Shown here: positions 1 to 64,000 of the stretch, piece after piece | Layout: each line of letters starts with the position of its first letter | Position numbering within the stretch: position 1 is the stretch's first letter | Assembly: GCF_030145185.1 (NCBI RefSeq) | Contig: NZ_JAQYWB010000026.1 | Location: 7,454-71,453 of the forward strand | Direction: 5' to 3' | From: Desulfoluna sp. | GTDB taxonomy: Bacteria > Desulfobacterota > Desulfobacteria > Desulfobacterales > Desulfolunaceae | Length of the DNA stretch: 64,000 bases | Position numbers and translations under genes: made by a program | Notes under the pieces: model-generated | What the model was told of the DNA's origin: nothing | What the model saw: the letters and a program-made list of their open reading frames with translations, nothing else | Databases searched by the model: none

Positions 1-1
1 A

Positions 2-265
2 ACCCTCTACGCCATCGATGAACTCACCGGCCTCATCACCTCAACGGCCCTGGTCCGCCCCTCCCGAAGCGTCATGGACATGAAACCGAAATCGGTCAAA
101 AAAAAGTGGAAGGTGAAGAGCTTCGCCGCTGGCGTAGATCGTTCCATCATCGAAAAAGGTGCCGAAATGCTCGGCATGGAACTCTCGGAGCTCATCGACG
201 AAACCATCCTCGGAATGCGCGAGGTGGCCGAGTCCATCGGCCTGGGAATGTCTGAAGCGAATTAG
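2..265 (+). CDS. hypothetical protein, C-terminal fragment (ORF open at window start)
   Basis: Frame 2 has no stop from nt 2 and ends ...SIGLGMSEAN*; the listed 74..265 ORF is the internal-Met part. No family recognised. Confidence 0.35.
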   Translation, partial: TLYAIDELTGLITSTALVRPSRSVMDMKPKSVKKKWKVKSFAAGVDRSIIEKGAEMLGMELSELIDETILGMREVAESIGLGMSEAN

Positions 266-397
266 CTCATAAGCCGGGGGTCGAAAAGACCCTCGGTGAT
301 CCCGTCAAAATCATAACGCGGACTTGATCCCCTTCCTCTGTGTGTCTGCTGCAAATCCATTTCGAACATCAAATGCAGCATCAACCACGGAGCCCCC

Positions 398-919
398 ATG
401 GCAAGTTCAGCCCATGACCTGGTCCTTTCCTTCTACACCCGTTTTACCAGTCGCATCGCCATCAGCGTGGGCTATGGCCCTGGCCTGGAGGAGATCTTCC
501 CTTTTGTTTTTGAAGACTGCGGTGGCACAGCCATCGGTATCATCGCCCTGGCCGTGATGGACCTGAACGAACGCGAGGTGGTCCATATTTATCACCTGGG
601 CGCCCTCACCCCGGGAAAGGGACAGGGGACAACGATGATTAAAGAATTGTGCCGGGTGGCCACCCAATGCCAGGTCCCCCTCAGCCTCAGCCCCATTCAC
701 TGCCCCAACGGAAACCCCTTATGGCTCGATGACAAGGGCCTGGCCCTCTGGTATCGGAGATTTGGTTTCAGGGGAGCGGCACACTTGGTTCGTGAACCCG
801 GGGCCTTGCCCCCCTCCATGACCTGCACCCGTCGTGGTTCAGCCACAACAAACAGCGAACAAAGGCGGAGAAGCATCATACGTCGTGATAAAAGCCTCAA
901 TCTCCCACGAATCGATTAA
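398..919 (+). CDS. GNAT-family N-acetyltransferase (probable)
   Basis: 173 aa with GNAT motif A (HLGALTPGKGQGTTMIKEL) and motif B-like WYRRFGF. The C-terminal tail converges on the next gene. RBS-like ACGGAG lies 7 nt upstream. Confidence 0.5.
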   Translation: MASSAHDLVLSFYTRFTSRIAISVGYGPGLEEIFPFVFEDCGGTAIGIIALAVMDLNEREVVHIYHLGALTPGKGQGTTMIKELCRVATQCQVPLSLSPIHCPNGNPLWLDDKGLALWYRRFGFRGAAHLVREPGALPPSMTCTRRGSATTNSEQRRRSIIRRDKSLNLPRID

Positions 920-1855
920 TACCCACGATGAAAATCAACGCACCCGTCGAGGGGCTCCCCCCGCCTTAAGGCGAGGAAGTTGCGACAAAAGATCCCGGCG
1001 ATCTCTTCAGGAAAACTCATGGCAGAGATGTGGGGGGTCACGACAACACCCGGCATCGTCCACAGGGGACTCTCACGGCTCAACGGCTCTTCTTCAAACA
1101 CATCCAGCACGGCCCCGGCAAGATCCCTCCTCTCCAGAGCATCACTCAAATCAGGTTCGCACACCGTGCTGCCCCGGCCCACATTCATGAAAACAGCCGA
1201 GGTTTTCATGGCGGAAAACGCCTCCACATTAAAAAGATGGTGCGTGGAAGGCGTGGCGGGAAGAACCGACACCACATAATCACACGAGGATAAAAAATCA
1301 TAAAACTGCCCTTGTGGAAAAACCTGGGCCACCCCCTCGCATTCTCCTCCGCTTCGACGATAACCGTGAACCCGCATACCGAAATGATGCCCCGTCCGGG
1401 CTACATGCTCCCCGATGGAGCCCAGCCCGCACACCCCCAGGGTCAGATCTCGCAGGCCTCGGTAAGCAAGAGGCGCCCACACCCGGGCCTGCTGATTCTC
1501 CCGAACGGCAAAAAGGTTCCGCTCCCTGGCCAGAATATAGCCAAAGACATACTCGCTCATCAACGGACCGAACACCCCCTTCACCCCGGTGAGGAGGTAA
1601 TCTTTCCGAAGCCCTTCGCGGCACAAGGCATCGACGCCTGCAAAGGTGGACTGCACCCACACAAGCCTTGATGCGTCGGCAAGCACCTGCGCCACCCTAT
1701 CCGGCTGCCCGAGAATCACCTCGCACCGCCCTGCAACCTTTCGAGCCTCAGCCACCGTCTCACAGGCATGAAGGGTCAGGTCCGGCAAGCCCGCCGCTTC
1801 CACCAGGGGCAGGTAAACCCGGGCGTCTCGTGCCAAAATCAATCCATGCGTCATG
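916..1855 (-). CDS. D-isomer-specific 2-hydroxyacid dehydrogenase family, NAD-binding
   Basis: GxGxxG (GVCGLGSIGEHVA), FMNVGRG and the catalytic ...VVVTPHISAM region. Start taken at the internal ATG (MTHGLILARD) preceded by GGAAGG; the track ORF extends to a GTG at 1884. Confidence 0.8.
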
Positions 1856-1980
1856 ACGTGTTCCTTCCATTCTTTCTTTGCCACGTTCTTTATGCTACGG
1901 TATCCGCAGTTTTTTTAAGTCTTCCAGCCCTATTTTTCCCAGGCAACCACAACCTTCTGAATGAACAAGGCCTTATAAAT

Positions 1981-2952
1981 TTGATACCCCTTGCTTTTCT
2001 TGCTGTCATTTTCGGATTGGCCCTTCTTGTATGGAGCGCCGACCGTTTTGTCGATGGATCCGCCGCCACCGCCCGTCACTTCGGAATGCCACCCTTACTC
2101 ATCGGCATGGTCATCCTGGGTTTCGGCACTTCGGCCCCTGAAATGGTGGTCTCCGGCCTGGCAGCCACCCAAGGCAACCCGGGTATCGCCCTGGGCAACG
2201 CCTATGGCTCCAACATTGCCAACATCGCCCTGATCTTAGGAATCACAGCCCTCATTGCCCCCATCACCGTCCACTCCCAGGTGCTTCGAAAAGAGTTGCC
2301 CCTTCTCGCCGTCATTACCGCTCTTTCGGCCTTTCAGATCGCCGATGGCCACATCAGCGCCATGGACGCCTGGGTTCTCTTGACCATCTTCGGTGGCCTC
2401 ATAGCCTGGACCATTCGCCAGGGCCTCCACCACCGAAACGATACCCTCGGCAATGAAACAGAACAAGGGCTTACGACGGACGCCCAGCCCCTCTCACGAG
2501 CCCTCTTTCGGCTCTTCTCCGGCCTCATTTTTCTCATCGTCGCCTCCCGGATCCTGGTCTGGGGCGCCGTGGCCATGGCCCGAGCCTTCGGCGTGAACGA
2601 CCTGATCATCGGCCTCACCATCATAGCGGTGGGGACCTCCCTCCCCGAACTCGCCTCCTCCATCATCGCCACCCGCAAGGGAGAACACGACATCGCCCTG
2701 GGCAATGTCATCGGATCCAACCTCTTCAACACCCTGGCCGTGGTCGGCATTGCCGGGGCCATCCACCCCATGGACGTGCCCCCGGAAGTCCTTACCCGGG
2801 ATGCCCTCACCATGGGCCTTCTGACCCTCTCCCTCTTCGCCATCGGATACGGGTTCAAAGGCAGGGGACGCATCAACCGATTCGAAGGCCTGATCCTTGT
2901 CGTCACCTATATCGGCTACAATGCCTGGGTGGCCATGGAGATTTTTCGGTAA
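1981..2952 (+). CDS. CaCA-family Na+/Ca2+ exchanger (YrbG-like)
   Basis: Duplicated alpha-repeat motifs GTSAPE and GTSLPE and a hydrophobic 10-TM-like profile. Start uncertain (TTG at 1981 chosen); the track start 1768 would overlap the divergent upstream gene. Confidence 0.75.
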   Translation: MIPLAFLAVIFGLALLVWSADRFVDGSAATARHFGMPPLLIGMVILGFGTSAPEMVVSGLAATQGNPGIALGNAYGSNIANIALILGITALIAPITVHSQVLRKELPLLAVITALSAFQIADGHISAMDAWVLLTIFGGLIAWTIRQGLHHRNDTLGNETEQGLTTDAQPLSRALFRLFSGLIFLIVASRILVWGAVAMARAFGVNDLIIGLTIIAVGTSLPELASSIIATRKGEHDIALGNVIGSNLFNTLAVVGIAGAIHPMDVPPEVLTRDALTMGLLTLSLFAIGYGFKGRGRINRFEGLILVVTYIGYNAWVAMEIFR

Positions 2953-3026
2953 AAGCATGCCTCCGGCGGCCCTGCCGGGGGCCAAACTTTTGAAAATTTT
3001 TTATGGACTGGGTTTGACAAACAGGC

Positions 3027-3061
3027 AAAAAAAAGGCCACCCCATTGGGCGGCCTTTTTTC
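3027..3061. terminator. bidirectional rho-independent terminator between convergent CaCA gene and trpB
   Basis: A-run, hairpin GGCCACCCcattGGGCGGCC, then TTTTTT. Confidence 0.6.
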
Positions 3062-3093
3062 GTTACACGCAGTGCGGTGTTTTTATGCGCGAT

Positions 3094-4311
3094 CTACACG
3101 CCGAATTTCTTTCCGTAATTCTCCACCACAAAATCGATGTCTTTGTCGCCCCGGCCGGAGAGGTTCACCAGAAGGGTCTCCTCCTTCGGGAGCTCCTTGG
3201 CAAGCGTCATGGCGTAGGCCACGGCATGGGCGCTCTCGATGGCAGGGATAATGCCCTCGGTGCGGGAAAGCTCAAACAGGGCGTCGATGGTCTCCTCATC
3301 CCCTGCCGTGACATAATTCACCCGCTTGATGTCTTTCAGGAGGCTGTGCTGGGGACCAACGCCCGGGTAATCAAGGCCGCTTGCCACGGAGTAAACGGGC
3401 AGGGGCTCACCGGCCTCATCCTGAAGAAGATACGATTTAAAGCCATGCAGGGTCCCAGGCGTTCCCAGGGTCAAGGTGGCGGCGTGTTTGCCATCTTCAA
3501 GGCCCGCCCCCGAAGGCTCAACCCCATGCATCTTGACGCCCTCGTCTTCAAGAAAGGCAGCGAAGAGCCCCATGGCGTTGGAACCGCCCCCCACACAGGC
3601 CACCAGGTGATCGGGAAGTTTCCCGTAGCGTTCCTGGAACTGAGCCCGGGCTTCGATGCCGATGATCTTCTGAAAATCTCGCACCATCATGGGAAAGGGA
3701 TGGGGCCCCACCACGGAGCCAATGGCATAGAGCTGGGTCACCGGATCCGCAAGATACGCTTCAAAGGCGGCATCCACAGCATCTTTAAGGGTCTGGGTGC
3801 CTCGGGTCACCGGGATCACATTGGCCCCTAAGATCCGCATGCGGATGACGTTAGGTTTTTCTTTTTCAATGTCGATCACCCCCATGTAGATATCACACTC
3901 CAGCCCCACAAGCACAGCCGCCGTGGCCAGAGCCACGCCGTGTTGTCCGGCGCCGGTTTCGGCAATCAGCTTCTTCTTGCCCATGCGCTTGGCCAAAAGG
4001 GCCTCACCCAGGCAGTGGTTAATCTTATGGGCTCCGGTATGGTTGAGGTCTTCCCGCTTGAGGTAGATCTGAGCGCCCCCGATCTTCTCGGAGAGGTTTT
4101 TGCAGTGAAACAAAGCACTGGGACGCCCGACGAAATCCTTCATGAGCATGGTCAGCTCGCTGATAAACGCGGGATCCTCTTTGATCTCATTGTAGGCGGC
4201 GGTGATTTCATCAAGGATGGCCTGGAGCTCGGGCGGAACAAAGCTGCCGCCATAATCTCCAAAATAACCTTCGGCGTTGGGCATTTCAAGGCTGCGAATA
4301 TCGGTGGTCAT
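3094..4311 (-). CDS. trpB: tryptophan synthase beta chain
   Basis: 405 aa with the PLP-lysine context [21 protein letters not shown] and a TrpB-wide match. Start MTTDIR preceded by AGGAGA. No trpA adjacent. Confidence 0.9.
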
Positions 4312-4372
4312 ATCTCTTCTCCTGGGTCTGAATCGTCTATCTAAGGGCCTGCCCTTACCGGTTCGGCCGCCA

Positions 4373-4396
4373 CATGTTTCTACATGCAGAAACATG
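4373..4396. promoter_or_regulatory. perfect 9-6-9 inverted repeat CATGTTTCT-acatgc-AGAAACATG in the trpB/HD-gene divergent promoter region
   Basis: Seen in sequence 60-85 nt upstream of the trpB start; candidate operator. Confidence 0.35.
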
Positions 4397-4518
4397 CCTC
4401 ACTCATGCCCCTTTTGCAACCTTTTTTTACTTCCGGAAGCAGAAAAAGCGCCAATCACCTTGCCTTTCAACCCCAAACCCACCTATAGTACTCTTTCTGT
4501 CAATTTTAGCCCCTACAG

Positions 4519-5061
4519 GTGACCTACGTGATCTCCAAACCTCTCATCGAGGCTATCGTTGCCCAGTATGTCCAGCCCCTGGAGGGGCGCCATGGACTTG
4601 TTCACTGGGCCCGTGTTCTTGAAAATGGACGGCTGCTGGCCGACCGCACCGACGCTGATCTCACCGTTGTGGAGCTCTTCTCCATTTTCCACGATGCCTG
4701 CCGACACAACGAATCCTTTGACCCCAACCACGGAGCCCGTGGCGCAAAACTGGCTCGCCAGTTCCACCAGTCTGGATTCCTCTCCTTAAGTGATCGGCAA
4801 CTCGAACTGCTTACCTACGCCTGCGAAGCGCACACAGACGGGCTGATCACCGGTGACCTCACCGTGCGGGTCTGCTGGGACTCCGACCGCCTCGACCTGG
4901 GTCGCGCGGGAATCCGCCCCGCCCAGGGCCTTTTGTGCACCGGTGCCGCCCGAGACGGCGACATCATGGAGTGGGCAAGTCAGCGCAGCCTCTCCGGGCA
5001 CCGCCCCGAGCTCCTTGCCGACGAATGGGGTGTCCATCTTAAAGATGAACAGTCGGCGTAA
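4519..5061 (+). CDS. HD-domain-like putative metal-dependent phosphohydrolase
   Basis: 180 aa with GTG start. Spaced H...HD...H...D residues (HWARV, FHDACR, EAHTDG, DSDRLD) resemble an HD motif. Weak call. Confidence 0.4.
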   Translation: MTYVISKPLIEAIVAQYVQPLEGRHGLVHWARVLENGRLLADRTDADLTVVELFSIFHDACRHNESFDPNHGARGAKLARQFHQSGFLSLSDRQLELLTYACEAHTDGLITGDLTVRVCWDSDRLDLGRAGIRPAQGLLCTGAARDGDIMEWASQRSLSGHRPELLADEWGVHLKDEQSA

Positions 5062-5093
5062 AACAGCGCGTCAAAAGGAACCATCCCGACAGT

Positions 5094-5392
5094 GCCTCAG
5101 GCGGCCCTGCCGGGGGCTAAACTTTTGAAAAGTTCAACAAACAGGTTTTACAAAATAACCTTGATTCAATTTCATCTTAAAAGCGGATGTGATTTCCCCC
5201 GAGGAATCCGCCGACGCAAAAGCCTCCGGCGTGACCAGTCCGCATAGGCCCATGTCTATGCGTCACCACTTACCCCACGTCAATGGGCTACGGCGCGACA
5301 AGCGATCCGTCTTCGCCTGTGGCTACGCCGTGACATGGGGGCAAAACGCATTCGTAACCTGATTTCAAGGTGGCCCACCTTGCCGCCGAAGA
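5094..5392 (+). repeat. composite repeat element, copy A (left arm + core + right arm)
   Basis: Shares left arm GCCTCAGGCGGCCCTGCCGGGGGCTAAACTTTTGAAAAG, the core GGCGGATGTGATTT...GACATGGGGGCAAAACGCAT and right arm CTTTCAAGGTGGCCCACCTTGCCGCCGAAG with copies at 18206 and 57336. Confidence 0.85.
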
Positions 5393-5460
5393 CTGCTTCT
5401 CTGTCAATCCAATCGACACCCGTGAAAATCATCCACCCCCCATTCAGGACCTTATGACCC

Positions 5461-6687
5461 ATGCACCTTTTTAACGCCATTGCCATATTGATCACCCTGG
5501 CCGCCCTCTTCAGTTTCATCAACGACCGATTCATCAAGCTTCCCGCCACCATCGGCATCATGATGATTGCCATGCTGATGTCTTTGGGGCTGATTGTGCT
5601 GGCCCCCTTCGGGCTCGATCCGGGAGTGGCCAAGCTCATCGCCGGCATCGACTTCAACACCACCCTCATGGTGGGGATGCTCTCCTTTCTTCTCTTTGCC
5701 GGTGCCCTTCACGTGGAGATGGATGACCTCCTGGAAAACAAGGTGGAAATCGCTCTCTTCGCCACGGTGGGCGTGGTGGCCGCCACCTTCATCACCGGAA
5801 CCCTGGTTTATTACGCGGCAGGGCTTATGGGCCTCACCCTGGATTACATCCACTGCCTCCTCTTCGGTGCCCTCATCTCCCCCACCGACCCGGTGGCAGT
5901 GCTGGGCATCCTGAAGTTGACGGGCGCTCCCAAAAGCCTGGAGGTCAAGATCACCGGGGAGTCCCTTTTCAACGACGGCATCGGGGTGGTGGTCTTTCTG
6001 ACCATCCTGGAGATCGCCACAGGCGAGGCCGAACTCTCCGCCGGTCATGTGGCGGCCCTTTTCGCCACAGAGGTGGCCGGTGGCCTGATTCTGGGCCTCG
6101 TCACCGGCTGGATCGCCTACCTCTTCCTCTCCAAGGTGGACAACTACCAGGTGGAGGTCCTCATCACCCTGGCCCTGGTCACCGGCGGCTATGCTTTGGC
6201 CCTGGCCCTTCATCTCTCCGGCCCCATCGCCATCGTCATCGCGGGCCTTCTCATCGGCAACCGAGGCCGGGCCTTTGCCATGAGCGACAAAACCCGAGAG
6301 CATTTAGATACCTTCTGGGAACTCCTCGACGAAACCTTAAACGCCGTCCTCTTCCTTCTCATTGGCTTTGAAATCCTGATCCTCACCGTCAGCAGACGCT
6401 TCCTGGGCCTGGGCATGCTGGCCTTCTTCATCGTCCTGCTCGCCCGATTCACCTCTCTTGCCGGTGCCCTGGCCATCCTGAAACCCTTCCGCACCTTTGC
6501 CAAAGGTGCCCTCCCCATCCTCACCTGGGGCGGCCTCCGGGGAGGCATCTCCGTAGCCCTGGCCCTCTCCCTGCCCGCCTCCATCCCGGTCCGGGACGGC
6601 CTCGTCACCATGACCTACGTCGTGGTGATCTGCTCCATCGTCATTCAAGGCCTCACCATCGGCAAACTGATTAAGCGCCATCATTAA
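5461..6687 (+). CDS. Na+/H+ antiporter, CPA1 (NhaP-type)
   Basis: 408 aa polytopic protein with the GESLFNDG signature. Confidence 0.85.
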
Positions 6688-6694
6688 AAAACAT

Positions 6695-6778
6695 GCCTCC
6701 GGCGGCAAGGTGAGCCACCTTGAAAGCGGGTTGCAAATGCACTTTGTCCCTCGTTCCTCAGGCCAAATTGCATTTGCC
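6695..6778 (-). repeat. solo right-arm repeat unit with extended hairpin (GCAAATGCA...TGCATTTGC)
   Basis: GCCTCCGGCGGCAAGGTGAGCCACCTTGAAAGCGGGTTGCAAATGC..., starting 4 nt after the antiporter stop. Confidence 0.8.
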
Positions 6779-6910
6779 TTCCAATACTGACGATTGTGCC
6801 CGCAGTATCGCAAGATTTTTAAGGCTGACGATGCAAAAAGATAATCCCCCGCCACCGGATCGGATTTAAGCTTACTGAATCACTCCGCCAAGGTTTGCCA
6901 GAACGCAATC

Positions 6911-7046
6911 CCATTCCCTATTCCCCATTCCCTATTCCCTATGCACCATTCACTATTCACTATTCACTATTCACTATTCACTATTCACCATTCCCCATTC
7001 ACTATTCCCCATTCACTATTCCCCATTCACTATTCACTATCTTCAC
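6911..7046. repeat. tandem heptanucleotide array (~19 units of YATTCMC: ATTCACT/ATTCCCC/ATTCCCT)
   Basis: Seen directly. Lies in a convergent 3' intergenic region; the track ORF 6895..7209 is just its translation. Confidence 0.9.
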
Positions 7047-7303
7047 TATTCACAAAAAAAAACACCGCAACAACTCTCAAAGAGTGGTGGCGGTGCCTTT
7101 AAAAAAAGCTCTGGCTCACAGCATGGTGGAACCCCGGACGCGGTCGGACGTCCGGGACAGGAAGAAATGCTGTTGGTCATTCATGCAGTCTATTTCATTG
7201 ACAAGGTAACCAGAACAACATGAATTTAGGAGAGATCTGAGCCAGAACATCGGTTAGGAGCGCCCCGCAAAGGGGAGGCTCCAAAAATCATGTCACAAAA
7301 AAA

Positions 7304-8068
7304 TCATACCGTCTCTTCCGGGTCCATGGAGAACTTCCAGGCACAGACCCACTCGTCAGGATGAACATCCGGCGGGCACCCGATACACTCGGTCTGAATG
7401 CGCGAATCAATGGCCCGGGCAAAACTGGGATATTCCACAAGACCGGCTGATTTGCAGGGATAATCGTCCAGGTTCTTCCGCTGCCGGGCCGTCTGAACGC
7501 GGCACTTGTTCATTTGAAAAACAAAGCTGCCCTCGTCCTCATCCACGATGGACTGCTCGTTGATCCTTGCGTACATGCGAAACTTCAGGGCGGCCTTCAG
7601 CCCCTCAAGACCAGGCTTTTCTGAGAGCCCGAGAAAACGCTTCACCGCAGACGCTTCAAAGGGAGAAAAATGTCCCCAGCAGGAATCATTACAGCGTTTG
7701 GCATCGTTCATGCCGTGGGTAAACTCCACGGACTGAAACCACACCCCGTCATTGGCCAGCCAATTGATGGAGATCGATTCAAGAAGGGCGTGCATCTTCT
7801 CGGCGTCCAAATCGAGCAGAGCATCGGGGATGCCGTCGGTCATGCCAAACCCCAGGGTCCTGGAGAGACGTTTTAACTGAATATCCCGACTTGTGTCGAG
7901 GGCCTTCCAGAGAGCCTCCTGGGCCTTCTCCGTTCCGAGCTGATGCCGCACCTCCGTAAACCAGAGAACGTGATGCATGATGATGCGATGCATCATGTCC
8001 ATAGCCAGCCGTGCGGTCTCTTCCCGGCTCAACCCCTCCAACTCCATCTTGGTCGTTTCCATCATCTG
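7304..8068 (-). CDS. hypothetical protein with Cys-rich C-terminus
   Basis: 254 aa from MMETTK (RBS GAAGAAGG). C-terminal cysteines (C...C, CIGC, C). No confident family. Confidence 0.55.
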   Translation of the reverse strand, partial: QMMETTKMELEGLSREETARLAMDMMHRIIMHHVLWFTEVRHQLGTEKAQEALWKALDTSRDIQLKRLSRTLGFGMTDGIPDALLDLDAEKMHALLESISINWLANDGVWFQSVEFTHGMNDAKRCNDSCWGHFSPFEASAVKRFLGLSEKPGLEGLKAALKFRMYARINEQSIVDEDEGSFVFQMNKCRVQTARQRKNLDDYPCKSAGLVEYPSFARAIDSRIQTECIGCPPDVHPDEWVCAWKFSMDPEETV

Positions 8069-8650
8069 ACGCCTTCTTCGATTAAATGAATGCCATGCAT
8101 GGTGAAGGGAACCCACCGCGCTGCACGAAAAATTGAAACGATGTGCCCCCGGCGGTCAAGGCGCAGCCCCCCTTTGCTCTTCGGCCAGGAAAAGCAAAGA
8201 AAACTGCCGTTTGCACAGGGGTTTTGATTCAATGAAAAAGAAGCACAAACACAAAAAAAACCGTGATCAAAACCCTGGGCCCTGGAACCGTAACCATGCC
8301 CCAACGGCTCATTATTTACTACCTATTCGCCCTTAAGTATACCCGCATAAATGGATACAATGTATTTTGCGCGTCTACCGACCCCTTTAAATAATCGCCC
8401 AGGCAGGTTCGCCCGAGGCAGATTTCTTCTAAAAAAGGAGGCGCCCATGCTTTGGAACGAACACTCAATCACGTGAACAAAAAAAATGCCTCTGGCAAGT
8501 CGCTTTTTGAAAGGGTGCCGGCTGCGCCTTGGTAAAAACCGCAAAACCTTTTTGGTTGCACAACCTCTCTTGCCCGCCCTGGGACAGGCAAGAGAGGCCA
8601 TGATACGTGAAGGTTACCGCAAGCGTCGGGCTCTCGAAATATTATTTAAA

Positions 8651-8702
8651 GCCTGTTTATCAAACGGTTCGAACGTTTGGCCCCCGGCAGGGCCGCCGGA
8701 GG
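8651..8702 (-). repeat. solo left-arm repeat unit directly after the acyl-CoA dehydrogenase stop
   Basis: Reverse complement of GCCTCCGGCGGCCCTGCCGGGGGCCAAACGTTCGAACGTTTG; the hairpin is preserved by compensatory changes relative to CAAACTTTTGAAAAGTTTG. Confidence 0.8.
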
Positions 8703-8716
8703 CCAAACCCTTCATG

Positions 8717-10519
8717 CTATTTCCCCCCGAATCCTGCGTCGTCCATGGCCGTCACCGCGCCATCACAGGTTTGAATCGCATCCATTTTACCCATGGCCGA
8801 AGGCAGCAGGGTATTGATAAAGAAGCGGGCCGTGGTGATCTGACCCTTGTAGAAGGCGGAATCTTTCTTCTTCTTATCAACCAGGGGAGCGGCCACGGTG
8901 GCACGCCAGAGAAGCATCCATGCCATGGTCAGATCGCCGGTCACCTCCAGCAAGGGGTGAGAAAAGGCGTAGGCATCCAGTACCTTGTCGGACATGGCGG
9001 CCTTACTGATGGAGGCGACCACTTCCGTGTACTTGGCAAAACACGTTTGCATATTTTCCGCCAGGGAAGCCACAGCCTCAACCCCTTTGGCCTGGTTAAT
9101 GGTGCCCTGGATCATCTCCAGGAAGTCCATGAAGGGCTTGCCTTTTTTCATTCCCAGTTTGCGGCCGAGAAGATCCATGGACTGGATCCCGTTGGTGCCC
9201 TCGTAAATCATAAAGATCCGAGAATCCCGCAAGAGCTGGGCCACGGGGAACTCCTCCACATAACCGTAGCCGCCGTAAACCTGAATCCCATGGCTGCAGA
9301 CTTCAAAGGCCTTGTCCGTGATGTACCCTTTGATCACAGGGGTCAACACCTCCAGGAGCAGGCCGTATTTGCTGCGTTCATCGGCATCTTCGCTCATGGC
9401 AATCCTGTCATGACAGAGCCCGCCGAAATAAAGCAGGCTTCGCATGCCGTCCACATAGGACTTCATGATCAGAAGCTGCCGTTTCACGTCCGGATGATTG
9501 ATAATCGCAACGGGAGCCGAACCTGAAGGGTCGGTCATCCCTTTGGTCTGTACCCTCTCCCGGGCATAGTTCAAGGCGTGGATGTAAGAGGCCGTGGCGC
9601 AGGCGAATCCCTGGAGTCCAACCATCTGCCGCGCTTCGTTCATCATCAAAAACATGGCGGCCATGCCCTTGTTCTCTTCACCCAGAAGGGTCCCGATACA
9701 CTCCCCCTTGCCCCCCAGGGTCAAGGAGCAGGTGCAGTTGCCGTGGAGACCCATCTTCTCTTCGATGCCGGTGCAGACCACATCGTTAAAATCGCCCAGA
9801 CTGCCGTCGTCATTGATGCGATATTTGGGAACCATGAAAAGGGAGATGCCGCGGGTGCCTGCCGGTGCATCTTCAAGGCGGGCGAGGACCGGGTGGATGA
9901 TGTTGGACACCATGTTCTGCTCACCGCCGGAGATAAAGATCTTACTTCCCGAGATGGAATAAGTGCCGTCGCCGTTGTTTTTGGCCACGGTGGTCAGGGC
10001 GCCCACGTCGGAACCGGCTTCAGGCTCTGTCAACAGCATGGTGCCAGACCATTCCCCTGAGAACATCTTCTTCAGGACCTGTTTTTTCTGAGCCTCCGTT
10101 CCGTACCCCTCAATGAGCTTTGCGGCCCCGTGGGAGAGCATGTTGTAAAGCATAAAGGCGTTGCAGGAACCGTAGAAATACTCGTTGGCAGCCATGGACA
10201 CGGCATGGGGAAGGCCCTGGCCGCCCCACTCCGGGTCGTCACTCATGGCCAGCCACTCGCCTTCACAATACAAATCGTAGGCATGTTTGAACCCTTCAGG
10301 TACGGTGACGGTCCCCGCATCAAAGGTGCACCCCCCGTCTCCCACCTTCTGCAGCGGAAGCATCTCCTTGATCCCCAGATTCCGGGCTTCACCGATAATC
10401 ATATCAATGGTTTTACGATTGAATTCCGCATAGGACCCGGCTTTGTACTCTGTTCCAACGTTCAGCTGCTCATGAAGTACGAAGTCAATATCCCTTTTAT
10501 CTGCAATCAGTTGAGCCAT
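8717..10519 (-). CDS. acyl-CoA dehydrogenase, long (~600 aa) type
   Basis: ACAD N-terminal, middle and C-terminal domain motifs (YGTEAQK, GSKIFISGG, YEGTNGIQSMDL). Start MAQLIADKRD, ATG at 10519. Confidence 0.85.
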   Translation of the reverse strand: MAQLIADKRDIDFVLHEQLNVGTEYKAGSYAEFNRKTIDMIIGEARNLGIKEMLPLQKVGDGGCTFDAGTVTVPEGFKHAYDLYCEGEWLAMSDDPEWGGQGLPHAVSMAANEYFYGSCNAFMLYNMLSHGAAKLIEGYGTEAQKKQVLKKMFSGEWSGTMLLTEPEAGSDVGALTTVAKNNGDGTYSISGSKIFISGGEQNMVSNIIHPVLARLEDAPAGTRGISLFMVPKYRINDDGSLGDFNDVVCTGIEEKMGLHGNCTCSLTLGGKGECIGTLLGEENKGMAAMFLMMNEARQMVGLQGFACATASYIHALNYARERVQTKGMTDPSGSAPVAIINHPDVKRQLLIMKSYVDGMRSLLYFGGLCHDRIAMSEDADERSKYGLLLEVLTPVIKGYITDKAFEVCSHGIQVYGGYGYVEEFPVAQLLRDSRIFMIYEGTNGIQSMDLLGRKLGMKKGKPFMDFLEMIQGTINQAKGVEAVASLAENMQTCFAKYTEVVASISKAAMSDKVLDAYAFSHPLLEVTGDLTMAWMLLWRATVAAPLVDKKKKDSAFYKGQITTARFFINTLLPSAMGKMDAIQTCDGAVTAMDDAGFGGK

Positions 10520-10563
10520 GAATCGGTTCCTTTCTTTGTTGTTAAGAGCGGGTAAGAAAGCCT

Positions 10564-10618
10564 GCCTCCGGCGGCGAGGTGAGCCACCTCGAAAGCGGGT
10601 TGCGGTTAAATGCATTCG
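10564..10618 (-). repeat. solo right-arm repeat unit
   Basis: GCCTCCGGCGGCGAGGTGAGCCACCTCGAAAGCGGGTTGCGG... Confidence 0.75.
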
Positions 10619-10632
10619 GTATCATCCACGGG

Positions 10633-12003
10633 TCAGGCGCAGGCACCCACCATGTGAAGGACCTCATCGTTCCGGTTGGCGGCACACCAGATTCGCATGC
10701 GCTGGGCATCTCGAACCAGGTCGTCCCTGAAATCAGGGTGGGCGATGCTGATCAAGGCCTCGGCCCGTTCCCAGGTCGACTTGCCTTTGAGGGAAACCAT
10801 GCCGTATTCGGTGACCACATACTCGGTAATGGACCGGGGCAGGGTCACAACGGTGCCGGGATCGAAGACCGGCTTGATGCGGGAAATCAGCTGGCCCTCT
10901 TTATTGCGGGCCGTTGACGAGAGGCAGATAAAGGATTTTCCCCCCTTGGAATGGTACGCGCCATAAGCGAAATCAAATTGTCCGCCGGTTCCGGTGATAT
11001 GCCGGTACCCTGCGGATTCGGAAGAGACCTGACCGTAGAGATCCACCTCCAGGGCGTTGTTGATCGAGACCACCCGATCATTGGCTGCGATGTTGAACAG
11101 GCCGTTGGTATAATCGACGGCGTAGCTGGCGCAGGCGGGGTTGTTGTCAAGAAAGTCATAGAGCCGCTGGCTTCCCAGGGCAAAGGCGTACACCATTTTG
11201 CCCCGATCCTTGGCCTTTTCACTGTTGGTGATCTTCCCGGCCTCATACATCTCGAGGTAAGAGTCGGCAAGCATCTCGGTGTGCACCCCGAGGTTCTTCA
11301 ACTCTGACTGTGCGATGAGCTTGCCCACCGCATTGGGCATGCCTCCGATCCCCAACTGAATACAGGCCCCATCCTCGATCTGCTGAACGATCAGGGTGGC
11401 GATGGCCTTGTCCACGACGGTCACGGCAGAATCCGGCAGGGTCAGAAGCGATTTGTTGTCCGACTCCACCACAAAATCCACTTCAGAGATGTGAATCGAC
11501 TCCTCAGCCCCTCCGAGGCAGCGGGGTATATTCTCGTTCACTTCCACAATCACTTTGTGGGCACTTTCGATGATCGCCCGCTGAAAAGAGTTGGCGATGC
11601 CGAAGTTAAAGTTTCCGAAACAATCCATGGGAGCCACGCGCAGCATGCAGACATCGCTTCGAAGATTCTTTCGATAATGGGACGGCCCTTCATGGTAAAC
11701 AAAAGGAATAAAATGGCAGTTGCCCCTATCGTGACTCTTGCGCTCACCACCGCTGAAATGCCAGCTGTTATAAATGAATCGGCCACTCTCCGGGTCCCCT
11801 TTGGAGACCGCGGCCACTCCGGGAAAGGCCAGGGCTCGAACCTTCACATCCCACAGGTCATCCTGCCGCATCGCAAGGGCCGCATCCAGAAATTCCGGGG
11901 CACAACAAAACGCCCCATAATCCACCCAGTCTCCCGGGTTGACGATGGAAACCGCATCTGTTGCCGAAACGAGTTTATTCTTGTAATCACTCCTGAAACC
12001 CAT
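10633..12003 (-). CDS. acetyl-CoA hydrolase/transferase-family CoA-transferase (Cat1/ScpC/4-hydroxybutyrate CoA-transferase-like)
   Basis: 456 aa from MGFRSDYKN (RBS GGGAGGGG). Family-wide similarity including the GxGGxxD-like region. Confidence 0.8.
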   Translation of the reverse strand: MGFRSDYKNKLVSATDAVSIVNPGDWVDYGAFCCAPEFLDAALAMRQDDLWDVKVRALAFPGVAAVSKGDPESGRFIYNSWHFSGGERKSHDRGNCHFIPFVYHEGPSHYRKNLRSDVCMLRVAPMDCFGNFNFGIANSFQRAIIESAHKVIVEVNENIPRCLGGAEESIHISEVDFVVESDNKSLLTLPDSAVTVVDKAIATLIVQQIEDGACIQLGIGGMPNAVGKLIAQSELKNLGVHTEMLADSYLEMYEAGKITNSEKAKDRGKMVYAFALGSQRLYDFLDNNPACASYAVDYTNGLFNIAANDRVVSINNALEVDLYGQVSSESAGYRHITGTGGQFDFAYGAYHSKGGKSFICLSSTARNKEGQLISRIKPVFDPGTVVTLPRSITEYVVTEYGMVSLKGKSTWERAEALISIAHPDFRDDLVRDAQRMRIWCAANRNDEVLHMVGACA

Positions 12004-12211
12004 AACCCCTCCCTGTGAGATGATGATTCTTACCGCTGGTGCCTGGCGGGCACCCCCCTGCAGGGAATGTGGGAGACCCTGCTTTCTTTGGGGGATGCTT
12101 CCGCACGACATGGCCCACGGTTACGCCGAACCAGTGAAACCGGGTGAGGAACCCGGTGACGATTCTTTCTCACCGTTACTCGACGTATACGCCGTTTCAT
12201 GACGTAATCAG

Positions 12212-12228
12212 TGGCAACAAATGTGCCA
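12212..12228 (-). promoter_or_regulatory. sigma-54 (-24/-12) promoter for the CoA-transferase/ACAD operon
   Basis: Minus strand reads TGGCACatttgTTGCCA, with GG and GC at consensus spacing, about 200 nt upstream of the start at 12003. Confidence 0.7.
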
Positions 12229-12316
12229 TCTCTTTCAACAAGGAGACATCCCTCTGTTTTTTGTCATAAAAAAACAATAAATGAGCGCCCCTCCAAAAAC
12301 AGACGAGGGGAAGCAA

Positions 12317-12334
12317 TGTGGCTATTTCGCCACA
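12317..12334. promoter_or_regulatory. palindromic candidate enhancer/UAS TGTGGC-tatttc-GCCACA
   Basis: About 100 bp upstream of the sigma-54 promoter. The half-site GTGGCTATTTC recurs at 12412-12422. Confidence 0.5.
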
Positions 12335-12415
12335 CCGCGTTCCCCTCTGCCTGCCGTTCATCGTTTGGTTAAAGTAGTTTAGGTCGCCTTGTGGCGATAC
12401 AGCCCCATATAGTGG

Positions 12416-14698
12416 CTATTTCAATCCATACTTGCGCATCTTGGTAAAAAGAGTTTTCCGGTGAATGCCAAGCATCTCCGCCGTGCGCCCCCTCTGCCAG
12501 CGAGTCTTGTCCAACGCATGCTCGATCATCTGCCGTTCAAAAGCCTCCACGGCGTGGGTGAGCCCCGTCCCGGTATCGGGCAGATCCATCTCCACATCAT
12601 ACGCCTCCGACTCCGTCTCCATGAGCTCCATGAAATCAATCTTTCGCAGGGTCACATAGCGCTTCAGCACATTCTGCAGCTCCCGAATATTGCCCGGCCA
12701 GTGATACCGGGTAAATGCGGCAAGAATTCGGCCGGTGATAGGGGGAACCTCCTTTCCAGAGGCGTACATGGACAAAAAATGATCGATGAGAAGCGGCAGG
12801 TCATCCTTGCGCTTTCGAAGGGGTGGCAGCTTGATGGGGATGATATGGACCCGATAGTAAAAATCCTCCCGCATGAGCCCTTTTTGCACCAGCTCCTTAA
12901 GGTTCCGGTTGGTGGCGGCCACAATACGGATATTGGGTTTTCGAACGAGGGTGCCCCCCACCGGCGTGTACCCGCTGCCCTCAATGGCTCTTAAGAGCTT
13001 GACCTGCATGTTGAGACCGATCTCACCAATCTCATCGAGAAAAAGGGTGCCCTCATCGGCGATATCGAGGAAGCCTTTCTTATCGGAACTGGCACCGGTA
13101 AAGGCCCCCTTTTTGTAACCAAAAAACTCACTTTCAATAATGTTCTCGCTGATGGCCCCACAGTTGACCGGCACAAAAGGTTTCGCGCTTCGATCGCTCA
13201 TGCGGTGAATCGCCCGGGCCACGAGTTCCTTGCCTGTCCCCGACTCCCCGTAGACCATCACGTGAACGCTGGTGGCAGCGGCCTTGAGAATCAGCTCATA
13301 GACCTCCTGCATCACCTCACTCTTGCCCACAATGTCACCAAATTTGTATCGCTCCCGGATCGTGGACCGCAGCCGGAGATTCTCCTTGCGTAAATGTTTG
13401 GCACTCTCGGCGATGGCCTCTTCGGTGAGCTTTCGATCCGTGATATCCAGCACAATGGACTGCACCTTGATCACGGCGCGATCGCTGTCAAAAATCGGGG
13501 TGCGCACCGCAAAGTACCAGCGATCGTCATGGGGGCTCTTGACCTCTTGGCGCACCGTCTGCCCGGTAAACACCTCCTCGGTACACCAGGGACAAGGCTT
13601 ATCCAGACCGTAGATCACCTTGTAACACATCTCCCCCACCGCATTCCGTCCGATCCACTCTTCCAGGGTCCGGTTGATAAACTCCAGCCTTCGGTCCACC
13701 GTAATGATGTAGATAAAGCCTTCAAAGGTCGTCAGAATAGCCGAGAGCTTGGCCTCACTCTCCCTCAGGTTATTCTCCGCCAGCTTCCGTTCGGTGATGT
13801 CCATAAACGAGGCGATGCTGTTCATGGTGCCGGGAATCAAGCCCACCTTCATATAAATATAGGTCAGATTCCCGGCCTTCCCATGAATCCGGCACTCATA
13901 CTCAATGGGGATATCCGACCCCGGTTTTCGCCGGCCGTAATGGTAGCGCTGCATCCGGTCCAGATCCTCAGGGACCACAAACTGAGACCACTTCATCCGG
14001 GTATCGATCTCCGCACGGGTGTACCCCACCATGGCCTCGAAGCGTTCGTTGGAAAAAAGAATCGTCATCTCATGATCGATGATGATGGTCCCTGTGCCCG
14101 TGTTCTCAAAAACCGCCCGGTACATTTTCTCACTCTTGACCATGACCTCCATGGACCGAAGATGGCTTTCGCGCATTCTCAATCTCTGAACGGCCCCGCC
14201 CACCCCCCGGGCCAACACCTCAAGAAGATTCAGCTCCTCCGCATCAAAGAGATACCCCCCCGAGGCGTAAAGGGTCACCACCCAAGGCTCCCCGACCCCT
14301 GGGGACAGCAACAGGCTGACAGCGGCTGAATAGCCCATCTTCAAGGCGTCCTCCCTCCACCGGGAGAAATTGTAATCTGTGGCGATATTCTGAACAAGAC
14401 AGGTGCGCCTGTCAGCCAGAGCGATGGCCGCAGGACAGCCCCGCCCATCGGCCGCAGCCCCTCGAATCACCGCAAGATCAGGGCAGGAGGCCTCCAGCTG
14501 ACTGCCAGCCCTGACCGCCACCCGTTCATCGTCCGACTCCGGGAGCCCCCCCACCCAGGCATAGTCGTAAGGGCTCTCCTTCGAAAAGGAGAGAAGCCGA
14601 CAGAGCTTTTCAAGCAGCTCGTCTTCCGTTTGAGAATGAATCAAGAGATTCAAAAAAGAGATATAGGCCCTGTGATTCTGCGCTCTGAGATCGTCCAT
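12416..14698 (-). CDS. sigma-54-dependent transcriptional activator with GAF/PAS sensor domains
   Basis: AAA+ sigma-54 interaction domain (GESGTGKE, GAFTGA) and C-terminal HTH (EMLGIHRKTLFTKMRKY). PAS-like N-terminal region. Confidence 0.9.
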   Translation of the reverse strand: MDDLRAQNHRAYISFLNLLIHSQTEDELLEKLCRLLSFSKESPYDYAWVGGLPESDDERVAVRAGSQLEASCPDLAVIRGAAADGRGCPAAIALADRRTCLVQNIATDYNFSRWREDALKMGYSAAVSLLLSPGVGEPWVVTLYASGGYLFDAEELNLLEVLARGVGGAVQRLRMRESHLRSMEVMVKSEKMYRAVFENTGTGTIIIDHEMTILFSNERFEAMVGYTRAEIDTRMKWSQFVVPEDLDRMQRYHYGRRKPGSDIPIEYECRIHGKAGNLTYIYMKVGLIPGTMNSIASFMDITERKLAENNLRESEAKLSAILTTFEGFIYIITVDRRLEFINRTLEEWIGRNAVGEMCYKVIYGLDKPCPWCTEEVFTGQTVRQEVKSPHDDRWYFAVRTPIFDSDRAVIKVQSIVLDITDRKLTEEAIAESAKHLRKENLRLRSTIRERYKFGDIVGKSEVMQEVYELILKAAATSVHVMVYGESGTGKELVARAIHRMSDRSAKPFVPVNCGAISENIIESEFFGYKKGAFTGASSDKKGFLDIADEGTLFLDEIGEIGLNMQVKLLRAIEGSGYTPVGGTLVRKPNIRIVAATNRNLKELVQKGLMREDFYYRVHIIPIKLPPLRKRKDDLPLLIDHFLSMYASGKEVPPITGRILAAFTRYHWPGNIRELQNVLKRYVTLRKIDFMELMETESEAYDVEMDLPDTGTGLTHAVEAFERQMIEHALDKTRWQRGRTAEMLGIHRKTLFTKMRKYGLK

Positions 14699-14982
14699 GA
14701 TACGTTGGCCTCGTCGTAAAAGATAAACTCGTCACACGTCGATGCCCGAATACCCGCCACTTTCCCTGTGAATCAGGAGGATGAGGGCAGGACAAAACAA
14801 CGTGGCGGAATGGTAACACAGGGGCAGGGTAAGTTCAAAAATTACCCGGATGACTCCTGTTCTGATCATCACGACAGCGTTTCAAGCCAAAGGAGACATT
14901 GCAGAAAGGATGAAAATGCATTTAAGGTGTTTTAGCCTAAGTGGCTTCGCGACCCTTGCCGCCGGCAACCAGGCTAAAGATG

Positions 14983-15126
14983 CCTCCGGCGGCCCTGCCG
15001 GGGGCCAAACTTTTACCCGATTTTATAAAGACGGGTTTGACAAACAGGTCTTAAAAAACAATCTTGGGTAAATCTAAAGCGCATTTGCAACCTGCTTTCA
15101 AGGTGGCACACCTTGCCGCCGGAGGC
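14983..15126 (+). repeat. short composite repeat (left arm joined to right arm, core absent) with flanking auxiliary units
   Basis: GCCTCCGGCGGCCCTGCCGGGGGCCAAACTTTT ... GCATTTGCAACCTGCTTTCAAGGTGGCACACCTTGCCGCCGGAGGC. Confidence 0.8.
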
Positions 15127-15198
15127 ACGTTTTTGCCCCCGACTTTAGCCATAGAAGGCTGCTTTTCATGATCTGAACAGTGACAATAGAAGGAACGC

Positions 15199-16305
15199 AT
15201 GATGAATCGCTCATTTCAACAAGAGGCTTGTATAGACCTTCTGATCGCCCTGGCGGAGACACCGGGTCCGAGCCTGGGGGAGGCACCAAGAAGACAGGTA
15301 CTGGAGCAGTTTTTTGCAGAGCATGGCGTGGACTCACGTGTGGATGAGGCGGGAAACCTTCGGGTGCTTATAGGCGACGGCCCCTGGGAAGAGACGGTGG
15401 TCTTCGATGCCCACATGGATGTGGTTCAGGAAGGCTTTGAAGCAGAGGTGACCCGGGAAGGGGGCCGACTCATCGGCATGGGCGTGGCCGATGACCTCGC
15501 CGCCGTCAGCCTCCTGGCCCACCTGGCCGTGGACCTTTCAAAACAGGAAGCCCCTTTGAAGCGCCCCTTTTTGATCCTCTTCTCCACCGGCGAAGAGGGC
15601 GACGGCAACCTCAAAGGGGTCCGGCACCTGGTAAAAGAGAAAAAAACGCCGCCCCATCTCTTTGTCTCCTGTGACCTCAACTTCGACCATATTTCCTTAA
15701 CCGCTTTGGGATCCCGGCGCTATCGTATCACCGCCAAAGCCCCGGGCGGCCACAGCTGGAGCGACTTCGGCCTGCCAAGCGCCATCGACGCCCTCATGGC
15801 CCTTTTGACCGAGGTCAAAGAACGATTCGCCAAAACCAACGCCTCCCGCCCCGGTGAAGCCTCCTGCAATATCGGCACCTTCACCGGCGGGGAAGGGATC
15901 AACTCCATCGCAGCCAACGCCTCGGCCACCTTTGAGTTCCGAAGCGTCGATCCCCTCCTCCTCACCCAACTGGACCAGGACCTTCAAGAGTGCCTCGGAA
16001 ATCACCCCACCGAAGAAATCACCTTCACCTGCGCCCTCACCGGAGAACGCCCCGCCGCCCAGCCCGTGGATCGCGCCCGCATCGAACCCCTGGTCATCCA
16101 GACCATCCAAAACGCCACAGGGATCACCCCCACGGAGGTCCCCATGAGCACCAATATCAACCTCCCCCTCTCCCACGGCTGGCCATCCGTCTGCGTGGGC
16201 CTCTGCCAAAGCGGCCGCTTCCACAGCCACGAGGAATTTCTCGTCATCGATTCTCTGGCACAGGGCTGGGAGGTGCTGCAAGCGGTTATGAAAGAGATGG
16301 GATAA
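15199..16305 (+). CDS. M20-family metallopeptidase (ArgE/DapE/peptidase T-like)
   Basis: DAHMDVV and GVADD metal-ligand motifs at 368 aa. RBS GAAGGA. Confidence 0.7.
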   Translation: MMNRSFQQEACIDLLIALAETPGPSLGEAPRRQVLEQFFAEHGVDSRVDEAGNLRVLIGDGPWEETVVFDAHMDVVQEGFEAEVTREGGRLIGMGVADDLAAVSLLAHLAVDLSKQEAPLKRPFLILFSTGEEGDGNLKGVRHLVKEKKTPPHLFVSCDLNFDHISLTALGSRRYRITAKAPGGHSWSDFGLPSAIDALMALLTEVKERFAKTNASRPGEASCNIGTFTGGEGINSIAANASATFEFRSVDPLLLTQLDQDLQECLGNHPTEEITFTCALTGERPAAQPVDRARIEPLVIQTIQNATGITPTEVPMSTNINLPLSHGWPSVCVGLCQSGRFHSHEEFLVIDSLAQGWEVLQAVMKEMG

Positions 16306-16348
16306 GGGAAAGAAAGGTCAAAGGGAAAAAAATATCAAAGGGGAAAAA

Positions 16349-16970
16349 GCCTCCGGCGGCAAGGTGTGCCACCTTGAAAGCAGGTTGCGAATGCGTGGAG
16401 GCCGTCTTTATCCATGCGCTTTCGGGGCATTCGCTCGAAGGATGAAATATAACGACCGTCACGGCAGGAGACACCGATTTCATTCTTCCGAAAAACCTGG
16501 GAGCGGGGCCGTTCTGCTGAACGGCCCTCACCGCCTGAGTGATTCCCGTTAAAGCCATGAGTTCCCTGTTCATCCCAGGCCCCAATATCACCCACACCGG
16601 TGAGATTACGGCGGCATCGTAGGGTGGGCAAAGCGCGAATAATGTTCGTTCCTAAGACCCCATGCCCTTGTGGCACACGGTGCAGGGCCTTAAACTCTGC
16701 GCGAATGCGAACGCATTGCCGCCACAAATGACGACACCCGATGCGCATTCGCAAACCCGCTTTCGAGGAGGTTCACCTCGCCGCCGGAGTTATTCCGGTT
16801 AATATCAACCCATGAGTTGATACGGAAGCACCGGTAACGTATGCGCTTGCGACACACGAGGCACCCCCTCACCCTTCACGCGGACGCGGACGCGGGGTGC
16901 CGCAAGTACCGATAGCCGGGGAGCATTCGCAAACCCGCTTTCAAGGTGGCGTCACCTTGCCGCCGGAGGC
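16349..16970. repeat. cluster of three right-arm repeat units (16349-16440 reverse, 16700-16788 forward, 16921-16970 forward) in a 650-bp gene-free gap
   Basis: Each unit contains GCGAATGC...GCATTCGC and CAAGGTGNGCCACCTTG hairpins. The last unit provides the PatB stop. Confidence 0.8.
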
Positions 16971-18109
16971 ATGCTTTTTAGCGTTTCGATCGCTTTTTCC
17001 ATGCGATCCAAGGCCTCTTGCAGGACAGCTCTTGTGCAGGCGAAATTAAGCCGGAGCCATCCGGGGGCGTCGAAGTGGGCACCATCTGAGAGCCCCACGC
17101 CGCCTGCTTCAAAAAAAGCGGCGGGGTCTTTCACCCCGAGATCCCTGGCATCCATCCAGATGAGATAGGTGGCTTCCGGGAGGAGGGGTTTCAGCCCTTT
17201 CATGGCGGCAAGGCGCTTAAAGGCGTAGTCACGGTTTTCTTTGAGATACGATAAAACCTCTTTGAGCCAGGGGCTGCCGTGGATGTAGGCGGCCGTGGCC
17301 CCTTCGTAGCCCATGAGGTTCACATAAGGAACGATCCCGTCCATGGCGGCTTTAAAGCGGGTGCGAAGCGTTTCGTCTTCGATAATGGCCATGGCGCAGC
17401 CAAGGCCGGGGATGTTAAAGGTCTTGCTCGGGGCCATGAGGGTGACGGTACGGGCGGCCGCGACTTTTGAAAGGGAGGCGGTGGGGATGTGTTTTCTGGA
17501 CTCGTCCATCACCAGGTCCGCGTGAATCTCATCGGAGCAGATCAGGATATCCCGCTCCTCACAGAAGTCGACGATGCCGGAGAGTTCTTCTTTCGTCAAC
17601 AGGGTTCCACCGGGATTATAAGGAGAGCAGAGCATGAGAAGTTTTGTCTCGGGGGTGACCTGGGCTTCCAGGACATCTCGGTTGATCACAAGCCGCCCGT
17701 TCTCCACGGGCAGAGACACCTTCACCATCTCTCGCCGGGCGTTTTTCGCCGCCGATAAAAAAGGCGGGTAGGCGGGGCTGGGCACGGCGATGGCCTCTGT
17801 TTCTCCCACGAGCCGCGCTGCCACATTAAATCCCGTCACCACCCCGGGAATAAAAAGGAGACAATCCCTCTCCACCTTCCAGCCAAAATGTTTCTCAATG
17901 TGCCCCAGCGCAGCCTCATACAAGGCATCACTGGGAAGCGTATACCCGTAGACAGGATGTCCCGCGCGCCGAACCAGCGCCGTGGTCACGGCCTCGGGTG
18001 CTGCAAAATCCATATCCGCGACCCAAAGGGGCAGCACATCCTCCCCCTTAAACCACTCCCACTTCACACTCGACGTCCCTTTTCGGTCAACGGGCCGGTC
18101 AAAATTCAT
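16952..18109 (-). CDS. PatB/MalY-family C-S lyase (cystathionine beta-lyase-type aminotransferase, class I/II)
   Basis: 385 aa with N-terminal MNFDRPVDRKGTSSVKW typical of PatB/MalY and the PLP-lysine region SKTFNIPGLG. Confidence 0.85.
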   Translation of the reverse strand: MNFDRPVDRKGTSSVKWEWFKGEDVLPLWVADMDFAAPEAVTTALVRRAGHPVYGYTLPSDALYEAALGHIEKHFGWKVERDCLLFIPGVVTGFNVAARLVGETEAIAVPSPAYPPFLSAAKNARREMVKVSLPVENGRLVINRDVLEAQVTPETKLLMLCSPYNPGGTLLTKEELSGIVDFCEERDILICSDEIHADLVMDESRKHIPTASLSKVAAARTVTLMAPSKTFNIPGLGCAMAIIEDETLRTRFKAAMDGIVPYVNLMGYEGATAAYIHGSPWLKEVLSYLKENRDYAFKRLAAMKGLKPLLPEATYLIWMDARDLGVKDPAAFFEAGGVGLSDGAHFDAPGWLRLNFACTRAVLQEALDRMEKAIETLKSMPPAAR

Positions 18110-18205
18110 AAAAACTCCTTGTGATTAAAATCAGGGGCAGCGCCCCGGCAGGGTGAATATACCCCTGACGGAGACGAGGGGCCAGAAAAAATGCGGTGTT
18201 TGGAC

Positions 18206-18578
18206 GTAACTGTTCAGCTTACGCCTCCGGCGGCCCTGCCGGGGGCCAAACTTTTGAAAAGTTTGACAAACAGGCTTTTATGAGGAAACCCAATCAATTC
18301 ATGTTTGAAGGCGGATGTGATTTGACCCGAGGGATCCGCCTACGCAAAAGCCTTCGGCGTGACAAGTCCGCCTACGCAAAAGCCTCCGGCGTGACAAGTC
18401 CGCCTACGCCCATGTCTATGCGCCACCATTCGACCAACGTCAATGGGCTACGGCGCGACAAGCGATCCGTCTTCGCCTGCGGCTACTCCGTGACATGGGG
18501 GCAAAACGCATCCGCAATCTGCTTTCAAGGTGGCACACCTTGCCGCCGGAGGCTGCTTTTCATGAGCTGAATAGTTAC
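18206..18578 (+). repeat. composite repeat element, copy B (full length, with outer inverted repeat GTAACTGTTCAGC / GCTGAATAGTTAC)
   Basis: Inner TIR GCCTCCGGCGGC (18223) ... GCCGCCGGAGGC (18553). An internal 31-nt unit is duplicated relative to copies A and C. Confidence 0.9.
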
Positions 18579-18800
18579 AAACCGACGCAAAGAAACACCG
18601 ACTGGAAACCAGCACGTATTCATCCCGGGAGGCCCTTGAAAGTCCGGCCCCCATGTCCGCATCCCCTGCCCCGTCACACCAACGCTTGACAATCACCCGA
18701 TTGAACATGTAAATCCTTCCGGAATAAACTCTTCACAACAACCGCAACCGAGAAAGCCCACCTGGGTCTCCTCCGTGCACGAACCCAATGGGAACTCCTG

Positions 18801-20438
18801 ATGTTCGAATCTGTACCATCCTGGTGGCACGCCACTGCCGCAAACGACGCTCCCGTCGATATTCGCAAGGCCCTTGAAACCATTGACCGCCCCTTCTACC
18901 TGGTGGACACCGGCAACGGGCCGGAGGCCCACACCTCGGGAGAGGTCCGCGTCGGATGCGGAAAACCCGGTCATGACTGGCTGCCGGCCCTGGCCACGGT
19001 CCGTCCCCTGCCCATCTCCAAGCTCGGATCCCGCAGCTTTCTCAAGCGGCACGGGTTGCGTTTTCCTTATATCATGGGGGCCATGGCCAACGGCATCACC
19101 AGCGAAGCCATGGTGGAGGCGGCCGGGAAAAACGGCATGATTGGATTTTTCGGTGCCGGAGGCTGCAGCGTCACCCGCATTAAAGAGGCCATCTCCCGCC
19201 TCAAAAAAGCCGCCCAGGCCGACCCTTTCCCCTTTGGCTTCAATTTTCTTCATCACCACGGCGCCCCCGAAGCGGAGATGGTCCTGTGTGAGCTCTACCT
19301 TAAGGAAGAGATCCGCTGCGTCAGCGCGGCCGCCTTTCTCACCATGACCGCCGCCCTGGTGCGCTACCGGGTCACGGGCATTCACCTGGGAGCGGATGGG
19401 CAGGTGGTGGTGCCCAATAAAATCATCGCAAAGCTATCTCGGGAAGAGCTCGCCGAAAAATTCATGACCCCTCCCCCGGCCGAGATCCTGAAAAAGCTTC
19501 ACGCCCGGGGCCTTATCTCCGACACCGAGATGGCCCTGGCCCCCCGCATCCCCATGGCCGATGATATCACCGCAGAGGCCGACTCTGGAGGTCACACAGA
19601 CAACCGCCCGGCCCTGGCGCTTCTCCCGGCGATTCAGGCGGTCCGGGATCGGCTGATGGAAACCCACGGGTACCCGGAAAAAATCGGGGTCGGACTGGCC
19701 GGAGGCATCGCCGCCCCGGTCTCTGCCGCCGCCGCCTTTGCCATGGGCGCCGACTACATCTTAACCGGCACCGTCAATCAGGCCTGCCGAGAGGCTGGCA
19801 CCTCGAACAAGGTGAAGGCCCTGCTGGCCCAGGCCCGCCAGGCCGATATCACCATGGCTCCAGCCGCCGACATGTTCGAGATGGGCGGAAAAGTCCAGGT
19901 CCTGAAGCGAGGCACCCTGTTCGCCATGCGCGCCGCCCGGCTCCACGCCATCTACCAGTCCGCATCCAGCCTTGAAGACATCCCCGAGGCCGATCGCGCC
20001 TTTGTCGAACAGAAAATTTTCGGTAAAACCCTCAACGAGGTGTGGCAAGACACGAAACTGTTTTTTGAGGACCGGGACCCCACCCAGGTCATCAAAGCCG
20101 AAACCAACCCCCGGCACAAAATGGCCCTGGTCTTCCGAAGCTACCTCGGCCAGGCCTCCCTCTGGGCCATCCAGGGCCTTACGCAAAAATCCGGCGACTT
20201 CCAGATCTGGTGTGGACCGGCCATCGGCGCGTTCAACGCCTGGACCCAAGAGACCCCGCTTGCCAGGCCCGAAGGCCGGGACGTCACCACCGTCGCCTTC
20301 AACCTGTTGGTCGGCGCCTCCGTTGAGGCCCGCTCCCGCATCCTGGCCAGCCAGTTCCCCAGCCTTGCCGGAATCCGGTTTCTGCCCAGACCCCACGCCG
20401 AACTCTCCGGGTGCTCGATAGAAATTCATTCAGCTTAG
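18801..20438 (+). CDS. PfaD-family enoyl reductase-like protein (polyunsaturated fatty acid/polyketide trans-acting ER homologue)
   Basis: 545 aa with RPFYLVDTG...FPYIMGAMANGITSEAMVEAAGKNGMIGFFGAGG, characteristic of PfaD / 2-nitropropane-dioxygenase-like FMN enzymes. No PKS genes adjacent. Confidence 0.7.
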   Translation: MFESVPSWWHATAANDAPVDIRKALETIDRPFYLVDTGNGPEAHTSGEVRVGCGKPGHDWLPALATVRPLPISKLGSRSFLKRHGLRFPYIMGAMANGITSEAMVEAAGKNGMIGFFGAGGCSVTRIKEAISRLKKAAQADPFPFGFNFLHHHGAPEAEMVLCELYLKEEIRCVSAAAFLTMTAALVRYRVTGIHLGADGQVVVPNKIIAKLSREELAEKFMTPPPAEILKKLHARGLISDTEMALAPRIPMADDITAEADSGGHTDNRPALALLPAIQAVRDRLMETHGYPEKIGVGLAGGIAAPVSAAAAFAMGADYILTGTVNQACREAGTSNKVKALLAQARQADITMAPAADMFEMGGKVQVLKRGTLFAMRAARLHAIYQSASSLEDIPEADRAFVEQKIFGKTLNEVWQDTKLFFEDRDPTQVIKAETNPRHKMALVFRSYLGQASLWAIQGLTQKSGDFQIWCGPAIGAFNAWTQETPLARPEGRDVTTVAFNLLVGASVEARSRILASQFPSLAGIRFLPRPHAELSGCSIEIHSA

Positions 20439-20580
20439 GCCTATCGAAAATGTTCCTCCCAAAGCCCCTTGCCTGCATGATATCAAGCGATCACTGTAAA
20501 TATTGTTTACAGACCGTTTTCAACCGGTCAACATACCGAATCGGAAGAATAACGCATCACCCTCTGATCTGGAGAAATAC

Positions 20581-21540
20581 ATGCTGAAGTGGATTGAACA
20601 ATTCAACCGTCTGTTCGTCGTCTGGGCCGTTTTGATCTGTGTCGCAGCCGCCTTGCTGCCCAATGCCTTTGCCCCCTTAAAACCTCTTATCGTGCCCCTG
20701 CTCATGGTGGTCATGTTCGGCATGGGGGCCACCCTACGTGCCAGCGATTTTAAAGAGCCCTTAAAGCGCCCCCACATCATCATGCTGGGAGTCAGCATCC
20801 AATACCTGATCATGCCCCTGGCGGCCTACCTGATCTCCAAAGCCATGGGGCTCTCCACCGAGCTCATGGTAGGGATGGTTCTGGTGGGCAGCGTCTCCGG
20901 CGGTACCGCCTCCAATGTTGTGGCCTTTCTTGCGGGAGGGGATGTCCCCCTCTCCATCGTCATGACGGCGGCCTCCACTTTTCTGGCGGTCTTCCTCACC
21001 CCCCTGCTCACCAACTTTTACGTGGGCGCAACCGTCCCCGTGGCCATGCTCCCCATGTTTTTGAGTATCTTAAAGATTGTTGTAATCCCCGTGGCCTGCG
21101 GGATTCTTCTCAACACCCTGTTTCAGGACAAACTCAAAAAAATTCAGCCGATCTTCCCCTTTATCTCAGTGGTCACCATCGTCCTTCTGATCGGCATCAT
21201 CATCGGCCTCAACCAGACCCGCCTCTCAACCATTGCCCTGCCTCTGGCCCTGGCCATCATGCTTCACAACGGCTGCGGCCTCGCCGCAGGCTACGGGCTG
21301 CCGAAACTCTTCGGCTGCGATGAGAAAACCTGCCGAACCATCGCCATTGAAGCGGGCATGCAGAACTCCGGCCTGGCCGTGGCCCTCTCCCTGAAGTACT
21401 TTACCGCGGCCTCTGCCCTTCCCGGTGCCCTCTTCAGCCTCTGGCACAACTTGTCGGGGTCTTTTCTGGCCACGGTGTGGACCCTGATGGATGCAAAAAA
21501 AGAAGAAAAAAAGGGACACACCGTGCTAACGGCGCAATAG
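20581..21540 (+). CDS. bile acid:sodium symporter (BASS) family transporter
   Basis: 319 aa from MLKWIEQF (RBS GGAG). Hydrophobic 9-10 TM profile with BASS-like segments. Confidence 0.75.
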   Translation: MLKWIEQFNRLFVVWAVLICVAAALLPNAFAPLKPLIVPLLMVVMFGMGATLRASDFKEPLKRPHIIMLGVSIQYLIMPLAAYLISKAMGLSTELMVGMVLVGSVSGGTASNVVAFLAGGDVPLSIVMTAASTFLAVFLTPLLTNFYVGATVPVAMLPMFLSILKIVVIPVACGILLNTLFQDKLKKIQPIFPFISVVTIVLLIGIIIGLNQTRLSTIALPLALAIMLHNGCGLAAGYGLPKLFGCDEKTCRTIAIEAGMQNSGLAVALSLKYFTAASALPGALFSLWHNLSGSFLATVWTLMDAKKEEKKGHTVLTAQ

Positions 21541-21550
21541 ATCTGTTTGA

Positions 21551-21664
21551 AAAAAGACTCCGGCGAAGCTGCCGGAGGCCAAGTTCTTGAAAAATAACAG
21601 AAACAGGCTTAAAAAACAGCAGCGTATTCGCAATCCTGGGTTCAAAGTGGCGCACCTTACCGCC
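21551..21664 (+). repeat. degenerate composite repeat copy
   Basis: GACTCCGGCGAAGCTGCCGGAGGCCAAGTTCTTGAAAAA ... TTCAAAGTGGCGCACCTTACCGCCGGAAAC. Confidence 0.6.
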
Positions 21665-21737
21665 GGAAACTTTTTTTAAATTTTCCCTGCCGTAGCCTGA
21701 ATTTATCTCCATCACGGACTTGACAAAACACCCCGAC

Positions 21738-21772
21738 TTAACCAATACTACAGAGGTTACAGTATTGGTTAA
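21738..21772. promoter_or_regulatory. perfect 12-bp inverted repeat TTAACCAATACT-n11-AGTATTGGTTAA upstream of leuB (candidate operator)
   Basis: Seen in sequence. Overlaps a TTGACA -35-like hexamer at 21721. Confidence 0.5.
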
Positions 21773-21870
21773 CAAGACAGCTAAAAAAAACGCCCGGCAC
21801 GATGTCTTCCCGGGTGCTTATAGAACCCTGCCGAATCGGATGCGCCGATTTCGGCAACAATCATATTTAA

Positions 21871-22962
<1,092 letters not shown>

Positions 22963-22974
22963 GGGCCTGGAAAG

Positions 22975-23090
22975 CAAGCCTCCGGCGGCGAGGTGTGCCA
23001 CCTCGAAAGCGGGTTGCGAATGCTCCCAGCCCTCGTTCCTCGGGCTGATCACATTCGCTGATGGGCTACGCCCGTGGCCGGTCAGTGCTC
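22975..23090 (-). repeat. solo right-arm repeat unit with extended hairpin
   Basis: GCCTCCGGCGGCGAGGTGTGCCACCTCGAAAGCGGGTTGCGAATGCTCC...CATTCGC. Confidence 0.8.
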
Positions 23091-23116
23091 GTTTAGAGCT
23101 CAATAATAATGAAAAA

Positions 23117-23150
23117 AGGGGACACAGCAAACGCTGTGTCCCCTTTTTAT
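23117..23150 (+). terminator. rho-independent terminator (leuB)
   Basis: GGGGACACAGCaaacGCTGTGTCCCC followed by TTTTTATTT. Confidence 0.8.
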
Positions 23151-23159
23151 TTCATGAAA

Positions 23160-23252
23160 CCGAACTCGCATGGTAACTATTCAGCTTACGCCTCCGGCGG
23201 CCCTGATAGGAGGCTAAACCTCCGAAAAGCTTGATAAAAAAATCTTAAAAAA
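23160..23252 (+). repeat. solo left-arm repeat unit with outer GTAACTATTCAGC
   Basis: GTAACTATTCAGCTTACGCCTCCGGCGGCCCTGATAGGAGGCTAAACCTCCGAAAAGCTTGA... Confidence 0.7.
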
Positions 23253-23562
23253 CTCTTCTTGAATGCATTTTGTTTTAAATACGAATGTGATTTAATCAAA
23301 GTTATTTTGCAAAATCTATTTGAGCACAGTCCTAATTTTATATCGAAAGGGCCTTTTTGTGTTTCCGGTCGCATTCCGGCCTGCGTATTTTTTGATTATC
23401 AAAGCCGGAAATTGAGCTCAAACACGAGAAAGCATCTATGAAAATTCATGGCAAGGGCTACCCTTGCCGTGTGAACGCAGGGTTCTGTGTGAGGGCTGAA
23501 GAAGGGCTGATACCCCTGCTCGATTTTGTCCGGTTAAATTCCGGCTATTTTTGTCTTGACCA

Positions 23563-23590
23563 TATCGAGATAACGCGATATCTATATCGC
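23563..23590. promoter_or_regulatory. overlapping palindromes ATATCG-n8-CGATAT-ct-ATATCG abutting the ArsR start codon (candidate autoregulatory operator)
   Basis: Seen in sequence. The same ATATCG-aaaaaaag-CGATAT sits at 23948-23967 upstream of the OYE gene. Confidence 0.55.
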
Positions 23591-23899
23591 ATGAATATGG
23601 ATGAAATTTTCAAAGTACTTGCCAATCCTGTGCGGGTTCGAATTCTCTCTTGGCTGAAAGATCCGGATGCCCATTTTCCCCCCATGATTCATCTCCCGGA
23701 TGAAGAACAGGGGAAGGGATATGTTTGCGTCGGGTTGATTCAGGAAAAAGCGGGGGTGACCCAGTCCACGGTGTCACACTACCTGAACATGATGAGGCAG
23801 GCGGAGTTGCTTTCCTGTCAGCGGATCGGGCAATGGACCTATTACCGCAGGAATGATGAAACCCTCAGGCAAACTGCCGATTACATCGACAACCTTTAG
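23591..23899 (+). CDS. ArsR/SmtB-family transcriptional regulator
   Basis: Winged-HTH (FKVLANPVRVRILSWL ... GVTQSTVSHYLNMMRQAELL). Start at the internal MNMDEIF; the 5' part of the track ORF is AT-rich leader. Confidence 0.7.
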   Translation: MNMDEIFKVLANPVRVRILSWLKDPDAHFPPMIHLPDEEQGKGYVCVGLIQEKAGVTQSTVSHYLNMMRQAELLSCQRIGQWTYYRRNDETLRQTADYIDNL

Positions 23900-23947
23900 T
23901 TGTTCTTTGTTTCCGGCTTGGGCTTTTGAAATTTTTTATACCTCTAC

Positions 23948-23967
23948 ATATCGAAAAAAAGCGATAT
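23948..23967. promoter_or_regulatory. second copy of ATATCG-n8-CGATAT palindrome, upstream of OYE gene
   Basis: Seen in sequence, 33 nt before the ATG at 24000. Confidence 0.5.
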
Positions 23968-23999
23968 CTCAATTAATAGATACGCCTCAAAGGAATCTT

Positions 24000-25103
24000 A
24001 TGAAAACACTGTTTGACACAACACATATCGGATCCATGACCCTGAAAAACCGCCTGTGGCGTTCCGCTACCTGGATGAACATGGCCGACGAGAAAGGCCA
24101 TTTGACCGACCACCTGGAGCAGGTTTACCTGGATTTGGCCCGGGGTGGCGTGGGAACCATCATCACCGGCTATGCGTTCGTTCTTGAAGGGGAGCAACCC
24201 AATCCCGGGATGCTGGGAATCTATGATGATTCCTTTGTTCCGGAATACCGGGCTTTCACCGAAAAAATCAAGGCGGAAGGGGCCAACATCATCATGCAGA
24301 TCGTCTACGGTGGATCTGCCACTGATTTCAGACCTGAGAACCGGGAGATCTGGGGACCCTCAGCCGTTCCTCATCCTCTGTTTAAAGTCGTTCCCACAGA
24401 AATGACAAAAGCAAATATCCGCACAGTGATTGAGGCCTTCGCCCAAGGGGCAAAGCGGGCTAAAGCCGGGGGGTTTGACGGGGTTCAGATCCACGGTGCC
24501 CATACCTATCTCTTTAGCCAGTTCCTTTCCCCTTACTACAATCGCCGACAGGATGAATATGGCGGATCCATAGAAAACCGCGGCAGGATCATCTATGAAG
24601 CCCTTGAAGCTGTCCGGAAAGAGGTGGGACCTGACTATCCTGTGTTTATCAAAATGCATTGCTGCGATGACTGGGAAGAGAACGGCCTCTCCCTTGAGGA
24701 TAGCCTGGTTGTGGCGAAGGAACTTGAAAAAAAAGGGATTACCGGGATTGAATTCAGCGGTGGAAATCTGGATGTCCAGAATTACCCCAATGCGGGTCCC
24801 ATGCGCAACGGGATTTTAAAGACATCCAATCAGTCTTATTTCGCAGAAAAAACCGCAAGGATTGCCCAGCACCTGAACGTCCCGGTGATTTCTGTAGGAG
24901 GGAACCGAACACCTGAAAAACTGGAGAACATACTAAATACAACCCCCATCGGCTATTTTTCCATGGCACGCCCCCTGCTTTCCGAGCCAGACCTTGTGAA
25001 CCGATGGGAACAGGGCGACCAGGGGAAACCACGCTGCGTGGCCTGCAACAAGTGTTGGGGTAACGACGGCAACATCTGCATTCTGAACCGAGCGTCCCGA
25101 TAA
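24000..25103 (+). CDS. NADH:flavin oxidoreductase, Old Yellow Enzyme family
   Basis: 367 aa from MKTLFDTTHIGSMTLKNRLWRSA (RBS AAGGA). TIM-barrel OYE motifs (HGAHTYLFSQFLSP). GC visibly lower than the flanks. Confidence 0.8.
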   Translation: MKTLFDTTHIGSMTLKNRLWRSATWMNMADEKGHLTDHLEQVYLDLARGGVGTIITGYAFVLEGEQPNPGMLGIYDDSFVPEYRAFTEKIKAEGANIIMQIVYGGSATDFRPENREIWGPSAVPHPLFKVVPTEMTKANIRTVIEAFAQGAKRAKAGGFDGVQIHGAHTYLFSQFLSPYYNRRQDEYGGSIENRGRIIYEALEAVRKEVGPDYPVFIKMHCCDDWEENGLSLEDSLVVAKELEKKGITGIEFSGGNLDVQNYPNAGPMRNGILKTSNQSYFAEKTARIAQHLNVPVISVGGNRTPEKLENILNTTPIGYFSMARPLLSEPDLVNRWEQGDQGKPRCVACNKCWGNDGNICILNRASR

Positions 25104-25388
25104 AAGCGCATTCCCGAAAAAACCCGAATCGCGTTTTAAAAAAGAGAGGGTACACAGGGAGCACTGGCGGGGATAGGTGGACCTCCGGCGGACAGCGGTA
25201 CATTTTGTCCTTCCATGAAACCATAAAAAAAATCTTTCAAAGACGTCCGTCGTCGCTCAAATAATACCAAAAGGTGTGCAGTCCACCTCAAAGTACCTAC
25301 TTGTCTGCATCCGTAAGCCTGCTTATTATTGCAAAATAATCAACTGGCAGACATTTATCCACACGATAAAAACATAAGGATCCTTACC

Positions 25389-25886
<498 letters not shown>

Positions 25887-25894
25887 TAAGTGGG

Positions 25895-26060
25895 CCTGAA
25901 CGTAAGGCGGATGTGATTTGCCCCGAGGTACGAAGGGCGAAGCACATCCGCCTTTAAAACAAAATTCATCCGAAATGAATTTTTAAGACCTGTTTGTTAA
26001 ACTTTTCAAAGCTTTAGCCCCGACAGGGCCGCCGGAAGAATAATCTGAATAGTTACAAAA
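25895..26060 (-). repeat. partial composite repeat, reverse orientation (core fragment + left arm)
   Basis: GGCGGATGTGATTTGCCCCGAGG ... reverse complement of GCCTCCGGCGGCCCTGTCGGGGCTAAAGCTTTGAAAAGTTTAACAAACAGG. Confidence 0.7.
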
Positions 26061-26123
26061 CAGCCTTATGCTCTCCCGTCTTTTTAGGTAAATTAGCCAC
26101 CCCTACCGCCGCATGCAGATTTT

Positions 26124-27266
26124 CTACAAAGCTTGAATCCACACAAAGCAACTCGCCCAGCGGGTGTCGCGCAGCTGTTCCAAAAGATCGCCGTAGCTGA
26201 AAGTGCGTCCGTCGTTCTCGGACAAGGGGGTGACAGAGATGGGGGCGTGGGGAGTCCCGGAATGTATTGGCTCAGGATCCCATCGGACAAGAAGCATATC
26301 CCGGCTTCCGTGAGCGGAGTCAGGGATCGCTTCAAGCCCTTCGTAAAAATTTTCATCCGGGAACGTAAGGGGAGAAAGCGAGTCCACAGGCCGATTCGTC
26401 ATCAGAGAGAGCACCTGCCCCGACTCGGAGACATGATAAAGGGAAAGAGAACCGGTGGGCTCAGGCGGAGAGAGATGAACCTGATAAGGGCTACCGGACG
26501 CCAGAAGGCCCTCGGGGGTGACCCCTATGCGCAAACCCTTATTCTCAGTCTTTTCCACAAAGCAGAGACGAAACCACGCATCGGTGTCGACAGGATAAAC
26601 CGCAGGGTCAACCCGAAGGGTCCACCCCCCGTGTCGCCTGACCAGATGAAATTGCGAGGGAAAGACCCCGGCGGTCGCCAGCTCCCGTGCGAGGGGAAGG
26701 GCCGCCTTATAGCCCTCGCCAAACGCCAGGGGCCGTTTTAAGAGGTGTTCACGGTCCGCAGCCACCTTTTGAAAAAGGGTGCGGTTGTCGTAACCCAGGG
26801 CCACATAATACCGACCCGAAGCCCGGGTCCGCTTCACCATCGTAAGATGACTCAAGCTGACCCGGCTCTCCAGATCCACACGAAAGTGAGAAGAAAACAT
26901 ACGGCCTGAAGCGCCCCGCTCCGCAACCACCTCACCGGTAGAGTGAACGCTCACCCGAAGAGCCTCGGCAATCTCCCGCGACGCCTCCGACCGGGCCGAG
27001 GCCATGCTGTCTCCCTGCCCGTATCCCACCAGCACATGCGCAGGTGCCCCCACATCCCTTGCCACATACCACCCCGGCCCGCCACACCCCTGAAACAAAA
27101 ACAAAAGCAAAAATATGCCTGCAGAGAAATGCCTCCGGCGGCCCTGCCGGGGGCCAAACTTTTGATCCGCCTTCGCCCGAGGGCTACGGCGCGACAAGAA
27201 AGTTTGACAAACAGGTTTTAAAAACTGATTTTTCGATTTCGAGATAAAATCATTTCGACTCGGCAT
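26124..27266 (-). CDS. putative lipoprotein (LPP20/DUF4384-like), start uncertain
   Basis: Signal peptide with lipobox (RRRHFSAGIFLLLFLFQGC). The N-terminal ~45 codons of the track ORF lie inside a repeat element (27126-27266); an alternative TTG start exists near 27197. Confidence 0.6.
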   Translation of the reverse strand: MPSRNDFISKSKNQFLKPVCQTFLSRRSPRAKADQKFGPRQGRRRHFSAGIFLLLFLFQGCGGPGWYVARDVGAPAHVLVGYGQGDSMASARSEASREIAEALRVSVHSTGEVVAERGASGRMFSSHFRVDLESRVSLSHLTMVKRTRASGRYYVALGYDNRTLFQKVAADREHLLKRPLAFGEGYKAALPLARELATAGVFPSQFHLVRRHGGWTLRVDPAVYPVDTDAWFRLCFVEKTENKGLRIGVTPEGLLASGSPYQVHLSPPEPTGSLSLYHVSESGQVLSLMTNRPVDSLSPLTFPDENFYEGLEAIPDSAHGSRDMLLVRWDPEPIHSGTPHAPISVTPLSENDGRTFSYGDLLEQLRDTRWASCFVWIQAL

Positions 27267-27310
27267 GTGCGTTCACCTTAAAAAAATGTAACCATTCAGC
27301 TTCACCCTGT
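27126..27310 (+). repeat. left-arm repeat unit plus auxiliary units, overlapping the 5' end of the lipoprotein gene
   Basis: GCCTCCGGCGGCCCTGCCGGGGGCCAAACTTTTGA...GTTTGACAAACAGG ... GTAACCATTCAGC. Confidence 0.75.
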
Positions 27311-27559
27311 CTCTGGCGGGTCTCTTTTTGAAAAAAATTTCGCAAAAACGTTTCAGCCCGTAGGGTGCGGCTCCCGCACCGTTCAACGTCACGCAAACCA
27401 CCGGACCCGTCTCAACACTTATCACGAAGTGCGGCGTTGCAGGTTTATCAGACGTTAAGCGGTGCGCACGGCGCACCCTACATTTCACATCGACACGGTT
27501 ACCAAAGGACAGACCCTTTATACGGTTTTCTTCCTCATCGACCCTGGCGCATCGGTGTG

Positions 27560-27770
27560 AGGCGATTGGGTGGCATGAGCTGAACAGTTACCATTGTGCA
27601 CACTCACCGCTCATACACTTGCGACGCATGATGCATTCCCTTGCCTGTCGCGCGAATGCGTACGCATTTCAGCCCGGAATGACGACACCCAAATCGCATT
27701 CGCAAACCCGCTTTCAAGGTGGTTTTTGCTACAGTGGCTTCGCCACCTTGCCGCCGGAGGCATGTTTTTA
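27560..27770 (+). repeat. right-arm repeat unit with outer GCTGAACAGTTAC and auxiliary GGTGGTTTTTGCTACAGTGGCTTCGCCACCTTGCCGCCGGAGGC
   Basis: Seen in sequence. Ends 7 nt before the caspase-gene stop. Confidence 0.75.
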
Positions 27771-27776
27771 CCCCCG

Positions 27777-29528
27777 CTATTCAAAGCGCAATCTCATGTG
27801 CAGGTTTCCCCTGGCTGTAGGCTCCTGGAGTTGTGTGCCGCCCCGGCTCCGGCTGATGCGGCGGGTTTGTTGGGAAACCCGTTGGTAAAGGCTCTCCAGG
27901 GTGTCGTGATCGTTCATGAGCTCTTTCATGAGAAAATAGCTAAAGAGACGATGGCCTTTTTCGGGGTACATGTTGGAGAACTGGCGATCGGTACCCGCGG
28001 TGATTACGGCCATGCGGCGGTCATCGAACCCGATGGCTTTTGGTACCAGCCGTGTGGCGGCCCGGCCGTTCCCGAAAACCGAGGTCCCATCGGCCACACC
28101 GGTAAAACAGCTGTCCATAAAGACCACGATCTCGGCGGCCCGGCTTTGGCTCAGGGTCTGAAAGAAGGTATCGATCCGGAAAAAAGGTGACTCGTGAATA
28201 AAATCCGGGGCCTGATCCCGGGCCAGGAGATACGGAGCGCCCCCGTCTTTAAGTGAAGGGAGGCCGTGACCGCTGTAGTAGACGTAGATGCGATCGCCTT
28301 CGCCCACATCACGCAGGAGAAACCGGAGCTCATCTTGAATGGAGGCAGCGGTGGCCGGAAAGGTCCGCCCTTTGAGCCCCTTGATCTCTGTGGTTCCGTC
28401 ATCATTCAGCAAAAAAACGTTTTCGGCCGGGACGCCCAGGCGGTTCATGGCCACCCGGGTAAAAAGCTCGGCGCTGCGTCTTGAGTAGGCAATGGGGCTG
28501 GCCTTGTCGTAAGCCTCGATGCCCATGGCAAAGAGCCAGGTGGTGAGATGGGGATCGAGAGGGCGACTCGATTTCAAACGGCCGGGAAGGTCATCCTCAT
28601 AAGAAAGGGGGTCTTTTTCATTCCGGTCATTCGAAGCGCCAAGGGCCGCTTTGGCCAGCACGCGCTCGCCGACCGATGCCAGGGGCACCTTTTTTTCAAA
28701 GGTTTTCCACCCTGGCTCGTCCAGGGCCAGAAAGTCAGATCGAAGATCCGGGGAGAGCTTGAGAAAAGAGGGACGCCGTTCAGATCCCAGGGTCTTAAAG
28801 GCCATGACCTCCTCAGGTTTGAGGCCAAATTCCCGGCGATACCAGGGCATCAGATCAATGGACACAGCAGCCGCCCCACCGCCGCATGCGGCGGTGACGT
28901 AAAGGGTCCCCGATTCGAGCAGGGTGTCGGTCAAAACGGGTCGATACCGACCGTTTCCATAAGCCCTTATCGCCACCGGACGTCTCTGCTCATCCAAAAC
29001 CGTCACGAGGGTTTCATCCGACGCATCAAAGGTAAGGATTTTTCCGGTTTCATCGTTTATTTGACGGCGATCCAACACCTCATAGTCCACAGGTGCCCAG
29101 AGGTAGCCCATCAAAAGCCAGGACCTCAGGTGGCGGTCGTAGAGTCGTTGCCGCATCGCCTCTTCCCCGTCGGGATCTCCCCACCCGGTAAAGAGCCTCT
29201 TGACGCACCAGACGGGAGTCACCACGAGCCCGGCCACCGTCGAGAGAGCGGTCCCCAGGATCAACCGGGCATCCGGTTCGTAATCGTAAATGTCCAGACG
29301 AGTGACCTCTTTGGCCTGGACCTGAATTTTTGCCACCCGTTCAGGGACATGTTTTTCCGTCATGACCCGAAAGCCCTCGTCTTCAGGGATCACGGTCACC
29401 TGGCAGGCGGCCAGGGCCAAGCCCTGGGCGGCCCCCCAGGGTTCGCTCTCATATTCAAAGGAAAAACGCCTGCCGGAGCATGAATTAAAAAGAAAAAGAA
29501 CAATCAGTATGGGCAAAACACGTTTCAC
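27777..29528 (-). CDS. caspase-domain (peptidase C14) lipoprotein with ~330-aa N-terminal domain of unknown function
   Basis: N-terminal signal peptide/lipobox (MKRVLPILIVLFLFNSC). C-terminal caspase His and Cys dyad contexts YYSGHG and FMDSCFTG. Confidence 0.75.
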   Translation of the reverse strand: MKRVLPILIVLFLFNSCSGRRFSFEYESEPWGAAQGLALAACQVTVIPEDEGFRVMTEKHVPERVAKIQVQAKEVTRLDIYDYEPDARLILGTALSTVAGLVVTPVWCVKRLFTGWGDPDGEEAMRQRLYDRHLRSWLLMGYLWAPVDYEVLDRRQINDETGKILTFDASDETLVTVLDEQRRPVAIRAYGNGRYRPVLTDTLLESGTLYVTAACGGGAAAVSIDLMPWYRREFGLKPEEVMAFKTLGSERRPSFLKLSPDLRSDFLALDEPGWKTFEKKVPLASVGERVLAKAALGASNDRNEKDPLSYEDDLPGRLKSSRPLDPHLTTWLFAMGIEAYDKASPIAYSRRSAELFTRVAMNRLGVPAENVFLLNDDGTTEIKGLKGRTFPATAASIQDELRFLLRDVGEGDRIYVYYSGHGLPSLKDGGAPYLLARDQAPDFIHESPFFRIDTFFQTLSQSRAAEIVVFMDSCFTGVADGTSVFGNGRAATRLVPKAIGFDDRRMAVITAGTDRQFSNMYPEKGHRLFSYFLMKELMNDHDTLESLYQRVSQQTRRISRSRGGTQLQEPTARGNLHMRLRFE

Positions 29529-29914
29529 ACGATGTCTCCAGATAGATGGCGTGGCGGATTGAAATCAGCCTGCAAGGGGCAACAACACGCGGCCCTTAAA
29601 AAACGACAAAGCCATGGGTTAACGTATCATTCTTAATCTGGGTATCGGCTGAGAACCCCTCTTTCTGAAGCACCTTACGAGGTCAGAGGACTTTTGATGG
29701 TACAGAAAGCAGCGGATATGATAAAGTGGAGTGTTGGTTTGCTCCACCAGCTGCGGTTTTTTGATTGGCAGCCCTGAGTTGCCGCCTTGAAAAAGCTGCG
29801 TCTTGCGTCATTCTTCCGGTGAAGTGAAGCGTGCTCCTCAGGAGTCAACGCCCTCTCCCCTCCGGGTCACAGCACGATGCACCCATACCTTAACATTGTT
29901 AGAGGCCTCATCCC

Positions 29915-32071
29915 ATGACACAAAATTTTCACAGAAGAAGTCCCCATCCAAAACGGAAAGGCCACAGGCAAACGCCAAAAAAGAAATTCACATCTCACAT
30001 CCGTGCCGGGTCCGATGCCGCGTTAAAACCGATTTTCGAACAGATCGGCGCCCCGGAAGCCCGACCGTTTGCCCCGGACCGTTTTCAGCTGGAGGCCGTG
30101 GAGGCCGTTCGGCATGGGGATTGTCTCGTCACCGCCCCCACGGGTTCAGGCAAGACCTGGATCGCGGAGCAGGTCATCCGCAAAGCCCTTGAACGGGGTG
30201 AGCGCTGCTGGTACGCCACGCCCCTGAAGGCCTTGACCAACACCATTTTCAGCACGTTCTGCGACCTCTTCGGAAAAGACAAGGTGGGCATTCTCACCGG
30301 AGACATCAAGGACAACGCGGATGCCTCCATCATCGTGGGCACCACAGAAATCCTGCGTAACCAGCTCTACGACGCCATGCACACAGGACAAGACCTGGGA
30401 ACCAACCTGGTGGTCATGGACGAGGCCCACTATCTGGGCGACAGAGACCGGGGTGTGGTGTGGGAAGAGGTGATGATTTACCTTCCCAGCCGGGTTCCCC
30501 TGCTCATGCTTTCCGCCACCGTGGGCAACGCCCATCAGATCGCAGAATGGCTGACCTCCATCCGAGGCCGCGAAGTGCAGGTCATCGAAGAGACCCACCG
30601 TAGCGTGCCCCTGCACCCCCTCTTCTTTCATCCCTCCGGCACCCTGTTTCCCCTCATCAGCCAGAAAGGCGCCAAGGGAAAGGTGGGCCTCCACAAAAAG
30701 GTCACCGCCTACATGCACCAGGACCGCCCCCCCATCCTGGCGCCCCCCAACCGCCTGCCCCCCATGGGCGAGATCATGAAGGTGCTCAAAAAATACCGTC
30801 TGCTTCCGGCCATCTTCTTTATGAAGTCCCGTGCCGACTGCAACGGCGCACTGGAGCTTTGCTCCGGTGAAGTCCTGGCCGGAGATCCGGCCCGAGCCGA
30901 TCTTCTCTCCCAGCGTGTGGATGAGATCCTTTCAGCCCACCCACACCTGAGCAAACACAAGCAACGTTACCATCTGGAACACCTGGCCGTGGGAGCTCAC
31001 CACAGCGGCCAGCTTCCCGGATGGAAAATCGTCATCGAGACCCTGATGAACGAGGGTCTTCTGGATGCCATGTTTGCCACCAGCACGGTGGCAGCCGGGG
31101 TAAACTTCCCTGCCCGGAGCGTCGTGATCCTGAACTCTGACCGCTTCAACGGCGTCGATTTCGAGTCCCTCTCCTCCTCCGAATACAACCAAATGACCGG
31201 ACGTGCCGGAAGGCGGGGCAAAGACAAGGTAGGGTTTGCCGTCATCCTGCCAGGAAAATTCAACGATCTTGGACACCTGGCACGCCTCACCAACCAGGCA
31301 CCGGAGCGCATCGAGAGCCAGATCAACATCAACTTCTCCATGGTGCTCAACCTGATGCTCTCCAACACCCCGGACCAGATCCGCGGTCTTCTGGAGCAAT
31401 CCTTTGCCACCTTTCTTCTGGAGAAAAAACGAGGGAAAAGTGTGGGCAACAGCAAGCTCTGGGAGGACTTCCTCGTTCACCTGGATTTTCTGAAGCTCAA
31501 AGGCTTTGTGGATGAAGAAAACCGCCTCACCGTTGACGGTCAATGGGCCTCAAGATTGCGTATCGACGCCCCCCTTATGGTGGGTGAGTGTTTCCGACTG
31601 AAACTCTTCCCAGAAGATCCGGCGCTTATGGCAGCCATGGTGGCCTCCTTTGTCAACGAACGGGAGCGGGACGACGACAGCATTAACCGCAGCGTCCTGC
31701 CCAAGAGTCTCACCCGGACCTTCCTTAATATCCGCAAAGGACTGACCCCCTTTGCCCGGGAGATGATCGAGTGGGGCTTTGAGGCCCCCTTTCTCTACCT
31801 CCACCCGGCGGCCACCATCTACCTCTGGGCTTCCGGTACCCCATGGAACGATGTGCTTCAGTTCTCTGGACTCCAGGAGGGAGATCTCTCCCGCCTGGTT
31901 CTACGTACCGCCGACAACCTGCATCATATTGCAGCCCTCAAATCGGTCTTCCCCCGGGCTGCAGCAGCAGCGGCCGAGGGAAAAAGAGCGATTATGAAAG
32001 ATCCCATCGTCACCACCCTGGAGGAGATTCCGGCTCGAAAAGACGAGCCCGTCTCCGATTCTCCTGTGTGA
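29915..32071 (+). CDS. Ski2/Hel308-like superfamily-2 DEAH-box helicase
   Basis: Walker A (APTGSGKT), DEAH, and motif ATSTVAAGVNFPARSVVI typical of Ski2-like helicases. 718 aa. Confidence 0.8.
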   Translation: MTQNFHRRSPHPKRKGHRQTPKKKFTSHIRAGSDAALKPIFEQIGAPEARPFAPDRFQLEAVEAVRHGDCLVTAPTGSGKTWIAEQVIRKALERGERCWYATPLKALTNTIFSTFCDLFGKDKVGILTGDIKDNADASIIVGTTEILRNQLYDAMHTGQDLGTNLVVMDEAHYLGDRDRGVVWEEVMIYLPSRVPLLMLSATVGNAHQIAEWLTSIRGREVQVIEETHRSVPLHPLFFHPSGTLFPLISQKGAKGKVGLHKKVTAYMHQDRPPILAPPNRLPPMGEIMKVLKKYRLLPAIFFMKSRADCNGALELCSGEVLAGDPARADLLSQRVDEILSAHPHLSKHKQRYHLEHLAVGAHHSGQLPGWKIVIETLMNEGLLDAMFATSTVAAGVNFPARSVVILNSDRFNGVDFESLSSSEYNQMTGRAGRRGKDKVGFAVILPGKFNDLGHLARLTNQAPERIESQININFSMVLNLMLSNTPDQIRGLLEQSFATFLLEKKRGKSVGNSKLWEDFLVHLDFLKLKGFVDEENRLTVDGQWASRLRIDAPLMVGECFRLKLFPEDPALMAAMVASFVNERERDDDSINRSVLPKSLTRTFLNIRKGLTPFAREMIEWGFEAPFLYLHPAATIYLWASGTPWNDVLQFSGLQEGDLSRLVLRTADNLHHIAALKSVFPRAAAAAAEGKRAIMKDPIVTTLEEIPARKDEPVSDSPV

Positions 32072-32133
32072 TACTGGGCGTTTACTTTACGCGTCATTTT
32101 ATTTATATAGATTTAGATTGATAAAGCCTTGAA

Positions 32134-32164
32134 CCGGTGGTGCGCCATTCACGCGCACCACCGG
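32134..32164. other. perfect 12-bp stem hairpin CCGGTGGTGCGC-cattcac-GCGCACCACCGG downstream of helicase gene
   Basis: Seen in sequence. No U-tract follows. Confidence 0.5.
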
Positions 32165-32276
32165 CAGGCTAAAATGACACATAAGACATCCTCACGGGCA
32201 GGCCTGTGCCCTCAGATCGCCTGCGAGGTGTCACCACCATTGATTTGTCAGACAGTTACCTTAAAGGAGTATGACC

Positions 32277-32762
32277 ATGGATAAGTGCCCATGCGGACTT
32301 GATGCGGCTTACGATACATGTTGCGAACCCATCATCAAAGGCGAGAAAGCCGCCGAGACAGCAGAGCAACTCATGCGTGCCCGCTACAGCGCCTATGCCA
32401 AAGTGGAAACCGATTTTCTCCGGGACTCCATCCGTCCGGACAAACGCCACACCCATGACGAACGCCAGACCAAAAACTGGGCGGCCAAGTCCGAATGGTT
32501 CGACCTCGAAGTGGTCAGCACCGAAAAAGGGGGCGTCGATGACGACACCGGTCGCGTAGAGTTCATCGCCAACTATGCCATTAAAGGCGAAAAAGCGCGC
32601 CACCACGAGCAGGCCACCTTTGTCAAAGTCGACGGTGCCTGGTACTTTGATGACGGCGTGGGCGTGGTTCCCGAGACCCTGGTTCGCCAAGGCCCCAAGG
32701 TAGGCCGTAACGATCCCTGCCCCTGCGGCAGCGGCAAGAAATTTAAGAAGTGCTGCGGATAA
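32277..32762 (+). CDS. YchJ-family protein with N- and C-terminal SEC-C metal-binding motifs
   Basis: CPCG ... [14 protein letters not shown] termini. RBS AAGGAG 7 nt before the ATG at 32277. Confidence 0.8.
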
Positions 32763-32888
32763 AAAGGCGGCCTTCCGTTACCCATTGAGGAAAAGCCCGC
32801 GTAACGCGGGCTTCTCCTCATCCCTCCCGCGGAGCCCCGTTCCACCACCCCGCTGCCCCCCTGAATTTATATTATTAAGGAGTCAATG

Positions 32889-33227
32889 ATGATTGAGTGG
32901 GCTTATCTTCGAAAAGGCTGAACATCCTGCACCAAAGCCCAAGAGTTACTTGGGTCCCTGAATCGTCTCCCCCAAGAGATCACCGACGCACGCAAAGAGC
33001 GCATTGACGCTGAGGCCGCCTGGGCCATCCTCTCCTCACGCCCTCTGGTGGTGACGGCCCGGGGGAAGAAAACAGTGGAATGGCACCCATCAGATGCCAA
33101 CAAAGAGGCGCTGCTCAAAGCGGCCATGGGCCCATCCGGCAACCTGCGAGCGCCCACCCTCCGCCTGAAAAACTTGATTGTTGTTGGGTTTCACGAAGAT
33201 TTTTATAAGAGCACCTTCATCTCTTGA
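32889..33227 (+). CDS. ArsC/Spx-family thiol-redox protein with in-frame TGA (probable selenocysteine, U-T-S-C motif)
   Basis: RBS AAGGAG, then ATG, then MIEWAYLRKG-TGA(32919)-TSCTKAQELL...LRAPTLRLKNLIVVGFHEDFY in one frame through TAA/TGA at 33225. The TGA sits where Spx/ArsC has the first Cys of CTSC. A hairpin lies 15 nt downstream. The ORF track does not show it. Confidence 0.65.
32937..32955 (+). promoter_or_regulatory. bSECIS-like stem-loop (GCCCAAG-aguua-CUUGGGU) downstream of the recoded UGA
   Basis: 7-bp stem including one G-U pair. The apical loop contains G and U. Starts 15 nt after the UGA. Confidence 0.5.
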
Positions 33228-33280
33228 ACCCGATGCCCTGAAGAAACGCCCCGGGCATCCAACCCCAAAAAGGAAGAAAC

Positions 33281-33874
33281 ATGATGAAATCTTTTGCCCC
33301 GTTTCTCATCGGCCTCTTTTCCCTGTGTGCCTTCACCGCGTTTGCCTCGGACGCCCCCACCCTGAAAGACACCCCGTCCAGCGAACTCACCGCAGCGGCC
33401 ACGTCCATGGACTCTGCCCAGACCGCCGTCGAGGCCAAAGTCGAAACCAACGTCGAGGCCCTCCCAGAGACGATGACCGCCCCAGAGCCAGAAACCCCCG
33501 CAGCCATGATGGATGAGATGATTCCGGCCCCTCCTGAAGAGATGACCCCGGCCCTGGCAAATGTCGCAGAAATGGTCATCGCAACGGCCATTGCCGATCG
33601 TGAGCCCGTAGAACCCGGAATCCTCTTCACCACGAATACCGAGCGCCTCTACTGTCACAGCCGCATCACCTCCATTGCTCCGACCACCATCACCCATATC
33701 TGGTATCGTGAGGGAGAACGTGTGGCGGAGATTCCTCTTCAGATCGGCGCCGCCTCGTCCTGGCGCACCTGGAGCTCAAAAGCCATTTTCCCAGCCACAC
33801 CCGCCGCGTGGCGAGTGGAAATCGTCGCAGAAAACGGGGTTCTTTTGTCCCAGACCGATTTCACCGTAGAATAA
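33281..33874 (+). CDS. secreted protein: signal peptide, acidic Pro/Glu/Thr-rich linker, C-terminal beta-rich domain (DUF2914-like by recollection)
   Basis: MMKSFAPFLIGLFSLCAFTAFA signal peptide. C-terminal CHSRITSIAPTTITHIWYREGERV...RVEIVAENGVLLSQTDFTV. Confidence 0.6.
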   Translation: MMKSFAPFLIGLFSLCAFTAFASDAPTLKDTPSSELTAAATSMDSAQTAVEAKVETNVEALPETMTAPEPETPAAMMDEMIPAPPEEMTPALANVAEMVIATAIADREPVEPGILFTTNTERLYCHSRITSIAPTTITHIWYREGERVAEIPLQIGAASSWRTWSSKAIFPATPAAWRVEIVAENGVLLSQTDFTVE

Positions 33875-34046
33875 CCACCCTCGTTTCACCAAAAAGGCTG
33901 ACGGCAGACTTTTTCTTCTGCCGTTGGCCTTTTTTCGGGACATCAATGTTTCAGGCAAATGTGCCGATAAATAGAATACAAGGGTTTCCCGGTTCCATAA
34001 TTCAGCCGCATGACGGCCTGACAAAGTGATGAAGGAGAATGTTAAC

Positions 34047-35171
34047 ATGGCTCTTTGGGACAAGCTGAAAGGCGAACTGATTGATGTCATCGAATGGCTG
34101 GATGATTCCGGGGACACCATGGTGTGGCGATTCCCACGGCATCAAAACGAAATCAAGTACGGTGCCAAACTCACCGTCCGGGAATCCCAGGCAGCGATCT
34201 TTGTCAGTGAGGGACAGATCGCCGATGTCTTCGGGCCGGGTCTTTACGACCTCACCACCCGCAACCTGCCCGTTCTCACCACCCTTCAAAAGTGGTATCA
34301 CGGATTTGAAAGTCCTTTTAAATCCGAGATCTACTTTATCAGTACCCGGAATTTCACCGATATCAAGTGGGGCACCAAAAAGCCCATCACTTTAAGGGAT
34401 CCCGAATTCGGACCGGTACGCCTGCGTGCCTTCGGCACCTATGTCGTCCGCGTCACCGACCCCAAGTCCTTTATCACGGAAATTGCAGGAACTGAAGGCC
34501 ACTTCACCGTGGAGGAAATCACCGGCCAGCTGACCAGCATGGTCATCACCCGTTTTGCCGATCTCCTGGCCGAGAGCAAGATTCCGGTGCTGGACCTGGC
34601 CGCCAACTACAACGAACTCTCCGGCTGGGTGACCGAAAAACTCGCCCCGGAGTTTTCCGAATACGGCCTCTCCCTCACCAAACTCCTCATTGAGAATATC
34701 GCCCTGCCCAAGGCCGTGGAAGAGGCGTTGGACAAACGAACCAGCATGGGCATTGTGGGCGACTTGGACGCCTTCACCAAATTCCAGGCCGCCAATGCGC
34801 TGGAGAAAGCCGCTGAAAACCCCTCCGGCGATGCCTCGGCCGGCGTCGGCATGGGCATGGGATTTGCCATGGCCAACCAGATGACACAGACCATGACCCA
34901 GCAGGCCCCCCAGGCAGCGGCCGCCCCACCGGCCGCGGGAAGTGCCACGCCGCCCCCCCTCCCGACCCGGGAAGCCATCACCTACTATCTCGGCATCGGT
35001 GGTGAGCAGAAAGGGCCCTTTTCACAAAAAATTATCGAAGAGATGATCCGGGATAAAACCCTGACCCAGGAGACCCTGGTCTGGCACAAGGGCATGGCCA
35101 GCTGGGAAAAGGCCGCCAAGGTGGACGAACTGCGCCTCCTCCTGGGAAATGAGCCGCCCCCGCTGCCTTGA
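34047..35171 (+). CDS. SPFH/band-7 domain protein (YdjI-like) with C-terminal GYF/DUF4339-like domain
   Basis: N-terminal MALWDKLKGELIDVIEW typical of the YdjI-type SPFH family. RBS AAGGAG. C-terminal GPFSQKIIEEMIRDKTLTQETLVWHKGMASW. Confidence 0.75.
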   Translation: MALWDKLKGELIDVIEWLDDSGDTMVWRFPRHQNEIKYGAKLTVRESQAAIFVSEGQIADVFGPGLYDLTTRNLPVLTTLQKWYHGFESPFKSEIYFISTRNFTDIKWGTKKPITLRDPEFGPVRLRAFGTYVVRVTDPKSFITEIAGTEGHFTVEEITGQLTSMVITRFADLLAESKIPVLDLAANYNELSGWVTEKLAPEFSEYGLSLTKLLIENIALPKAVEEALDKRTSMGIVGDLDAFTKFQAANALEKAAENPSGDASAGVGMGMGFAMANQMTQTMTQQAPQAAAAPPAAGSATPPPLPTREAITYYLGIGGEQKGPFSQKIIEEMIRDKTLTQETLVWHKGMASWEKAAKVDELRLLLGNEPPPLP

Positions 35172-35261
35172 CAAAAACGCCTCGCCTTCCGGCGGGCAGG
35201 GGATTTTTTCCCACCCTGGATTCACCGGCCCGGCTGCGCCAACCTCGGCGGCAACGCCACA

Positions 35262-35306
35262 CGAATGCGCATTCGCTTTCAAGGTGGCACACCTTGCCGC
35301 CGGAGG
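35262..35306 (+). repeat. solo right-arm repeat unit
   Basis: CGAATGCGCATTCGCTTTCAAGGTGGCACACCTTGCCGCCGGAGGC. Confidence 0.8.
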
Positions 35307-35420
35307 CACGCTTTTGACTTTTCCTCTGAGCCCTCTGTGGCTCTGTGGTTCATTTAACCTTGACCATAGAGGGCTCTTTTATTCATGTTCACATCATCGT
35401 CCCATCACAGAGTTTGACTT

Positions 35421-36104
35421 ATGGCCAACTGCAAAAACTGCTCCGCCCCCATCCCTGCAGACACCATTGTCTGCACCTACTGCGGCACACGCAACGACAC
35501 CGACCTGACCGGTATTCACGAATTCACCGAAGTGGTCCCCGATCAGGAGCGAACCTGCCCCCGCTGTCACATCGCCATGAAAACCATTGACCTCAAAATC
35601 GGTGGCACCTTTCTCATCGAGCGATGTGAAAAATGCATGGGCATGTTCTTCGACTCCGGCGAGTTGGAAGCTCTCATCAAAGCCACGGTAAAAAACGTCA
35701 ACCATGTCAACCACAACAAGCTCAAAGAGCTTTACGCCCTGCAACGTCATGACGAATACGGCATCACCTACATCAAGTGCCCGGTCTGCGACACCATCAT
35801 GAACCGCGTCAACTTCGGGCAGCGAAGCGGGGTGATCATCGACCGCTGCTCCGACCACGGCCTCTGGCTCGACGGAGGGGAACTCCGCCACCTATTGGAG
35901 TGGGTAAAAGCCGGTGGCAAAATGTACAATCAGAAACGGGAAGAGATGAAACAAAAGATGGACGCCAGAGAAGACATCAAAGTCAGGCGGGCCACCACCA
36001 TCCATTCGGGGGGCCACTTCGACTCCTACGGCGCCACCCTCCGAAACAGCGACCCCGACCTGTTCACCATCGTCGGCCGTGTGATCAAATGGCTGGCCGG
36101 CTGA
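35421..36104 (+). CDS. zinc-ribbon protein with two TFIIB-type CxxC...CxxC ribbons (YdjG-like)
   Basis: CKNC...CTYCG and CPRC...CEKC; CPVC...CSDHG. Confidence 0.65.
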   Translation: MANCKNCSAPIPADTIVCTYCGTRNDTDLTGIHEFTEVVPDQERTCPRCHIAMKTIDLKIGGTFLIERCEKCMGMFFDSGELEALIKATVKNVNHVNHNKLKELYALQRHDEYGITYIKCPVCDTIMNRVNFGQRSGVIIDRCSDHGLWLDGGELRHLLEWVKAGGKMYNQKREEMKQKMDAREDIKVRRATTIHSGGHFDSYGATLRNSDPDLFTIVGRVIKWLAG

Positions 36105-36237
36105 GACCCAAGGGGGAAGGGTCCCCTGTGCCACCGCGACCCTTCCCCGGACACCAGGAAAAAAGGCCCTGACCTGCCCGATTCAACCGGCAAAGGAAGG
36201 CGCAACCGTATACTACTCCCGAGGGTTATGAGTTTCC

Positions 36238-36332
36238 CCGTCCCGGGCCTTACGATTTTACCCGTGCCAGCCTTTACAAGATTACCGGTACCGGCCCTTG
36301 CGAGATTGCCCGTGCCGGCCCTTGCGAGATTC
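36238..36332. repeat. four degenerate tandem ~24-nt repeats (GTGCCGGCCCTTGCGAGATT-like) upstream of ettA
   Basis: Seen in sequence. The minus-strand track ORF 36026..36496 is its translation (GTGNLARAGTGNLVKAGTGK). Confidence 0.8.
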
Positions 36333-36489
36333 AAACGACTCTGGTAGGTTACCCCGATTATACGGCATAAAAAAGGATCCCGCGAGTTGCGGTGTTGCCT
36401 CAACGAGCCATCTGAACATACGGACCGGGTAAAACCCGGTTTTATTAGGTAAAGCGGTAGACCCCGCTTCGCCATCAAGGAGTGCTTCC

Positions 36490-38172
<1,683 letters not shown>

Positions 38173-38512
38173 TCCTTCGGGCCGAAAGAGAAGCTCACGA
38201 GCCTCTTTTTCGGCCCAGGTTACCGGAGAATACGTCTGTGGGAAATACCGTGAACACCTTTCCTCCTGACGAATCAGGCATTGAAAAGAGATCATGGAGT
38301 TGATACAATTTCAAGGTGTACATAAAGACATTCCACACCAGGCCCCTGCCACCTGAAGTGACCGATGGCGATCGGTATTTTTTTAACAGGCAAGCCCCTT
38401 GGAACTGCCAGCCTCCCAGGGTCCCTGCCCGAACCGGCTCACGCCCATACCACTCGCGCCGACACCCGTAATCATCCATGCCATTTTTTGAATCGAGGGG
38501 AGTTCATTCACC

Positions 38513-40057
38513 ATGGCCACCATCCTCATCATCGACGATGACCAGTACATATGTGAGATTTTAGAAGCCTTTATTCTCAGGGAAGGGCACCGCTCCCTGT
38601 CCCGGCAAACCCTCACCGAAGGGTTGCAGCAACTGGAACAGGCCGCCTTTGATCTCGTCTTTCTCGATGTAGGCCTCCCCGACGGAAGCGGCCTGGAACT
38701 GGTACGCCGTATCCGCAGCACTCCGGGAGAACCCGAGGTGGTGATCATCACGGGAGCCGGCGATGCAGACGGTGCGGAAATGGCCATCAAAAACGGCGCC
38801 TGGGACTACCTGCAAAAACCGTTCAACCTGAAAGAGATCACCCTCACGCTGAAGCGGGCTCTCCAGTACCGCGAAAACCTCAAAGCCTCCACCATCAAAG
38901 AGGCCCCCCTTGACAGCCAGGGAATCATCGGCAGCAGCCCCATCATCCATGACAGCCTCACCACCCTGGCCCACGCCTCCCGAAACAACGCCAGCGTCCT
39001 CATCACCGGCGAGACGGGTACAGGCAAAGAGCTCTTTGCCCGTGCCGTCCACAACAACAGCCAGCGAAAAGAAAAGAAATTTGTGGTGGTGGATTGCGCC
39101 GCCCTGCCTGAAACCCTCATAGAAAGCGCCCTGTTCGGTCACGAAAAAGGCTCTTTTACAGGGGCTGAAAAGACCTCGGAGGGGCTGGTCAAACAAGCCG
39201 ATGAGGGAACCCTCTTTCTTGATGAAGTCGGTGAAATGAACCTGGCCCTTCAGAAGGTCTTTTTGCGCGTGCTTCAAGAAAAATGCTTTCGCCCGGTGGG
39301 GAGTCGCGTGGAACTGAAAAGTGATTTCCGCCTGGTGGCCGCCACCAATCGGAATCTCGACGACATGGTGGCCGAGGGCAGCTTCCGAAACGACCTGCTC
39401 TACCGGCTCCGAACCGTGGCTATCGAGCTCCCCCCCTTGCGCATGCACCCGGAAGACATCCAGGCAATCATTCTCTACCACACCACGGACATCTGCCAGA
39501 ATTTCGGCATTGAGCCCAAGGGCTTCTCCCCGGACTTCTTCCAGATACTCAACGCCTACAGCTGGCCCGGCAACATTCGAGAGTTGGTAAACACCCTGGA
39601 GGGGGCCATCAGCAAAGCAGGGCAGGAACCCATCCTCTTTCCCATGCACCTTCCCGACGCCATTCGGGTCCACGTGGCCCGCGCCAACGTCAAGGGAGGA
39701 AACCCGCCGCCTACGACCACGGCCTACCAGGTAAAAAAAGCACCCAACCAGAGCACCTCCCGTTTCCCGGTGGTGGCACCGGATATCACCCCAACCCACG
39801 GATTCCCCTCTCGGGCCGAAGCCATGCCTTCCCGGGAAGAGGTCCTCACCGAAACGGATCAGGCCTACCTCAGCCATCTCATGCGGGTGACCCGCGGGAA
39901 CATCAAAGAGTCCTGTCAAATCTCCGGCCTGGGACGCACCCGTCTTTACACCCTCATGAAAAAATACAATATCTCTCGCCTCGGATGGGCCTCTCCAGAG
40001 AATGCAGAGGAGACCCTCCTGTTGGAACCCACGCCCCTTGACGTCCCGGATGTCTGA
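38513..40057 (+). CDS. sigma-54-dependent response regulator (NtrC family: REC + AAA+ + HTH)
   Basis: REC domain with phospho-acceptor Asp (DLVFLDVGLPDGSG), GETGTGKE, GSFTGA, C-terminal HTH. No adjacent histidine kinase. Confidence 0.9.
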   Translation: MATILIIDDDQYICEILEAFILREGHRSLSRQTLTEGLQQLEQAAFDLVFLDVGLPDGSGLELVRRIRSTPGEPEVVIITGAGDADGAEMAIKNGAWDYLQKPFNLKEITLTLKRALQYRENLKASTIKEAPLDSQGIIGSSPIIHDSLTTLAHASRNNASVLITGETGTGKELFARAVHNNSQRKEKKFVVVDCAALPETLIESALFGHEKGSFTGAEKTSEGLVKQADEGTLFLDEVGEMNLALQKVFLRVLQEKCFRPVGSRVELKSDFRLVAATNRNLDDMVAEGSFRNDLLYRLRTVAIELPPLRMHPEDIQAIILYHTTDICQNFGIEPKGFSPDFFQILNAYSWPGNIRELVNTLEGAISKAGQEPILFPMHLPDAIRVHVARANVKGGNPPPTTTAYQVKKAPNQSTSRFPVVAPDITPTHGFPSRAEAMPSREEVLTETDQAYLSHLMRVTRGNIKESCQISGLGRTRLYTLMKKYNISRLGWASPENAEETLLLEPTPLDVPDV

Positions 40058-40274
40058 ATAAAAAAGAGCATCTGACCACAATCCAAACGATTTGTTCACT
40101 TTTGTGAATTCCTGCCATCCACTTAAACGACCCAATACCCTGGCCGTCCGCCGCACTGTCCCTTCTGAACGCCCCAGAAAAGAGGCCCGCACCCCATCAT
40201 TTGCCCTATGATTACAGCCCTTTCCCTCCAAAGCCCGAAAAAAACCGATAGAAAAAACGCCGACGCGGCACACC

Positions 40275-40290
40275 CGGCACGCAACCTGCA
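40275..40290 (+). promoter_or_regulatory. sigma-54 promoter-like element CGGCACGcaacCTGCA upstream of small ORF
   Basis: GG/GC doublets at -24/-12 consensus spacing. About 55 nt before the ATG at 40346. Confidence 0.45.
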
Positions 40291-40345
40291 TTTCTTCCTA
40301 AGCAAGACAAACGATGATGCCTCAACCCTTCAAGGAGTGGGCGCC

Positions 40346-40621
40346 ATGCAACAACCGAACACAAACACCATCGATGTCTGCACCTCACTTTTCTGGCACT
40401 TATCAGACAAAGGGCTTGTCCCTTCCGAGGTCAACAGACTGGTAAAAGATATCTTTTGCATCCTCCAGGACGGAGGAACCTTTACGGTGGGTTTCGTCAA
40501 CCACCAACTAAATGACATGGGGTGGACCGGACACATCATCGACGAAGACACCATTGAGCTGGTGCTGGCCATTTTAGTAAACGATTTTAAGTACTCCGTC
40601 AGCACGCACACGGTCCACTGA
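40346..40621 (+). CDS. small hypothetical protein (91 aa)
   Basis: RBS AAGGAG 7 nt upstream. Followed by a strong terminator. Confidence 0.55.
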   Translation: MQQPNTNTIDVCTSLFWHLSDKGLVPSEVNRLVKDIFCILQDGGTFTVGFVNHQLNDMGWTGHIIDEDTIELVLAILVNDFKYSVSTHTVH

Positions 40622-40670
40622 TATACGTACCTGTATCATTCAGACAACTTACCCTGCCTTCTGCCGGGGG

Positions 40671-40729
40671 CCATCTACGCAACCCTTTCCCACCACCAAA
40701 CCATGCGTAGATGGTCCCCATCTTTTTTG
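40671..40729 (+). terminator. rho-independent terminator (11-bp stem CCATCTACGCA/TGCGTAGATGG + T-run)
   Basis: Seen in sequence. Confidence 0.7.
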
Positions 40730-41120
40730 CCCTCCGGCCTATATATCCCCTCTAAACAGACCCTTCCTTCAGGACACCTGTCCTTTCTCCTTTTTCCACC
40801 CGGGCATGTCCTGCTGAAACAAAATGGGCGTTTGCCTTCAATTTGCTTGAAAAAGAATGTGAAATGACTTATTTAGAGAGTTTTTGACCCGTTGTCATCG
40901 GTGGTCCCAGAGAAGTCGAAAATCGACAAAATCGATGGGAATGGGTCGAAAAGAAAGCGACGATTGCGGGAAACATCAGCGGCGCCCAATATCTCTGCCC
41001 GAATGGCACTCCCGACGCCACATCCCATCCCGCCCGTCGCCCCAATGGCAACCCCCGCGTCACCCGGATATCCGGGGGTCGCTTTTCATGATTTCTTCAG
41101 TTTCAGGTAATACTAAAAGC

Positions 41121-42719
41121 ATGTCTCACGAAAATAACACGCCCTTCGCACGGGAAATCAATAAGCGCCGAACCTTCGGCATCATCAGCCACCCCGACGC
41201 GGGTAAAACCACGTTGACGGAAAAACTCCTCCTCTTTGGTGGGGCGATCCAGCAGGCAGGCGCCGTAAAATCCCGAAAAACAGACCGTCACGCCACCAGC
41301 GACTGGATGGCCATCGAACAGGAAAGGGGCATCTCAGTCACCAGCTCGGTGATGAAATTCAACTACCACGATTACGACATCAACCTCCTCGACACCCCCG
41401 GCCACAAGGATTTCTCCGAGGACACCTACCGTGTCCTCACGGCGGTGGACAGTGCCATGATGATCATCGACCACGCCAAAGGGGTGGAGACCCAGACTGA
41501 AAAGCTCATGGAGGTGTGCCGCATGCGCAACACCCCGATCATGACCTTTATCAACAAACTGGACCGGGACGGCATGGAGCCCCTGGACATTCTGGCCGAT
41601 ATTGAAGAGAAACTTCAGATCGAGTGCACCCCCCTCACCTGGCCCATCGGCATGGGCAAACGCTTCAAGGGGGTCTACAACCTCTACAAAAAAGAGCTCC
41701 ATCTCTTCTCTGCGGAAAAAGAGACCCTGGCCAAGGAGGGCATCCGCATTCAGGATCTCTCCGACCCCAAGCTCGACGAGCTGCTCGGCAGCCAGGCCAA
41801 TGACCTCCGAGATGACATCGAGCTCATCGAAGGGGCCGCCGATCCCTTTGAGCTGGAGCTTTACCTTAAGGGCACCCAGACGCCGGTCTTCTTCGGCAGC
41901 GCCATCAACAACTTCGGTGTTCAGGAGCTGCTGGACGCCTTCGTGGAGATGGCTCCCACCCCCATTACCCGAAAGGCCATCACCCGAGAAGTGTCTCCTT
42001 ACGAAGAGGAGTTCTCCGGCTTTGTCTTTAAAATTCAAGCCAACATGGACCCATCCCACCGGGACCGCATCGCCTTTTTCCGCATCTGTTCGGGAAAATT
42101 CACCCGGGGCATGAAGGTCAAACACCACCGCATCGGCAAGGACATCACCATTGCCAACGCCACCATCTTCATGGCCCAGGATCGAACCAACGTGGAAGAG
42201 GCTTTCCCCGGTGATATCATTGGGATCCACAACCACGGCACCATTAAGATCGGGGACACCTTCACCACCAAAGAGGCGCTGAAGTTCACCGGCATTCCCA
42301 GTTTTGCCCCGGAACACTTCAAACGGGTGCTTTTAAAAAACCCATTGAAAACCAAGCAGCTCCAAAAGGGCCTTCTCCAGTTGGCCGAAGAGGGGGCCGT
42401 TCAGGTCTTCCGCCCCTTGCGCGGAAGCGATTATATCCTGGGTGCCGTCGGAGAGCTGCAGTTTGAAGTGACCATCGCCCGACTTAAAAACGAATACAAC
42501 GTGGATGCCGCCTACGAGCATGTCAATATCGGGGTGGCACGATGGATTGAAAGTGATGACAAAAAAAAGATGGATGACTTCAAAGAGGGCCAGAGGGCCA
42601 GCCTGGCCATGGATGCCGAAGGGCACCTCACCTTTCTGACCACCAGCGAATGGCAACTGGGATTTGTAATGGAGCAGAACCCCGACATTGTGTTTAACAA
42701 GACACGGGAATACGCCTGA
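41121..42719 (+). CDS. prfC: peptide chain release factor 3
   Basis: GTPase G1-G4 motifs ([17 protein letters not shown]) and RF3-wide similarity at 532 aa. Confidence 0.92.
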
Positions 42720-45700
42720 TGAAAGCGCAAAAATACCGAGAGATACCCTACAACTACACCTCTGCCGACGATGAACTGGTGGTCACCTACCTGTTTGACG
42801 CAAAGGTGTGGAACCGACTCCTGGAGCTGAGGGGCAAACGTATCACCGGACGTTCCGCCAAGCTACTCATGCGGCTGATGGGTGATATGTTTATCTTGAA
42901 GCGCAACCCCTTCCTCTTTGACGACCTGGCCCATTCACACCGTCGACGCCGCCTGTTCCTCAAGACGGCCACCAACGACCTGGCCATCATCGAAAAAATG
43001 GCAGACCAGAAAGAGGTCCTGGAGATCACCGGGCGATGCCGCAAGGCCCTGAAAGCGCTCAACGACTCCCTGAAAACCCACAAGCGTCAAAGTCGCTACA
43101 TCAAACGCGAACTGGGGGCCATCATTGGCCGAGAGAACGTCTGCTTTGAGCCCTTCTCCATCATCAGCCACGCCACGGACGCCACGGACTGGCGACGCCA
43201 CCTTGCCGTGGCCGTCCTGCGTCCCACCCGGGAGTCCCAAATAGCGCCCCTGATAAAAGCCGTCGAAAAGCTCGGTCTTTCTATCATCCCCCGCGGTGCG
43301 GGCACCGGCCTCACCGGGGGCAGCGTGCCGGTCTCTGAAGGCTGCGTGATGATCAACACGGAAAAACTCAACCGCATTCGGGGCACCAAACACCTTCCAG
43401 CGGCTCCCGGTACCGGCATGAGCAGCATGACGGTCCTTGAACTGGAAGCGGGAGTCATTACCCAGACGGCCATGGCCTACGCCGAAGCCGAAGAGCTCGT
43501 CTTTGCCACCGACCCCACCAGCTCCTGGGCCTGCACCATCGGCGGCAACATCGCCGAAAACGCCGGCGGTAAAAAAGCGGTGATGTGGGGCACCGCCATC
43601 GACAACCTGGTCTCCTTCCGCATCGCCATGCCCGGCGGACGCCTCATGGAAGTACGCCGGGAAGACCACCCCATGCGAAAAATCCTGCCCGAAGACACCG
43701 TTATCTTTTCCGTCCGGGATGAAGAGGGGCAGGTTCGAAAAGTCATCACCCTTGCCGGAACGGAAATCCGCAAGGTGGGGCTGGGAAAAGACATCACCAA
43801 CAAGGCCCTGAAGGGCCTGCCCGGTATTCAAAAAGAGGGATGCGACGGCATCATCACCTCGGCAGAGTTCATCCTCTACCCCCCCTTTGAGTACAAGACC
43901 ACCTTCTGCCTGGAATTCTTCGGCAACGACATGGAAGAGGCCAGCGAAGTCATTGTCAAGATCTCCAAGGAGTTCAAAAACAATGGCAAAGAGGCCCTCA
44001 TCGCCTTGGAACACTTTGATGACGAGTACATGCACGCCATCAACTACAAGGTGAAGGCAACGCGAAAAGGGAGCCCCAAAGCCGGCCTTCTCATCGACAT
44101 GGTGGGGCACAACGAAGAGGAAATTACGCGGGGGGTCCAACGCCTTCAGGATCTGCTGGTCCCGTACGAAAACACCGAACTCTTTGTGGCCCGGGACGAA
44201 GACGAAGCCGAGCGCTTCTGGAAAGACCGCAAGAAACTCGGGGCCATCGCCAAGCGCACCAACGCCTTCAAGCTCAACGAAGATATCGTCCTCCCCCTGG
44301 ACGCCATCGGCGCCTTTACCCGTTTTGCGGACCTTTATAACCTGGAAGAGAACCGCTACAACCAGGCGGACTTCGTCCACGCCACCCTGTCCTACCTGGA
44401 ACACGCCGAACCCATCGAAGATCCGGAATGGCTTGAGGCACGTATTCCCAAGGCCCGTGAAATCTGCACCGAAGCCCTGACCGCCACCCGGGAAGCCACG
44501 GCGGCAGAGCTCAAAGACGGGGCTCAGGCGAAACAGCTGTTGGCCGAGCTCCTGGAGTTCTTTCGCGGTTACAAGCGTATCTCCGGAGACTTCCAGCGTA
44601 TCTTTAAAGAGGCACGGGCCCGCCAGATCATCATTGCCACCCACATGCATGCGGGTGACGGCAACGTCCACGTCAACATTCCTGTCTTCTCCAACGACAT
44701 GGAGATGATGAAGCGCGCCACCAAAACGGCCGATAATATCATGGAAGAGGCCGTCCGCCTGGGCGGCGTGGTAAGCGGTGAGCATGGCATCGGTATCACC
44801 AAGATGAAATATCTGGAGCCGTCCCTGGCGAAAGACCTGGCCGCCTACAGAAAAGAGGTGGACCCCAAAGGGGTGATGAACCCCGGCCAGCTCGTAGATC
44901 CCACCATTCAGTCCAAGGTCTATACGCCCTCTTTCAACCTGCTGGAGTTGGAAGCGAGCATCCTGCAGCACGGGTCTCTGGAAACCCTGGCGGCCAAGAT
45001 AGCCACCTGCGTGCGCTGCGGAAAATGCAAGATCGATTGCTGTACCTTCTACCCGGCCAAAAACATGTTCTACCATCCGAGAAACAAAAACCTGGCCATT
45101 GCCTCTCTCATTGAGGCGATCCTCTACGATGTGCAACGGTCCCACTCCACACGCTTCAAATTTCTCAAGCAGATGGAAGAGATCGCCGACCACTGCACCA
45201 TGTGCCATAAGTGCTTCAAGCCCTGCCCTGTGGACATCGACACGGCCGAGGTGTCTCTGATGGAACGGGAGATCCTCGTCTCCCGAAAATACAAAAAGAC
45301 CCCCCTGGCCACCCGGGCCTCTCTCACCTACCTGGAGACCCGGAACCCCCTGGCCAATGCCCTGTTTCGAAAGGGCCTCGTCACCTGGGGAGGTGCCCTT
45401 CAGCGGACCGGTCACAAGGTGATCAAGAGCATGGCACCTGTGAAGAAAACGCTGGCCGGGATTCAAGCGATTCAACTTCTTGAGTCTCCCATGCCTCACA
45501 CGCCTTCGGATACCCTGCGGAGTATTCTGCCCAAGTGCGGCACCAACCAGGCGCTGATCCTGAACCCGCCGGAGGAGACAGAACAGTCTGTCTTCTACTT
45601 TCCCGGGTGCGGTTCCGAGCGGCTCTTTTCAGATATTGCCAAGGCCGCCATCTATATCCTGCTCTCAGCTGGAACACGGGTGGTGTTGCCACCGCCTTAT

Positions 45701-46333
45701 ATCTGCTGCGGATTCCCCGCCAAGGTCAACGCCAAGACCGTCCAGCACAGCCAGATCACCTTGCGGGACTCGGTCATTTTCAGCCAGATCCGCGAAATGA
45801 TCAGCTACGTGGATTTCGATGCCTGTGTGGTGAGCTGCGGCACCTGCCGGGAAGCCCTGGAAGAGTTCGGGGCACCAGAAATCCTGGGCTGCAGAATCGA
45901 GGACGTCAGCCGATTTGCCCTGGAAAATGGCCTGGATGTCAAAGGAGGCAACAGCTGCCTCTACCACGCCCCCTGCCATGACTCCCTGGACGGGGAAGCG
46001 GCCAGCCTTCTGGAAGAGTTCACCGGATACTCCGTCGAGACCATCCCCTACTGCTGTTCGGAAGGGGGGACCCTCTCCATGAGCCGCCCCGACATCACCA
46101 ACGCCATGCTCCAGCGAAAACATGATGAAATCCAGCTGCGGACCGAGGGAAAAGGCAGAGAAACGACCCTTCTCACCAACTGCCCGTCCTGCATCCAGGG
46201 GCTGGGCCGAAATCACGACCTCGATATCATTCCCCGGCATCTGGCCGTTGAACTGGCCATCCAGACCGGCGGAAAAAACTGGGAAGAAAAACTCAAAGCC
46301 ATGGTCAAACAGGCCGAGGTGGTCACCTTCTAA
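42719..46333 (+). CDS. DUF3683 - FAD-linked oxidase - 4Fe-4S - CCG-domain fusion protein (YdiJ-like 2-hydroxyacid/D-lactate dehydrogenase type)
   Basis: 1204 aa. FAD-binding PCMH-type region (PRGAGTGLTGGSVP), ferredoxin-type Cys clusters (CVRCGKCKIDCC; CHKCFKPCPVD) and C-terminal Cys-rich CCG repeats. The start ATG overlaps the prfC stop (TGATG). Confidence 0.8.
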   Translation: MKAQKYREIPYNYTSADDELVVTYLFDAKVWNRLLELRGKRITGRSAKLLMRLMGDMFILKRNPFLFDDLAHSHRRRRLFLKTATNDLAIIEKMADQKEVLEITGRCRKALKALNDSLKTHKRQSRYIKRELGAIIGRENVCFEPFSIISHATDATDWRRHLAVAVLRPTRESQIAPLIKAVEKLGLSIIPRGAGTGLTGGSVPVSEGCVMINTEKLNRIRGTKHLPAAPGTGMSSMTVLELEAGVITQTAMAYAEAEELVFATDPTSSWACTIGGNIAENAGGKKAVMWGTAIDNLVSFRIAMPGGRLMEVRREDHPMRKILPEDTVIFSVRDEEGQVRKVITLAGTEIRKVGLGKDITNKALKGLPGIQKEGCDGIITSAEFILYPPFEYKTTFCLEFFGNDMEEASEVIVKISKEFKNNGKEALIALEHFDDEYMHAINYKVKATRKGSPKAGLLIDMVGHNEEEITRGVQRLQDLLVPYENTELFVARDEDEAERFWKDRKKLGAIAKRTNAFKLNEDIVLPLDAIGAFTRFADLYNLEENRYNQADFVHATLSYLEHAEPIEDPEWLEARIPKAREICTEALTATREATAAELKDGAQAKQLLAELLEFFRGYKRISGDFQRIFKEARARQIIIATHMHAGDGNVHVNIPVFSNDMEMMKRATKTADNIMEEAVRLGGVVSGEHGIGITKMKYLEPSLAKDLAAYRKEVDPKGVMNPGQLVDPTIQSKVYTPSFNLLELEASILQHGSLETLAAKIATCVRCGKCKIDCCTFYPAKNMFYHPRNKNLAIASLIEAILYDVQRSHSTRFKFLKQMEEIADHCTMCHKCFKPCPVDIDTAEVSLMEREILVSRKYKKTPLATRASLTYLETRNPLANALFRKGLVTWGGALQRTGHKVIKSMAPVKKTLAGIQAIQLLESPMPHTPSDTLRSILPKCGTNQALILNPPEETEQSVFYFPGCGSERLFSDIAKAAIYILLSAGTRVVLPPPYICCGFPAKVNAKTVQHSQITLRDSVIFSQIREMISYVDFDACVVSCGTCREALEEFGAPEILGCRIEDVSRFALENGLDVKGGNSCLYHAPCHDSLDGEAASLLEEFTGYSVETIPYCCSEGGTLSMSRPDITNAMLQRKHDEIQLRTEGKGRETTLLTNCPSCIQGLGRNHDLDIIPRHLAVELAIQTGGKNWEEKLKAMVKQAEVVTF

Positions 46334-46455
46334 ATACCGACAACCGACGTTCAAGGCCCCCCTTGAACGTCGGTTCCCTCAAAACCTATCTTTGGGGAGT
46401 CGTGCCCCTGCACGCCCCGCAATGCCACCTGGACCATCAAAGAGGACCCGACGCC

Positions 46456-47421
46456 ATGGCCGATACCGACACCCTCATCCGCTCCTGGGCAGAGGCCCTT
46501 TCTTCGCCTGTCACACTGACGCTGCACACCACGGGAACCCACACAAGCGATGAGATGAAACGCTTTGGACAGCATCTCGCCCACACGGCCGGAGAGAACC
46601 TTGTCCTGGCCCTCAAAAAAGGCGAAGCGCCCCTGCCCTTTTTTCAGACAGAAAAGGGCCTGAAATTCTTCACGCTTCCAGGTAAAAAACTGCTGGAGCT
46701 TCTTCTCTACGCCATGGCAGAAGACCCCGATGCCATGGCGGAAGTCCTGGCCTCTGCTCTTCAACGCCTGGAACTCCCCGCCACTCTGGATCTCTTTGTG
46801 GCAGAAGCCTGCCCCTTTTGCCCCCGCATTGCGAGACAACTCATCACCCTGGCACTCCAAAGCCCTCATATCCACCTCTCCCTTTACGACGGCACCCTGT
46901 TCCGCGAGGAAGCCGAACATCGAGGCGTCCAGGCCGCCCCCACCCTGATCTACGACGGAGACATGCGGTGGAGCGGCCAATTTGATGTGGCCTCGGCCAT
47001 GGAGGTCGCGGCCGGACGCTCTCCTGAAGACCTCAGCCCCAATGCCCTTCGGGCATTGCTGGAAGAGGGGCAAGCCTCCCGCGTTACGGCCATGATGGCC
47101 GAGGCGGAAAAGCCTTTCGAATCGATGACCACCCTCCTGGCCGATGAAAAATGGTCTATCCGCCTGGGGGCCATGGTGGTGATGGAAGAACTCGCCGAAA
47201 CCCACCCCACCATCGTCTCTCAAACCGCAGCCACCCTCCTGGCACGCCGATCGACCCTTAACCCGGGGGCCCTGGGAGACATCATTTATATTGCCGGACT
47301 CTCCGGGGACCCCGTTCATCTCTCAACCCTTCGGGAAATACTGGCGGGTCCCTGCGATGACGCCCTCCAAGACGCAGTCGATGAGGCACTGGAAGCGTTA
47401 GCCGAGAAAGCATCCAGCTGA
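46456..47421 (+). CDS. thioredoxin-fold (CPFC) protein with C-terminal HEAT/PBS-lyase-type repeats
   Basis: CPFCP redox motif, then repetitive alpha-helical HEAT-like segments. Start at MADTDT (RBS AAGAGGA). Confidence 0.6.
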   Translation: MADTDTLIRSWAEALSSPVTLTLHTTGTHTSDEMKRFGQHLAHTAGENLVLALKKGEAPLPFFQTEKGLKFFTLPGKKLLELLLYAMAEDPDAMAEVLASALQRLELPATLDLFVAEACPFCPRIARQLITLALQSPHIHLSLYDGTLFREEAEHRGVQAAPTLIYDGDMRWSGQFDVASAMEVAAGRSPEDLSPNALRALLEEGQASRVTAMMAEAEKPFESMTTLLADEKWSIRLGAMVVMEELAETHPTIVSQTAATLLARRSTLNPGALGDIIYIAGLSGDPVHLSTLREILAGPCDDALQDAVDEALEALAEKASS

Positions 47422-47620
47422 TGAATGCCGCAGTGATCACTTTTTACTTGACAGCCACTTTGTTTCCAAAGTATCTATCATACCGTATTTACAAGCATAC
47501 CTAACTCATGCATCTCACACATCATCTGACCTGAACGTCTGCGGGACGATTCAACGCCAATGCACGCCACTCCGGCTGCCACCGGCCCCTTGAACGGCCA
47601 TCGCAGAATGCGAGTACCCC

Positions 47621-49360
47621 ATGAACCTTTCCAGGACGCCACATAAACGGCCCATGGACGTGGAGTACATTCTGCGCTCAAGCCTGGCGTCTCCAGTCCT
47701 TCCTCTTCTCATTGCCATTGTCATGGCGACCTCGGATCTTTATGGCCGCCACCCTGTGATCATCAGCCTTCTCATGACGCTGACCCTTGCGACCATGGTC
47801 TGCCGCATCATCCTCGGGGGGAGTTATTTTCTCCTTGGACACCCCAACACACACACAGTGCACCGGTGGAGCCTTGGCCTCAACTACCTCTCCGCCATGA
47901 TCTGGGCTCTCTTTGCCAGCTTCGTCCTGAACCTGTACGGGCTGCTCTGGCCCGGCTACCTGGTCGTCTTCTGTTCGGGTGCTGTGGTCAGTATCACGCC
48001 GACCTTCAGTGTTCTGCCGTCCACCACCACACGAATTCACACCGGAATCTTTCTTTTCCCCATCATTGCCTGGGGGGGCGTCTCTCACTCCTTTCAAGGG
48101 CAGATTATCGCCGCCCTGGCTCTCCTCTACTTTCTCATCGCCACCCTGATCACAGAAGAGACACGCGCCTGGTTAATGGGCCTCTCCTCTCGCCTTGCCG
48201 AAATGGATAAAACGGCCCTGGACCTGCATCAAAAAAACAAGAATCTGGAAAAAGGCCTCCTTGAGCAGGTCAGCCACCTCAAGGACATCAAGGCAAAAAA
48301 AGAGATCTACCGTCAGGCGTTTCAGACCAGCCCCAACCCCATCGCCTTTAACCGTCTGTACAGCGGGAAATTCAGCCACGTCAATGCCATCTTCTCATCT
48401 CAGTTTGGATACACCCGTGAGGAGGTCACCGATAAAACCCCCCTGGAAGTCGGCCTGTGGGAGGACCCTGCCGCCTGGGAGACCTACCTCAACATCATGC
48501 GCACCCGCCGCTGGGTCAACAACTTTCAGTGTCGGTTTCGCACCCATGACGGGGAGAGCCGGACCGTCCTGCTCTCCTCACGCCGCATCACCCTGGCCCG
48601 TGACCATTACGCCCTGACCACCGTCAACGACATCACTGAATTCTCCGAGGCGCAAAGCCAGGTCAAACACCTCACCCGAAAAATCATCCAGGTCCAGGAA
48701 GAGGAGCGAAGACGGATTGCCCGAGACCTGCACGACAGCGTGGCCCAGGATCTCTCGTCGCTGAAAATCACCTGCAGCAGCCTGCTCTCAGGCCCCATCC
48801 CCGCTTCGGTCCTCCGGGCCAAAATTCAGGATATCTCCACCGTCCTTCAAGAATGCATCGAAGCCGTTAAAACCATTGCCTACGAGCTGAGGCCCCCCAT
48901 CCTGGATGAACTGGGCCTGCCCACCGCTCTTTTCCGGCACTGTGAAGAGTTTCAACGAAAAACCGGCATTGAGGTGGACTTCTTCTCCGCCGGACTCAAT
49001 GGCATCCCCCTGGACTCCGATACAGAAATCAACCTCTACCGACTGGTACAGGAAGCCTTGAGCAATGTCTTAAAACATGCAAAGGCCGACACGGTGATGC
49101 TCCGTCTTGTGGCGTCGTTTCCGGACATCATCATGCGGGTGGAAGACAACGGGATCGGATTTGAACAGGAACGCGAGGGACATCCAGAGACAAAATGCAT
49201 GGGACTTCGCGGCATGGAGGAGCGGGTCCACCTGATGGGAGGGCATATACGCATCATTACGGGGCCCGGTGAAGGCACCGCCCTTGTCATCCGAGTCCCT
49301 TTCAACATGAGCGAACAGGAACTCGAGGAGATCTACAAAGAGGTGGGATCCGTCAGATAA
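47621..49360 (+). CDS. membrane sensor histidine kinase (HisKA_3/NarX-DegS type) with PAS domain
   Basis: N-terminal 5-6 TM region, PAS, H-box LHDSVAQDLSSLKI, HATPase_c. No cognate LuxR-type regulator adjacent. Confidence 0.85.
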   Translation: MNLSRTPHKRPMDVEYILRSSLASPVLPLLIAIVMATSDLYGRHPVIISLLMTLTLATMVCRIILGGSYFLLGHPNTHTVHRWSLGLNYLSAMIWALFASFVLNLYGLLWPGYLVVFCSGAVVSITPTFSVLPSTTTRIHTGIFLFPIIAWGGVSHSFQGQIIAALALLYFLIATLITEETRAWLMGLSSRLAEMDKTALDLHQKNKNLEKGLLEQVSHLKDIKAKKEIYRQAFQTSPNPIAFNRLYSGKFSHVNAIFSSQFGYTREEVTDKTPLEVGLWEDPAAWETYLNIMRTRRWVNNFQCRFRTHDGESRTVLLSSRRITLARDHYALTTVNDITEFSEAQSQVKHLTRKIIQVQEEERRRIARDLHDSVAQDLSSLKITCSSLLSGPIPASVLRAKIQDISTVLQECIEAVKTIAYELRPPILDELGLPTALFRHCEEFQRKTGIEVDFFSAGLNGIPLDSDTEINLYRLVQEALSNVLKHAKADTVMLRLVASFPDIIMRVEDNGIGFEQEREGHPETKCMGLRGMEERVHLMGGHIRIITGPGEGTALVIRVPFNMSEQELEEIYKEVGSVR

Positions 49361-49803
49361 TCAACGATTTTAGGCTCACGGCTTTCGAGGCCCACACGAC
49401 TCAAATGGGACATTGCTTTGTCCCCTGCCATGGTATATCGTGACCGGAACAACAGGCTGGTGATGCCCCCTGTCCGGGTCGGCATCCCATGATCAACCAT
49501 CAGGGGGAAAATCGTTCTTACGCAGCCCTGGAGCCGGGACTCACCTGTCCCTCCAGAGCACCTGTGATGAACGATTCGCAGCAATGCACCGGGCCCGCTC
49601 TCCAGGCAGTCCATGACCATCTGAACCCACCCCCCTATTCGAAACCACACGGCAGCGTCTGCCGACAAAAATAATGCGTCCGTAAAAAATCATCACCCTG
49701 CGTGCATGCCACGGGCTCGTGTCAGCGGTTATCATAAACCGCCGCAGGTTGACCGACAGCCCGGTGCATCCGCACCTTTTACGAGATGCCAGAGAGAACC
49801 TTT

Positions 49804-51060
49804 ATGGATAAAATTGTTGTCAGAGGGGGTGCCCCTCTCCAAGGCCATGTCCGGGTCAGCGGCTCCAAAAATGCCGCCCTGCCCATTCTGGTCTCCTCCC
49901 TTCTTGTGGGAGGAGAAACCACCTTTCGAAATGTCCCGGGGCTCATGGACATCCACAGCATCCTGGACCTGATTGCCGAACTGGGTGTCAAGGTGAACCG
50001 CTCCGAGGATGCCATCACCATGGATGCCACCACCATTGCCTGCGTGGAAGCGCCCTACGATCTGGTCCGAAAAATGCGCGCATCGATCCTTGTGCTGGGG
50101 CCCCTGGTGTCCCGCATGGGCCGCGCCAAAGTCTCCATGCCCGGTGGCTGTGCCATCGGCGACCGCCCCATTGACCTGCATTTAAAAGGGTTGGAAGCCA
50201 TGGGCGCCACCATTCGCCTGGAACAAGGCTATGTGGAGGCCGAAGCCAAGCGCCTGAAGGGTGCCCGCATCGTCTTTGACACCGTCTCCGTCGGCGCCAC
50301 GGAAAACCTCATGATGGCCGCCACCCTGGCCGACGGGGTCACCCTTCTCTCCAACGCCGCCCGAGAGCCTGAGATCATCGCCCTGGCCGATGTGCTCAAT
50401 GGCATGGGAGCCCGTGTGGAAGGGGCTGGGACCCCTGAAATCACCATCACCGGCGTCACCAAACTCTCTCCGGTAGAGGCCCGCATCATCCCAGACCGTA
50501 TTGAGGCCGGGACCTTTATGGTGGCTGCCGCCATGACCGGTGGGGATGTGGTGGTGGATGCCTGTGAACCCAAGCACATGGAGCACACCTTAAACAAACT
50601 CGAGCAGGTGGGGGCCACCCTTGAGGTGGGAGTGGATTCGGTTCGTGTCATCGGCCCGAAAACCATCAAAAACGTCGATATCCGCACCGCCCCCTACCCC
50701 GGGTTCCCCACGGACATGCAGGCGCAGTTCATGGCCATGCTCACCTTAGCCGACGGGGCCAGCGTCATTCATGAGACCATCTTCGAGAATCGATTTATTC
50801 ACGTATCGGAATTAAAAAGGATGGGAGCGAACATCGTGCTCAAAGGCAACGATGTCGCCACAGTGAAAGGGGTCAAGCGCCTCTCTGGAGCCCAGGTCAT
50901 GGCCTCTGATCTTCGAGCCAGCGCCTCTTTGATTCTATCCGGGCTGGTGGCGGAAGGTGAAACGGTCGTCAACCGCGTCTATCACCTTGACCGGGGTTAC
51001 GAGCACATTGAAACCAAACTCCGGGGGTTGGGAGCGTCCATCGAACGTGTGAAAGGGTAA
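49804..51060 (+). CDS. murA: UDP-N-acetylglucosamine 1-carboxyvinyltransferase
   Basis: Full-length MurA similarity ([14 protein letters not shown]...; active-site Cys context [14 protein letters not shown]). Confidence 0.92.
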
Positions 51061-51155
51061 AGCGATCGCAAATCGTCCACAAGGCCGTCGCCGGTTTCAA
51101 TCACCGGGCTCCCGTGGACCGAAATATGAGGTTTTCAAGGCCCTTTCGCCGCAGG

Positions 51156-51596
51156 TCACCTGTAAGCGGAAGGGCCTTCAAGAAAATCGTATTTCAAGCG
51201 CGTGAAATTCTGAATAAAGTAGTCCACCTGAACCACCTGTCCTACCGATAATGCCTCAAAAATAAGCGACCGCTGTCGCACCATTTTAAAGGGACCAAAA
51301 CGTCCTGTGCCGATCCGTTTATCCGATATAATCCGAAAAGGCAGGCTCCCCAGAAAGAAATTACCGTACCGTATGTTGACACAGGTATCCAGACTTCGCG
51401 CATCCAGAGTGTCGTTGACATAATAGATACAGGAGAGCCCCTCACGGCTGATATTAATGAGGGGCCCCCTTCGGGTAAATGACGGTGAAAAAACGATATA
51501 GGCTCCCCTCTTAGGGAGATAGCGATCACAACGACGTAAATCACCCATACGTACCTCACGCATTCTGCCACCGAATCGGGGCGAAAAATGAATCAT
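51156..51596 (-). CDS. PilZ-domain protein (putative c-di-GMP receptor), start uncertain
   Basis: RRCDR followed ~20 aa later by NISREGL (RxxxR / D-x-S-x-G-G-like PilZ motifs). Confidence 0.45.
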   Translation of the reverse strand: MIHFSPRFGGRMREVRMGDLRRCDRYLPKRGAYIVFSPSFTRRGPLINISREGLSCIYYVNDTLDARSLDTCVNIRYGNFFLGSLPFRIISDKRIGTGRFGPFKMVRQRSLIFEALSVGQVVQVDYFIQNFTRLKYDFLEGPSAYR

Positions 51597-51772
51597 ATTG
51601 GCGTAAATTCGACGTCTCACCCGGGTCTATGTCCATAGCTCCAGGCTTCCGTCGTTAACACGGCGAAGAGGCCACCCCCTGACTTTTATTCATTCAGGGG
51701 CACAGCGAAGACGAAACACAAAATCATGAAACGCAGACGGACAAGCGATGTCGGCATGAATACGTACGGGAA

Positions 51773-54367
51773 ATGGGCCGGGTTCGTGGCATGATACGAA
51801 TTGCGAATGGATTCCGGGACGATCAAACAGATGACAACAGGTACACATACTTTATGTCTGGAAGGTTTCCATTATACCATACCCGCAGGGTGAGGGAAAC
51901 GGTTCTCTTTCTCTTCCCTTCTGCAGGCGGACTGGCCCATCGCCCCCTGCTCTTCATGCTCACAGGGCTTATCGCGGGCATCCTGCTGAACCCTGTCGGC
52001 CTGCAAAGCGCTCTTGCCACAGGCATTCTCTTCGGCCTCACCGCCTGCGGCTGGCTCATCGTCCCCAGACGCCCCCTCCTTGCCGCCCTGATTCCCCTCT
52101 TTGCCCTGACAGGAACCTGGCTCATGGCCCCCTGGGCTCTCCGGCCCAACCCCTCACCCGAGTTCTTTATCGCCCCACACACACTCACGGGACGTATCGA
52201 GCAGATTCAACTGCATGATCAAGATCTTAAATGCACGCTAAGGGATGTCCACTTTACGGGGGAACCTGGCCTGGCCCTTCCCTTTTCCGCGGTCCGGCTC
52301 AGGGTCAAGGGAGGGCAAACCCTGCCAGCGGCCGAAGGCATGCAACTCACCGTGACCTGCCGCCTTCGCCCCTTTACCAACTTCAACAACCCGGGACGAT
52401 TTGATTACAAAGCCCATATGGAACGAAAAGGCATCGCCGCCTGGGCAGTGGTAAAAACCGCAGAGGTCTCCCTGCGGCCAGCCACGGCGGGCCATGGTTG
52501 GCAAACAACGCTCCATCATGCCAGGCGCCACATTGAAACCGCCCTTTTCGCCCACGCCCCCACGCCTCGCGCAGGGGCTCTTCTCTCCGCCCTCATCACC
52601 GGAAACCGGTCCCACATTTCACAGCCCCTGCGCGATCTCTTTGCCCACACCGGGACGGCGCATCTTCTGGCCATCTCCGGCCTTCACCTGGGAATTGTGG
52701 CCACCCTCTTCTTCTTTCTCTTCAAGCACCTTTTCTCGTTCTGGGAGCGACCCCTCATCAAGGGGTACACACAAATCCTGACCGCATCTGCCACGCTGGT
52801 TCCGGTCGTCCTCTATGCCCTGCTGTCGGGGCTGGCCCCCTCGACTCAACGGGCTCTCATTGCCGTCGTCCTGGTCATGGGAGCCCTGGCCTTCCATGAA
52901 GAGGCGGATCTCCCCACCACCCTGGCCCTGGCGGCCCTGGTCATTCTGGCCTTCCATCCTCCTGCTCTTTTTGCCCTCTCCTTTCAGCTCTCCTTTGCCG
53001 CCGTTTCCGCCATCCTGACCAGCCTGTATCAGCTGCGCCCCTCCCAGAAAGGCAGGCCCCCAAGACCCCTTCGCTACCGGGTACTCCTCTTTATTGTTCC
53101 CCCGTGGATGGCCTCCTTGGGCACGGCACCGCTGGTCTGGTATCATTTCGGATACGCTTCTCCCGTCGGACTCATTGCCAATCTGGTGATGGTCCCCCTG
53201 GCAAGCTTTGCCGTGGTGCTGCCGGGCCTTCTGGGAGCTCTTTTCCTTCCCCTGTGTGGCCCCCTTGCAGGCGTTCTATTTCTCCTGGCCGGCACCGCGG
53301 CTGAAGGATCCATCCGCATGGCCACACTTTTTGCCACCCTTCCCGGAGGCTTTCTGGTCCTTCCTCGCCCAAGCCTTGCCACCACCCTGCTTGTCCTCTG
53401 CCTTCTCTTCTCCCTGCTGCTCTCCCAGCCCCTCAAGCGAAAAGGTCCCGCAGGTGTTGCCCTCCTCTGTCTGCTCTGGCTCGGCTGGACCGCGGGCAAC
53501 GCCTTCCATCAACGCCATCACAACCCCACCCTTCGCGTGACAGTGCTGGATGTGGGGCAGGGGACCTCCGTGGTGCTGGCCTTCCCCAACGGAAAACGAT
53601 GGCTGGTGGATGGGGGCTTCGCCTGGCCGGGCCGATATGACGTCGGTCGATTTGCCGTGGGCCCCTACCTTCAGACGGCCCAGGTCACCGCCCTGGATGC
53701 CGTGGTCCTCACCCACCCGGAAAGTGACCACATGGGAGGGCTGATCCACATCCTCAAATATTTCAACGTCGCGAAACTCATCACCAACAGCCAAAGGGGG
53801 AAGGGTGCCTTGTGGGACCAATTCTGTGACGCCGCCACCGACTGTGGCACGAAAAGACTGTATTTTAACGCCGAGACTCCCTCCATGCTCGTGGAAGGGG
53901 TCCGCGTCACCTGCCTTCACCCGGCCTTGCCATCGGCCTGCTTTACAGGCAAAGGAGCGGCCAATAACAACTCACTGGTTCTCCAGCTTGCTTATGGAAA
54001 TCACCGCATCCTCCTCACCGGAGATATCATGAGTAAAGCGGAAGCCCGGCTGGTGGCCGAGGCAAAGGAGACCCTCCAGTCCGATGTCATCATCGTCCCG
54101 CATCACGGAAGCTCCAGCTCCAGCACACCGGACTTTCTGGCACGGGTACGCCCTGCCATCGCCGTGGTCTCGGTGGGACAGACCAACCGCTACGGCCTGC
54201 CCCATAAGAAGGTTCTCAATCGCTACACCCAGTCCGGATGCACCCTTTACAGAACCGACCGGCATGGAGCGGTCACCATTGAGTCTGACGGAATCTCCCT
54301 GTCGGTTATCACCGCCCTCAATCCCCTGCCGGCCCTTTCCCCCTCGCTCGCATGGGCACAGCCTTGA
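51773..54367 (+). CDS. comEC: DNA internalization-related competence protein ComEC/Rec2
   Basis: Polytopic N-terminus, competence domain, C-terminal metallo-beta-lactamase motif (LTHPESDHMGG). Start uncertain. Confidence 0.85.
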   Translation: MGRVRGMIRIANGFRDDQTDDNRYTYFMSGRFPLYHTRRVRETVLFLFPSAGGLAHRPLLFMLTGLIAGILLNPVGLQSALATGILFGLTACGWLIVPRRPLLAALIPLFALTGTWLMAPWALRPNPSPEFFIAPHTLTGRIEQIQLHDQDLKCTLRDVHFTGEPGLALPFSAVRLRVKGGQTLPAAEGMQLTVTCRLRPFTNFNNPGRFDYKAHMERKGIAAWAVVKTAEVSLRPATAGHGWQTTLHHARRHIETALFAHAPTPRAGALLSALITGNRSHISQPLRDLFAHTGTAHLLAISGLHLGIVATLFFFLFKHLFSFWERPLIKGYTQILTASATLVPVVLYALLSGLAPSTQRALIAVVLVMGALAFHEEADLPTTLALAALVILAFHPPALFALSFQLSFAAVSAILTSLYQLRPSQKGRPPRPLRYRVLLFIVPPWMASLGTAPLVWYHFGYASPVGLIANLVMVPLASFAVVLPGLLGALFLPLCGPLAGVLFLLAGTAAEGSIRMATLFATLPGGFLVLPRPSLATTLLVLCLLFSLLLSQPLKRKGPAGVALLCLLWLGWTAGNAFHQRHHNPTLRVTVLDVGQGTSVVLAFPNGKRWLVDGGFAWPGRYDVGRFAVGPYLQTAQVTALDAVVLTHPESDHMGGLIHILKYFNVAKLITNSQRGKGALWDQFCDAATDCGTKRLYFNAETPSMLVEGVRVTCLHPALPSACFTGKGAANNNSLVLQLAYGNHRILLTGDIMSKAEARLVAEAKETLQSDVIIVPHHGSSSSSTPDFLARVRPAIAVVSVGQTNRYGLPHKKVLNRYTQSGCTLYRTDRHGAVTIESDGISLSVITALNPLPALSPSLAWAQP

Positions 54368-54432
54368 CACGGATCCCGCCGCCGCATAAAGTACGGCCAT
54401 TGGCTTCGATTTTTCTCGTTTGGAGGTTCTCT

Positions 54433-55326
54433 TTGTTTTTTTGTTCCCGTGACACCGGACACCCTACCCTGCCCGCCGTTTGCGGCGTTCTCATCGTGAT
54501 TCTCCTACTCCAGGGGTGCGCTGCGCATTCCTCGATTCCTGTAACAACGCCCCTGCCCCCCATCGAAGACCCGATGGTGATGGAGGCCCCGCAGGAAACC
54601 CCGATAATCCAGGAGGCCCTTCCTGCCGACGATGAATTCGACGACGAAGATGATTTTTTTGGTGAGGATGACTTTTTCGATGAGGAAGGGTTGAGCGAAG
54701 AGTTTGAGGAGACCCCCGAGGCATTGGTCGCAGATCCATTGGCCCCCTTTAACCGGCTGATGTTTGGCCTCAACGACAAACTGCTTCTCTGGGTGGTCAA
54801 GCCGGTGGCTACGGGATATCGTGCCGTCACCCCCACGGTGGTGAGACGCGGCGTCTCCAACTTTTTCGACAACCTCAAAACACCGGTTCGCCTTATAAGC
54901 AGCCTGCTGCAGGGGAAAATTAAAGGAGCGGGGTCCGAGCTGGGACGCTTTTTGGTTAACAGCACGGTGGGGGTCCTGGGGTTCGCCGACCCGGCCGATC
55001 ACTGGCTTCACCTCCAGCCAAGCGACGAAGATCTCGGGCAAGTCCTCGGAGCCTGGGGCGTCGGCAACGGCATGTACATTGTCTGGCCGCTCCTCGGCCC
55101 CTCTTCGTTAAGGGACAGCGCCAGTATTCCGGGGTATTTTTATCTTAACCCCGTCGGCTACATCAAACCCGCGAAGCTCTCGCTGGGCATCAGCGCCTAT
55201 GAAAAATTAAACGAGGCCTCCTTCAGCATTGATGATTACGTGGCGCTGAAAGCGTCGGCTCTGGACCCCTATACCTTTATCAGAGACCTTTACATCCAGA
55301 GTCGCAACAAAAAGGTCCAAGAGTGA
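54433..55326 (+). CDS. mlaA: MlaA/VacJ-family lipoprotein
   Basis: TTG start with RBS GGAGG 6 nt upstream. Signal peptide/lipobox LLLQGC. DPLAPFNRLMFGLND ... GVSNFFDNL ... RFLVNSTVGVLG. Confidence 0.8.
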   Translation: MFFCSRDTGHPTLPAVCGVLIVILLLQGCAAHSSIPVTTPLPPIEDPMVMEAPQETPIIQEALPADDEFDDEDDFFGEDDFFDEEGLSEEFEETPEALVADPLAPFNRLMFGLNDKLLLWVVKPVATGYRAVTPTVVRRGVSNFFDNLKTPVRLISSLLQGKIKGAGSELGRFLVNSTVGVLGFADPADHWLHLQPSDEDLGQVLGAWGVGNGMYIVWPLLGPSSLRDSASIPGYFYLNPVGYIKPAKLSLGISAYEKLNEASFSIDDYVALKASALDPYTFIRDLYIQSRNKKVQE

Positions 55327-55338
55327 TGGAACCCCCTT

Positions 55339-56229
55339 ATGGAAACCCCCATCCTGGAAATCCGGAATCTTGTCAAACATTACGCCGATGTCACCGCGGT
55401 CAAAGGGATCTCTTTTGCCATCCGTCGCGGCACCTGCTTTGGGCTCTTAGGCCCCAACGGCGCCGGTAAAACCACCACGATTGAAGTGACCGAAGGCATT
55501 CTCCCCGAAACCTCCGGTGAGATCCTGTACAAAGGGGCTCCACGGGGTGAAAGCTTTACCCGGGAGGTGGGCATCCAACTCCAGAACACCGAGTTGCCCC
55601 TGTTCCTCACCGTGGAAGAGACCCTGGAGACCTTCCGTCATCTCTACACAAAACGCGCAGGACGGGAAGCCCTCATCGCCGCCTGTCGCTTAGAAGAGAT
55701 CCTTAAGCGAGACAACCGAAAAATCTCAGGCGGCCAAAAACAGCGACTGCTCCTGGCCATGGCCCTGGCAAGCGACCCGGACCTCATTTTTTTAGATGAG
55801 CCCACCACCGGCTTGGACCCCCAGGCCAGGCGTCATCTCTGGGAAATCGTGGAGAAACTCAAGGAAGACGGAAAGACGGTGGTGCTCACCACCCACTACA
55901 TGGAAGAGGCGCAAAACCTCTGCGATGAAATCGCCATCATGGATCACGGTCGCATCATCGCCATGGGAAAAACAGAAGCCCTCCTTGCCGCCCATTGCAA
56001 AGGCTCTTCCATCATGCTGCCCGGAACCGCACCCGACGACGCCTTCACCGCCCTGTCTTCCGCCTGGTTCCGCCTGCCGGACGGTCGCATCTCTATCCAA
56101 ACTGAAGACCCGGACGCCTCCCTGCGGGAACTGGTCGCAAAGGGATTTGACCTGACCGGCATTGTCGTGACCCCCCAGACCTTAGAAGACCTGTTCCTCG
56201 AGCTGACGGGCAACGCCCTTCGAACCTGA
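55339..56229 (+). CDS. ABC transporter ATP-binding protein (ABC-2 type)
   Basis: Walker A GPNGAGKTT, signature SGGQKQR, Walker B LIFLDEPT. Confidence 0.9.
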   Translation: METPILEIRNLVKHYADVTAVKGISFAIRRGTCFGLLGPNGAGKTTTIEVTEGILPETSGEILYKGAPRGESFTREVGIQLQNTELPLFLTVEETLETFRHLYTKRAGREALIAACRLEEILKRDNRKISGGQKQRLLLAMALASDPDLIFLDEPTTGLDPQARRHLWEIVEKLKEDGKTVVLTTHYMEEAQNLCDEIAIMDHGRIIAMGKTEALLAAHCKGSSIMLPGTAPDDAFTALSSAWFRLPDGRISIQTEDPDASLRELVAKGFDLTGIVVTPQTLEDLFLELTGNALRT

Positions 56230-56270
56230 CAACCCGCTTTCAAGATGGCTTACCTTGCCGCCTGAGGCCC
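56230..56270 (+). repeat. degenerate right-arm repeat unit between ABC genes
   Basis: CAACCCGCTTTCAAGATGGCTTACCTTGCCGCCTGAGGC. Confidence 0.6.
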
Positions 56271-56302
56271 TTTTTCATTTTTTTACCAGAGGTATTGTTC
56301 CC

Positions 56303-57328
56303 ATGATCAAACGCATCTGGACCCTTTTCAAAGCCCGGAATATCGAATTCTACAGAGACCGTTCCGCCCTGGGGTGGAGCCTTCTCTTCCCCTTTCTCGT
56401 CATTGCGGGATTTTCTCTTATTTTCAGTGAAAATTCACAAAGACTCTACAAAGTGGGCGTCCTTCACACAACCCCCGGCCCGGACCTCTCCGAGAGCGGT
56501 CATCTCCTCACCCACCCCCTCATCCAGGCCATTGAGGTTTCCCCGCTTGACTCTGCCCTGTCCAAACTGCGGCACCACCGTCTTGACATGGTCCTCGCGC
56601 CGGACACAGGCCACTACTGGATTAACACTGACGCCCCCAAGGGGGCTGTCCTCGAAGAGATCCTTCTGGGCGGCGAACGGAAAACACCCGGGCCATTTAC
56701 CAGACAGGTGATCGAAGGAGACCGGATCCCCTATGTGGAATGGCTCTTTCCCGGCGTCCTCGGCATGAACATGATGTTTTCCGCCCTGTTCGGGGTAGGG
56801 TATGTGGTGGTCCGTTACCGGAAAAACGGGGTTCTGAAACGTTTCAGCGTCACCCCGGTTCGCCCCTGGGAGTTCCTCACCGCCCAGATCCTCTCTCGCC
56901 TCTTTGTCATGATCGCCACCACCGGCATCGTCTATGGCACATGCGCTGCCCTCTACGGCTTTTCCTGCCGTGGCTCGTTCGGGGCTCTGTTCACCGTCTT
57001 TCTCGCCGGAGGCATGGCCATGATCTCCTTAGGTCTCCTCCTGGCCGCCCGGGGCAGCAGTGAAGAGCTGGCCGGAGGCATCTTGAACCTCGTCTCCTGG
57101 CCCATGATGTTTCTGTCCGGCGTCTGGTTCTCCCTTGAGGGCACGGCCCCATGGGTCCAAACCCTCGCCCGAATATTCCCCCTGACCCACCTCATCGAAG
57201 GCGCCCGAAAGGTGATGAACGACGGAGCTGGCTTTGCCGAGATCCGCTTTGAAATTGCCATCCTCCTGGCCATGGCCCTGGCATGCCTCATTGCAGGTTC
57301 CCTTCTCTTTCAGTGGAAGAATGAATAA
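56303..57328 (+). CDS. ABC-2 family transporter permease
   Basis: 341 aa from MIKRIWTLFKARNIEFYRDR, with a 6-TM ABC-2 profile. Confidence 0.8.
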   Translation: MIKRIWTLFKARNIEFYRDRSALGWSLLFPFLVIAGFSLIFSENSQRLYKVGVLHTTPGPDLSESGHLLTHPLIQAIEVSPLDSALSKLRHHRLDMVLAPDTGHYWINTDAPKGAVLEEILLGGERKTPGPFTRQVIEGDRIPYVEWLFPGVLGMNMMFSALFGVGYVVVRYRKNGVLKRFSVTPVRPWEFLTAQILSRLFVMIATTGIVYGTCAALYGFSCRGSFGALFTVFLAGGMAMISLGLLLAARGSSEELAGGILNLVSWPMMFLSGVWFSLEGTAPWVQTLARIFPLTHLIEGARKVMNDGAGFAEIRFEIAILLAMALACLIAGSLLFQWKNE

Positions 57329-57335
57329 AAAAAAT

Positions 57336-57660
57336 GCCTCCGGCGGCCCTGCCGTGGGCTAAACTTTTGCCTGATTTTATAAAGATGGGTTTAACCAACA
57401 GGTCTTAAATACATAGTTCAGATTTACGTCGACCCAAATCCGGATGTGATTTGACCCGAGGAATCCGCCTACGCCCATGTCTATGCGCCACCATTCGACC
57501 AACGTCAATGGGCTACGGAGCGACAAGCGATCCGTCTTCGCCTGCGGCTACGCCGTGACATGGGGGCAAAACGCATCCGCAACCTGCTTTCAAGGTGTTT
57601 TTGCCTAAATGGCTTCGCCACCCTTACCGCCGGAGGCTATTGGGGGAGCTGGATAGTTAT
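57336..57660 (+). repeat. composite repeat element, copy C (full length)
   Basis: TIR GCCTCCGGCGGC (57336) ... CCGCCGGAGGC (57636), then outer GCTGGATAGTTAT. The core matches copies A and B over ~150 nt. Confidence 0.9.
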
Positions 57661-57764
57661 CACAAATATGGGGTTGCGACGGCCAGTCGCCATACCCTAT
57701 AGTGCATGAACAAAAAACACGCTCACCTGCTTATGAAGCCATCACCATCTCTGGAGGTCCACCC

Positions 57765-59381
57765 ATGCCATCTTTTTTTTATCAGCCCCTCTTTCCTATT
57801 GGTCCGGATACCACTGTTTACCGCAAACTCAGCGATGAGGGGATTGAAAAAGGGGAGGTTTTTGGCGACCCTGTGATCCGTGTAACTCCGGAGGCCCTGA
57901 CCCTTCTGGCCCGTGAGGCCTTCGCCGACGTCTCCTTTCTTTACCGAACCCGACATCTGGAGCAACTCCGGCGCATTCTTGACGACCCCGAGGCGTCGAA
58001 AAACGACACCTATGTGGCCCTGGAGATGCTGAAAAATGCCGTGATCGCGTCAGAAAAAATTTTCCCCATGTGCCAGGATACCGGCACAGCTACAGTGGTG
58101 GCCAAAAAGGGAACCCGGGTTTTTTCAGGCCGTGAGATCCCGGATGAAGAGGCGATCTCAAAGGGCATTTTTGACACCTACACCCAAAAAAACCTGCGCT
58201 ACTCCCAGCTGGCTCCTCTCTCCCTGTTTGAAGAGACCAACACCGGATGCAACCTGCCTGCGCAGATCGACATTCAAAACGGGAAAGGGGCAAGCTACGA
58301 CTTTCTCTTTATTGCCAAGGGGGGCGGCTCTGCCAACAAAAGCTTTCTGTTTCAGGAAACCAAGGCGATCTTAAACCGCCAGAGCCTGCGCACCTTTTTA
58401 AAGAGCAAAATCACCGAAATCGGCACCTCCGCCTGCCCCCCTTATCATCTGGCTATTGTCATCGGGGGCTCCTCGGCTGAGGTCACACTGAAGACCGTCA
58501 AGCTCGCCTCTGCCGGCTATCTGGACTCTCTGCCGGAGAAGGGCAACGAATTCGGGCACGCCTTCCGGGACCGGGACATGGAAGAGGAGGTGCTTCACAT
58601 GACCCAGCAGATAGGCTTGGGGGCTCAATTCGGAGGGAAATACTTCTGTCACGATGTCCGTGTCATCAGGCTGCCACGACACGGAGCCTCCTGCCCGGTG
58701 GGCATCGGGGTCAGCTGCAGTGCGGATCGGAACATCAAAGGAAAAATTACCGGGGAAGGGGTCTTTCTGGAGCAGCTGGAAAACGACCCTGCACAGTTTC
58801 TACCGAAACCGGCCATCGCGGTCGCACCAGGGATTGCGGTCGACCTGAACCGCCCCATGGACGAGATCCTGTCGGAGCTTTCGAGCCATCCGGTGGGGAC
58901 ACGGCTCTCGCTGTCCGGCGACATCATCGTCGCCCGAGACATCGCCCACGCCAAGCTCGCCGAGGAATTGGAAAAGGGTGGCGACCTGCCCGATTACTTC
59001 AAAACCCACATGATCTACTACGCGGGTCCCGCCAAAACGCCGGAAGGCTACGCCTCAGGATCTTTCGGCCCCACAACAGCGGGCCGCATGGACCCCTACG
59101 TCCCCATCTTCCAGAAACGGGGGGGCTCACGTATCATGCTGGCCAAGGGAAATCGTTCCGCAAAGGTAAGAAAATCATGCGAGGAAAACGGGGGCTTCTA
59201 CCTGGGATCCATCGGGGGACCGGCGGCCCGTCTCGGCCGAGACTGCATCAGCAAGGTGGAGATCCTTGCCTATGAAGAGCTCGGCATGGAGGCCATCTTC
59301 AAAATCACCGTCAAGGAGTTCCCCGCCTTTATCATTATCGACGACAAAGGGAACGACTTCTACCAACAGGCCATCCTATGA
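57765..59381 (+). CDS. fumarate hydratase class I (Fe-S hydro-lyase, fused alpha/beta type)
   Basis: 538 aa from [11 protein letters not shown] (RBS GGAGG). Conserved Cys ligand contexts (MCQDTGTA, ...CPPY..., ...[12 protein letters not shown]...). Confidence 0.85.
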
Positions 59382-59392
59382 AAAAGCCATGA

Positions 59393-62300
59393 TTAAATGG
59401 ACGTCACAAAGGTTTCAAGGACCGAAACCGCCATAGGCTCCACAAACGCAATGTGAATGGAGATGGCATTCTCTCCTCGCGCGTTTACGCTGCTGACACG
59501 CCCCTGAATAGAAAAACTGTCGGCGTGTTCACCGGGCGTCATCAAAGAGCAGATCGAACGCCCGAGGAGCAGACGTGCCATGGCATATCCACTACTCTTC
59601 ACTTCGACTGAAAGCCCCCCTTCGGAGAGATCGATCATGGCCCCCGAGAATGCTTTGCCCACCGTGGTGCCTGTGTCCGTCAACAGCTGAAGCACCACCT
59701 TCCCGTCGACATCAAACCGTTTGTAGCGACGCCTCTCAACCCCTTTGGCCTGAACGGTCTCGGATAGATTATTAAACCGGCGGCAAAAGGTGCGAAGCTT
59801 TTGAACGCACTCGGGGTGTTTCGTCTCCAGGGTCTTCAGGCTCTCGCGATCCAGAAACCCGACATTGGCCCCTGTAAGGGCCACGAGGGACGCTGTACTG
59901 ACATTGGTTCGAAAAAAGGCATCGTATCCCACCACATCGCCCTTGCCCAACTCCTTGATAAAAATCTCTTTGGAACCATCTCTATAGATAATCTTCAGTC
60001 TGCCGCTGTTAATAAAACAGAGCCGGTTGATCACCTCTCCCTGGGAAATAATCTCTGCATCGACCTCCACCGCTGTATTCTTTGTGTGGTAATAAAAACT
60101 GGAGGCTTCCTCATCGGTCAGCAGCTCATAAAGATCTTTCCATGTCTCCAGATACTCACCGGAATCGACAAACCGCTTCTCCTGCTCAATGATCTCTTCG
60201 GCTCGAACCGTTTCACTGAGAGCCAGCTCATCCACGTCGGATATACGCATCTTATAACGCTCGGCACGTTGAAAATCCTTTTCACGCGCAGCACGTTCCA
60301 CCATCAGAAGGAGCATCCTCAGGGCCGAGGGTGTTTTCCCCCCGCTGATGAGTCCATTGACAATGGCGTCAAGGATACTGAAATCCTCTTCAGCGATGTA
60401 TTCACGGGTCACTTTCACTCGCGTATCGGGTTCTGTCTCCTGTGCCGTTGTCCGCTCTTTCGAAATGGCATCCCGAATCCTGAGAATCGCCTCTTCAGCC
60501 AGAGACTTCTGACCTGAGGTAAATCGACTCCTCCCCAGGAGCCCTCTTTGATCCACCACAAGTTGAAGCGTCGGCAGCGCCTTCATGGACCCGATCTCTC
60601 CCAGGGCCAGACAGACAGCCTGAATGACCTGATGTCTCTCTTCCGGTGTGCCGGCCAGTTTTGATTTCAAAACCTCAGAGAGCGCATACACGGCCTCATC
60701 ACCGCCCAATTGAGAAAGAGACTCCGCCAGGCGTGGTTTCACCTCGTTGGGGACCTGAAGAATTGCTTTTGAAAAAAACCGTGGACACTTGTCCCCACCA
60801 ATCTGTTTGACACAGGAGATCACAGCGTCCAATACCGGTTCTTCATCTCGGAGCATCAAGGGTTCCAGAATATCAACCTGCTCTTCAGATCCGATTTCAC
60901 CAAGAATTTTTAAAAGATTGCGAAGGTAAAACCAGGCGCTGTCAGGCTTGATCCGATCGGTAATTTCTCCAAGGGCCGCGGGACCAATATTCAGCAAAAT
61001 GCCCATGGTTCGGATTCGCTCCGCCATGACGTCACTTTCTCGAAGAAGGTCAAGCAAAGGGGGGGCAGATATTTTCCCGAGGAGAACAAGAAAATTCGCC
61101 GTATGCTCCCGGCGTCCTTTTTCATTTTTCCGAAACTCGGCCATGATGGCGTTAAACACCCGTTCTGAAGCCATTCGACGCAAGGTTTTGGCCGCAAATT
61201 CTGTCATCTGGGTATTTTTCTTTAATCGCCCACTTTCAATAAGGCTGAACGTTTCAACCACGGGGATCGCCGAGGCAAGCTGGCGGGACGTCACCATATT
61301 GTGAACATAATTCACCATCATATCGGCAACCGATTCGTAAAGAGGGGTGCCCCCCTGCTGATAGCGGGCCCACAAATTAATGGGGGCCACCACCCGAATC
61401 ACCATATCCCATCGTTCAAGGCTGATAAAAGCCCGAGCGGAATGCAAAAGAACCCGAATGGCCAAAATGGACTGATTCTCATCCTCGAGATTGATGGCCC
61501 GGGAAACCGACTGAATCAACGCTTCGGCTTCGCCACCCCTGCCCTGCTGAACCTTTTCGGTCAGGGTCCGGGGTAACGCCGCCAAGACCTCAGGGTCCGC
61601 CAAAGCGCTGAAATCCCCGTCCGCAAGGGCTTCGATCAGCACCTCGATACGGACAAGTTCTATTTTCTGCAACCTCTCCTCACGCTTCCTCAATTCGTCA
61701 ACCGGGTACTTGAGCTCAATCCCCCTGGGAAGGGAAAGCATCCAGTCCGACGCATTGGCATAGAGCCTCAAATGAGCCCCCGTCACCAATCGACTGCCCC
61801 GTCTCTGGCTTTGAGCCATGAGCAAGAGGCGGGCTGAGAGCATCATAAACGAATCATTGTCAAGCTGATCCACACCCTGGGTGACGTTCATATTTGAAAA
61901 ATTCAACGCCAGGGCATCACAATTAAACCAGGGTCCCAGCGCGTCAAGGCTCCTGTACAAAAGGGGAAAGATCGTCTCATGCCCGCGCTCCATTCCTGCC
62001 AGAATCAAAAAGCCACTCAGCCTCGCCATGCCGGCGATGGTTTCCCAGTCGTTGGCTTCGAATCCCCGGTCACCGATGTAGCTAAAAAATCGACGACTCA
62101 CGGCTTTCAGCCACTCTGTGCTTGATATTTTTCTCGTGATATACCCGAGCGCCTGTGTGTCTGAGATCTGATTGTACCAGATATACCGGAACAGCTCTTC
62201 ATCGCTTTGAATCACCACATCCGTTTCCGCTTCTACAAAAACCCTGTGATTCACAGAGACAAAAACCACCCCCTCGGTATCGAGAATCTTTCGCACCCCC

Positions 62301-62674
62301 CCCAAGGCCTCCATTTCCTCGGGAGCGATACTGAGAACACGAGAAAACTTGGCATAATTCTCAGCATCTATGCCGCGGTCAAAGGCGATGCTCTTAAGGT
62401 TCAGGCTCTCCATAAGAACCCGCAGAGAATGGATCTGAGGCATTCTTTGAGCTCTCGGGTCCAAGAGCTTCCCATCAAAAAGAATCGCCCCTTCCGCTTC
62501 CGACACCACGAACGGAGCCTCCCGGTAAAATACAGTCGTTAGACGTTTATAGCCGGTACTCAATGAATTTTTGACAATGTCACTGGTTTCCGGATAAAGC
62601 CGACAACTTTTCACGGCACTCATAAAAAGATTTACAGCAACACTTGCCGTATTGAGATTGAGTTCATCAGCCAT
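59393..62674 (-). CDS. large HEAT-repeat protein with C-terminal cyclic-nucleotide-binding and PilZ domains
   Basis: 1093 aa from MADELNLN (RBS AAGGTG). ~800 aa of HEAT/PBS-lyase-like repeats, a cNMP-binding beta-barrel region (GEVINRLCFINSGRLKI ... LGKGDVVGYDAFF) and PilZ (RRRYKRF ... IDLSEGGLSV). GC lower than neighbours. Confidence 0.7.
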   Translation of the reverse strand: MADELNLNTASVAVNLFMSAVKSCRLYPETSDIVKNSLSTGYKRLTTVFYREAPFVVSEAEGAILFDGKLLDPRAQRMPQIHSLRVLMESLNLKSIAFDRGIDAENYAKFSRVLSIAPEEMEALGGVRKILDTEGVVFVSVNHRVFVEAETDVVIQSDEELFRYIWYNQISDTQALGYITRKISSTEWLKAVSRRFFSYIGDRGFEANDWETIAGMARLSGFLILAGMERGHETIFPLLYRSLDALGPWFNCDALALNFSNMNVTQGVDQLDNDSFMMLSARLLLMAQSQRRGSRLVTGAHLRLYANASDWMLSLPRGIELKYPVDELRKREERLQKIELVRIEVLIEALADGDFSALADPEVLAALPRTLTEKVQQGRGGEAEALIQSVSRAINLEDENQSILAIRVLLHSARAFISLERWDMVIRVVAPINLWARYQQGGTPLYESVADMMVNYVHNMVTSRQLASAIPVVETFSLIESGRLKKNTQMTEFAAKTLRRMASERVFNAIMAEFRKNEKGRREHTANFLVLLGKISAPPLLDLLRESDVMAERIRTMGILLNIGPAALGEITDRIKPDSAWFYLRNLLKILGEIGSEEQVDILEPLMLRDEEPVLDAVISCVKQIGGDKCPRFFSKAILQVPNEVKPRLAESLSQLGGDEAVYALSEVLKSKLAGTPEERHQVIQAVCLALGEIGSMKALPTLQLVVDQRGLLGRSRFTSGQKSLAEEAILRIRDAISKERTTAQETEPDTRVKVTREYIAEEDFSILDAIVNGLISGGKTPSALRMLLLMVERAAREKDFQRAERYKMRISDVDELALSETVRAEEIIEQEKRFVDSGEYLETWKDLYELLTDEEASSFYYHTKNTAVEVDAEIISQGEVINRLCFINSGRLKIIYRDGSKEIFIKELGKGDVVGYDAFFRTNVSTASLVALTGANVGFLDRESLKTLETKHPECVQKLRTFCRRFNNLSETVQAKGVERRRYKRFDVDGKVVLQLLTDTGTTVGKAFSGAMIDLSEGGLSVEVKSSGYAMARLLLGRSICSLMTPGEHADSFSIQGRVSSVNARGENAISIHIAFVEPMAVSVLETFVTSI

Positions 62675-63220
62675 GAAGATCACACCTTTGTTCAGAATTA
62701 ATGGAATCCGCAGCAACCCTGCTGCCCAGAATGTTAGGATGGCATCGCCAAAAATCGAACGGACGCCATCACACTCAAACATGCCGCCTTCCGTCCACCG
62801 TTGACCCCACGATGCTGTGATGAAGAGCGTTGACCTTTTAAAGAATGTAACCCGTGAAAATGGTGGCTCACCATGGAAAAAGGAGGTGTCATAAAGCTAC
62901 AAACGAAATGAAATTCAGAGAACGAAGAAAGCGATTCATTGTTGATATGCAACCAAAAGCCATCCAAAACTTACCTTGTTATTATAACACTAACCACGTT
63001 TCAATGTAAGTTCAATCTAATGACAAGGCCACCTGCCGCCCCCCACGCGATCTTCATTACCCACCGTATTTACTGGTAAATTACGAGGAGACACGACACC
63101 CACGCCAACCGGACAGACCTGTCACCCGGAGGCGGGCCAGCTCACCCACCCTTCTATCATGCCTTAATTAAACAAAAAAACCTCTGATCACTCAATCTAC
63201 AAGGACCTTTATAAAAAGAT

Positions 63221-63348
63221 TCCGGAGGCGTCCTACTCTCCCGCGCAGCTGCCCGTGCAGTGCCATCAGCGCAAAAGAGCGGGCCTTATCTCATGACTTG
63301 GCCGTGTTCGGAATGGGAACGGGTGTGACCTCTTTGCAATCACCACCG
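63221..63348 (-). rRNA. rrf: 5S ribosomal RNA (copy adjacent to degenerate 23S fragment; possibly itself degenerate)
   Basis: The reverse complement reads ...CACCCGTTCCCATTCCGAACACGGCCAAGTCATGAG...GATGGCACTGCACGGG...GCGGGAGAGTAGGACGCCTCCGGA, matching 5S helices and loops. Confidence 0.75.
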
Positions 63349-63427
63349 AAAAACGGTATATGCGTTTTTCGGATCATTCAATCAGGATATGGATTCAATA
63401 AAGCGCTCAGCATCTGTGTAGTAAGAT

Positions 63428-63930
63428 TGTGGCTAAGCCTCACGACCAATGAGTACCGGTAAACTGAACACATTGCTGTGCTTACACATCCGGCCTATCA
63501 ACCTCGTAGTCTTCGAGGTGTCTTCAGTCCGGCACTCAATTTCATGCTCAAACATGTAGCATTGACAGAGACATTACACGTCTCCTTCAACATACTGCTT
63601 AAGCGCAAAATTGAGTACCGGAAGGGATATCTAATCTTGAAGGGGGTTTGCAGCGATGATGCTTTCAGCGGTTATCCTTTCCGAACCGTAGGATGGGCAA
63701 AGCGCGAAGCGTGCCCATCTTTTACTTCCTGAAAACGCGACAACAGGAACACCAGAGATTCGTCCATTCCGGTCCTCTCGTACGAGGAACAGATCTCCTC
63801 ACCCAGTTTTATTATCTGGCCTCCGCCCACGAAAGATAGGGACTAAACTGTCTCATGACCTTTCATAAATCAGGCAAACCCAGCTCACGGACCACTTTAA
63901 TTGGCGAGCCGTCACCGCTGTATTTCGTAC
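63428..63930 (-). pseudogene. degenerate fragment of the 23S rRNA 3' end (domain V/VI incl. sarcin-ricin loop), not a full 23S gene
   Basis: The reverse complement aligns to GGCT-CGCCAATTAAAGTGG...GAGCTGGGTTT...GTCATGAGACAGTT...AGTACGAGAGGACCGG...TGAAAGCATC...GTTGATAGGCCGG...GTGAGGCTTA. The universally conserved A-loop and GGGUUUAGAACGUCGUGAGACAG segments are altered, and several insertions are present. It begins immediately after a terminator and is only ~500 nt long. Confidence 0.55.
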
Positions 63931-63933
63931 ATA

Positions 63934-63974
63934 CAAAACAAAAAAGGCTCTTGATGATTAAATCATCAAGAGCC
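63934..63974 (-). terminator. rho-independent terminator downstream of the 5S copy that runs off the window
   Basis: On the minus strand, GGCTCTTGATGATTTAATCATCAAGAGCC followed by TTTTTTGTTTTG. Confidence 0.65.
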
Positions 63975-63986
63975 TTTATAAAAAAA

Positions 63987-64000
63987 TCCGGCGGCGTCCT
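63987..64000 (-). rRNA. rrf: 5S ribosomal RNA, 3'-terminal 14 nt only (gene continues beyond window)
   Basis: TCCGGCGGCGTCCT matches the 3' end of the 5S at 63221-63234 with one difference. Confidence 0.4.

What the first reader, a model, noticed from the sequence alone, without database searches (positions are those of the whole stretch)
2959..57660. Pervasive structured repeat family with terminal inverted repeats (MITE/REP-like): 3 full composite copies plus more than 15 solo arms in 64 kb
Almost every intergenic gap contains units of one family.
- Full copies at 5094-5392, 18206-18578 and 57336-57660 share a ~150-nt core (GGCGGATGTGATTTGACCCGAGG ... GTCAATGGGCTACGGCGCGACAAGCGATCCGTCTTCGCCTGCGGCTAC ... 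GACATGGGGGCAAAACGCATCCGCAA).
- The core is flanked by a 'left arm' (GCCTCCGGCGGCCCTGCCGGGGGCCAAACTTTTGAAAAGTTTGACAAACAGG) and a 'right arm' (CGCATTCGCAAACCCGCTTTCAAGGTGGCACACCTTGCCGCCGGAGGC).
- The element therefore begins GCCTCCGGCGGC and ends GCCGCCGGAGGC, a 12-bp terminal inverted repeat. Copy B has an additional outer inverted pair, GTAACTGTTCAGC / GCTGAATAGTTAC, that also occurs at several solo sites.
- Solo left arms are at about 2959, 8651(-), 23160, 25990(-) and 27126. Solo right arms are at about 6695(-), 10564(-), 15076, 16349(-), 16700, 16921, 22975(-), 27650, 35262 and 56230. A short left+right copy lacking the core is at 14983-15126.
- Each arm folds into perfect hairpins (CAAACTTTTgaaAAGTTTG; CAAGGTGtgcCACCTTG; GCGAATGC...GCATTCGC).
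- At 8651 the hairpin is maintained by compensatory substitutions (CAAACGTTCgaaCGTTTG). That argues for selection on RNA/DNA structure rather than on sequence.
The density, about 3.5 kb or 5% of the window, is unusual. The elements may act as terminators, mRNA stabilisers, recombination substrates or a non-autonomous transposon family.
Basis: seen in the sequence. Interest (0 to 1): 0.7.

Follow-up and report, generated by a model that had tools for sequence, protein, structure and literature searches.

The report
Mosaic hairpin-rich MITE family in Desulfoluna
This stretch of a Desulfoluna chromosome carries about 18 copies or fragments of a small non-coding, hairpin-rich mobile element (a MITE) that inserts with 8-bp target duplications and reshuffles at a 12-base repeat. 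It is a new family of an ordinary kind of bacterial selfish DNA, and one of its 24-base hairpins is shared word for word across several phyla and plasmids.

Summary
**Verdict:** The 12-mer GCCTCCGGCGGC occurs 16 times in 64 kb, against 0.04 expected by chance.

**What it is**
- The window comes from a Desulfoluna sp. chromosome.
- The family is genome-wide in three Desulfoluna species and in related MAGs.
- The canonical unit is about 171 nt: 12-mer, hairpins H1 to H4, inverted 12-mer.
- The window's three "full copies" are a subfamily with a 130-160-nt insert in the H3 loop. The "solo arms" are half-units.

**Evidence for mobility**
- The true transposition ends are the outer inverted repeat GTAACTATTCAGC...GCTGAATAGTTAC, flanked by 8-bp target-site duplications (11 of 28 elements match at 7/8 or better; shuffles give 0.6).
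- One filled/empty site pair and several presence/absence differences between species support recent movement.
- The elements show no orientation bias towards neighbouring genes, and no Rfam family matches.

**Open points**
- No transposase was found in about 2 Mb of held sequence.
- Most copies lack the outer repeat and a duplication.
- Hairpin stems covary, with a strand-specific excess of G·T over A·C.
- The exact 24-nt H1 hairpin also occurs in other phyla and in gammaproteobacterial plasmids.

It is a new member of a known kind (MITE or BIME-like mosaic repeat).

The parts
2959..3036 (+). Left arm only: 12-mer, hairpin H1, hairpin H2 with a loop insert, then ACAAACAGG. It lies between the stop of the Na/Ca exchanger gene (2952) and a separate terminator-like hairpin (about 3030-3062).
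   Evidence: profile positions 1-63
5094..5393 (+). Unit of the large-insert subfamily (copy A): left arm, H3 split by an insert of about 130 nt, H4, and a decayed right 12-mer (GCCGCCGAAGAC).
6695..6852 (-). Nearly whole, decayed unit (profile positions 17-172). Its 12-mer end abuts the stop of the Na/H exchanger gene.
8634..8703 (-). Left arm only, directly after the stop of the acyl-CoA dehydrogenase gene. Its H2 is a variant (CAAACGTTCGAACCGTTTG).
10564..10644 (-). Right half (partial H3, H4, 12-mer). The 12-mer sits at the same position in D. limicola and D. spongiiphila.
14925..15186 (+). Cluster of three pieces: a right-arm fragment with an H4 loop insert (14925-14975), the linker AGGCTAAAGAT, and a short L+R unit (14982-15126). 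A spacer module and a decayed outer repeat TCTGAACAGTGAC (15174-15186) follow.
16349..16413 (-). Right half downstream of the M20 peptidase gene (stop at 16305).
16699..16789 (+). Right-half variant: a GCGAATGCG...CGCATTCGC hairpin, a variant H4 and a decayed 12-mer.
   Evidence: (families D12, D17)
16899..16970 (+). Right half. Its last 19 nt supply the final 8 codons and the stop of the aminotransferase gene on the minus strand.
18206..18578 (+). Complete element with both outer inverted repeats (18206-18218, 18566-18578). The inner unit is 18223-18553. The H3-loop insert carries a 32-nt tandem duplication (18335-18409). No target duplication is preserved (3/8).
21554..21677 (+). Decayed short L+R unit between the SBF transporter and isopropylmalate/isocitrate dehydrogenase genes.
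22978..23063 (-). 3' half (H3, H4, 12-mer) between the dehydrogenase stop (22962) and a separate palindromic terminator (23113-23148).
23173..23295 (+). Outer repeat (23173-23185) plus a decayed left arm.
25893..26056 (-). Outer repeat (26044-26056), left arm and H3 (profile positions 4-145); no right arm.
27131..27761 (+). Composite of three pieces: a left arm with a 33-nt insert in the H2 loop (27131-27235), a nested element with its own outer repeats (27288-27591), and a right half with an H4 loop insert (27650-27761).
35240..35307 (+). Mini-unit: a decayed 5' 12-mer (CCTCGGCGGC), a GAATGCGCATTC hairpin, H4 and the 12-mer.
56205..56268 (+). Decayed right half between the ABC transporter ATPase and permease genes. 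It is absent at this site in the related MAG (L076).
57336..57660 (+). Unit of the large-insert subfamily (copy C) with H2 and H4 loop inserts. The right outer repeat is at 57648-57660; the left outer repeat is lost. The orthologous site in L076 holds a short element with a 7/8 target duplication.

Best explanation
The repeats are a family of non-autonomous DNA transposons (MITEs) in a Desulfoluna chromosome, together with their many decayed and rearranged derivatives.

**Shown**
- Intact elements end in the inverted repeat GTAACTATTCAGC...GCTGAATAGTTAC.
- They are flanked by an 8-bp, mostly A/T-rich, target-site duplication.
- They encode nothing.
- They differ in presence between species.

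**Inferred:** a DDE-type transposase supplied in trans moves them. The GTAA start and the 8-bp duplication point to an IS66-like partner, but none was found.

**Anatomy.** Inside the ends lies a modular unit of about 171 nt:
- A 12-mer, GCCTCCGGCGGC.
- Hairpin H1, in which the 12-mer pairs with GCCGGGGGC through a fixed T·G.
- Hairpin H2 (CAAACTTTTGAAAAGTTTG).
- A variable stretch.
- Hairpin H3, with the conserved loop GAGGAACGA.
- Hairpin H4.
- The inverted 12-mer, followed by a T-run.

The two 12-mers are the best conserved part. I infer that they are subterminal binding sites.

**Shown:** 12-mers in direct orientation are junctions at which whole modules are gained or lost. Hairpin loops accept further inserts. 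Together these produce the mosaic of 'arms', short forms and large-insert forms seen in the window.

**Inferred:** most copies in the window are immobile fossils. Effects on the host are by-products: hairpins in 3' UTRs, longer intergenic spacers and an altered protein C-terminus.
For: **Identity and spread**
- The window's aminotransferase is 100% identical to a Desulfoluna sp. protein.
- The unit length has a mode at 169-173 nt.

**Transposition signature**
- Of 28 elements with both outer repeats, 11 have flanking 8-mers identical at 7/8 or better, and 7 are perfect. Shuffled pairings give a mean of 0.6 and a maximum of 5 in 2000.
- Seven of 19 do so in a second, wider sample.
- Filled site L066 3632-3808 against empty site L227.
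- Spacer between the NMO (nitronate monooxygenase-family) and SBF (sodium/bile-acid symporter-family) genes: 64 nt in the window, 650 nt in D. limicola and 1038 nt in D. spongiiphila, the last two filled with elements.
- Sigma-54 activator | M20 peptidase spacer: elements in two species, none in the third.

**No coding partner and no RNA family**
- No recurrent ORF lies beside the elements in about 1 Mb.
- Flanking window genes are ordinary metabolic, transport and regulatory genes; none hits a transposase family.
- There is no Rfam match at gathering score, and only weak P8 hits below it.

**Orientation and placement**
- 78 elements are co-oriented with tandem neighbour genes and 85 are anti-oriented.
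- Density per intergenic gap is 0.72 (convergent), 0.53 (tandem) and 0.31 (divergent).

**Conservation profile** in loci not chosen by the 24-mer
- 12-mers 97-98%.
- 3' half of H1 93%.
- H2 and H4 85%.
- H3 80%.
- Variable stretch 57%.

**Module exchange**
- L234 has one extra 44-nt right-arm unit exactly between two direct GCCGCCGGAGGC copies, compared with L012.
- L024 and L241 differ in the module next to the same outer repeat.
Against: - No autonomous element or transposase was found: no paired outer repeats enclosing a long ORF and no IS66-type DET motif in about 2 Mb of held sequence.
- 77 of 135 complete inner units have no outer repeat within 100 nt and no duplication at the 12-mer boundary. 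The mechanism shown for the outer-repeat copies is therefore not shown for the majority.
- None of the window's own copies keeps a recognisable duplication.
- Stems H2, H3 and H4 covary more than the controls (12 pairs with double changes against 6.4±1.3).
- G·T exceeds A·C on one strand in H2 (132 against 84) and H3 (227 against 86). A DDE transposon does not need this.
- All related loci were found through the 24-mer, so copy classes without it are under-sampled.
Confidence: 0.72

Rival explanations
1. A structured RNA or cis-acting RNA element family kept by selection on the host: a 3'-UTR stabiliser, bidirectional terminator or small RNA. On this reading the transposon ends are incidental.
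For: - The folds are very stable: canonical unit -78 kcal/mol with z = -6.75; copy B z = -4.86.
- Stems H2, H3 and H4 covary above both controls.
- G·T exceeds A·C on the L-to-R strand in H2 and H3.
- The right end is followed by a T-run and the left end is preceded by an A-run.
- Elements sit just after stop codons and are commonest between convergent genes.
- An element occupies the aminotransferase | NMO (nitronate monooxygenase-family gene) spacer in four species.
Against: - There is no orientation bias to neighbouring genes (78 against 85).
- Orientation differs between species at the same spacer.
- Elements are absent from orthologous spacers.
- Target-site duplications show insertion.
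- The simple terminator scan flags only one decayed copy (21577-21558) and finds no significant excess overall (34 against 23.4±4.5).
- Separate terminator-like hairpins follow two of the elements.
- No Rfam family matches.
- The covariation counts include copies that share ancestry.
Confidence: 0.12
2. A REP/REPIN-BIME type system: palindromic units copied as single-stranded hairpins by a domesticated HUH tyrosine transposase (RAYT).
For: - The units are intergenic, hairpin-forming and mosaic.
- A Desulfovibrio-like contig has an inverted doublet of left arms (L249).
- Most units lack target duplications.
- The strand-specific G·T excess fits a single-stranded intermediate.
Against: - 8-bp target duplications and a clean filled/empty pair exist. 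RAYT/IS200-type movement makes none (my knowledge).
- No conserved GTAG-type 5' tetranucleotide precedes H1 (flank profiles).
- A regex for the HUH...Y motif found no candidate among 2,900 ORFs beside the elements.
- D. limicola copies lie on both strands, interleaved along the chromosome.
Confidence: 0.05
3. A local duplication or assembly artefact, or a chance clustering of a GC-rich word.
For: None beyond the high local density.
Against: - The 12-mer occurs 16 times against 0.04 expected.
- The same units occur in independent complete and draft genomes, in metagenomes from several sites and on plasmids.
Confidence: 0.01

Closest known systems
Bacterial MITEs such as the Correia elements (CREE/NEMIS) of Neisseria and ERIC/IRU of enterobacteria (features recalled from my own knowledge)
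   Same: - Size of 100-400 bp, non-coding, with terminal inverted repeats and target-site duplications.
- Hundreds of intergenic copies, often co-transcribed with neighbouring genes.
- Stable hairpins.
- Size classes made by internal insertions or deletions at fixed points.
   Different: - The duplication is 8 bp at A/T-rich sites, not TA as in Correia.
- There are two layers of inverted repeat: an outer 13-mer and an inner 12-mer.
- The interior is a string of local hairpins with covariation, not simply two paired halves.
- Most copies lack the outer ends.
- The left-arm hairpins recur in other phyla.
BIMEs / REP elements of E. coli and REPINs of Pseudomonas (features recalled from my own knowledge)
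   Same: - Mosaic combinations of a few hairpin modules in intergenic regions.
- Commonest at 3' ends of genes.
- Many copies without target duplications.
   Different: - Copies with target-site duplications are present here.
- No RAYT gene and no GTAG-like guide tetranucleotide were found.
- The units are much longer.
IS66 family insertion sequences
   Same: - The ends start with GTAA.
- The duplication is 8 bp. IS66 has 20-30-bp inverted repeats starting GTAAGCG and 8-bp direct repeats (PMC11946415).
   Different: - The repeat reads GTAACTATTCAGC, not GTAAGCG.
- No TnpA, TnpB or TnpC gene was found.
- The link is a lead, not a test.
Chunjie MITE of Geobacter uraniireducens (recalled from my own knowledge, not checked here)
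   Same: A MITE family in another member of the former Deltaproteobacteria, inserted between genes without disturbing operons.
   Different: A different organism. No sequence comparison was made here.

Membership tests
MITE (miniature inverted-repeat transposable element) | Short element (under about 600 bp) without coding capacity | tested here: met
   - Units are 99-409 nt.
- No ORF recurs in or beside copies.
- Indels between copies, such as the 32-nt duplication at 18335-18409, break any reading frame.
MITE (miniature inverted-repeat transposable element) | Terminal inverted repeats | tested here: met
   - The outer repeat is GTAACTATTCAGC / GCTGAATAGTTAC.
- The inner repeat is the 12-mer.
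- However, 77 of 135 inner units have no outer repeat within 100 nt.
MITE (miniature inverted-repeat transposable element) | Target-site duplication of fixed length | tested here: met
   - The duplication is 8 bp: 11 of 28 elements match at 7/8 or better, against 0.6 in shuffles.
- 7 of 19 do so in a second sample.
- One filled/empty site pair was found.
- The feature is not met for units bounded only by the 12-mer, nor for the window's own copies.
MITE (miniature inverted-repeat transposable element) | Many dispersed copies, and insertion polymorphism between relatives | tested here: met
MITE (miniature inverted-repeat transposable element) | An autonomous element with matching ends that encodes the transposase | tested here: inconclusive
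   None was found in about 2 Mb of held loci.
IS66-derived element | Inverted repeats starting GTAAGCG | tested here: not met
   Only GTAA is shared. The repeat here is GTAACTATTCAGC (compared with PMC11946415).
IS66-derived element | 8-bp direct repeats | tested here: met
IS66-derived element | IS66-type transposase (TnpC, DDE_Tnp_IS66) in the same genomes | not tested
   Only a crude motif search of the held loci was run, and it found nothing convincing.
REP / REPIN with RAYT | No target duplication; hairpin unit with a conserved 5' tetranucleotide; an associated Y1 (HUH) transposase gene flanked by units | tested here: not met
   - Target duplications are present.
- No conserved tetranucleotide appears in the flank profiles.
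- No HUH...Y candidate was found among 2,900 ORFs.
- Whole genomes were not scanned.
Any Rfam RNA family | A match at the family's gathering score | tested here: not met
   - The whole window gave only 23S and 5S rRNA.
- With permissive filters the best hit on the elements was Pseudomonas sRNA P8, at 20-30 bits against a gathering score of 60.
Intrinsic (rho-independent) terminator | A G+C-rich hairpin directly followed by a T-run | tested here: inconclusive
   - The flank consensus has a T-run 2-4 nt after the right 12-mer, and reading leftwards after H1.
- The scan flagged only one decayed copy (21577-21558).
- The scan found no significant excess overall: 34 against 23.4±4.5 and 32 against 25.7±5.3.

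The most novel reading that the evidence does not exclude
The inner unit, or at least its left arm (H1 plus H2), may not be passive cargo. It may be a folded single-strand module, RNA or ssDNA, that a still unidentified mobile-element protein uses: a transposase cofactor, priming signal or recombination signal.

This would explain several observations together:
- The exact 24-nt hairpin with its fixed T·G pair is shared by Desulfobacterota, an Aminicenantes MAG, a Clostridiales MAG and gammaproteobacterial plasmid replication regions.
- H2 covaries between lineages.
- G·T is tolerated on one strand only.
- Most units spread or persist without the outer repeats and without duplications.
Probability: 0.15. 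Interest if true: 0.7.

Novelty: new member of a known kind. Interest (0 to 1): 0.4.

Why it matters
**For annotation**
- The family explains most of the long intergenic spacers in Desulfoluna genomes.
- It creates false ORFs, such as 18196..18570.
- It can rewrite gene ends, as in the aminotransferase C-terminus.
- It will break short-read assemblies.

**For biology**
- It is a well-resolved case of how a MITE family diversifies, by loop insertions and by exchange at a short repeat.
- It offers insertion polymorphisms as strain markers for sponge-associated and sediment sulfate reducers.

**Wider interest.** The one point with reach beyond this genus is the word-for-word conservation of the H1 hairpin across phyla and on broad-host-range-type plasmids. 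This hints at a shared protein partner or a shared vehicle of transfer.

Tried and rejected
**Known families**
- Rfam with gathering and with permissive thresholds gave nothing for the elements.
- tRNA and tmRNA search: none.
- Literature searches for the 12-mer, for Desulfoluna repeats and for MITEs in sulfate reducers found no description of the family.

**Hunt for the transposase**
- All-against-all comparison of ORFs beside 117 loci found only orthologues, no multi-copy protein.
- An HUH...Y regex found none.
- A DET-motif regex for IS66 TnpC gave 14 hits, none convincing.
- Outer-repeat pairs 0.6-7 kb apart enclose ordinary genes or nothing.
- Outer repeats not followed by the 12-mer are truncated elements.
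- L217, where an ORF follows H1, encodes a 113-aa protein with no resemblance to a transposase by eye; it was not run against Pfam.
- A viral-contig scan with the 16-nt outer repeat gave 65 single chance matches, none next to the 12-mer.

**Other ideas tested**
- Target duplications at the 12-mer boundary: none at any offset or length tried.
- Pair-specific complementarity of the A/T flanks: none (3.55 against 3.47).
- DNA-uptake-sequence idea: dropped, because the 12-mer is always embedded in the larger units.
- The heptamer array at 6913-7053 as part of the family: not found in other loci.
- The phage collection holds no match to the element.

Full report

Yes. The three long copies read as described.
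- The 12-mer GCCTCCGGCGGC occurs 16 times on both strands. Dinucleotide-preserving shuffles give 0.04, and it is the commonest 12-mer in the window.
- All copies lie between ORFs whose products match ordinary metabolic, transport and regulatory families; none hits a transposase family.
- The elements stop at 57.7 kb. None lies between 35.3 and 56.2 kb.

**2. Where the window comes from and how far the family reaches**

- The window's aminotransferase is 100% identical to a protein of "Desulfoluna sp." on a 71-kb contig. It is 85-86% identical to those of D. limicola and D. spongiiphila.
  - D. limicola ASN36 gave loci from 1.2 to 6.1 Mb of the complete chromosome, on both strands.
  - Other hits were D. 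butyratoxydans, D. spongiiphila, a Desulfolunaceae MAG, Desulforapulum and Desulfobacteraceae MAGs.
  - Unexpectedly, it also hit many contigs of an Aminicenantes MAG, a Clostridiales MAG, a Maridesulfovibrio and an "Anaerolinea" contig.
- A metagenome scan gave 120 more loci of the same kinds.
- The family is therefore neither local nor an artefact.

**3. Anatomy**

Distances between a left arm and the next right arm peak sharply at 169-173 nt. Aligned, these units read as follows:
- GCCTCCGGCGGC-CCTGCCGGGGGC. This is H1: the 12-mer pairs with the following 9 nt through a fixed T·G.
- CAAACTTTTGAAAAGTTTG (H2).
- ACAAACAGG.
- About 35 variable nt.
- GGCGGATGTGATTTGCCCCGAGGAACGAGGGGCAAAGCGCATCCGC (H3, two stems with the conserved loop GAGGAACGA).
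- AACCTGCTTT.
- CAAGGTGGCACACCTTG (H4).
- CCGCCGGAGGC, followed by a T-run.

How the window's forms relate to this unit:
- The three "full copies" are this unit with 130-160 nt inserted in the H3 loop. H3 still closes around the insert in the predicted fold.
- The same insert subfamily occurs in D. spongiiphila.
- A 33-nt piece sharing GGGCTACGGCGCGACAAG with that insert sits in the H2 loop at 27165-27198 and in many other loci.
- H2 and H4 loops carry other inserts (2959, 14982, 57336; 14925, 27715, 57590).
- "Solo right arms" are 3' halves (H3-H4-12-mer). "Solo left arms" are 5' parts.

**4. Evidence for transposition**

Many copies are bracketed by a further inverted repeat, GTAACTATTCAGC...GCTGAATAGTTAC. 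It lies 4-9 nt outside the left 12-mer and 11-13 nt (sometimes about 40) outside the right one.
- The 8 nt outside these ends are direct repeats. Of 28 elements, 11 match at 7/8 or better and 7 are perfect (for example AAAAAAAG, TTTTTTTC, AAATAAAA, AAAAAGTT, GTTTTTTA). Shuffled pairings give 0.6, at most 5 in 2000.
- A second sample gives 7 of 19.
- Three perfect cases are in the Aminicenantes MAG. There the element has a longer repeat (GTAACTATTCAGTTTTGGAAAAA) and a single internal left arm.
- L066 carries a 177-nt element where the 91%-identical L227 has an uninterrupted site (CTCCTTAT becomes CTCCTTTT | element | CCCTTTTT).

Synteny with D. limicola (L129), D. spongiiphila (L130), a Desulfobacterales MAG (L132) and a Desulfolunaceae MAG (L076) shows gain and loss. 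NMO and SBF below are the nitronate monooxygenase-family and sodium/bile-acid symporter-family genes.

| Spacer | Window | Other genomes |
|---|---|---|
| NMO / SBF | 64 nt, no element | 650 nt (L129) and 1038 nt (L130), filled with elements |
| Sigma-54 activator / M20 peptidase | elements | elements in L129, none in L130 |
| Convergent pair at 59381-59393 | 11 nt | about 250 nt with an element in L076 |
| Aminotransferase / NMO | element, + orientation | elements in all three others, opposite orientation |

An 8-bp duplication with ends starting GTAA matches what is reported for IS66 (inverted repeats starting GTAAGCG, 8-bp direct repeats; PMC11946415). The repeat itself differs, so this is only a lead.

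**5. What was not found**

No transposase turned up.
- ORFs beside the elements form no multi-copy family.
- No HUH...Y candidates and no convincing IS66-like motif hits appeared in about 2 Mb.
- Outer-repeat pairs 0.6-7 kb apart enclose ordinary genes.

In addition, 77 of 135 complete inner units have no outer repeat within 100 nt. These show no duplication at any offset. Their flanks share only a consensus, A-rich...AT | unit | A(T/G)NTTTTT, which is not pair-specific. How these units arise is open.

**6. The 12-mer as a junction**

In loci not chosen through the 24-mer, the two 12-mers are the best conserved part:

| Part | Identity |
|---|---|
| 12-mers | 97-98% |
| 3' half of H1 | 93% |
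| H2 and H4 | 85% |
| H3 | 80% |
| Variable stretch | 57% |

- The 12-mer is followed by at least four different hairpins: CCTGCCGGGGGC, AAGGTGTGCCACCTT, CAGGGGATGATCCCCTGG and GTCGCTTTTTTGAAAAAAGCGAC.
- Between 96%-identical loci, L234 has exactly one extra right-arm unit between two direct GCCGCCGGAGGC copies where L012 has one copy.
- L024 and L241 carry different modules next to the same outer repeat.
- Exchange or slippage at the 12-mer therefore accounts for much of the mosaic, including tandem units joined by the conserved linker AGCCAGGTTAAAGAT.

**7. Structure**

- The canonical unit folds at -78 kcal/mol (z = -6.75), copy B at -139.8 (z = -4.86), and the short window copy as DNA at z = -3.99.
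- On 30 units, 12 of 45 pairs show changes on both sides. Column shuffles give 6.4±1.3 (0 of 500 reach 12), and slid structures give 3-6.
- The double changes are in H2, H3 and H4. The closing 12-mer pairing never covaries.
- Over 639 profile hits, G·T outnumbers A·C on the left-to-right strand in H2 (132 against 84). In H3 it is 227 against 86 without the polymorphic pair, and 13 of 15 positions agree. There is no such excess in H1, H4 or the 12-mer pairing.
- Copies share ancestry, so these are not independent events. The direction is nevertheless consistent.
- The elements show no orientation preference to neighbouring genes (78 against 85). They are commonest between convergent genes and rarest between divergent ones (0.72, 0.53 and 0.31 per gap). 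This is the pattern expected of insertions tolerated at gene ends.
- At 2959 and 22978 the element lies between the stop codon and a separate palindromic terminator-like hairpin, so it is probably transcribed in the 3' UTR.
- The terminator scan flags only one decayed copy (21577-21558).

**8. Reading**

- The best-supported account is a MITE family with an unidentified DDE partner, plus a large population of rearranged and decayed derivatives.
- A host-selected RNA role and a REP/RAYT system are weaker rivals. The first fails on orientation and on presence/absence. The second fails on the duplications.
- Three things remain unexplained: the majority class without outer ends, the strand-specific wobble tolerance, and the exact conservation of H1 across phyla.

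**9. A lead outside the window**

The O-type element matched ten gammaproteobacterial plasmids over 31-33 nt at 97%. These include P. aeruginosa pFAHZU31-KPC and Klebsiella, Raoultella, Aeromonas and Enterobacter plasmids.
- There the exact H1 and an H2-like hairpin (CAAACGGTCGCGTTTG) lie in a non-coding stretch of the replication/maintenance region. In one plasmid type this is downstream of RepA and its iterons. In another it is between a small ORF and kfrA.
- No Rfam match was found there.
- The "Anaerolinea" contig L070 and metagenome loci L186, L216 and L250 are this plasmid-type sequence.
- Plasmids are thus one possible vehicle for the cross-phylum spread of the left arm.

**10. Verdict**

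The finding is real and well delimited. It is a new family of a known kind. Interest is moderate, raised somewhat by the conserved hairpin and the unexplained class of copies.

Noticed in passing
window 16952-16978 (minus strand gene 16952..18109): The aminotransferase (MalY/PatB-type) gene runs 8 codons into the element. Its C-terminus ...KSMPPAAR* is encoded by AAAAGCATGCCTCCGGCGGCAAGGTGA, the reverse complement of the right 12-mer and the start of H4. Orthologues in three relatives end 8-11 residues earlier.
   Followed up: yes
window 63220-64000 (minus strand): The 3' part of the 23S rRNA aligns to the bacterial LSU model with three insertions of 83, 56 and 89 nt and a low score (125 bits). 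The 5S rRNA has an insertion of about 12 nt. These are unusual expansion or intervening sequences.
   Followed up: no
window 6913-7053: A tandem array of about 20 copies of the heptamer ATTCACT (variants ATTCCCC, ATTCCCT) lies next to the element at 6695-6852. A similar heptamer run lies beside an H1 hairpin in viral contig L001, but a strict pattern found it in no other locus.
   Followed up: partly
window 23173-26056: Two outer-repeat plus left-arm ends in inverted orientation bracket three genes (ArsR-type regulator, OYE-type flavin oxidoreductase, glyoxalase-family protein), like a composite transposon. The 8-nt flanks do not match.
   Followed up: partly
L318 (NZ_CP078010.1) 1880-1920; L319 (NZ_AP022017.1) 3005-3045 of the locus: The exact 24-nt H1 hairpin plus an H2-like hairpin lies in the non-coding replication/maintenance region of gammaproteobacterial plasmids (Pseudomonas, Klebsiella, Raoultella, Aeromonas, Enterobacter). 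The 'Anaerolinea thermophila MAG' contig L070 is the same plasmid-type sequence and is probably mis-binned.
   Followed up: partly
L128 (Maridesulfovibrio) around 4569-4592; L040, L052, L093 (Aminicenantes MAG): In several non-Desulfoluna genomes the reverse complement of H1 lies just upstream of a start codon. Its GGAGG is then placed like a Shine-Dalgarno sequence held in the stem (L128: GCCGCCGGAGGC-TTATC-ATG). This could be chance, given insertion in both orientations.
   Followed up: no
L123 (Clostridiales MAG) 351-800; L189 around 3450-3600 of the locus (plus-strand coordinates): H1 heads tandem direct repeats of 148 nt (three units) and of about 75 nt in other lineages. The module also occurs in satellite-like arrays.
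   Followed up: no
window 36226-36331: A 24-nt tandem repeat, 4.4 copies (TTACGAGATTACCCGTGCCGGCCC), unrelated to the family.
   Followed up: no
window 18196-18570: The mechanical ORF list contains a 124-aa ORF that lies entirely inside copy B of the element. Such ORFs are likely to be mis-annotated as hypothetical proteins. D. limicola has small called genes at the corresponding element-filled spacers.
   Followed up: partly

Follow-up and report, generated by a model that had tools for sequence, protein, structure and literature searches.

An in-frame TGA probably read as selenocysteine: a candidate UxxC selenoprotein of the ArsC-related NF041106 family in a Desulfoluna relative

Does a TGA codon lying in an otherwise open frame between two genes encode selenocysteine (Sec), and if so, what kind of protein does the restored frame specify? 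The locus lies in a 64-kb stretch of DNA (hereinafter designated the window) from a relative of Desulfoluna. Between a ychJ-like gene (32271-32762) and a DUF2914 gene (33281-33874), the ORFs in the relevant frame are at most 59 aa long, and without read-through the longest of them, 59 aa, opens with a GTG at 33048. A preliminary description of this DNA had noted the gap without an ORF and had placed in it an AAGGAG RBS, an ATG and a TGA at 32919, all of which are present. Our analysis indicates that the locus very probably encodes a 112-residue UxxC 'arsenate reductase-like' selenoprotein (NF041106), a distant branch of the ArsC/Spx/YffB proteins with a thioredoxin fold.

The read-through frame and its family

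Reading through the TGA gives the translation M(M)IEWAYLRKG-U-TSCTKAQELL...FHEDFYKSTFIS, and the frame stays open for 101 further codons past the TGA, in agreement with the earlier proposal of one frame running through a single TGA (Table 1). Two adjacent ATG codons, at 32886 and 32889, could serve as the start. The ATG at 32889 has the better spacing from the RBS and corresponds to the only Met that the Desulfoluna orthologues have there; the ATG at 32886 is disfavoured because it is too near the RBS and is absent from the closest orthologues. An RBS-like motif lies 5' of the start in 73/79 homologues.

Table 1 Features of the candidate selenoprotein locus, in window coordinates
Feature	Position	Strand	Details
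RBS AAGGAG	32877-32882	+	Read from sequence; 6 nt 5' of the ATG at 32889
ArsC-like selenoprotein CDS (candidate)	32889-33227	+	112 residues including Sec, then TGA stop
In-frame TGA, putative Sec codon (residue 11)	32919-32921	+	TGA in 81/81 sequences; TGC in Cys forms
U-T-S-C redox motif (UxxC form of CxxC)	32919-32930	+	From translation
Putative bacterial SECIS hairpin GCCCAAG-AGUUA-CUUGGGU	32937-32955	+	Stem 32937-32943 / 32949-32955, loop AGUUA 32944-32948
Family signature MGPSGNLRAPT	33126-33158	+	Most conserved block
True stop codon, TGA	33225-33227	+	From translation

With the TGA read as Cys, the read-through protein matches the NCBIfam model NF041106 ('ArsC_rel_Se_1, ArsC family (seleno)protein') at 112.2 bits (E=1.7e-32; curated cut-off, 85 bits). 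The match spans the TGA and covers profile positions 1-107 of 107, so that the read-through protein is beyond chance: it belongs to a curated family across the very codon in question. TGA is also an ordinary stop codon in the window, terminating 13 of the 31 family-supported genes as well as the Sec gene itself, and the source organism uses the standard genetic code. Since TGA terminates translation at 33225 yet would be recoded at 32919, recoding must depend on local context. Elsewhere in the window no genuine TGA-interrupted coding frame was found; the candidates were antisense shadows and one upstream extension, that of a membrane-transporter-like ORF (1312-2952), which was rejected as spurious.

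A protein search recovered 111 database relatives, the closest of which is 83% identical to the window protein, and their records illustrate how such a codon distorts annotation. N-terminally truncated gene calls account for 77/111 of them, and a further distortion, a false Trp at the Sec position, is found in 31-32/111. These Trp records represent TGA under a non-standard translation table, as verified on one contig (L083:109-447). True Cys forms are limited to 2/111 (hereinafter designated P0087 and P0070). The record of Desulfoluna spongiiphila is itself truncated, to 82 aa; its score of 75.3 bits lies under the NF041106 cut-off of 85, in keeping with its label of 'hypothetical protein'. 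The expectation that standard gene callers would miss this locus is thus borne out, in that the locus is either left empty or called in truncated form, as in those 77 relatives. The practical value of the present analysis lies accordingly in the correct annotation of the locus; it adds nothing new on how selenoproteins work.

Conservation of the TGA codon and of a downstream hairpin

From a scan of representative genomes, the best 80 of 168 loci (L001-L080) were kept for comparison; they come from Desulfoluna, other Desulfobacterales, Desulfuromonadales, Desulfurivibrio, SAR324 and related groups. Together with the window sequence, all 81 carry TGA at the aligned codon, flanked by conserved WAYLRKG and TSC, and the distance from the TGA to the signature block MGPSGNLRA is 69 codons in this set (68 in one locus). 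The Cys at position +3 of the UxxC motif is invariant in 79/79 sequences, and within the signature block the G and the G-N-L-R-A-P are invariant (alignments A1 and A3). Measured by column entropy, conservation sets in sharply with the Met codon. Over codons -9 to -1, the first two codon positions have an entropy close to 0 and the third one of 1.4-1.9 bits, a pattern indicating that the short 5' piece is translated in this frame. The 5' piece and the downstream part, whose relatedness had been raised as a point to check, therefore belong to one continuous protein, the 5' piece being under coding constraint.

Cys-aligned homologues, another point raised in the preliminary description, were also found. 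Both P0087 and P0070 carry TGC at the codon aligned with the TGA and are members of NF041106, scoring 138.7 and 129.1 bits, respectively, above the cut-off. Judged from these records, the family appears to be almost always Sec-containing.

The proposed 7-bp stem-loop starting 15 nt past the UGA is present and constitutes the minimum free energy structure of a 57-nt segment (-9.8 kcal/mol). In the window sequence alone it is not significant: its z-score is -0.85, 37/200 dinucleotide shuffles fold as well, and the sequence ranks at 0.165 among its own synonymous recodings. Comparison was made on 78 distinct segments of 54 nt, which begin with the UGA and align without gaps. RNAalifold returned no consensus structure on these 78 segments, since the stem is formed in one of two registers depending on the subgroup; the structure was assessed instead by counting pairs explicitly and by testing against synonymous recodings. 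At the core pairs 22-34, 24-32 and 25-31, 77-78/78 homologues have standard pairing, and the pair 21-35 covaries (U-A in 35, C-G in 19 and G-C in 3 of the 78), column 21 being the wobble base of an Ala codon and column 35 the second base of the codon after a Leu. Some homologues lengthen the stem via a one-base bulge, and one subgroup (CCAGG...CCUGG type) pairs with a shift of one column. Compared with synonymous recodings of codons +5 to +13, native folds were on average 2.3 SD more stable (z -2.3), and the native sequence fell within the best 5% of its recodings in 62% of sequences. At codons +7 to +10 the third position has an entropy of only 0.1-1.0 bits, as against 1.4-1.9 bits in the flanking codons, and a G in the small loop (column 27) is nearly invariant among homologues. 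The hairpin is absent from both Cys forms, a weak control with n=2. An Rfam search of the whole window at the gathering threshold and of 32850-33050 at E<=10 gave no bacterial SECIS match, its only matches being rRNAs and chance snoRNA matches. With the comparative data, though not from the single sequence, the hairpin is convincing as a putative SECIS.

These observations bear on the other accounts that could be given of the TGA. A Cys-type ArsC-like gene could have become a pseudogene through one base change, from TGC or TGT to TGA, and the lack of visible Sec machinery in the window (see below) would fit such a nonsense mutation. Decay of this kind is at odds with a codon that is TGA in every one of the 81 sequences (the window and the best 80 of 168 loci) across many orders, with purifying selection on both of its sides and with a conserved hairpin 3' of it; the conservation data effectively refute the pseudogene account, to which we assign next to no probability. 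Alternatively, the TGA might be a genuine stop that closes a 10-residue leader peptide and is followed by a separate ORF, as the 80-90-aa products in many databases and the truncated calls for most relatives would suggest. However, the first in-frame start past the TGA in the window is a GTG 43 codons downstream, amino acid conservation runs straight on through TSC-K-AQE-L, and the truncated calls begin at varied, non-homologous positions and would yield products devoid of strand 1 and of the redox motif of the fold. Termination at this codon is thus extremely improbable.

The UGA could also be read without selenium, for example if a near-cognate tRNA, a suppressor tRNA or an alternative code supplied Trp, Cys or Gly, and the W given at this codon in 31-32 database records would at face value speak for it. 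The W is, however, the rendering of TGA under a non-standard table, as verified on the contig mentioned above, and TGA acts as a stop in 13 of the 31 supported window genes and at the end of the Sec gene. Moreover, where family members naturally have another residue here, it is Cys, and the conserved structure has both the position and the G-containing loop expected of a bacterial SECIS, so that we consider selenium-free read-through very unlikely.

In the favoured reading, Sec decoding, the UGA at codon 11 would be read as selenocysteine during translation. The hairpin, with its small loop and conserved G, would recruit SelB and Sec-tRNA(Sec) to the ribosome, and the second UGA, at 33225, which has no such hairpin, would terminate translation. 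Insertion of Sec via SelB is suggested by the conservation pattern taken together with established bacterial Sec decoding.

Selenocysteine machinery and genomic context

The finding implies that the source organism uses selenocysteine. Within the 64-kb window there is no selA, selB, selD or tRNA-Sec: ARAGORN detected no tRNA, no SelA, SelB or SelD emerged when practically all large window ORFs were scanned against protein families, and a tblastn search of the window with E. coli SelA, SelB and SelD (approximate sequences) matched only the GTPase domain of RF3. The corresponding 611-aa GTPase (40884-42719), considered as a SelB candidate, was rejected as it is RF3. Thermodesulfobacteriota have been described as among the most selenoprotein-rich bacteria (PMC13188914), and on this basis Sec machinery is likely to be present in the source genome. 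A literature search for a link between Desulfoluna and selenocysteine found nothing relevant.

The closest of the best 80 of 168 loci are those of Desulfoluna spongiiphila, D. butyratoxydans and D. limicola, with 79% amino acid identity. The gene order helicase-YchJ-[Sec gene]-DUF2914-SPFH-zinc-ribbon is common to the window and Desulfoluna only, and the neighbouring proteins are 85-92% identical to their Desulfoluna counterparts, with the exception of the DUF2914 protein (51-66%). The window is accordingly assigned to a Desulfoluna-like member of the Desulfobacterales. The ychJ-like gene itself encodes YchJ_M-like and SEC-C domains. Within 2.5 kb of the Sec gene in the best 80 of 168 loci, no gene neighbour is common to the whole family. 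In the same set, a Cys-rich multi-pass permease is encoded near the Sec gene in 9/80 loci and a HesB/IscA-like gene in 6/80, and a ParC/GyrA-like gene lies upstream of it in 10/80.

The Sec gene may form its own transcription unit. A promoter scan of 32600-33400 found no promoter-like site and no sigma-70-like promoter, and a terminator scan of the same interval gave one weak terminator-like site, on the minus strand. GC-rich inverted repeats lie directly 3' of ychJ (AAAGCCCGCG...CGCGGGCTT, 32792-32813) and directly 3' of the Sec gene (GATGCCC...GGGCATC, 33232-33259), neither followed by a clear T-run.

Several other features of the window deserve mention. A gene at 42719-46333 (+) encodes a 1204-aa protein with DUF3683, FAD-linked oxidase, 4Fe-4S and CCG domains. 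Some Fe-S oxidoreductases of this GlpC type are selenoproteins in Deltaproteobacteria; the 42719-46333 ORF contains no in-frame TGA. The gene at 18801-20438 (+) is of the PfaD family (576 bits against TIGR02814), PfaD being the enoyl reductase of polyunsaturated fatty acid / polyketide synthases. Two ORFs, at 26124-27266 (-) and 27777-29528 (-), encode 380 and 583 aa and have a coding-like composition and no Pfam match. At the far side of the window, on the minus strand, lie a 5S rRNA gene (63220-63350) and part of a 23S rRNA gene (63429-64000), of which the window includes the 3' end and which continues past the window end.

Fold, putative function and relation to known proteins

The preliminary description had suggested comparison with Pfam PF03960. 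Here the result was negative: a Pfam scan of the read-through protein gave no family at E<=1, PF03960 included. Some relatives, such as P0104, do carry a precomputed PF03960 match. Searched against solved structures, the family profile matched Spx (E=7e-5), 2m46, a putative ArsC (1.2e-3), and YffB (1rw1; 1.6e-3), as well as the ArsC-related 2kok. In the profile alignment Sec is matched to Cys10 of the Spx C-T-S-C motif, which supports the earlier assignment of the TGA to the first Cys of that motif, and GNLRAP...VGF lies opposite GLLRRP...VGY of Spx, so that the proposed Spx/ArsC-like C-terminus also holds (LRAP...VGF aligned with LRRP...VGY).

The AlphaFold model of the Cys form P0087 (pLDDT 93.6, pTM 0.87) has a thioredoxin-like core in which the CxxC precedes helix 1, the aligned Cys13 standing directly before helix 14-25. 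Top Foldseek matches of this model are Spx, YffB and ArsC-related chains (TM 0.52-0.57). Residues 55-68 of the model, which correspond to about 33045-33090 in the window, form a beta-hairpin with an invariant G-K-K motif between strand 2 and strand 3. In Spx and ArsC, this region contains only helices. Given Foldseek TM values to Spx and YffB of only about 0.55, the central subdomain of the family looks different, in the predicted model, from that of Spx/YffB.

The U-x-x-C motif would have a redox role analogous to that of the motif in CxxC and UxxC proteins of the thioredoxin fold. Sec11 and Cys14, at the N-terminus of helix 1, would cycle between the selenol/thiol and selenenylsulfide forms, and the protein would be a small redox enzyme or redox sensor. 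The TGA in 81/81 sequences (the window and the best 80 of 168 loci), the scarcity of Cys forms (2/111) and the fact that the nearest structures are those of Spx are the basis for a more specific proposal, namely that in sulfate- and metal-reducing bacteria the protein acts in the manner of Spx, as a redox sensor or regulator dependent on selenium, and not as a reductase; we regard this as unlikely, an outside chance. Alternatively, the protein may reduce another substrate. Under either the sensor or the reductase reading, the invariant basic motifs DARK, GKK and GNLRAP would form a binding surface.

Among proteins of solved structure, Spx of Bacillus subtilis (PDB 1z3e, 6ghb) is the best relative both by profile and by fold. 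Spx of Bacillus subtilis is a redox-sensing regulator that binds RNA polymerase. Spx and the window protein have in common the C/U-T-S-C motif near the N-terminus and the LR(R/A)P...VG(Y/F)N block. The window protein nevertheless reaches only 11.7 bits against the Spx family model NF009885, whose cut-off is 152, and the Cys forms P0087 and P0070 are likewise far below the Spx cut-offs. The window protein is also about 20 residues shorter at the C-terminus, and the P0087 model has the GKK beta-hairpin where Spx has helices, with a TM of about 0.55. Spx is, in addition, a protein of Firmicutes.

The R773-type ArsC proteins and the UxxS 'arsenate reductase 1' selenoproteins (pfam03960 / TIGR00014) belong to the same superfamily, and in them, as in the window protein, helix 1 begins at the nucleophilic Cys or Sec. 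The window protein has UxxC in place of the UxxS of arsenate reductase 1, and PF03960 gives no match to it. An hhalign comparison of the family profile (A3) with R773 ArsC (approximate sequence) yielded a probability of 0.2 and no significant alignment, so that the Arg60/Arg94/Arg107 triad cannot be placed; only via the Spx alignment can the nucleophile position and the LR-P arginine be mapped onto ArsC. The results with Pfam, the Spx model and R773 ArsC point to a distant member of the ArsC/Spx superfamily, and judged by these comparisons the protein is not an Spx orthologue, nor can it be shown to be an arsenate reductase. YffB (PA3664, PDB 1rw1) resembles it in length (about 115 aa) and fold class (profile E=1.6e-3; Foldseek TM 0.57), but is only 19% identical in the structural alignment and differs in the central subdomain.

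The closest known system is the UxxC family itself. The statement in the preliminary description that ArsC-like proteins had been listed among bacterial selenoprotein families proved correct (PMC1794560, PMC2398784, PMC13188914). For Desulfotalea psychrophila, Zhang, Romero and Gladyshev (2006) reported a family of 'ArsC-like' selenoproteins, and the same 2006 listing includes a 'distant ArsC homolog' in Desulfuromonas acetoxidans and gives the 'ArsC-like' family for Deltaproteobacteria (PMC1794560). The family was subsequently listed as a UxxC selenoprotein (PMC2398784, PMC13188914), and both Zhang & Gladyshev (2008) and a selenoproteome review of 2026 call it 'arsenate reductase-like protein / Arsenate reductase 2' (UxxC); in this literature on the family we found no experiment on any NF041106 member. 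The UxxC family has thus been in the literature since 2006-2008, and the window gene is an annotation fix, not a discovery. It shares with NF041106 and the UxxC family the full-length HMM match, the UxxC motif, the position of Sec and the occurrence in Thermodesulfobacteriota, with no difference of substance, and represents a new sequence of an already catalogued family.

Follow-up and report, generated by a model that had tools for sequence, protein, structure and literature searches.

Two-domain c-di-GMP receptors of the YcgR or PlzD type combine a PilZN or YcgR-N barrel with a PilZ domain. The cyclic nucleotide-binding (CNB) domains of PKG, PKA and CAP carry a phosphate-binding cassette with a ligand-binding glutamate and arginine. 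The arginine, which binds the cyclic phosphate, is R209 in PKA RI and R82 in CAP, and its loss in PKA or CAP abolishes high-affinity cNMP binding. The same fold occurs without the cassette arginine in the CNB-homology domains of KCNH (EAG/hERG) channels, eukaryotic proteins that do not bind cNMPs and in which an intrinsic peptide ligand occupies the pocket. Canonical PilZ domains (PF07238; MapZ/PA4608) share RxxxR and [D/N]xSxxG motifs and a six-stranded barrel followed by a C-terminal helix (bioRxiv 10.1101/814665). Non-binding PilZ domains, in which RxxxR and DxSxxG have been lost, also exist, and a survey of PilZ proteins makes no mention of HEAT or CNB as fusion partners (Galperin & Chou, bioRxiv 10.1101/814665). 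CNB domains fused to c-di-GMP-related domains have been described in Bd1971 (CNB-EAL; PMC6717892) and XC_0249 (CNB-GGDEF; PMC3770947).

The Desulfoluna sp. protein analyzed here unites HEAT repeats, a CNB-like domain and a PilZ domain in one chain, as first proposed in a preliminary description of the locus; Pfam HEAT_2, cNMP_binding and PilZ all score above their gathering thresholds. A literature search returned no description of a HEAT, CNB and PilZ protein, in agreement with the earlier view that this is not a characterized family. With Bd1971 and XC_0249 it shares the fusion of a CNB domain to a c-di-GMP-related domain. Whereas those two are c-di-GMP-making or -breaking enzymes under cAMP or cGMP control and have functional cassettes, the protein described here is of the receptor type and its cassette is degenerate.

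The gene, its family and its surroundings

The window, that is the whole stretch of 64,000 nucleotides that was analyzed, contains on its minus strand a complete coding sequence of 1093 codons plus stop (59393..62674, stop codon 59393-59395). The frame is open from 59393 to 62782, and its first ATG would give a protein of 1129 amino acids. Eleven of eleven homologues (56-75% identity) are 1092-1097 amino acids long and share the N-terminus MA[DEQ][EDG]LN. Because homologue lengths and the shared N-terminus agree, the ATG at 62674 is regarded as the true start, the one assigned in the preliminary description, and the identical NCBI protein P0001 ('cyclic nucleotide-binding domain-containing protein [Desulfoluna sp.]') is annotated 36 codons too long. 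Searches at E<=1e-30 yielded 533 clusters (50% identity), and every cluster with a named organism belongs to the Desulfobacterota. Together with a mean column identity of 74% among 12 close homologues, these sequence comparisons point to a family that is large and under selection.

Upstream of the gene and on the same strand lie the 5S rRNA (63220-63350) and the 3' end of the 23S rRNA (from 63429). A promoter-like site, CTTACA-18-TATAAT with TG (62981..63010, minus strand; a consensus match only, 10/12), occupies part of the interval between the 5S rRNA and the large gene, some 300 nt ahead of the ATG, and may serve the large gene as its own promoter. The gene order rRNA operon, large gene, fumarase, ABC transporter, MlaA, ComEC, small open reading frame and MurA is conserved. 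It is kept, including the upstream 23S-5S region, in D. limicola, D. butyratoxydans, a Desulfolunaceae MAG and metagenome contigs, and the synteny holds across the Desulfolunaceae at protein identities down to 57%. Between lineages the neighborhoods vary, and no partner candidate emerges from those compared.

The gene was correctly described as lying in a lower-GC segment beside the rRNA genes: its GC content is 0.517 and its GC3 0.58, compared to a GC3 of 0.67-0.75 in ten neighboring genes. This composition next to an rRNA operon had hinted at a horizontally acquired island gene, an origin that we regard as extremely improbable. The conserved gene order, rRNA operon included, contradicts a recent transfer, and the equally conserved small PilZ gene of the same neighborhood has an even lower GC3 of 0.50. 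Low GC3 therefore looks gene-intrinsic, reflecting for example weak codon bias.

This small gene lies between murA (TIGR01072, 576 bits) and comEC (TIGR00361, 311 bits), where the preliminary description had placed it. It encodes a single-domain PilZ-like protein of 130 amino acids (51156..51548, minus strand) rather than the 147 first assigned from a start at 51596; its ATG at 51548 is preceded by a GAGG Shine-Dalgarno sequence. The assignment comes from homologues and from the motifs RRCDR (nt 51522-51536) and NISREG (nt 51438-51455, both minus strand), of which the first Arg and the Asn, respectively, vary among relatives. The product and three homologues gave no Pfam match at E<=10. Over positions 2-101 of 102 of the PilZ profile, the homologue P0017 (48-50% identity, E 1e-30) scores 25.3 bits (cutoff 22.5), and hhalign against the PilZ profile of the large protein returned a probability of 63% over 29 columns. 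The small gene is thus indirectly a PilZ candidate.

Scaffold, linker and a separable regulatory module

The first 145 residues (62240..62674, minus strand) form an alpha/beta domain that defines the family and has no counterpart in Pfam or the PDB. Among 53 diverged sequences Y27 and P28 do not vary, and conservation is 90% or higher at A20, R25, S31, P79 and Q80. Residues ~160-735 (60470..62197, minus strand) are assigned to a HEAT/ARM-type alpha-solenoid on the basis of Pfam, profile matches, AlphaFold and Foldseek. In the AlphaFold model this region is all-alpha (pLDDT 85-93). It resembles protein-binding scaffolds, the Foldseek matches being CAND1, karyopherins and the PP2A-A subunit (probability 1.00). 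HEAT repeats are detectable in the sequence only at residues ~484-705 (nt 60560-61225; Pfam HEAT_2 and HEAT_PBS, profile matches to alphaRep), with HEAT_2 (PF13646 / PF03130 HEAT class) at residues 538-616 (33.5 bits, cutoff 27.7). The earlier figure of about 800 residues of HEAT repeats is fair as to helical content but masks the distinct N-terminal domain.

In sequence type, the repeats at 484-705 match those of the PBS-lyase-type HEAT proteins NblB and CpcE/F and of artificial alphaRep proteins (NF045915, E 5e-7; HEAT_PBS; alphaRep, E 3e-16). Identity with NblB was rejected (29.5 bits against an equivalog cutoff of 300 for NF045915, in a local match confined to residues 546-670). The solenoid is far longer here, the protein has additional domains, and nothing points to binding of bilins or tetrapyrroles. 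Pfam, NCBIfam, PADLOC and a profile search of PDB sequences revealed no catalytic domain in the 1093 residues.

A low-confidence, flexible linker (residues 736-763, 60386..60469, minus strand; pLDDT ~30 at 740-753) marks the point of fusion or of a two-gene split among relatives. It is followed by a helical adaptor (residues 764-866, 60077..60385, minus strand; delimited at 757-866 in the AlphaFold model, with helices at 765-866). Short relatives stop at profile position ~735, and 23 of 149 representatives consist of the N-terminal domain and solenoid only. At locus L017, a 748-residue N-domain and solenoid gene ends in TAG and is followed, 34 nt further on and behind an AGGAGG Shine-Dalgarno sequence, by a gene for a stand-alone CNB-PilZ protein of 335 amino acids. 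This protein is colinear with residues 764-1087 (37% identity, E 6e-65), its N-terminus corresponding to the helical adaptor. At locus L015 a second CNB-PilZ gene lies downstream of a full-length gene. Residues 764-1087 (helical adaptor, CNB-like domain and PilZ; ~330 amino acids) are a separable module, in which CNB and PilZ stay together wherever they are found.

The PilZ and CNB-like domains

The C-terminal residues 980-1090 (59405..59737, minus strand) form a canonical PilZ domain by Pfam, motifs and AlphaFold topology, placed here, unlike other canonical members, at the end of a very large multidomain protein. PF07238 matches residues 980-1081 (27.9 bits, gathering score 22.5) and is on record in nine of the 11 close homologues; four distant relatives that were rescanned scored 21.3-30.5 bits, two of them just under the cutoff. 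The strings RRRYKRF and DLSEGGLSV quoted in the preliminary description were recovered on the minus strand, with the motif RRRYKR (R981, then R982-R-Y-K-R986) at nt 59717-59734 and DLSEGG (D1015-L-S1017-E-G-G1020) at nt 59615-59632. All 12 close homologues keep RRxxxR and DxSxGG unchanged, and the two motifs hardly vary across ~126 representatives that share at most 50% identity. Counted over the 127 or 128 representatives that have a residue in the respective column, R981 is present in 125/127, R982 in 127/127, R986 in 127/128, D or N at 1015 in 124/127, S1017 in 122/128 and G1020 in 127/127. The model (pLDDT ~70-81) contains strands at 991-998, 1004-1016, 1020-1026, 1040-1047, 1054-1065 and 1070-1077 and a helix at 1083-1089, in keeping with the canonical topology (bioRxiv 10.1101/814665). 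The domain is thus not degenerate, an objection that had been foreseen, and judging from its motifs it is a likely c-di-GMP sensor.

It is conceivable that PilZ and CNB serve only in protein-protein interaction or oligomerization and bind no nucleotide, leaving a constitutive scaffold. Non-binding PilZ domains provide a precedent, and the forms that consist of N-domain and solenoid only are presumably functional without the module. However, it is RxxxR and DxSxxG that the non-binding domains have lost, and both are essentially invariant here. If the motifs bound no ligand, their retention by ~126 representatives that share no more than 50% identity would be difficult to account for, and a constitutive scaffold appears very unlikely.

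Residues 867-976 (59747..60076, minus strand) were assigned to a CNB-like domain by Pfam (cNMP_binding, PF00027; residues 873-949, E 6.8e-13, 48.8 bits, cutoff 27.5) and PDB sequence matches. The best matches are the cGMP-binding CNB domains of PKG (PKG I CNB-B, E ~1e-6 with the single sequence and ~7e-12 with the profile), with CAP also at the top. The matches include the KCNH-type domains 3ukn, 4f8a and 4llo, and the CNB domain of Bd1971 is a weak match (6hq2, 6hq3). The phosphate-binding cassette GDVVGYDAFFRTNVSTASLV (nt 59882-59941) aligns without gaps to PKG I CNB-B (3shr), with GYDAFFRTNVSTASLVA here and GEKALQGEDVRTANVIA there. In length and Gly positions it matches PKG, PKA and CAP; Tyr917, however, replaces the Glu and Ser926 the Arg. 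The Arg position is occupied by Ser or Cys in 12/12 close homologues, and none of the 127 wider representatives has Arg or Lys in this place (W 69, C 38, S 7, A 6, T 3, N 2, V 1 and one other non-Arg residue). The Gly-Glu motif that contacts the ribose 2'-OH reads G916-Y917-D918 here, with the Tyr invariant in the Desulfoluna clade. Loss of the Glu is clade-specific, because Gly-Glu is present in some wider relatives, and most relatives have an acidic residue directly after the cassette Gly or one residue later.

These features bear on the dual input of cAMP or cGMP and c-di-GMP suggested in the preliminary description, in which CNB and PilZ would each bind their ligand and the HEAT scaffold would integrate the signals. 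The Pfam score well over its cutoff, the kinship with cGMP-binding domains, the conserved cassette length, Gly residues and Thr (T927, which follows the Arg position as in the 'RTA' of PKG, is kept in 122/127) and the acidic residue near the cassette Gly are compatible with such an integrator. Classical cAMP/cGMP sensing is nevertheless unlikely, since the cassette Arg is absent family-wide and the Glu is absent from the Desulfoluna clade; the effect of Arg loss in PKA and CAP and the non-binding KCNH-type domains among the matches point the same way. As to the cassette on which the suggestion had been made to depend, its scaffold is present and its key ligand residues are absent.

F920, F921 and T927 are each found in at least 122/127 representatives, and G916 is highly conserved as well. 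At the sequence level, this speaks for a pocket with a conserved function and against a passive accessory role. The pocket may have been repurposed for another small ligand, or for guanine contacts to c-di-GMP held by PilZ in a composite site. Such a change of use would fit the prevalence of Trp or Cys in place of the Arg, the RRxxxR arm directly behind the CNB C-helix in the model and the constant association of CNB and PilZ; moreover, some CRP-like proteins, such as Xanthomonas Clp and Burkholderia Bcam1349, bind c-di-GMP. On the other hand, the conservation is equally explicable by fold stability or an intramolecular contact, and the AlphaFold model of residues 862-986 has pLDDT <50 and implausible helices, so that neither the eight-stranded barrel expected of a CNB domain nor the CNB-PilZ geometry can be read from it; the poor model follows from an alignment of 12 sequences only. 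A repurposed pocket is considered unlikely. A bolder version can be put forward tentatively, in which the CNB-like domain is no relic and makes up half of a new composite sensor. Its Arg-less aromatic pocket (FF...S-x-[W/C]-T) might either stack on the guanines of PilZ-held c-di-GMP or keep the RRxxxR arm bound as an 'intrinsic ligand', to be set free by c-di-GMP.

Proposed mechanism and significance

The gene product is probably a c-di-GMP effector, cytoplasmic and without enzymatic activity, from a large Desulfobacterota family; its most likely function is that of a c-di-GMP-controlled protein-interaction scaffold. In the proposed mechanism, c-di-GMP would bind PilZ via two elements, the DxSxGG strand and the RRxxxR arm. 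The model places this arm in a short linker, after the last helix of CNB (970-976) and before the first strand of PilZ (991-998). The CNB-like domain would not sense cAMP or cGMP in the classical manner and would more likely be an accessory barrel beside PilZ, comparable to YcgR-N/PilZN in receptors of the YcgR type. Ligand bound at the CNB-PilZ junction would re-orient both barrels, and this movement, passed on by the helical adaptor, might alter partner binding by the solenoid or the N-terminal domain.

As in YcgR and PlzD, an accessory domain, here a putative beta-barrel, immediately precedes a canonical PilZ domain, and the RxxxR arm belongs to the linker that joins the two. Given this YcgR-like layout without enzymatic output, an effect through altered protein-protein contacts is to be expected. 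Unlike in YcgR and PlzD, the accessory domain is of the CNB type (PF00027), with no Pfam match to YcgR/PilZN at E<=1 in the 1093 residues, and the pair sits on a 760-residue N-domain and HEAT scaffold. The resemblance, drawn from the linker position and from what is known of YcgR-type receptors, is accordingly a functional analogy and not homology.

On present evidence, the protein is one more uncharacterized PilZ architecture among many, and the value of the finding lies in defining a testable family rather than in a surprising discovery. To our knowledge, few c-di-GMP effectors have been characterized in sulfate-reducing Desulfobacterota, to which this family would add one. If the CNB-like domain acts as a co-sensor or intrinsic-ligand partner of PilZ, it would represent a new design of c-di-GMP switch and a further cyclic nucleotide-binding fold put to other use. 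Should the composite sensor prove true, helical adaptor, CNB and PilZ would make up a portable c-di-GMP switch that controls, fused or as a separate subunit, a hitherto unrecognized family of N-domain and HEAT scaffolds of the Desulfobacterota.

Reading frame and domain anatomy of the large protein

The ORF of the large gene runs from 62782 to 59393 on the minus strand. Eleven homologues (56-75% identity) are 1092-1097 aa long and all begin with MA[DEQ][EDG]LN. The true start is therefore ATG 62674, which yields a protein of 1093 aa (59393-62674, minus strand), in agreement with the preliminary description. The identical NCBI protein P0001, annotated as 'cyclic nucleotide-binding domain-containing protein [Desulfoluna sp.]', comprises 1129 aa and begins at the upstream ATG 62782; this start probably adds 36 codons that do not belong to the protein (62675-62782, minus strand). 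ATG 62674 is preceded by an AAGGTG-like Shine-Dalgarno sequence. Some 300 nt ahead of the start codon is the best promoter-like site of the region (63010-62981, minus strand; 10 of 12 consensus matches and an extended -10 TG), which implies a long leader. Rfam detects only rRNAs between 56000 and 64000, and thus neither a regulatory RNA upstream of the gene nor a known element in the leader. The gene appears to be monocistronic.

Three Pfam domains score above their gathering thresholds, namely HEAT_2 (aa 538-616), cNMP_binding (aa 873-949, E 6.8e-13) and PilZ (aa 980-1081, 27.9 bits versus a gathering score of 22.5), while the NCBIfam matches to NblB and CRP are local and weak and stay far under the cutoffs. 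In a full-length AlphaFold model built from 12 sequences (mean pLDDT 74.8), a high-confidence all-alpha solenoid (aa ~160-735) is followed by a low-confidence linker (aa 740-753), a helical segment (aa 757-866) and, at the C-terminal end, a PilZ barrel of six strands and a C-terminal helix (pLDDT ~70-81); the cyclic-nucleotide-binding (CNB) region has a pLDDT below 50 and is unusable. HEAT repeats are recognisable from sequence in aa 484-705 only, by Pfam and by profile matches to alphaRep proteins. In a full-length fold search, Foldseek retrieved only generic HEAT/ARM scaffolds and thus no functional lead; the whole solenoid is similar to CAND1, the PP2A A subunit and karyopherins. The protein is thus both a PilZ and a HEAT-solenoid protein.

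No catalytic domain is detectable by Pfam, NCBIfam, PADLOC or a profile search of PDB sequences. PADLOC gave a single 14.5-bit match over the CNB region, and a role in anti-phage defence is unsupported. The alpha/beta N-terminal domain (aa 1-145) produced scattered chance matches in Pfam over 53 members, nothing relevant in a profile search of PDB sequences and, in Foldseek against the PDB, best matches with E of at least 0.56 and TM of at most 0.26. Several GAF domains among these insignificant matches were given no weight. A homologue search with the N-domain alignment returned one fragment only.

The CNB-like and PilZ domains as a separable module

The best alignment of the CNB domain was obtained with CNB-B of PKG I, and the phosphate-binding cassette aligns without gaps (GYDAFFRTNVSTASLVA in the window protein versus GEKALQGEDVRTANVIA in PKG I). 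Tyr917, invariant in the clade, takes the position of the Glu that binds the ribose 2'-OH, and Ser926, replaced by Cys in some homologues, that of the Arg that binds the cyclic phosphate. Among 127 wider relatives the Arg position is occupied by Trp (69), Cys (38) or else Ser, Ala, Thr, Asn or Val, and never by Arg or Lys. Loss of the cassette Arg abolishes high-affinity cNMP binding, as is established for PKA and CAP. The dual input of cAMP/cGMP and c-di-GMP that had been proposed is therefore unsupported in its cNMP half, and a true integrator of both signals is distinctly unlikely. Judged from its sequence, the domain retains the signature of the fold family and has neither of the two residues expected of a cNMP sensor; it is no classical one. 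G916, F920, F921 and T927 are nevertheless conserved in at least 96%, and this strong conservation suggests that the remodelled pocket does something. That it has been repurposed, either to bind another ligand or to co-bind c-di-GMP, is an alternative of low probability.

The PilZ domain is not degenerate, as the preliminary description had allowed it might be. R981-R982-x-x-x-R986 and D1015-x-S1017-x-G1019-G1020 do not vary in 12 close homologues and are almost invariant in about 126 domain-carrying representatives at 50% identity. By every sequence criterion the domain is of the c-di-GMP-binding type, and a scaffold that works independently of nucleotides is very improbable. In the model, the RRxxxR arm occupies the short stretch that connects the last CNB helix (970-976) to the first PilZ strand (991-998).

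At one locus (L017, 1133-4421) the family protein is split between two genes: a 748-aa gene for N-domain and solenoid is followed, after TAG, 34 nt and an AGGAGG Shine-Dalgarno sequence, by a 335-aa gene for helical adaptor, CNB and PilZ. The 335-aa protein is colinear with aa 764-1087 of the window protein (37% identity, E 6e-65), and the split point coincides with the place of the disordered linker in the fused protein. At another locus (L015) a second CNB-PilZ gene (563 aa) lies immediately behind the full-length gene. From these two arrangements it follows that helical adaptor, CNB-like domain and PilZ form one unit. Going by such fusion and fission ('Rosetta-stone') evidence for joint action, the module works with the scaffold in cis or in trans.

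Genomic neighbourhood and the small PilZ-like gene

Upstream of the large gene and on the same minus strand, Rfam locates a 5S rRNA (63220-63350) and the 3' end of a 23S rRNA (from 63429); at its 3' end the large gene faces a convergent class I fumarate hydratase gene. The order rRNA operon, large gene, fumarase, ABC transporter, MlaA, ComEC, small ORF and MurA is kept in Desulfolunaceae down to 57% identity of the large protein. The GC content of the large gene (0.517; GC3 0.58) is indeed lower, the GC3 of neighbouring genes being 0.67-0.75. This bias would suit a horizontally acquired island gene, as had been hinted, but the conserved rRNA-to-MurA order, with the rRNA operon included, speaks against a recent transfer and leaves the island origin hardly credible.

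The 5S rRNA, the sole one between the 23S rRNA and the large gene, is a 131-nt variant scoring only 53 bits, with a 12-nt insertion (gagauaaggccc) after model position ~57. Variants are also found at two other loci (L002 61-192; L004 489-620 and 689-820). The 5S genes of D. limicola and of a Desulfolunaceae MAG are normal (117 nt, ~100 bits), and in D. butyratoxydans a single normal 5S precedes two 132-nt variants in tandem. Elsewhere in the window, a 1204-aa fusion of DUF3683, FAD_binding_4/FAD-oxidase_C, a 4Fe-4S dicluster domain and CCG domains (42719-46333, plus strand) directly follows an RF3-like GTPase gene (40884-42719) with a one-base overlap.

The small PilZ-like ORF between murA and comEC proved to be a conserved gene; its reading as 147 aa did not hold, since the conserved gene extends from 51548 to 51156 (minus strand) and encodes 130 aa. 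In comparisons with two homologues, 52 of 60 and 56 of 72 nucleotide differences fall on third codon positions. The small protein is 89-94% identical, compared with 57-70% for the large protein in the same genomes, and it is far more conserved than its neighbours, with an unusually low GC3 (0.50). The substitution pattern and the protein identity leave no doubt that the ORF is coding and that purifying selection on it is strong. The protein contains RRCDR and NISREG, spaced as expected, and has no Pfam, NCBIfam or PDB match of its own; its homologue P0017 (48-50% identical) matches the full PilZ model with 25.3 bits. Alignment to the PilZ profile of the large protein by hhalign gave a probability of 11% with a narrow and 63% with a wide profile, a local and weak link. 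The small protein is most aptly called a divergent single-domain PilZ-like protein. An exact copy is absent from the protein collection, where the best cluster is 91% identical, consistent with an ORF left uncalled in the source annotation. Nothing was found that links the small and the large gene, which lie 8 kb apart, functionally, and the GGDEF motif is absent from all window ORFs of at least 150 aa.

Across the lineages' neighbourhoods examined, no operon partner is consistently conserved. The large gene is flanked by fumarase and rRNA in Desulfolunaceae and by purH and rubrerythrin in another lineage. Two distant full-length relatives (L015 and L016) share the order DUF362, SDR, Maf, Bac_transf (sugar transferase), gene, DnaB_C/AAA_25, GidA-like and 3D domain. 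A 755-aa short-form relative without CNB-PilZ (L013/L014, 1-9900) resides within a tetrapyrrole (haem) biosynthesis cluster (hemA-hemC-cobA/hemD-hemB/radical-SAM), in the order GluTR, porphobilinogen deaminase, TP_methylase/HEM4, radical SAM, ALAD, gene, radical SAM and NirDL-like AsnC regulator, an arrangement that 12 more contigs share. Since the HEAT repeats are of the PBS-lyase type, this short-form subfamily might conceivably have a role related to tetrapyrroles. In two distant relatives, a small same-strand ORF without a Pfam match (L009 7724-7957, 77 aa; L011 7332-7835, 167 aa) immediately precedes the family gene; upstream of the large gene in the window there is no obvious counterpart.

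Family distribution and proposed mechanism

A word-indexed search yielded 13 matches, suggesting a tiny family. An exhaustive profile search corrected this picture: it retrieved 4488 representatives at E<=1e-3, of which 1283 reach E<=1e-10 and 533 reach E<=1e-30. Domain makeup was counted among the best 149 representatives. N-domain, solenoid and CNB-PilZ are combined in 77 of these; in 49 with CNB-PilZ the full-length profile detects no N-domain, although many of them match an N-domain-specific profile; the other 23 consist of N-domain and solenoid only (~680-750 aa) or are truncated calls without the PilZ end. Pfam confirms HEAT_2, cNMP_binding and PilZ in remote family members as well, some of them 1500-1830 aa long. 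Every organism-named member belongs to the Desulfobacterota (Desulfoluna spp., Desulfolunaceae, Desulfobacteraceae, Desulfococcaceae, Desulfobacterales, Desulfobulbaceae, Desulfobulbus, Desulfogranum japonicum and 'Deltaproteobacteria'). The distribution may extend beyond this phylum because most family members are metagenome proteins without an organism name.

The mechanism that we consider most likely, with moderate confidence, is a c-di-GMP-driven re-orientation of the barrels that alters binding by the solenoid or the N-domain. c-di-GMP would be held where CNB and PilZ meet, at the RRxxxR/DxSxGG site, and its binding would re-orient the two barrels by analogy with PilZN-PilZ receptors of the YcgR type, in which both barrels are re-oriented upon ligand binding. 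The helical adaptor may then pass the change on to the HEAT solenoid or the N-terminal domain. As it has no PilZN domain, the window protein is no member of the YcgR family, although the working mode may be alike. Nothing relevant on a protein that joins HEAT, CNB or CNB-like and PilZ domains was found in the literature searched, and Galperin and Chou (bioRxiv 10.1101/814665) mention neither HEAT nor CNB partners in their survey of PilZ. The HEAT, CNB-like and PilZ architecture is real, conserved and uncharacterised, and it probably belongs with the PilZ effectors of c-di-GMP.

Follow-up and report, generated by a model that had tools for sequence, protein, structure and literature searches.

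At the right-hand edge of the window, by which we mean the whole 64-kb stretch of Desulfoluna DNA that was analysed, lies the end of a ribosomal RNA locus that is read on the minus strand. Starting from position 64000 and proceeding towards lower coordinates, the order of its parts is the 3' end of a 5S rRNA gene, a strong terminator, a 23S-like piece, a spacer, a further 5S copy, and a ruined terminator. The last 14 nt of the first 5S gene (5S_a; 63987-64000) are contained in the window, while the rest of this gene is located beyond its edge. This segment, AGGACGCCGCCGGA (64000-63987), is the same as the 5S 3' ends found at two related metagenome loci, L002 (positions 179-192) and L072. The 5S_a gene is followed by its intrinsic terminator (term_a; 63933-63977), which consists of a 16-pair stem (63977-63943) and an ensuing T run; it folds with -23.4 kcal/mol (z = -6.8) and is kept, with compensatory changes in the stem, in L002, L072, L005 and L128. 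An earlier examination of this DNA, made without database searches (the sequence-only reading), had recognised a 5S 3' end at the edge followed by a hairpin and T run, and both assignments are confirmed by the sequence match and by folding.

Only about 20 nt separate term_a from a pseudogene of the 23S rRNA tail (63429-63920), which corresponds approximately to positions 2546-2904 of the E. coli molecule and comprises helices 92-101. This fragment is succeeded by a 78-nt copy of the 23S-5S spacer (63351-63428), the central 39 nt of which recur unchanged in the spacer with which L002 begins, and by the second 5S copy (5S_b; 63220-63350), a segment of 131 nt that Rfam assigns to 5S_rRNA and that is situated about 590 nt from the strong terminator term_a. 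The array concludes with a degenerate terminator copy (term_b; 63162-63219), on which the sequence-only reading had been silent. It has retained its T run and carries the motif GTTTAATTAAGG at 63173-63162, and its folding energy amounts to a mere -7.8 kcal/mol (z = +0.2); the same motif is kept in L002 and L129, in both of which term_b is still a good hairpin. Approximately 170 nt beyond the relic, the promoter of the next gene (63010-62981), encoding a cNMP-binding/PilZ protein, is found. Apart from this promoter of the neighbouring gene, no promoter-like site was detected upstream of the fragment, and inspection by eye of the conserved first block of the fragment revealed no promoter, on either strand, that is consistent across the copies. 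When the whole 64 kb were searched with Rfam, two families only were recovered, LSU_rRNA_bacteria and 5S_rRNA; a permissive scan added nothing but chance-level matches (mir-590 and STnc390, E of about 0.4), and the 64-kb window contains no tRNA genes.

The match of the fragment to the Rfam model LSU_rRNA_bacteria (RF02541) covers 63429-64000 on the minus strand, is cut on its 5' side, extends over model positions 2549-2925 only, and scores 125 bits; real 23S homology begins near 63920. A genuine tail (L033) attains 399.9 bits over model positions 2534-2925, and the fragment reaches about a third of the score of genuine tails and, per position, stays far below genuine genes. The alignment of genuine tails comprised E. 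coli and 13 tails from metagenome loci; 166 of its columns are invariant in all 14 sequences, and the window fragment is changed at 23 of them, while the fragment of L072 is changed at 16 of 150 invariant columns. When each genuine tail in turn was withheld and compared with the others, between 0 and 6 deviant columns were counted in 13 of them and 17 in the remaining one. A 23S rRNA gene spans about 2900 nt and includes domains I-VI; at this locus only model positions 2549-2925 are present, with a 5S end and a terminator directly upstream, and the universally conserved features of the A-loop, of U2584-2586/A2602 and of the sarcin-ricin loop are not those of a genuine 23S rRNA. The sense open reading frames over the fragment encode 52 amino acids in the window and 62 in L072; they differ in their ends and stops and do not represent a conserved gene. 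Both the Rfam match and the alignment bear out the proposal that a piece of about 350 nt (about 360 positions in our analysis) from the 23S 3' end with changes in conserved stretches is present.

The damage to this piece is extensive. The A-loop hairpin is gone, its place being taken by GACGGCUCGCC, and the deviations quoted in the sequence-only reading were found as described, with GACGGCTCGCC standing where GGCUGUUCGCC is expected and with the additional deviation GGGTTTGCCTGATTTATGAAAGGTCATGAGACAG. Conserved sites are substituted as well (A2572C, G2607A). An insertion of 11 nt, GCCTGATTTAT (63865-63875, minus strand), follows immediately upon U2584-U2586 in the peptidyl transferase centre; it is shared with L002 (11/11 identical) and with L072 (1 change). 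The 5' strand of helix 94 carries an AT-rich extension, CCAGATAATAAAACTGG (63803-63819, minus strand), that is likewise common to L072. The sarcin-ricin loop had been listed among the aligned features; what remains of it, CGUACGAGAGGACCGG (63769-63784, minus strand), is damaged, as it has the change A2654C at 63784 and thereby reads CGUA where AGUA is expected. Finally, the block ATCGCTGC (also written AUCGCUGC; 63650-63657, minus strand) replaces the invariant UAAGCGGG of positions 2756-2763, and it breaks the conserved helix-97 hairpin, in which the Rfam alignment marks non-standard pairs. The very same block is present in L072 and L126 (8/8 in each).

The two shared insertions are related to each other. 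Read as its reverse complement, the 11-nt insert corresponds to the ancestral form of the helix-94 extension that L072 displays (ATAAATCAGG), and its inverted-repeat partner in the window is located at 63812-63803, inside the helix-94 extension; the mutually reverse-complementary segments are CCUGAUUUAU in the window and AUAAAUCAGG in L072. Read from the sequence, 8 of the 10 pairs of this inverted repeat can still form in the window and 9 of the 10 in L072. These sequence relationships point to the shared insertions as the probable trace of an ancestral 10-bp inverted repeat. Its pairs were broken later on and were not compensated, which argues against selection for the corresponding helix.

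Two further insertions are private to the window copy and had been overlooked in the sequence-only reading. In place of the tip of helix 97, repeat DNA is found (63687-63735, minus strand) that holds a REP-like palindrome (63719-63692), of which one was found where none was expected. A stretch of 34 nt in this repeat matches the 242-nt tandem repeat of L002 at 94% identity, the palindrome is encountered again in the repeats of a relative, and a partial copy of the REP-like repeat is present elsewhere in the window (16618-16639); the insertion in the helix-97 tip is absent from L072. The short hairpin of helix 98 has been replaced by a near-perfect hairpin of 93 nt (63621-63529, minus strand; -54.2 kcal/mol, z = -9.6), of which no other copies were detected in the 64-kb window or in the loci of the relatives. 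Helix 98 of both L072 and L126 is normal, with 5 bp.

The second 5S copy scores 53.2 bits with Rfam RF00001 and hence reaches the gathering score of 38, while genuine 5S rRNAs in the same scan score between 96 and 105 bits. It had been described as complete, and this holds true in that both termini are present; at 131 nt, it is nevertheless longer than functional 5S rRNAs (about 115-120 nt) and carries an insert of 14 nt after CACGGC (63300-63287) that had gone unnoticed. Pairing is disturbed by a U-U in helix I, which results from the previously reported G-to-U change that is indeed present at 63232, and by an A-C in helix IV, and there is an additional change in loop C. With term_a upstream, with no promoter-like site, and with the degenerate term_b behind it, 5S_b would probably not be transcribed as part of an rRNA operon, and it has no intact terminator of its own. 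Its sequence context and its faults suggest that 5S_b is probably a pseudogene. The insertion site in the 5S is shared by the window, L002, L072, L126 and L128, and the insert itself measures 14-19 nt and is nearly wholly diverged between these lineages. In L002 and L072, the 5S copies with an equally long insert have retained their helices, helix II differing between the two by compensatory changes.

The related loci were reached by two routes. The neighbouring protein is 100% identical to an NCBI protein assigned to Desulfoluna sp. (Desulfolunaceae, Desulfobacterales), and exact look-ups of it and of its NCBI counterpart returned no entry. Its homologues (57-75% identity) led to syntenic metagenome contigs, and a search of metagenomes for a pattern in loop C of the 5S retrieved L072, the only member of the group among the at least 120 matches listed, most of which belong to unrelated taxa; loci of such unrelated taxa served as controls for genuine rRNA. 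A metagenome scan with a 22-mer from the spacer gave no match, and a search of genome contigs with the neighbouring protein returned only a Desulfobulbus match with 27% identity. In L072, on whose contig no syntenic protein is found, a 5S with insert and a terminator are followed by a 23S fragment that has the same 5' boundary, the 11-nt insert with its one change, the helix-94 extension and the 8-nt block seen in the window. It lacks the two private insertions of the window copy and has its own damage in the form of a 3-nt deletion in the sarcin-ricin loop. The first 5S of L072 is preceded by an IS element, which encodes a 565-amino-acid transposase with a DUF4277 domain, and by a Usp-like gene; no 23S is present within 3.1 kb, so that the array can stand detached from an rrn operon in at least this one lineage.

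The other relatives exhibit different states of decay. L002 (70% identity of the neighbouring protein) has a 5S with insert, a terminator, and the first approximately 60 nt of the fragment including the identical 11-nt insert; after this insert, 242-nt tandem repeats replace the rest of the fragment, and there is no second 5S. The contig of L126 (75%) begins inside the fragment at the 8-nt block, and a deletion joins the end of its 23S to about position 9 of the 5S, whose 3' end is gone together with the terminator. L128 (60%) possesses a 5S with insert and a terminator; behind these come another 5S copy, which is truncated at its 5' side and has the same insert, and a further terminator. Helix IV is broken in both of its 5S copies. 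L129 (65%) shows a terminator, a 5S remnant of about 45 nt, and a second, intact terminator. Hence, L128 and L129 carry truncated 5S copies only and no 23S piece. L005 (57%), the outgroup in the protein tree, has a normal, insert-free 5S. Because the L003, L004 and L005 contigs end at the 5S or terminator, these loci were not counted as lacking the fragment.

The 5' boundary of the fragment near position 2546 is identical in the window, L072 and L002, and this shared boundary together with the shared lesions indicates one founding event. The comparison shows that the copy arose once, in the ancestor of a group of Desulfoluna-like lineages. It was already dead in their common ancestor, as it has no 23S body, no promoter, and a position behind a strong terminator. 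The founding lesions are the 11-nt insert, A2572C, and the 8-nt block that breaks the helix-97 hairpin. Subsequent decay took a different course in each lineage and proceeded mainly through deletion and the insertion of repeat DNA; such lineage-specific deletions and insertions are the usual pattern of pseudogenes.

What sets this relic apart is the slow change of its surviving parts. The flanking genes of the window and L002 have diverged with dS values of 0.8-1.5, and alignment of the intergenic stretch that separates the relic from the next promoter gives 0.49-0.52, as compared with 0.50 for shuffled sequences. The 23S tails are nevertheless identical at 127 of 135 positions between the window and L126 and at 105 of 111 between L072 and L126, and the first block of the fragment is identical at 41 of 43 positions between the window and L002. 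In other words, the surviving blocks show an identity of about 94-95% between lineages in which the intergenic DNA nearby is saturated. Moreover, helix 98 is formed by CUGAC/GUCAG in L126 and by UUGAC/GUCAA in L072, and helix 99 by CCUCG/CGAGG in the window and by CCUUG/CAAGG in L072 and L126, so that the differences in both helices are compensatory.

We consider, with a probability of about 0.7, that the sequence data are best explained by a relic without function, which originated long ago when the end of an rRNA operon was partially duplicated in tandem; this copy is decaying, and its remainder would have stayed rRNA-like through gene conversion. The duplicated unit would have consisted of 23S positions of about 2546-2904, the 23S-5S spacer, the 5S gene and the terminator. 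Since the copy is common to lineages with saturated neutral DNA, the duplication is not a recent one. Its surviving parts may have been kept similar to rRNA by repeated gene conversion from genuine rRNA genes, whose role as donors we assume; such conversion would erase point changes and leave large insertions and deletions in place. The compensatory differences in helices 98 and 99 are expected if these segments were copied from constrained genuine genes. Most likely, the fragment does nothing for the cell, given that there is no promoter, that a strong terminator stands ahead of it, that no peptidyl transferase centre is possible, and that no part of it has been kept in all lineages. That the 3' end of an rrn operon had been duplicated in part, with the 23S tail and a 5S, and that the duplicate is decaying and is not a functional 23S, had already been proposed in the sequence-only reading; the truncation, the score of 125 bits, the changes at 23 of 166 invariant columns, the inserted repeats, and the state of the locus in the relatives all support this proposal.

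Gene conversion does not account for every conserved segment. It fails for the 11-nt insert, for AUCGCUGC and for A2572C, as these lesions have no template in genuine rRNA genes, and a genuine 23S with the 11-nt insert is very unlikely because of the location of this insert directly after U2584-U2586. These templateless lesions are conserved all the same, and they contrast in this respect with the insert of the 5S copies, which is also templateless and has diverged almost fully between lineages. There is a modest probability that some of the blocks are under selection of their own; alternatively, rRNA-like patches might still be swapped between lineages. The conserved lesions, along with the block identity of 94-95% next to intergenic DNA at the shuffled level and the compensatory changes in helices 98 and 99, speak for a reading in which purifying selection maintains all or some of the rRNA-tail copy as a functional non-coding element. 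The candidates for such an element might be the first block of about 45 nt with its 11-nt insert and the block of helices 98-101, and they might serve as a decoy or platform for ribosomal proteins or rRNA-directed enzymes, or as an element acting in cis where the operon ends. Overall, we regard this as unlikely, although it is the alternative to which we would give the most weight. No part of the array is universal, as L128 and L129 have no 23S piece, L002 has only about 60 nt of it, and L126 has lost the spacer and both ends of the 5S; the 10-bp inverted repeat loses pairs without compensation; private lesions affect the functional motifs that are best known, the sarcin-ricin loop having been damaged in two ways and the A-loop destroyed in three; the array has no promoter and a strong terminator in front; and rRNA families are the only ones in Rfam that match it. 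That the surviving blocks, including their non-rRNA sequences, would be kept by purifying selection for an acquired role at the RNA or DNA level is about as unlikely.

Somewhat less probable again, and improbable in our view, is a different origin of the dead relic, either from a complete tandem second rrn operon that suffered an internal deletion, or as the scar of a Campbell-type integration, in which a circular element carrying a fragment of an rrn tail would have been integrated and its backbone later lost. The single sharp 5' boundary near position 2546 in all copies would fit such an origin, and so would the fact that the locus attracts mobile and repeat DNA, as exemplified by the IS element in L072 and the REP-like repeats in the window and L002. 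Yet two steps are needed where one suffices for a partial duplication, the approximately 20 nt between term_a and the fragment hold no backbone remnant, and no similar fragment was found in the plasmid, phage and viral collections: the plasmid and phage collections yielded only generic 23S matches (69-75%), and the viral collection searched with ATCGCTGC yielded nothing. One viral match to the insert pattern was discarded as a chance hit, since it falls within a coding gene and no rRNA accompanies it. An unusual fragmented or expanded rRNA arrangement had been raised as an alternative in the sequence-only reading; a working arrangement of this type, in which the 3' domain of the 23S would be encoded separately and a variant 5S would function as well, is in our view highly improbable. 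Helix 98 is known to tolerate insertions, and 5S_b passes the Rfam gathering score. Expanded 5S rRNAs do exist (Stepanov and Fox 2021, RNA 27:133, PMC7812874). Against a working molecule stand the destroyed A-loop, the insert next to U2584-2586, the A2654C change, the broken helix-97 hairpin, the mutually incompatible truncations of the copies in the relatives, and the position of the piece behind a strong terminator; the lesions and these truncations leave that alternative unsupported. Equally remote is an assembly artefact, in which rRNA reads would have been joined into a chimera within a metagenome-assembled genome. That this region is hard to assemble is shown by the contigs of the relatives, all of which break inside it or close to it. 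Yet the parts follow one another in the same order, and the founding lesions are the same, in L072, L002 and L126, which were assembled independently, from different samples and with different pipelines, and each independent copy is joined to unique flanking DNA.

The preferred reading of a decaying partial duplicate has practical and conceptual consequences. For annotation, it should be noted that a partial 23S and an additional 5S will be predicted at this locus by Rfam and by rRNA finders, and that neither is to be counted as a working gene or operon. The relic is noteworthy solely for the slow change of its surviving parts, and it constitutes a well-resolved bacterial rRNA pseudogene that has persisted through deep divergence, with pieces being lost through deletion and insertion and the remainder staying near rRNA. 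It may provide a natural test bed in which to gauge how far a dead copy is still reached by gene conversion from its functional counterparts. Of all its features, only the conserved lesion blocks would gain wider importance, should selection be acting on them; were the selection reading true, the locus would hold an rRNA-derived functional element that is conserved across a group of sulfate reducers, for instance a decoy for proteins that bind domain VI and 5S rRNA, or an operon-end element acting in cis.

Several known arrangements resemble parts of this locus. In Borrelia burgdorferi sensu lato, 23S and 5S rRNA genes are arranged in a tandem rrlA-rrfA-rrlB-rrfB array that is complete and functional, and the rrnD operon of E. 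coli has an extra distal 5S gene that is likewise complete and functional. As in these two cases, a 3' part of the operon is duplicated in tandem in the window and a second 5S follows behind the first; unlike Borrelia, the window holds only the last eighth of the 23S, starting near position 2546, in damaged form, and there is no second full-length 23S. Intervening sequences and expansion hairpins occur in helices 9, 25 and 45 of bacterial 23S rRNA, and the 93-nt hairpin of the window is similar to them in that the tip of a peripheral helix has been converted into a long near-perfect stem. It differs from them by residing in helix 98 of a dead copy, by being private to the window lineage, and by occurring once in 64 kb. 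Bacterial rRNA gene copies undergo concerted evolution by gene conversion, the process that we propose as the cause of the rRNA-like blocks and the compensatory differences in the relic; in contrast to the usual situation, the recipient here would be a truncated pseudogene, and the conserved lesion blocks are left unexplained.

The closest counterparts are the 5S remnants with inserts that were described, together with expanded 5S rRNAs, downstream of a terminator where rrn operons end (Stepanov and Fox 2021). They were found in Peptococcaceae and Pseudoalteromonadaceae, sometimes in several copies, and the authors suggested that such pseudogenes are inherited vertically and recombine with their normal counterparts (PMC7812874). 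A survey of the literature on truncated 23S copies in bacteria retrieved nothing relevant beyond this study. Like those remnants, the copy in the window is placed downstream of a 5S (64000-63987) and is preceded by a terminator (63977-63933), within a window that ends at 64000, and its insert is found at the corresponding site after CACGGC (63300-63287). Some of the published remnants lack one or both termini, as is the case for L126, L128 and L129, while 5S_b of the window has both. The relic differs from them by its occurrence in Desulfobacterales and by the additional presence of a 23S tail of about 360 nt and a spacer; its insert, moreover, is short (14-19 nt) and almost wholly divergent between lineages. 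As a side observation, the 5S copies of this group carry their insert of 14-19 nt at one fixed site, which extends the range of expanded and remnant 5S sequences to the Desulfobacterales.

All 5S rRNA copies of this locus in the inner group carry an insert of 14-19 nt at a single fixed site in the 3' side of loop B/helix III, following CACGGC. It occupies 63300-63287 in the window and, in metagenome loci of relatives, positions 111-128 of L002, 3216-3233 of L072, approximately 178-197 of L126, and approximately 8-27 and 226-245 in the two copies of L128. The insert sequences bear nearly no relation to each other from lineage to lineage. Such an insert is absent from the 5S gene of L005, the outgroup in the protein tree, and from about 118 other 5S genes among the matches listed in a loop C pattern scan. 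Because the differences in helix II between L002 and L072 are compensatory, the 5S copies of at least these two loci were under 5S-like constraint recently.

The two L128 copies form a tandem pair (1-360) with identical inserts, and in both of them the block CAGAGCGUCC replaces CUGUGUGGGA, so that helix IV is broken. The same block is present in the dead 5S copy of L126; this lesion either predates the split of the L126 and L128 lineages or has moved between copies. In L002 and L072 the 5S insert contains the 11-mer GTTTAATTAAG, which is also contained in a motif, TTTTTGTTTAATTAAGG, that follows the second terminator (in the window, the one behind the second 5S copy) in three lineages (window 63180-63162, L002 1030-1052, L129 160-180). 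Its occurrence in both places may reflect a recombination end point or chance.

Within the 23S fragment, the decaying copy of the 23S rRNA 3' end, two shared 'inserts' are mutually reverse-complementary and represent an ancestral 10-bp inverted repeat enclosing 23S positions 2587-2632 (arms at 63875-63865 and 63812-63803 in the window, and at 3409-3419 and approximately 3472-3481 in L072). This complementarity suggests a templated (strand-switch) origin; the pairing has been broken by later changes. A private 93-nt helix-98 hairpin starts with the 10-mer CCGGTACTCA (63621-63612), and the recurrence of this 10-mer in helix 101 (63458-63449) may hint at local copying as its source. This genome carries a dispersed REP-like palindrome, GATGGGCA...TGCCCATCCTAC (window 63719-63692 and 16618-16639). 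In L002, this palindrome lies within a 242-nt unit that is tandemly repeated about 2.3 times (384-897), and these repeats occupy the former site of the 23S fragment.

The array of 5S and 23S fragment is separate from any operon on the L072 contig, on which no 23S gene was found upstream of the 5S. An IS element (1335-3157) encoding a 565-aa transposase with the Pfam domain DUF4277 directly adjoins the 5S upstream, and a Usp-like gene lies beyond it.

The neighbouring cNMP-binding/PilZ gene is preceded by a promoter, TTACAT-N17/18-TATAAT, that is kept in all relatives (promoter and leader at window 63010-62675, with counterparts in L002-L005 and L126-L129). The leader of approximately 300 nt that follows is partly conserved (identity of 0.65 between the window and L002 versus 0.51 for shuffled sequences) and matches no Rfam family. 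The NCBI protein comprises 1129 aa, and its start lies 36 codons upstream (62782-62675, minus strand) of that of its homologues. All 11 homologues (1092-1097 aa) use the downstream start, MADELN...; the annotated start is probably placed too far upstream.
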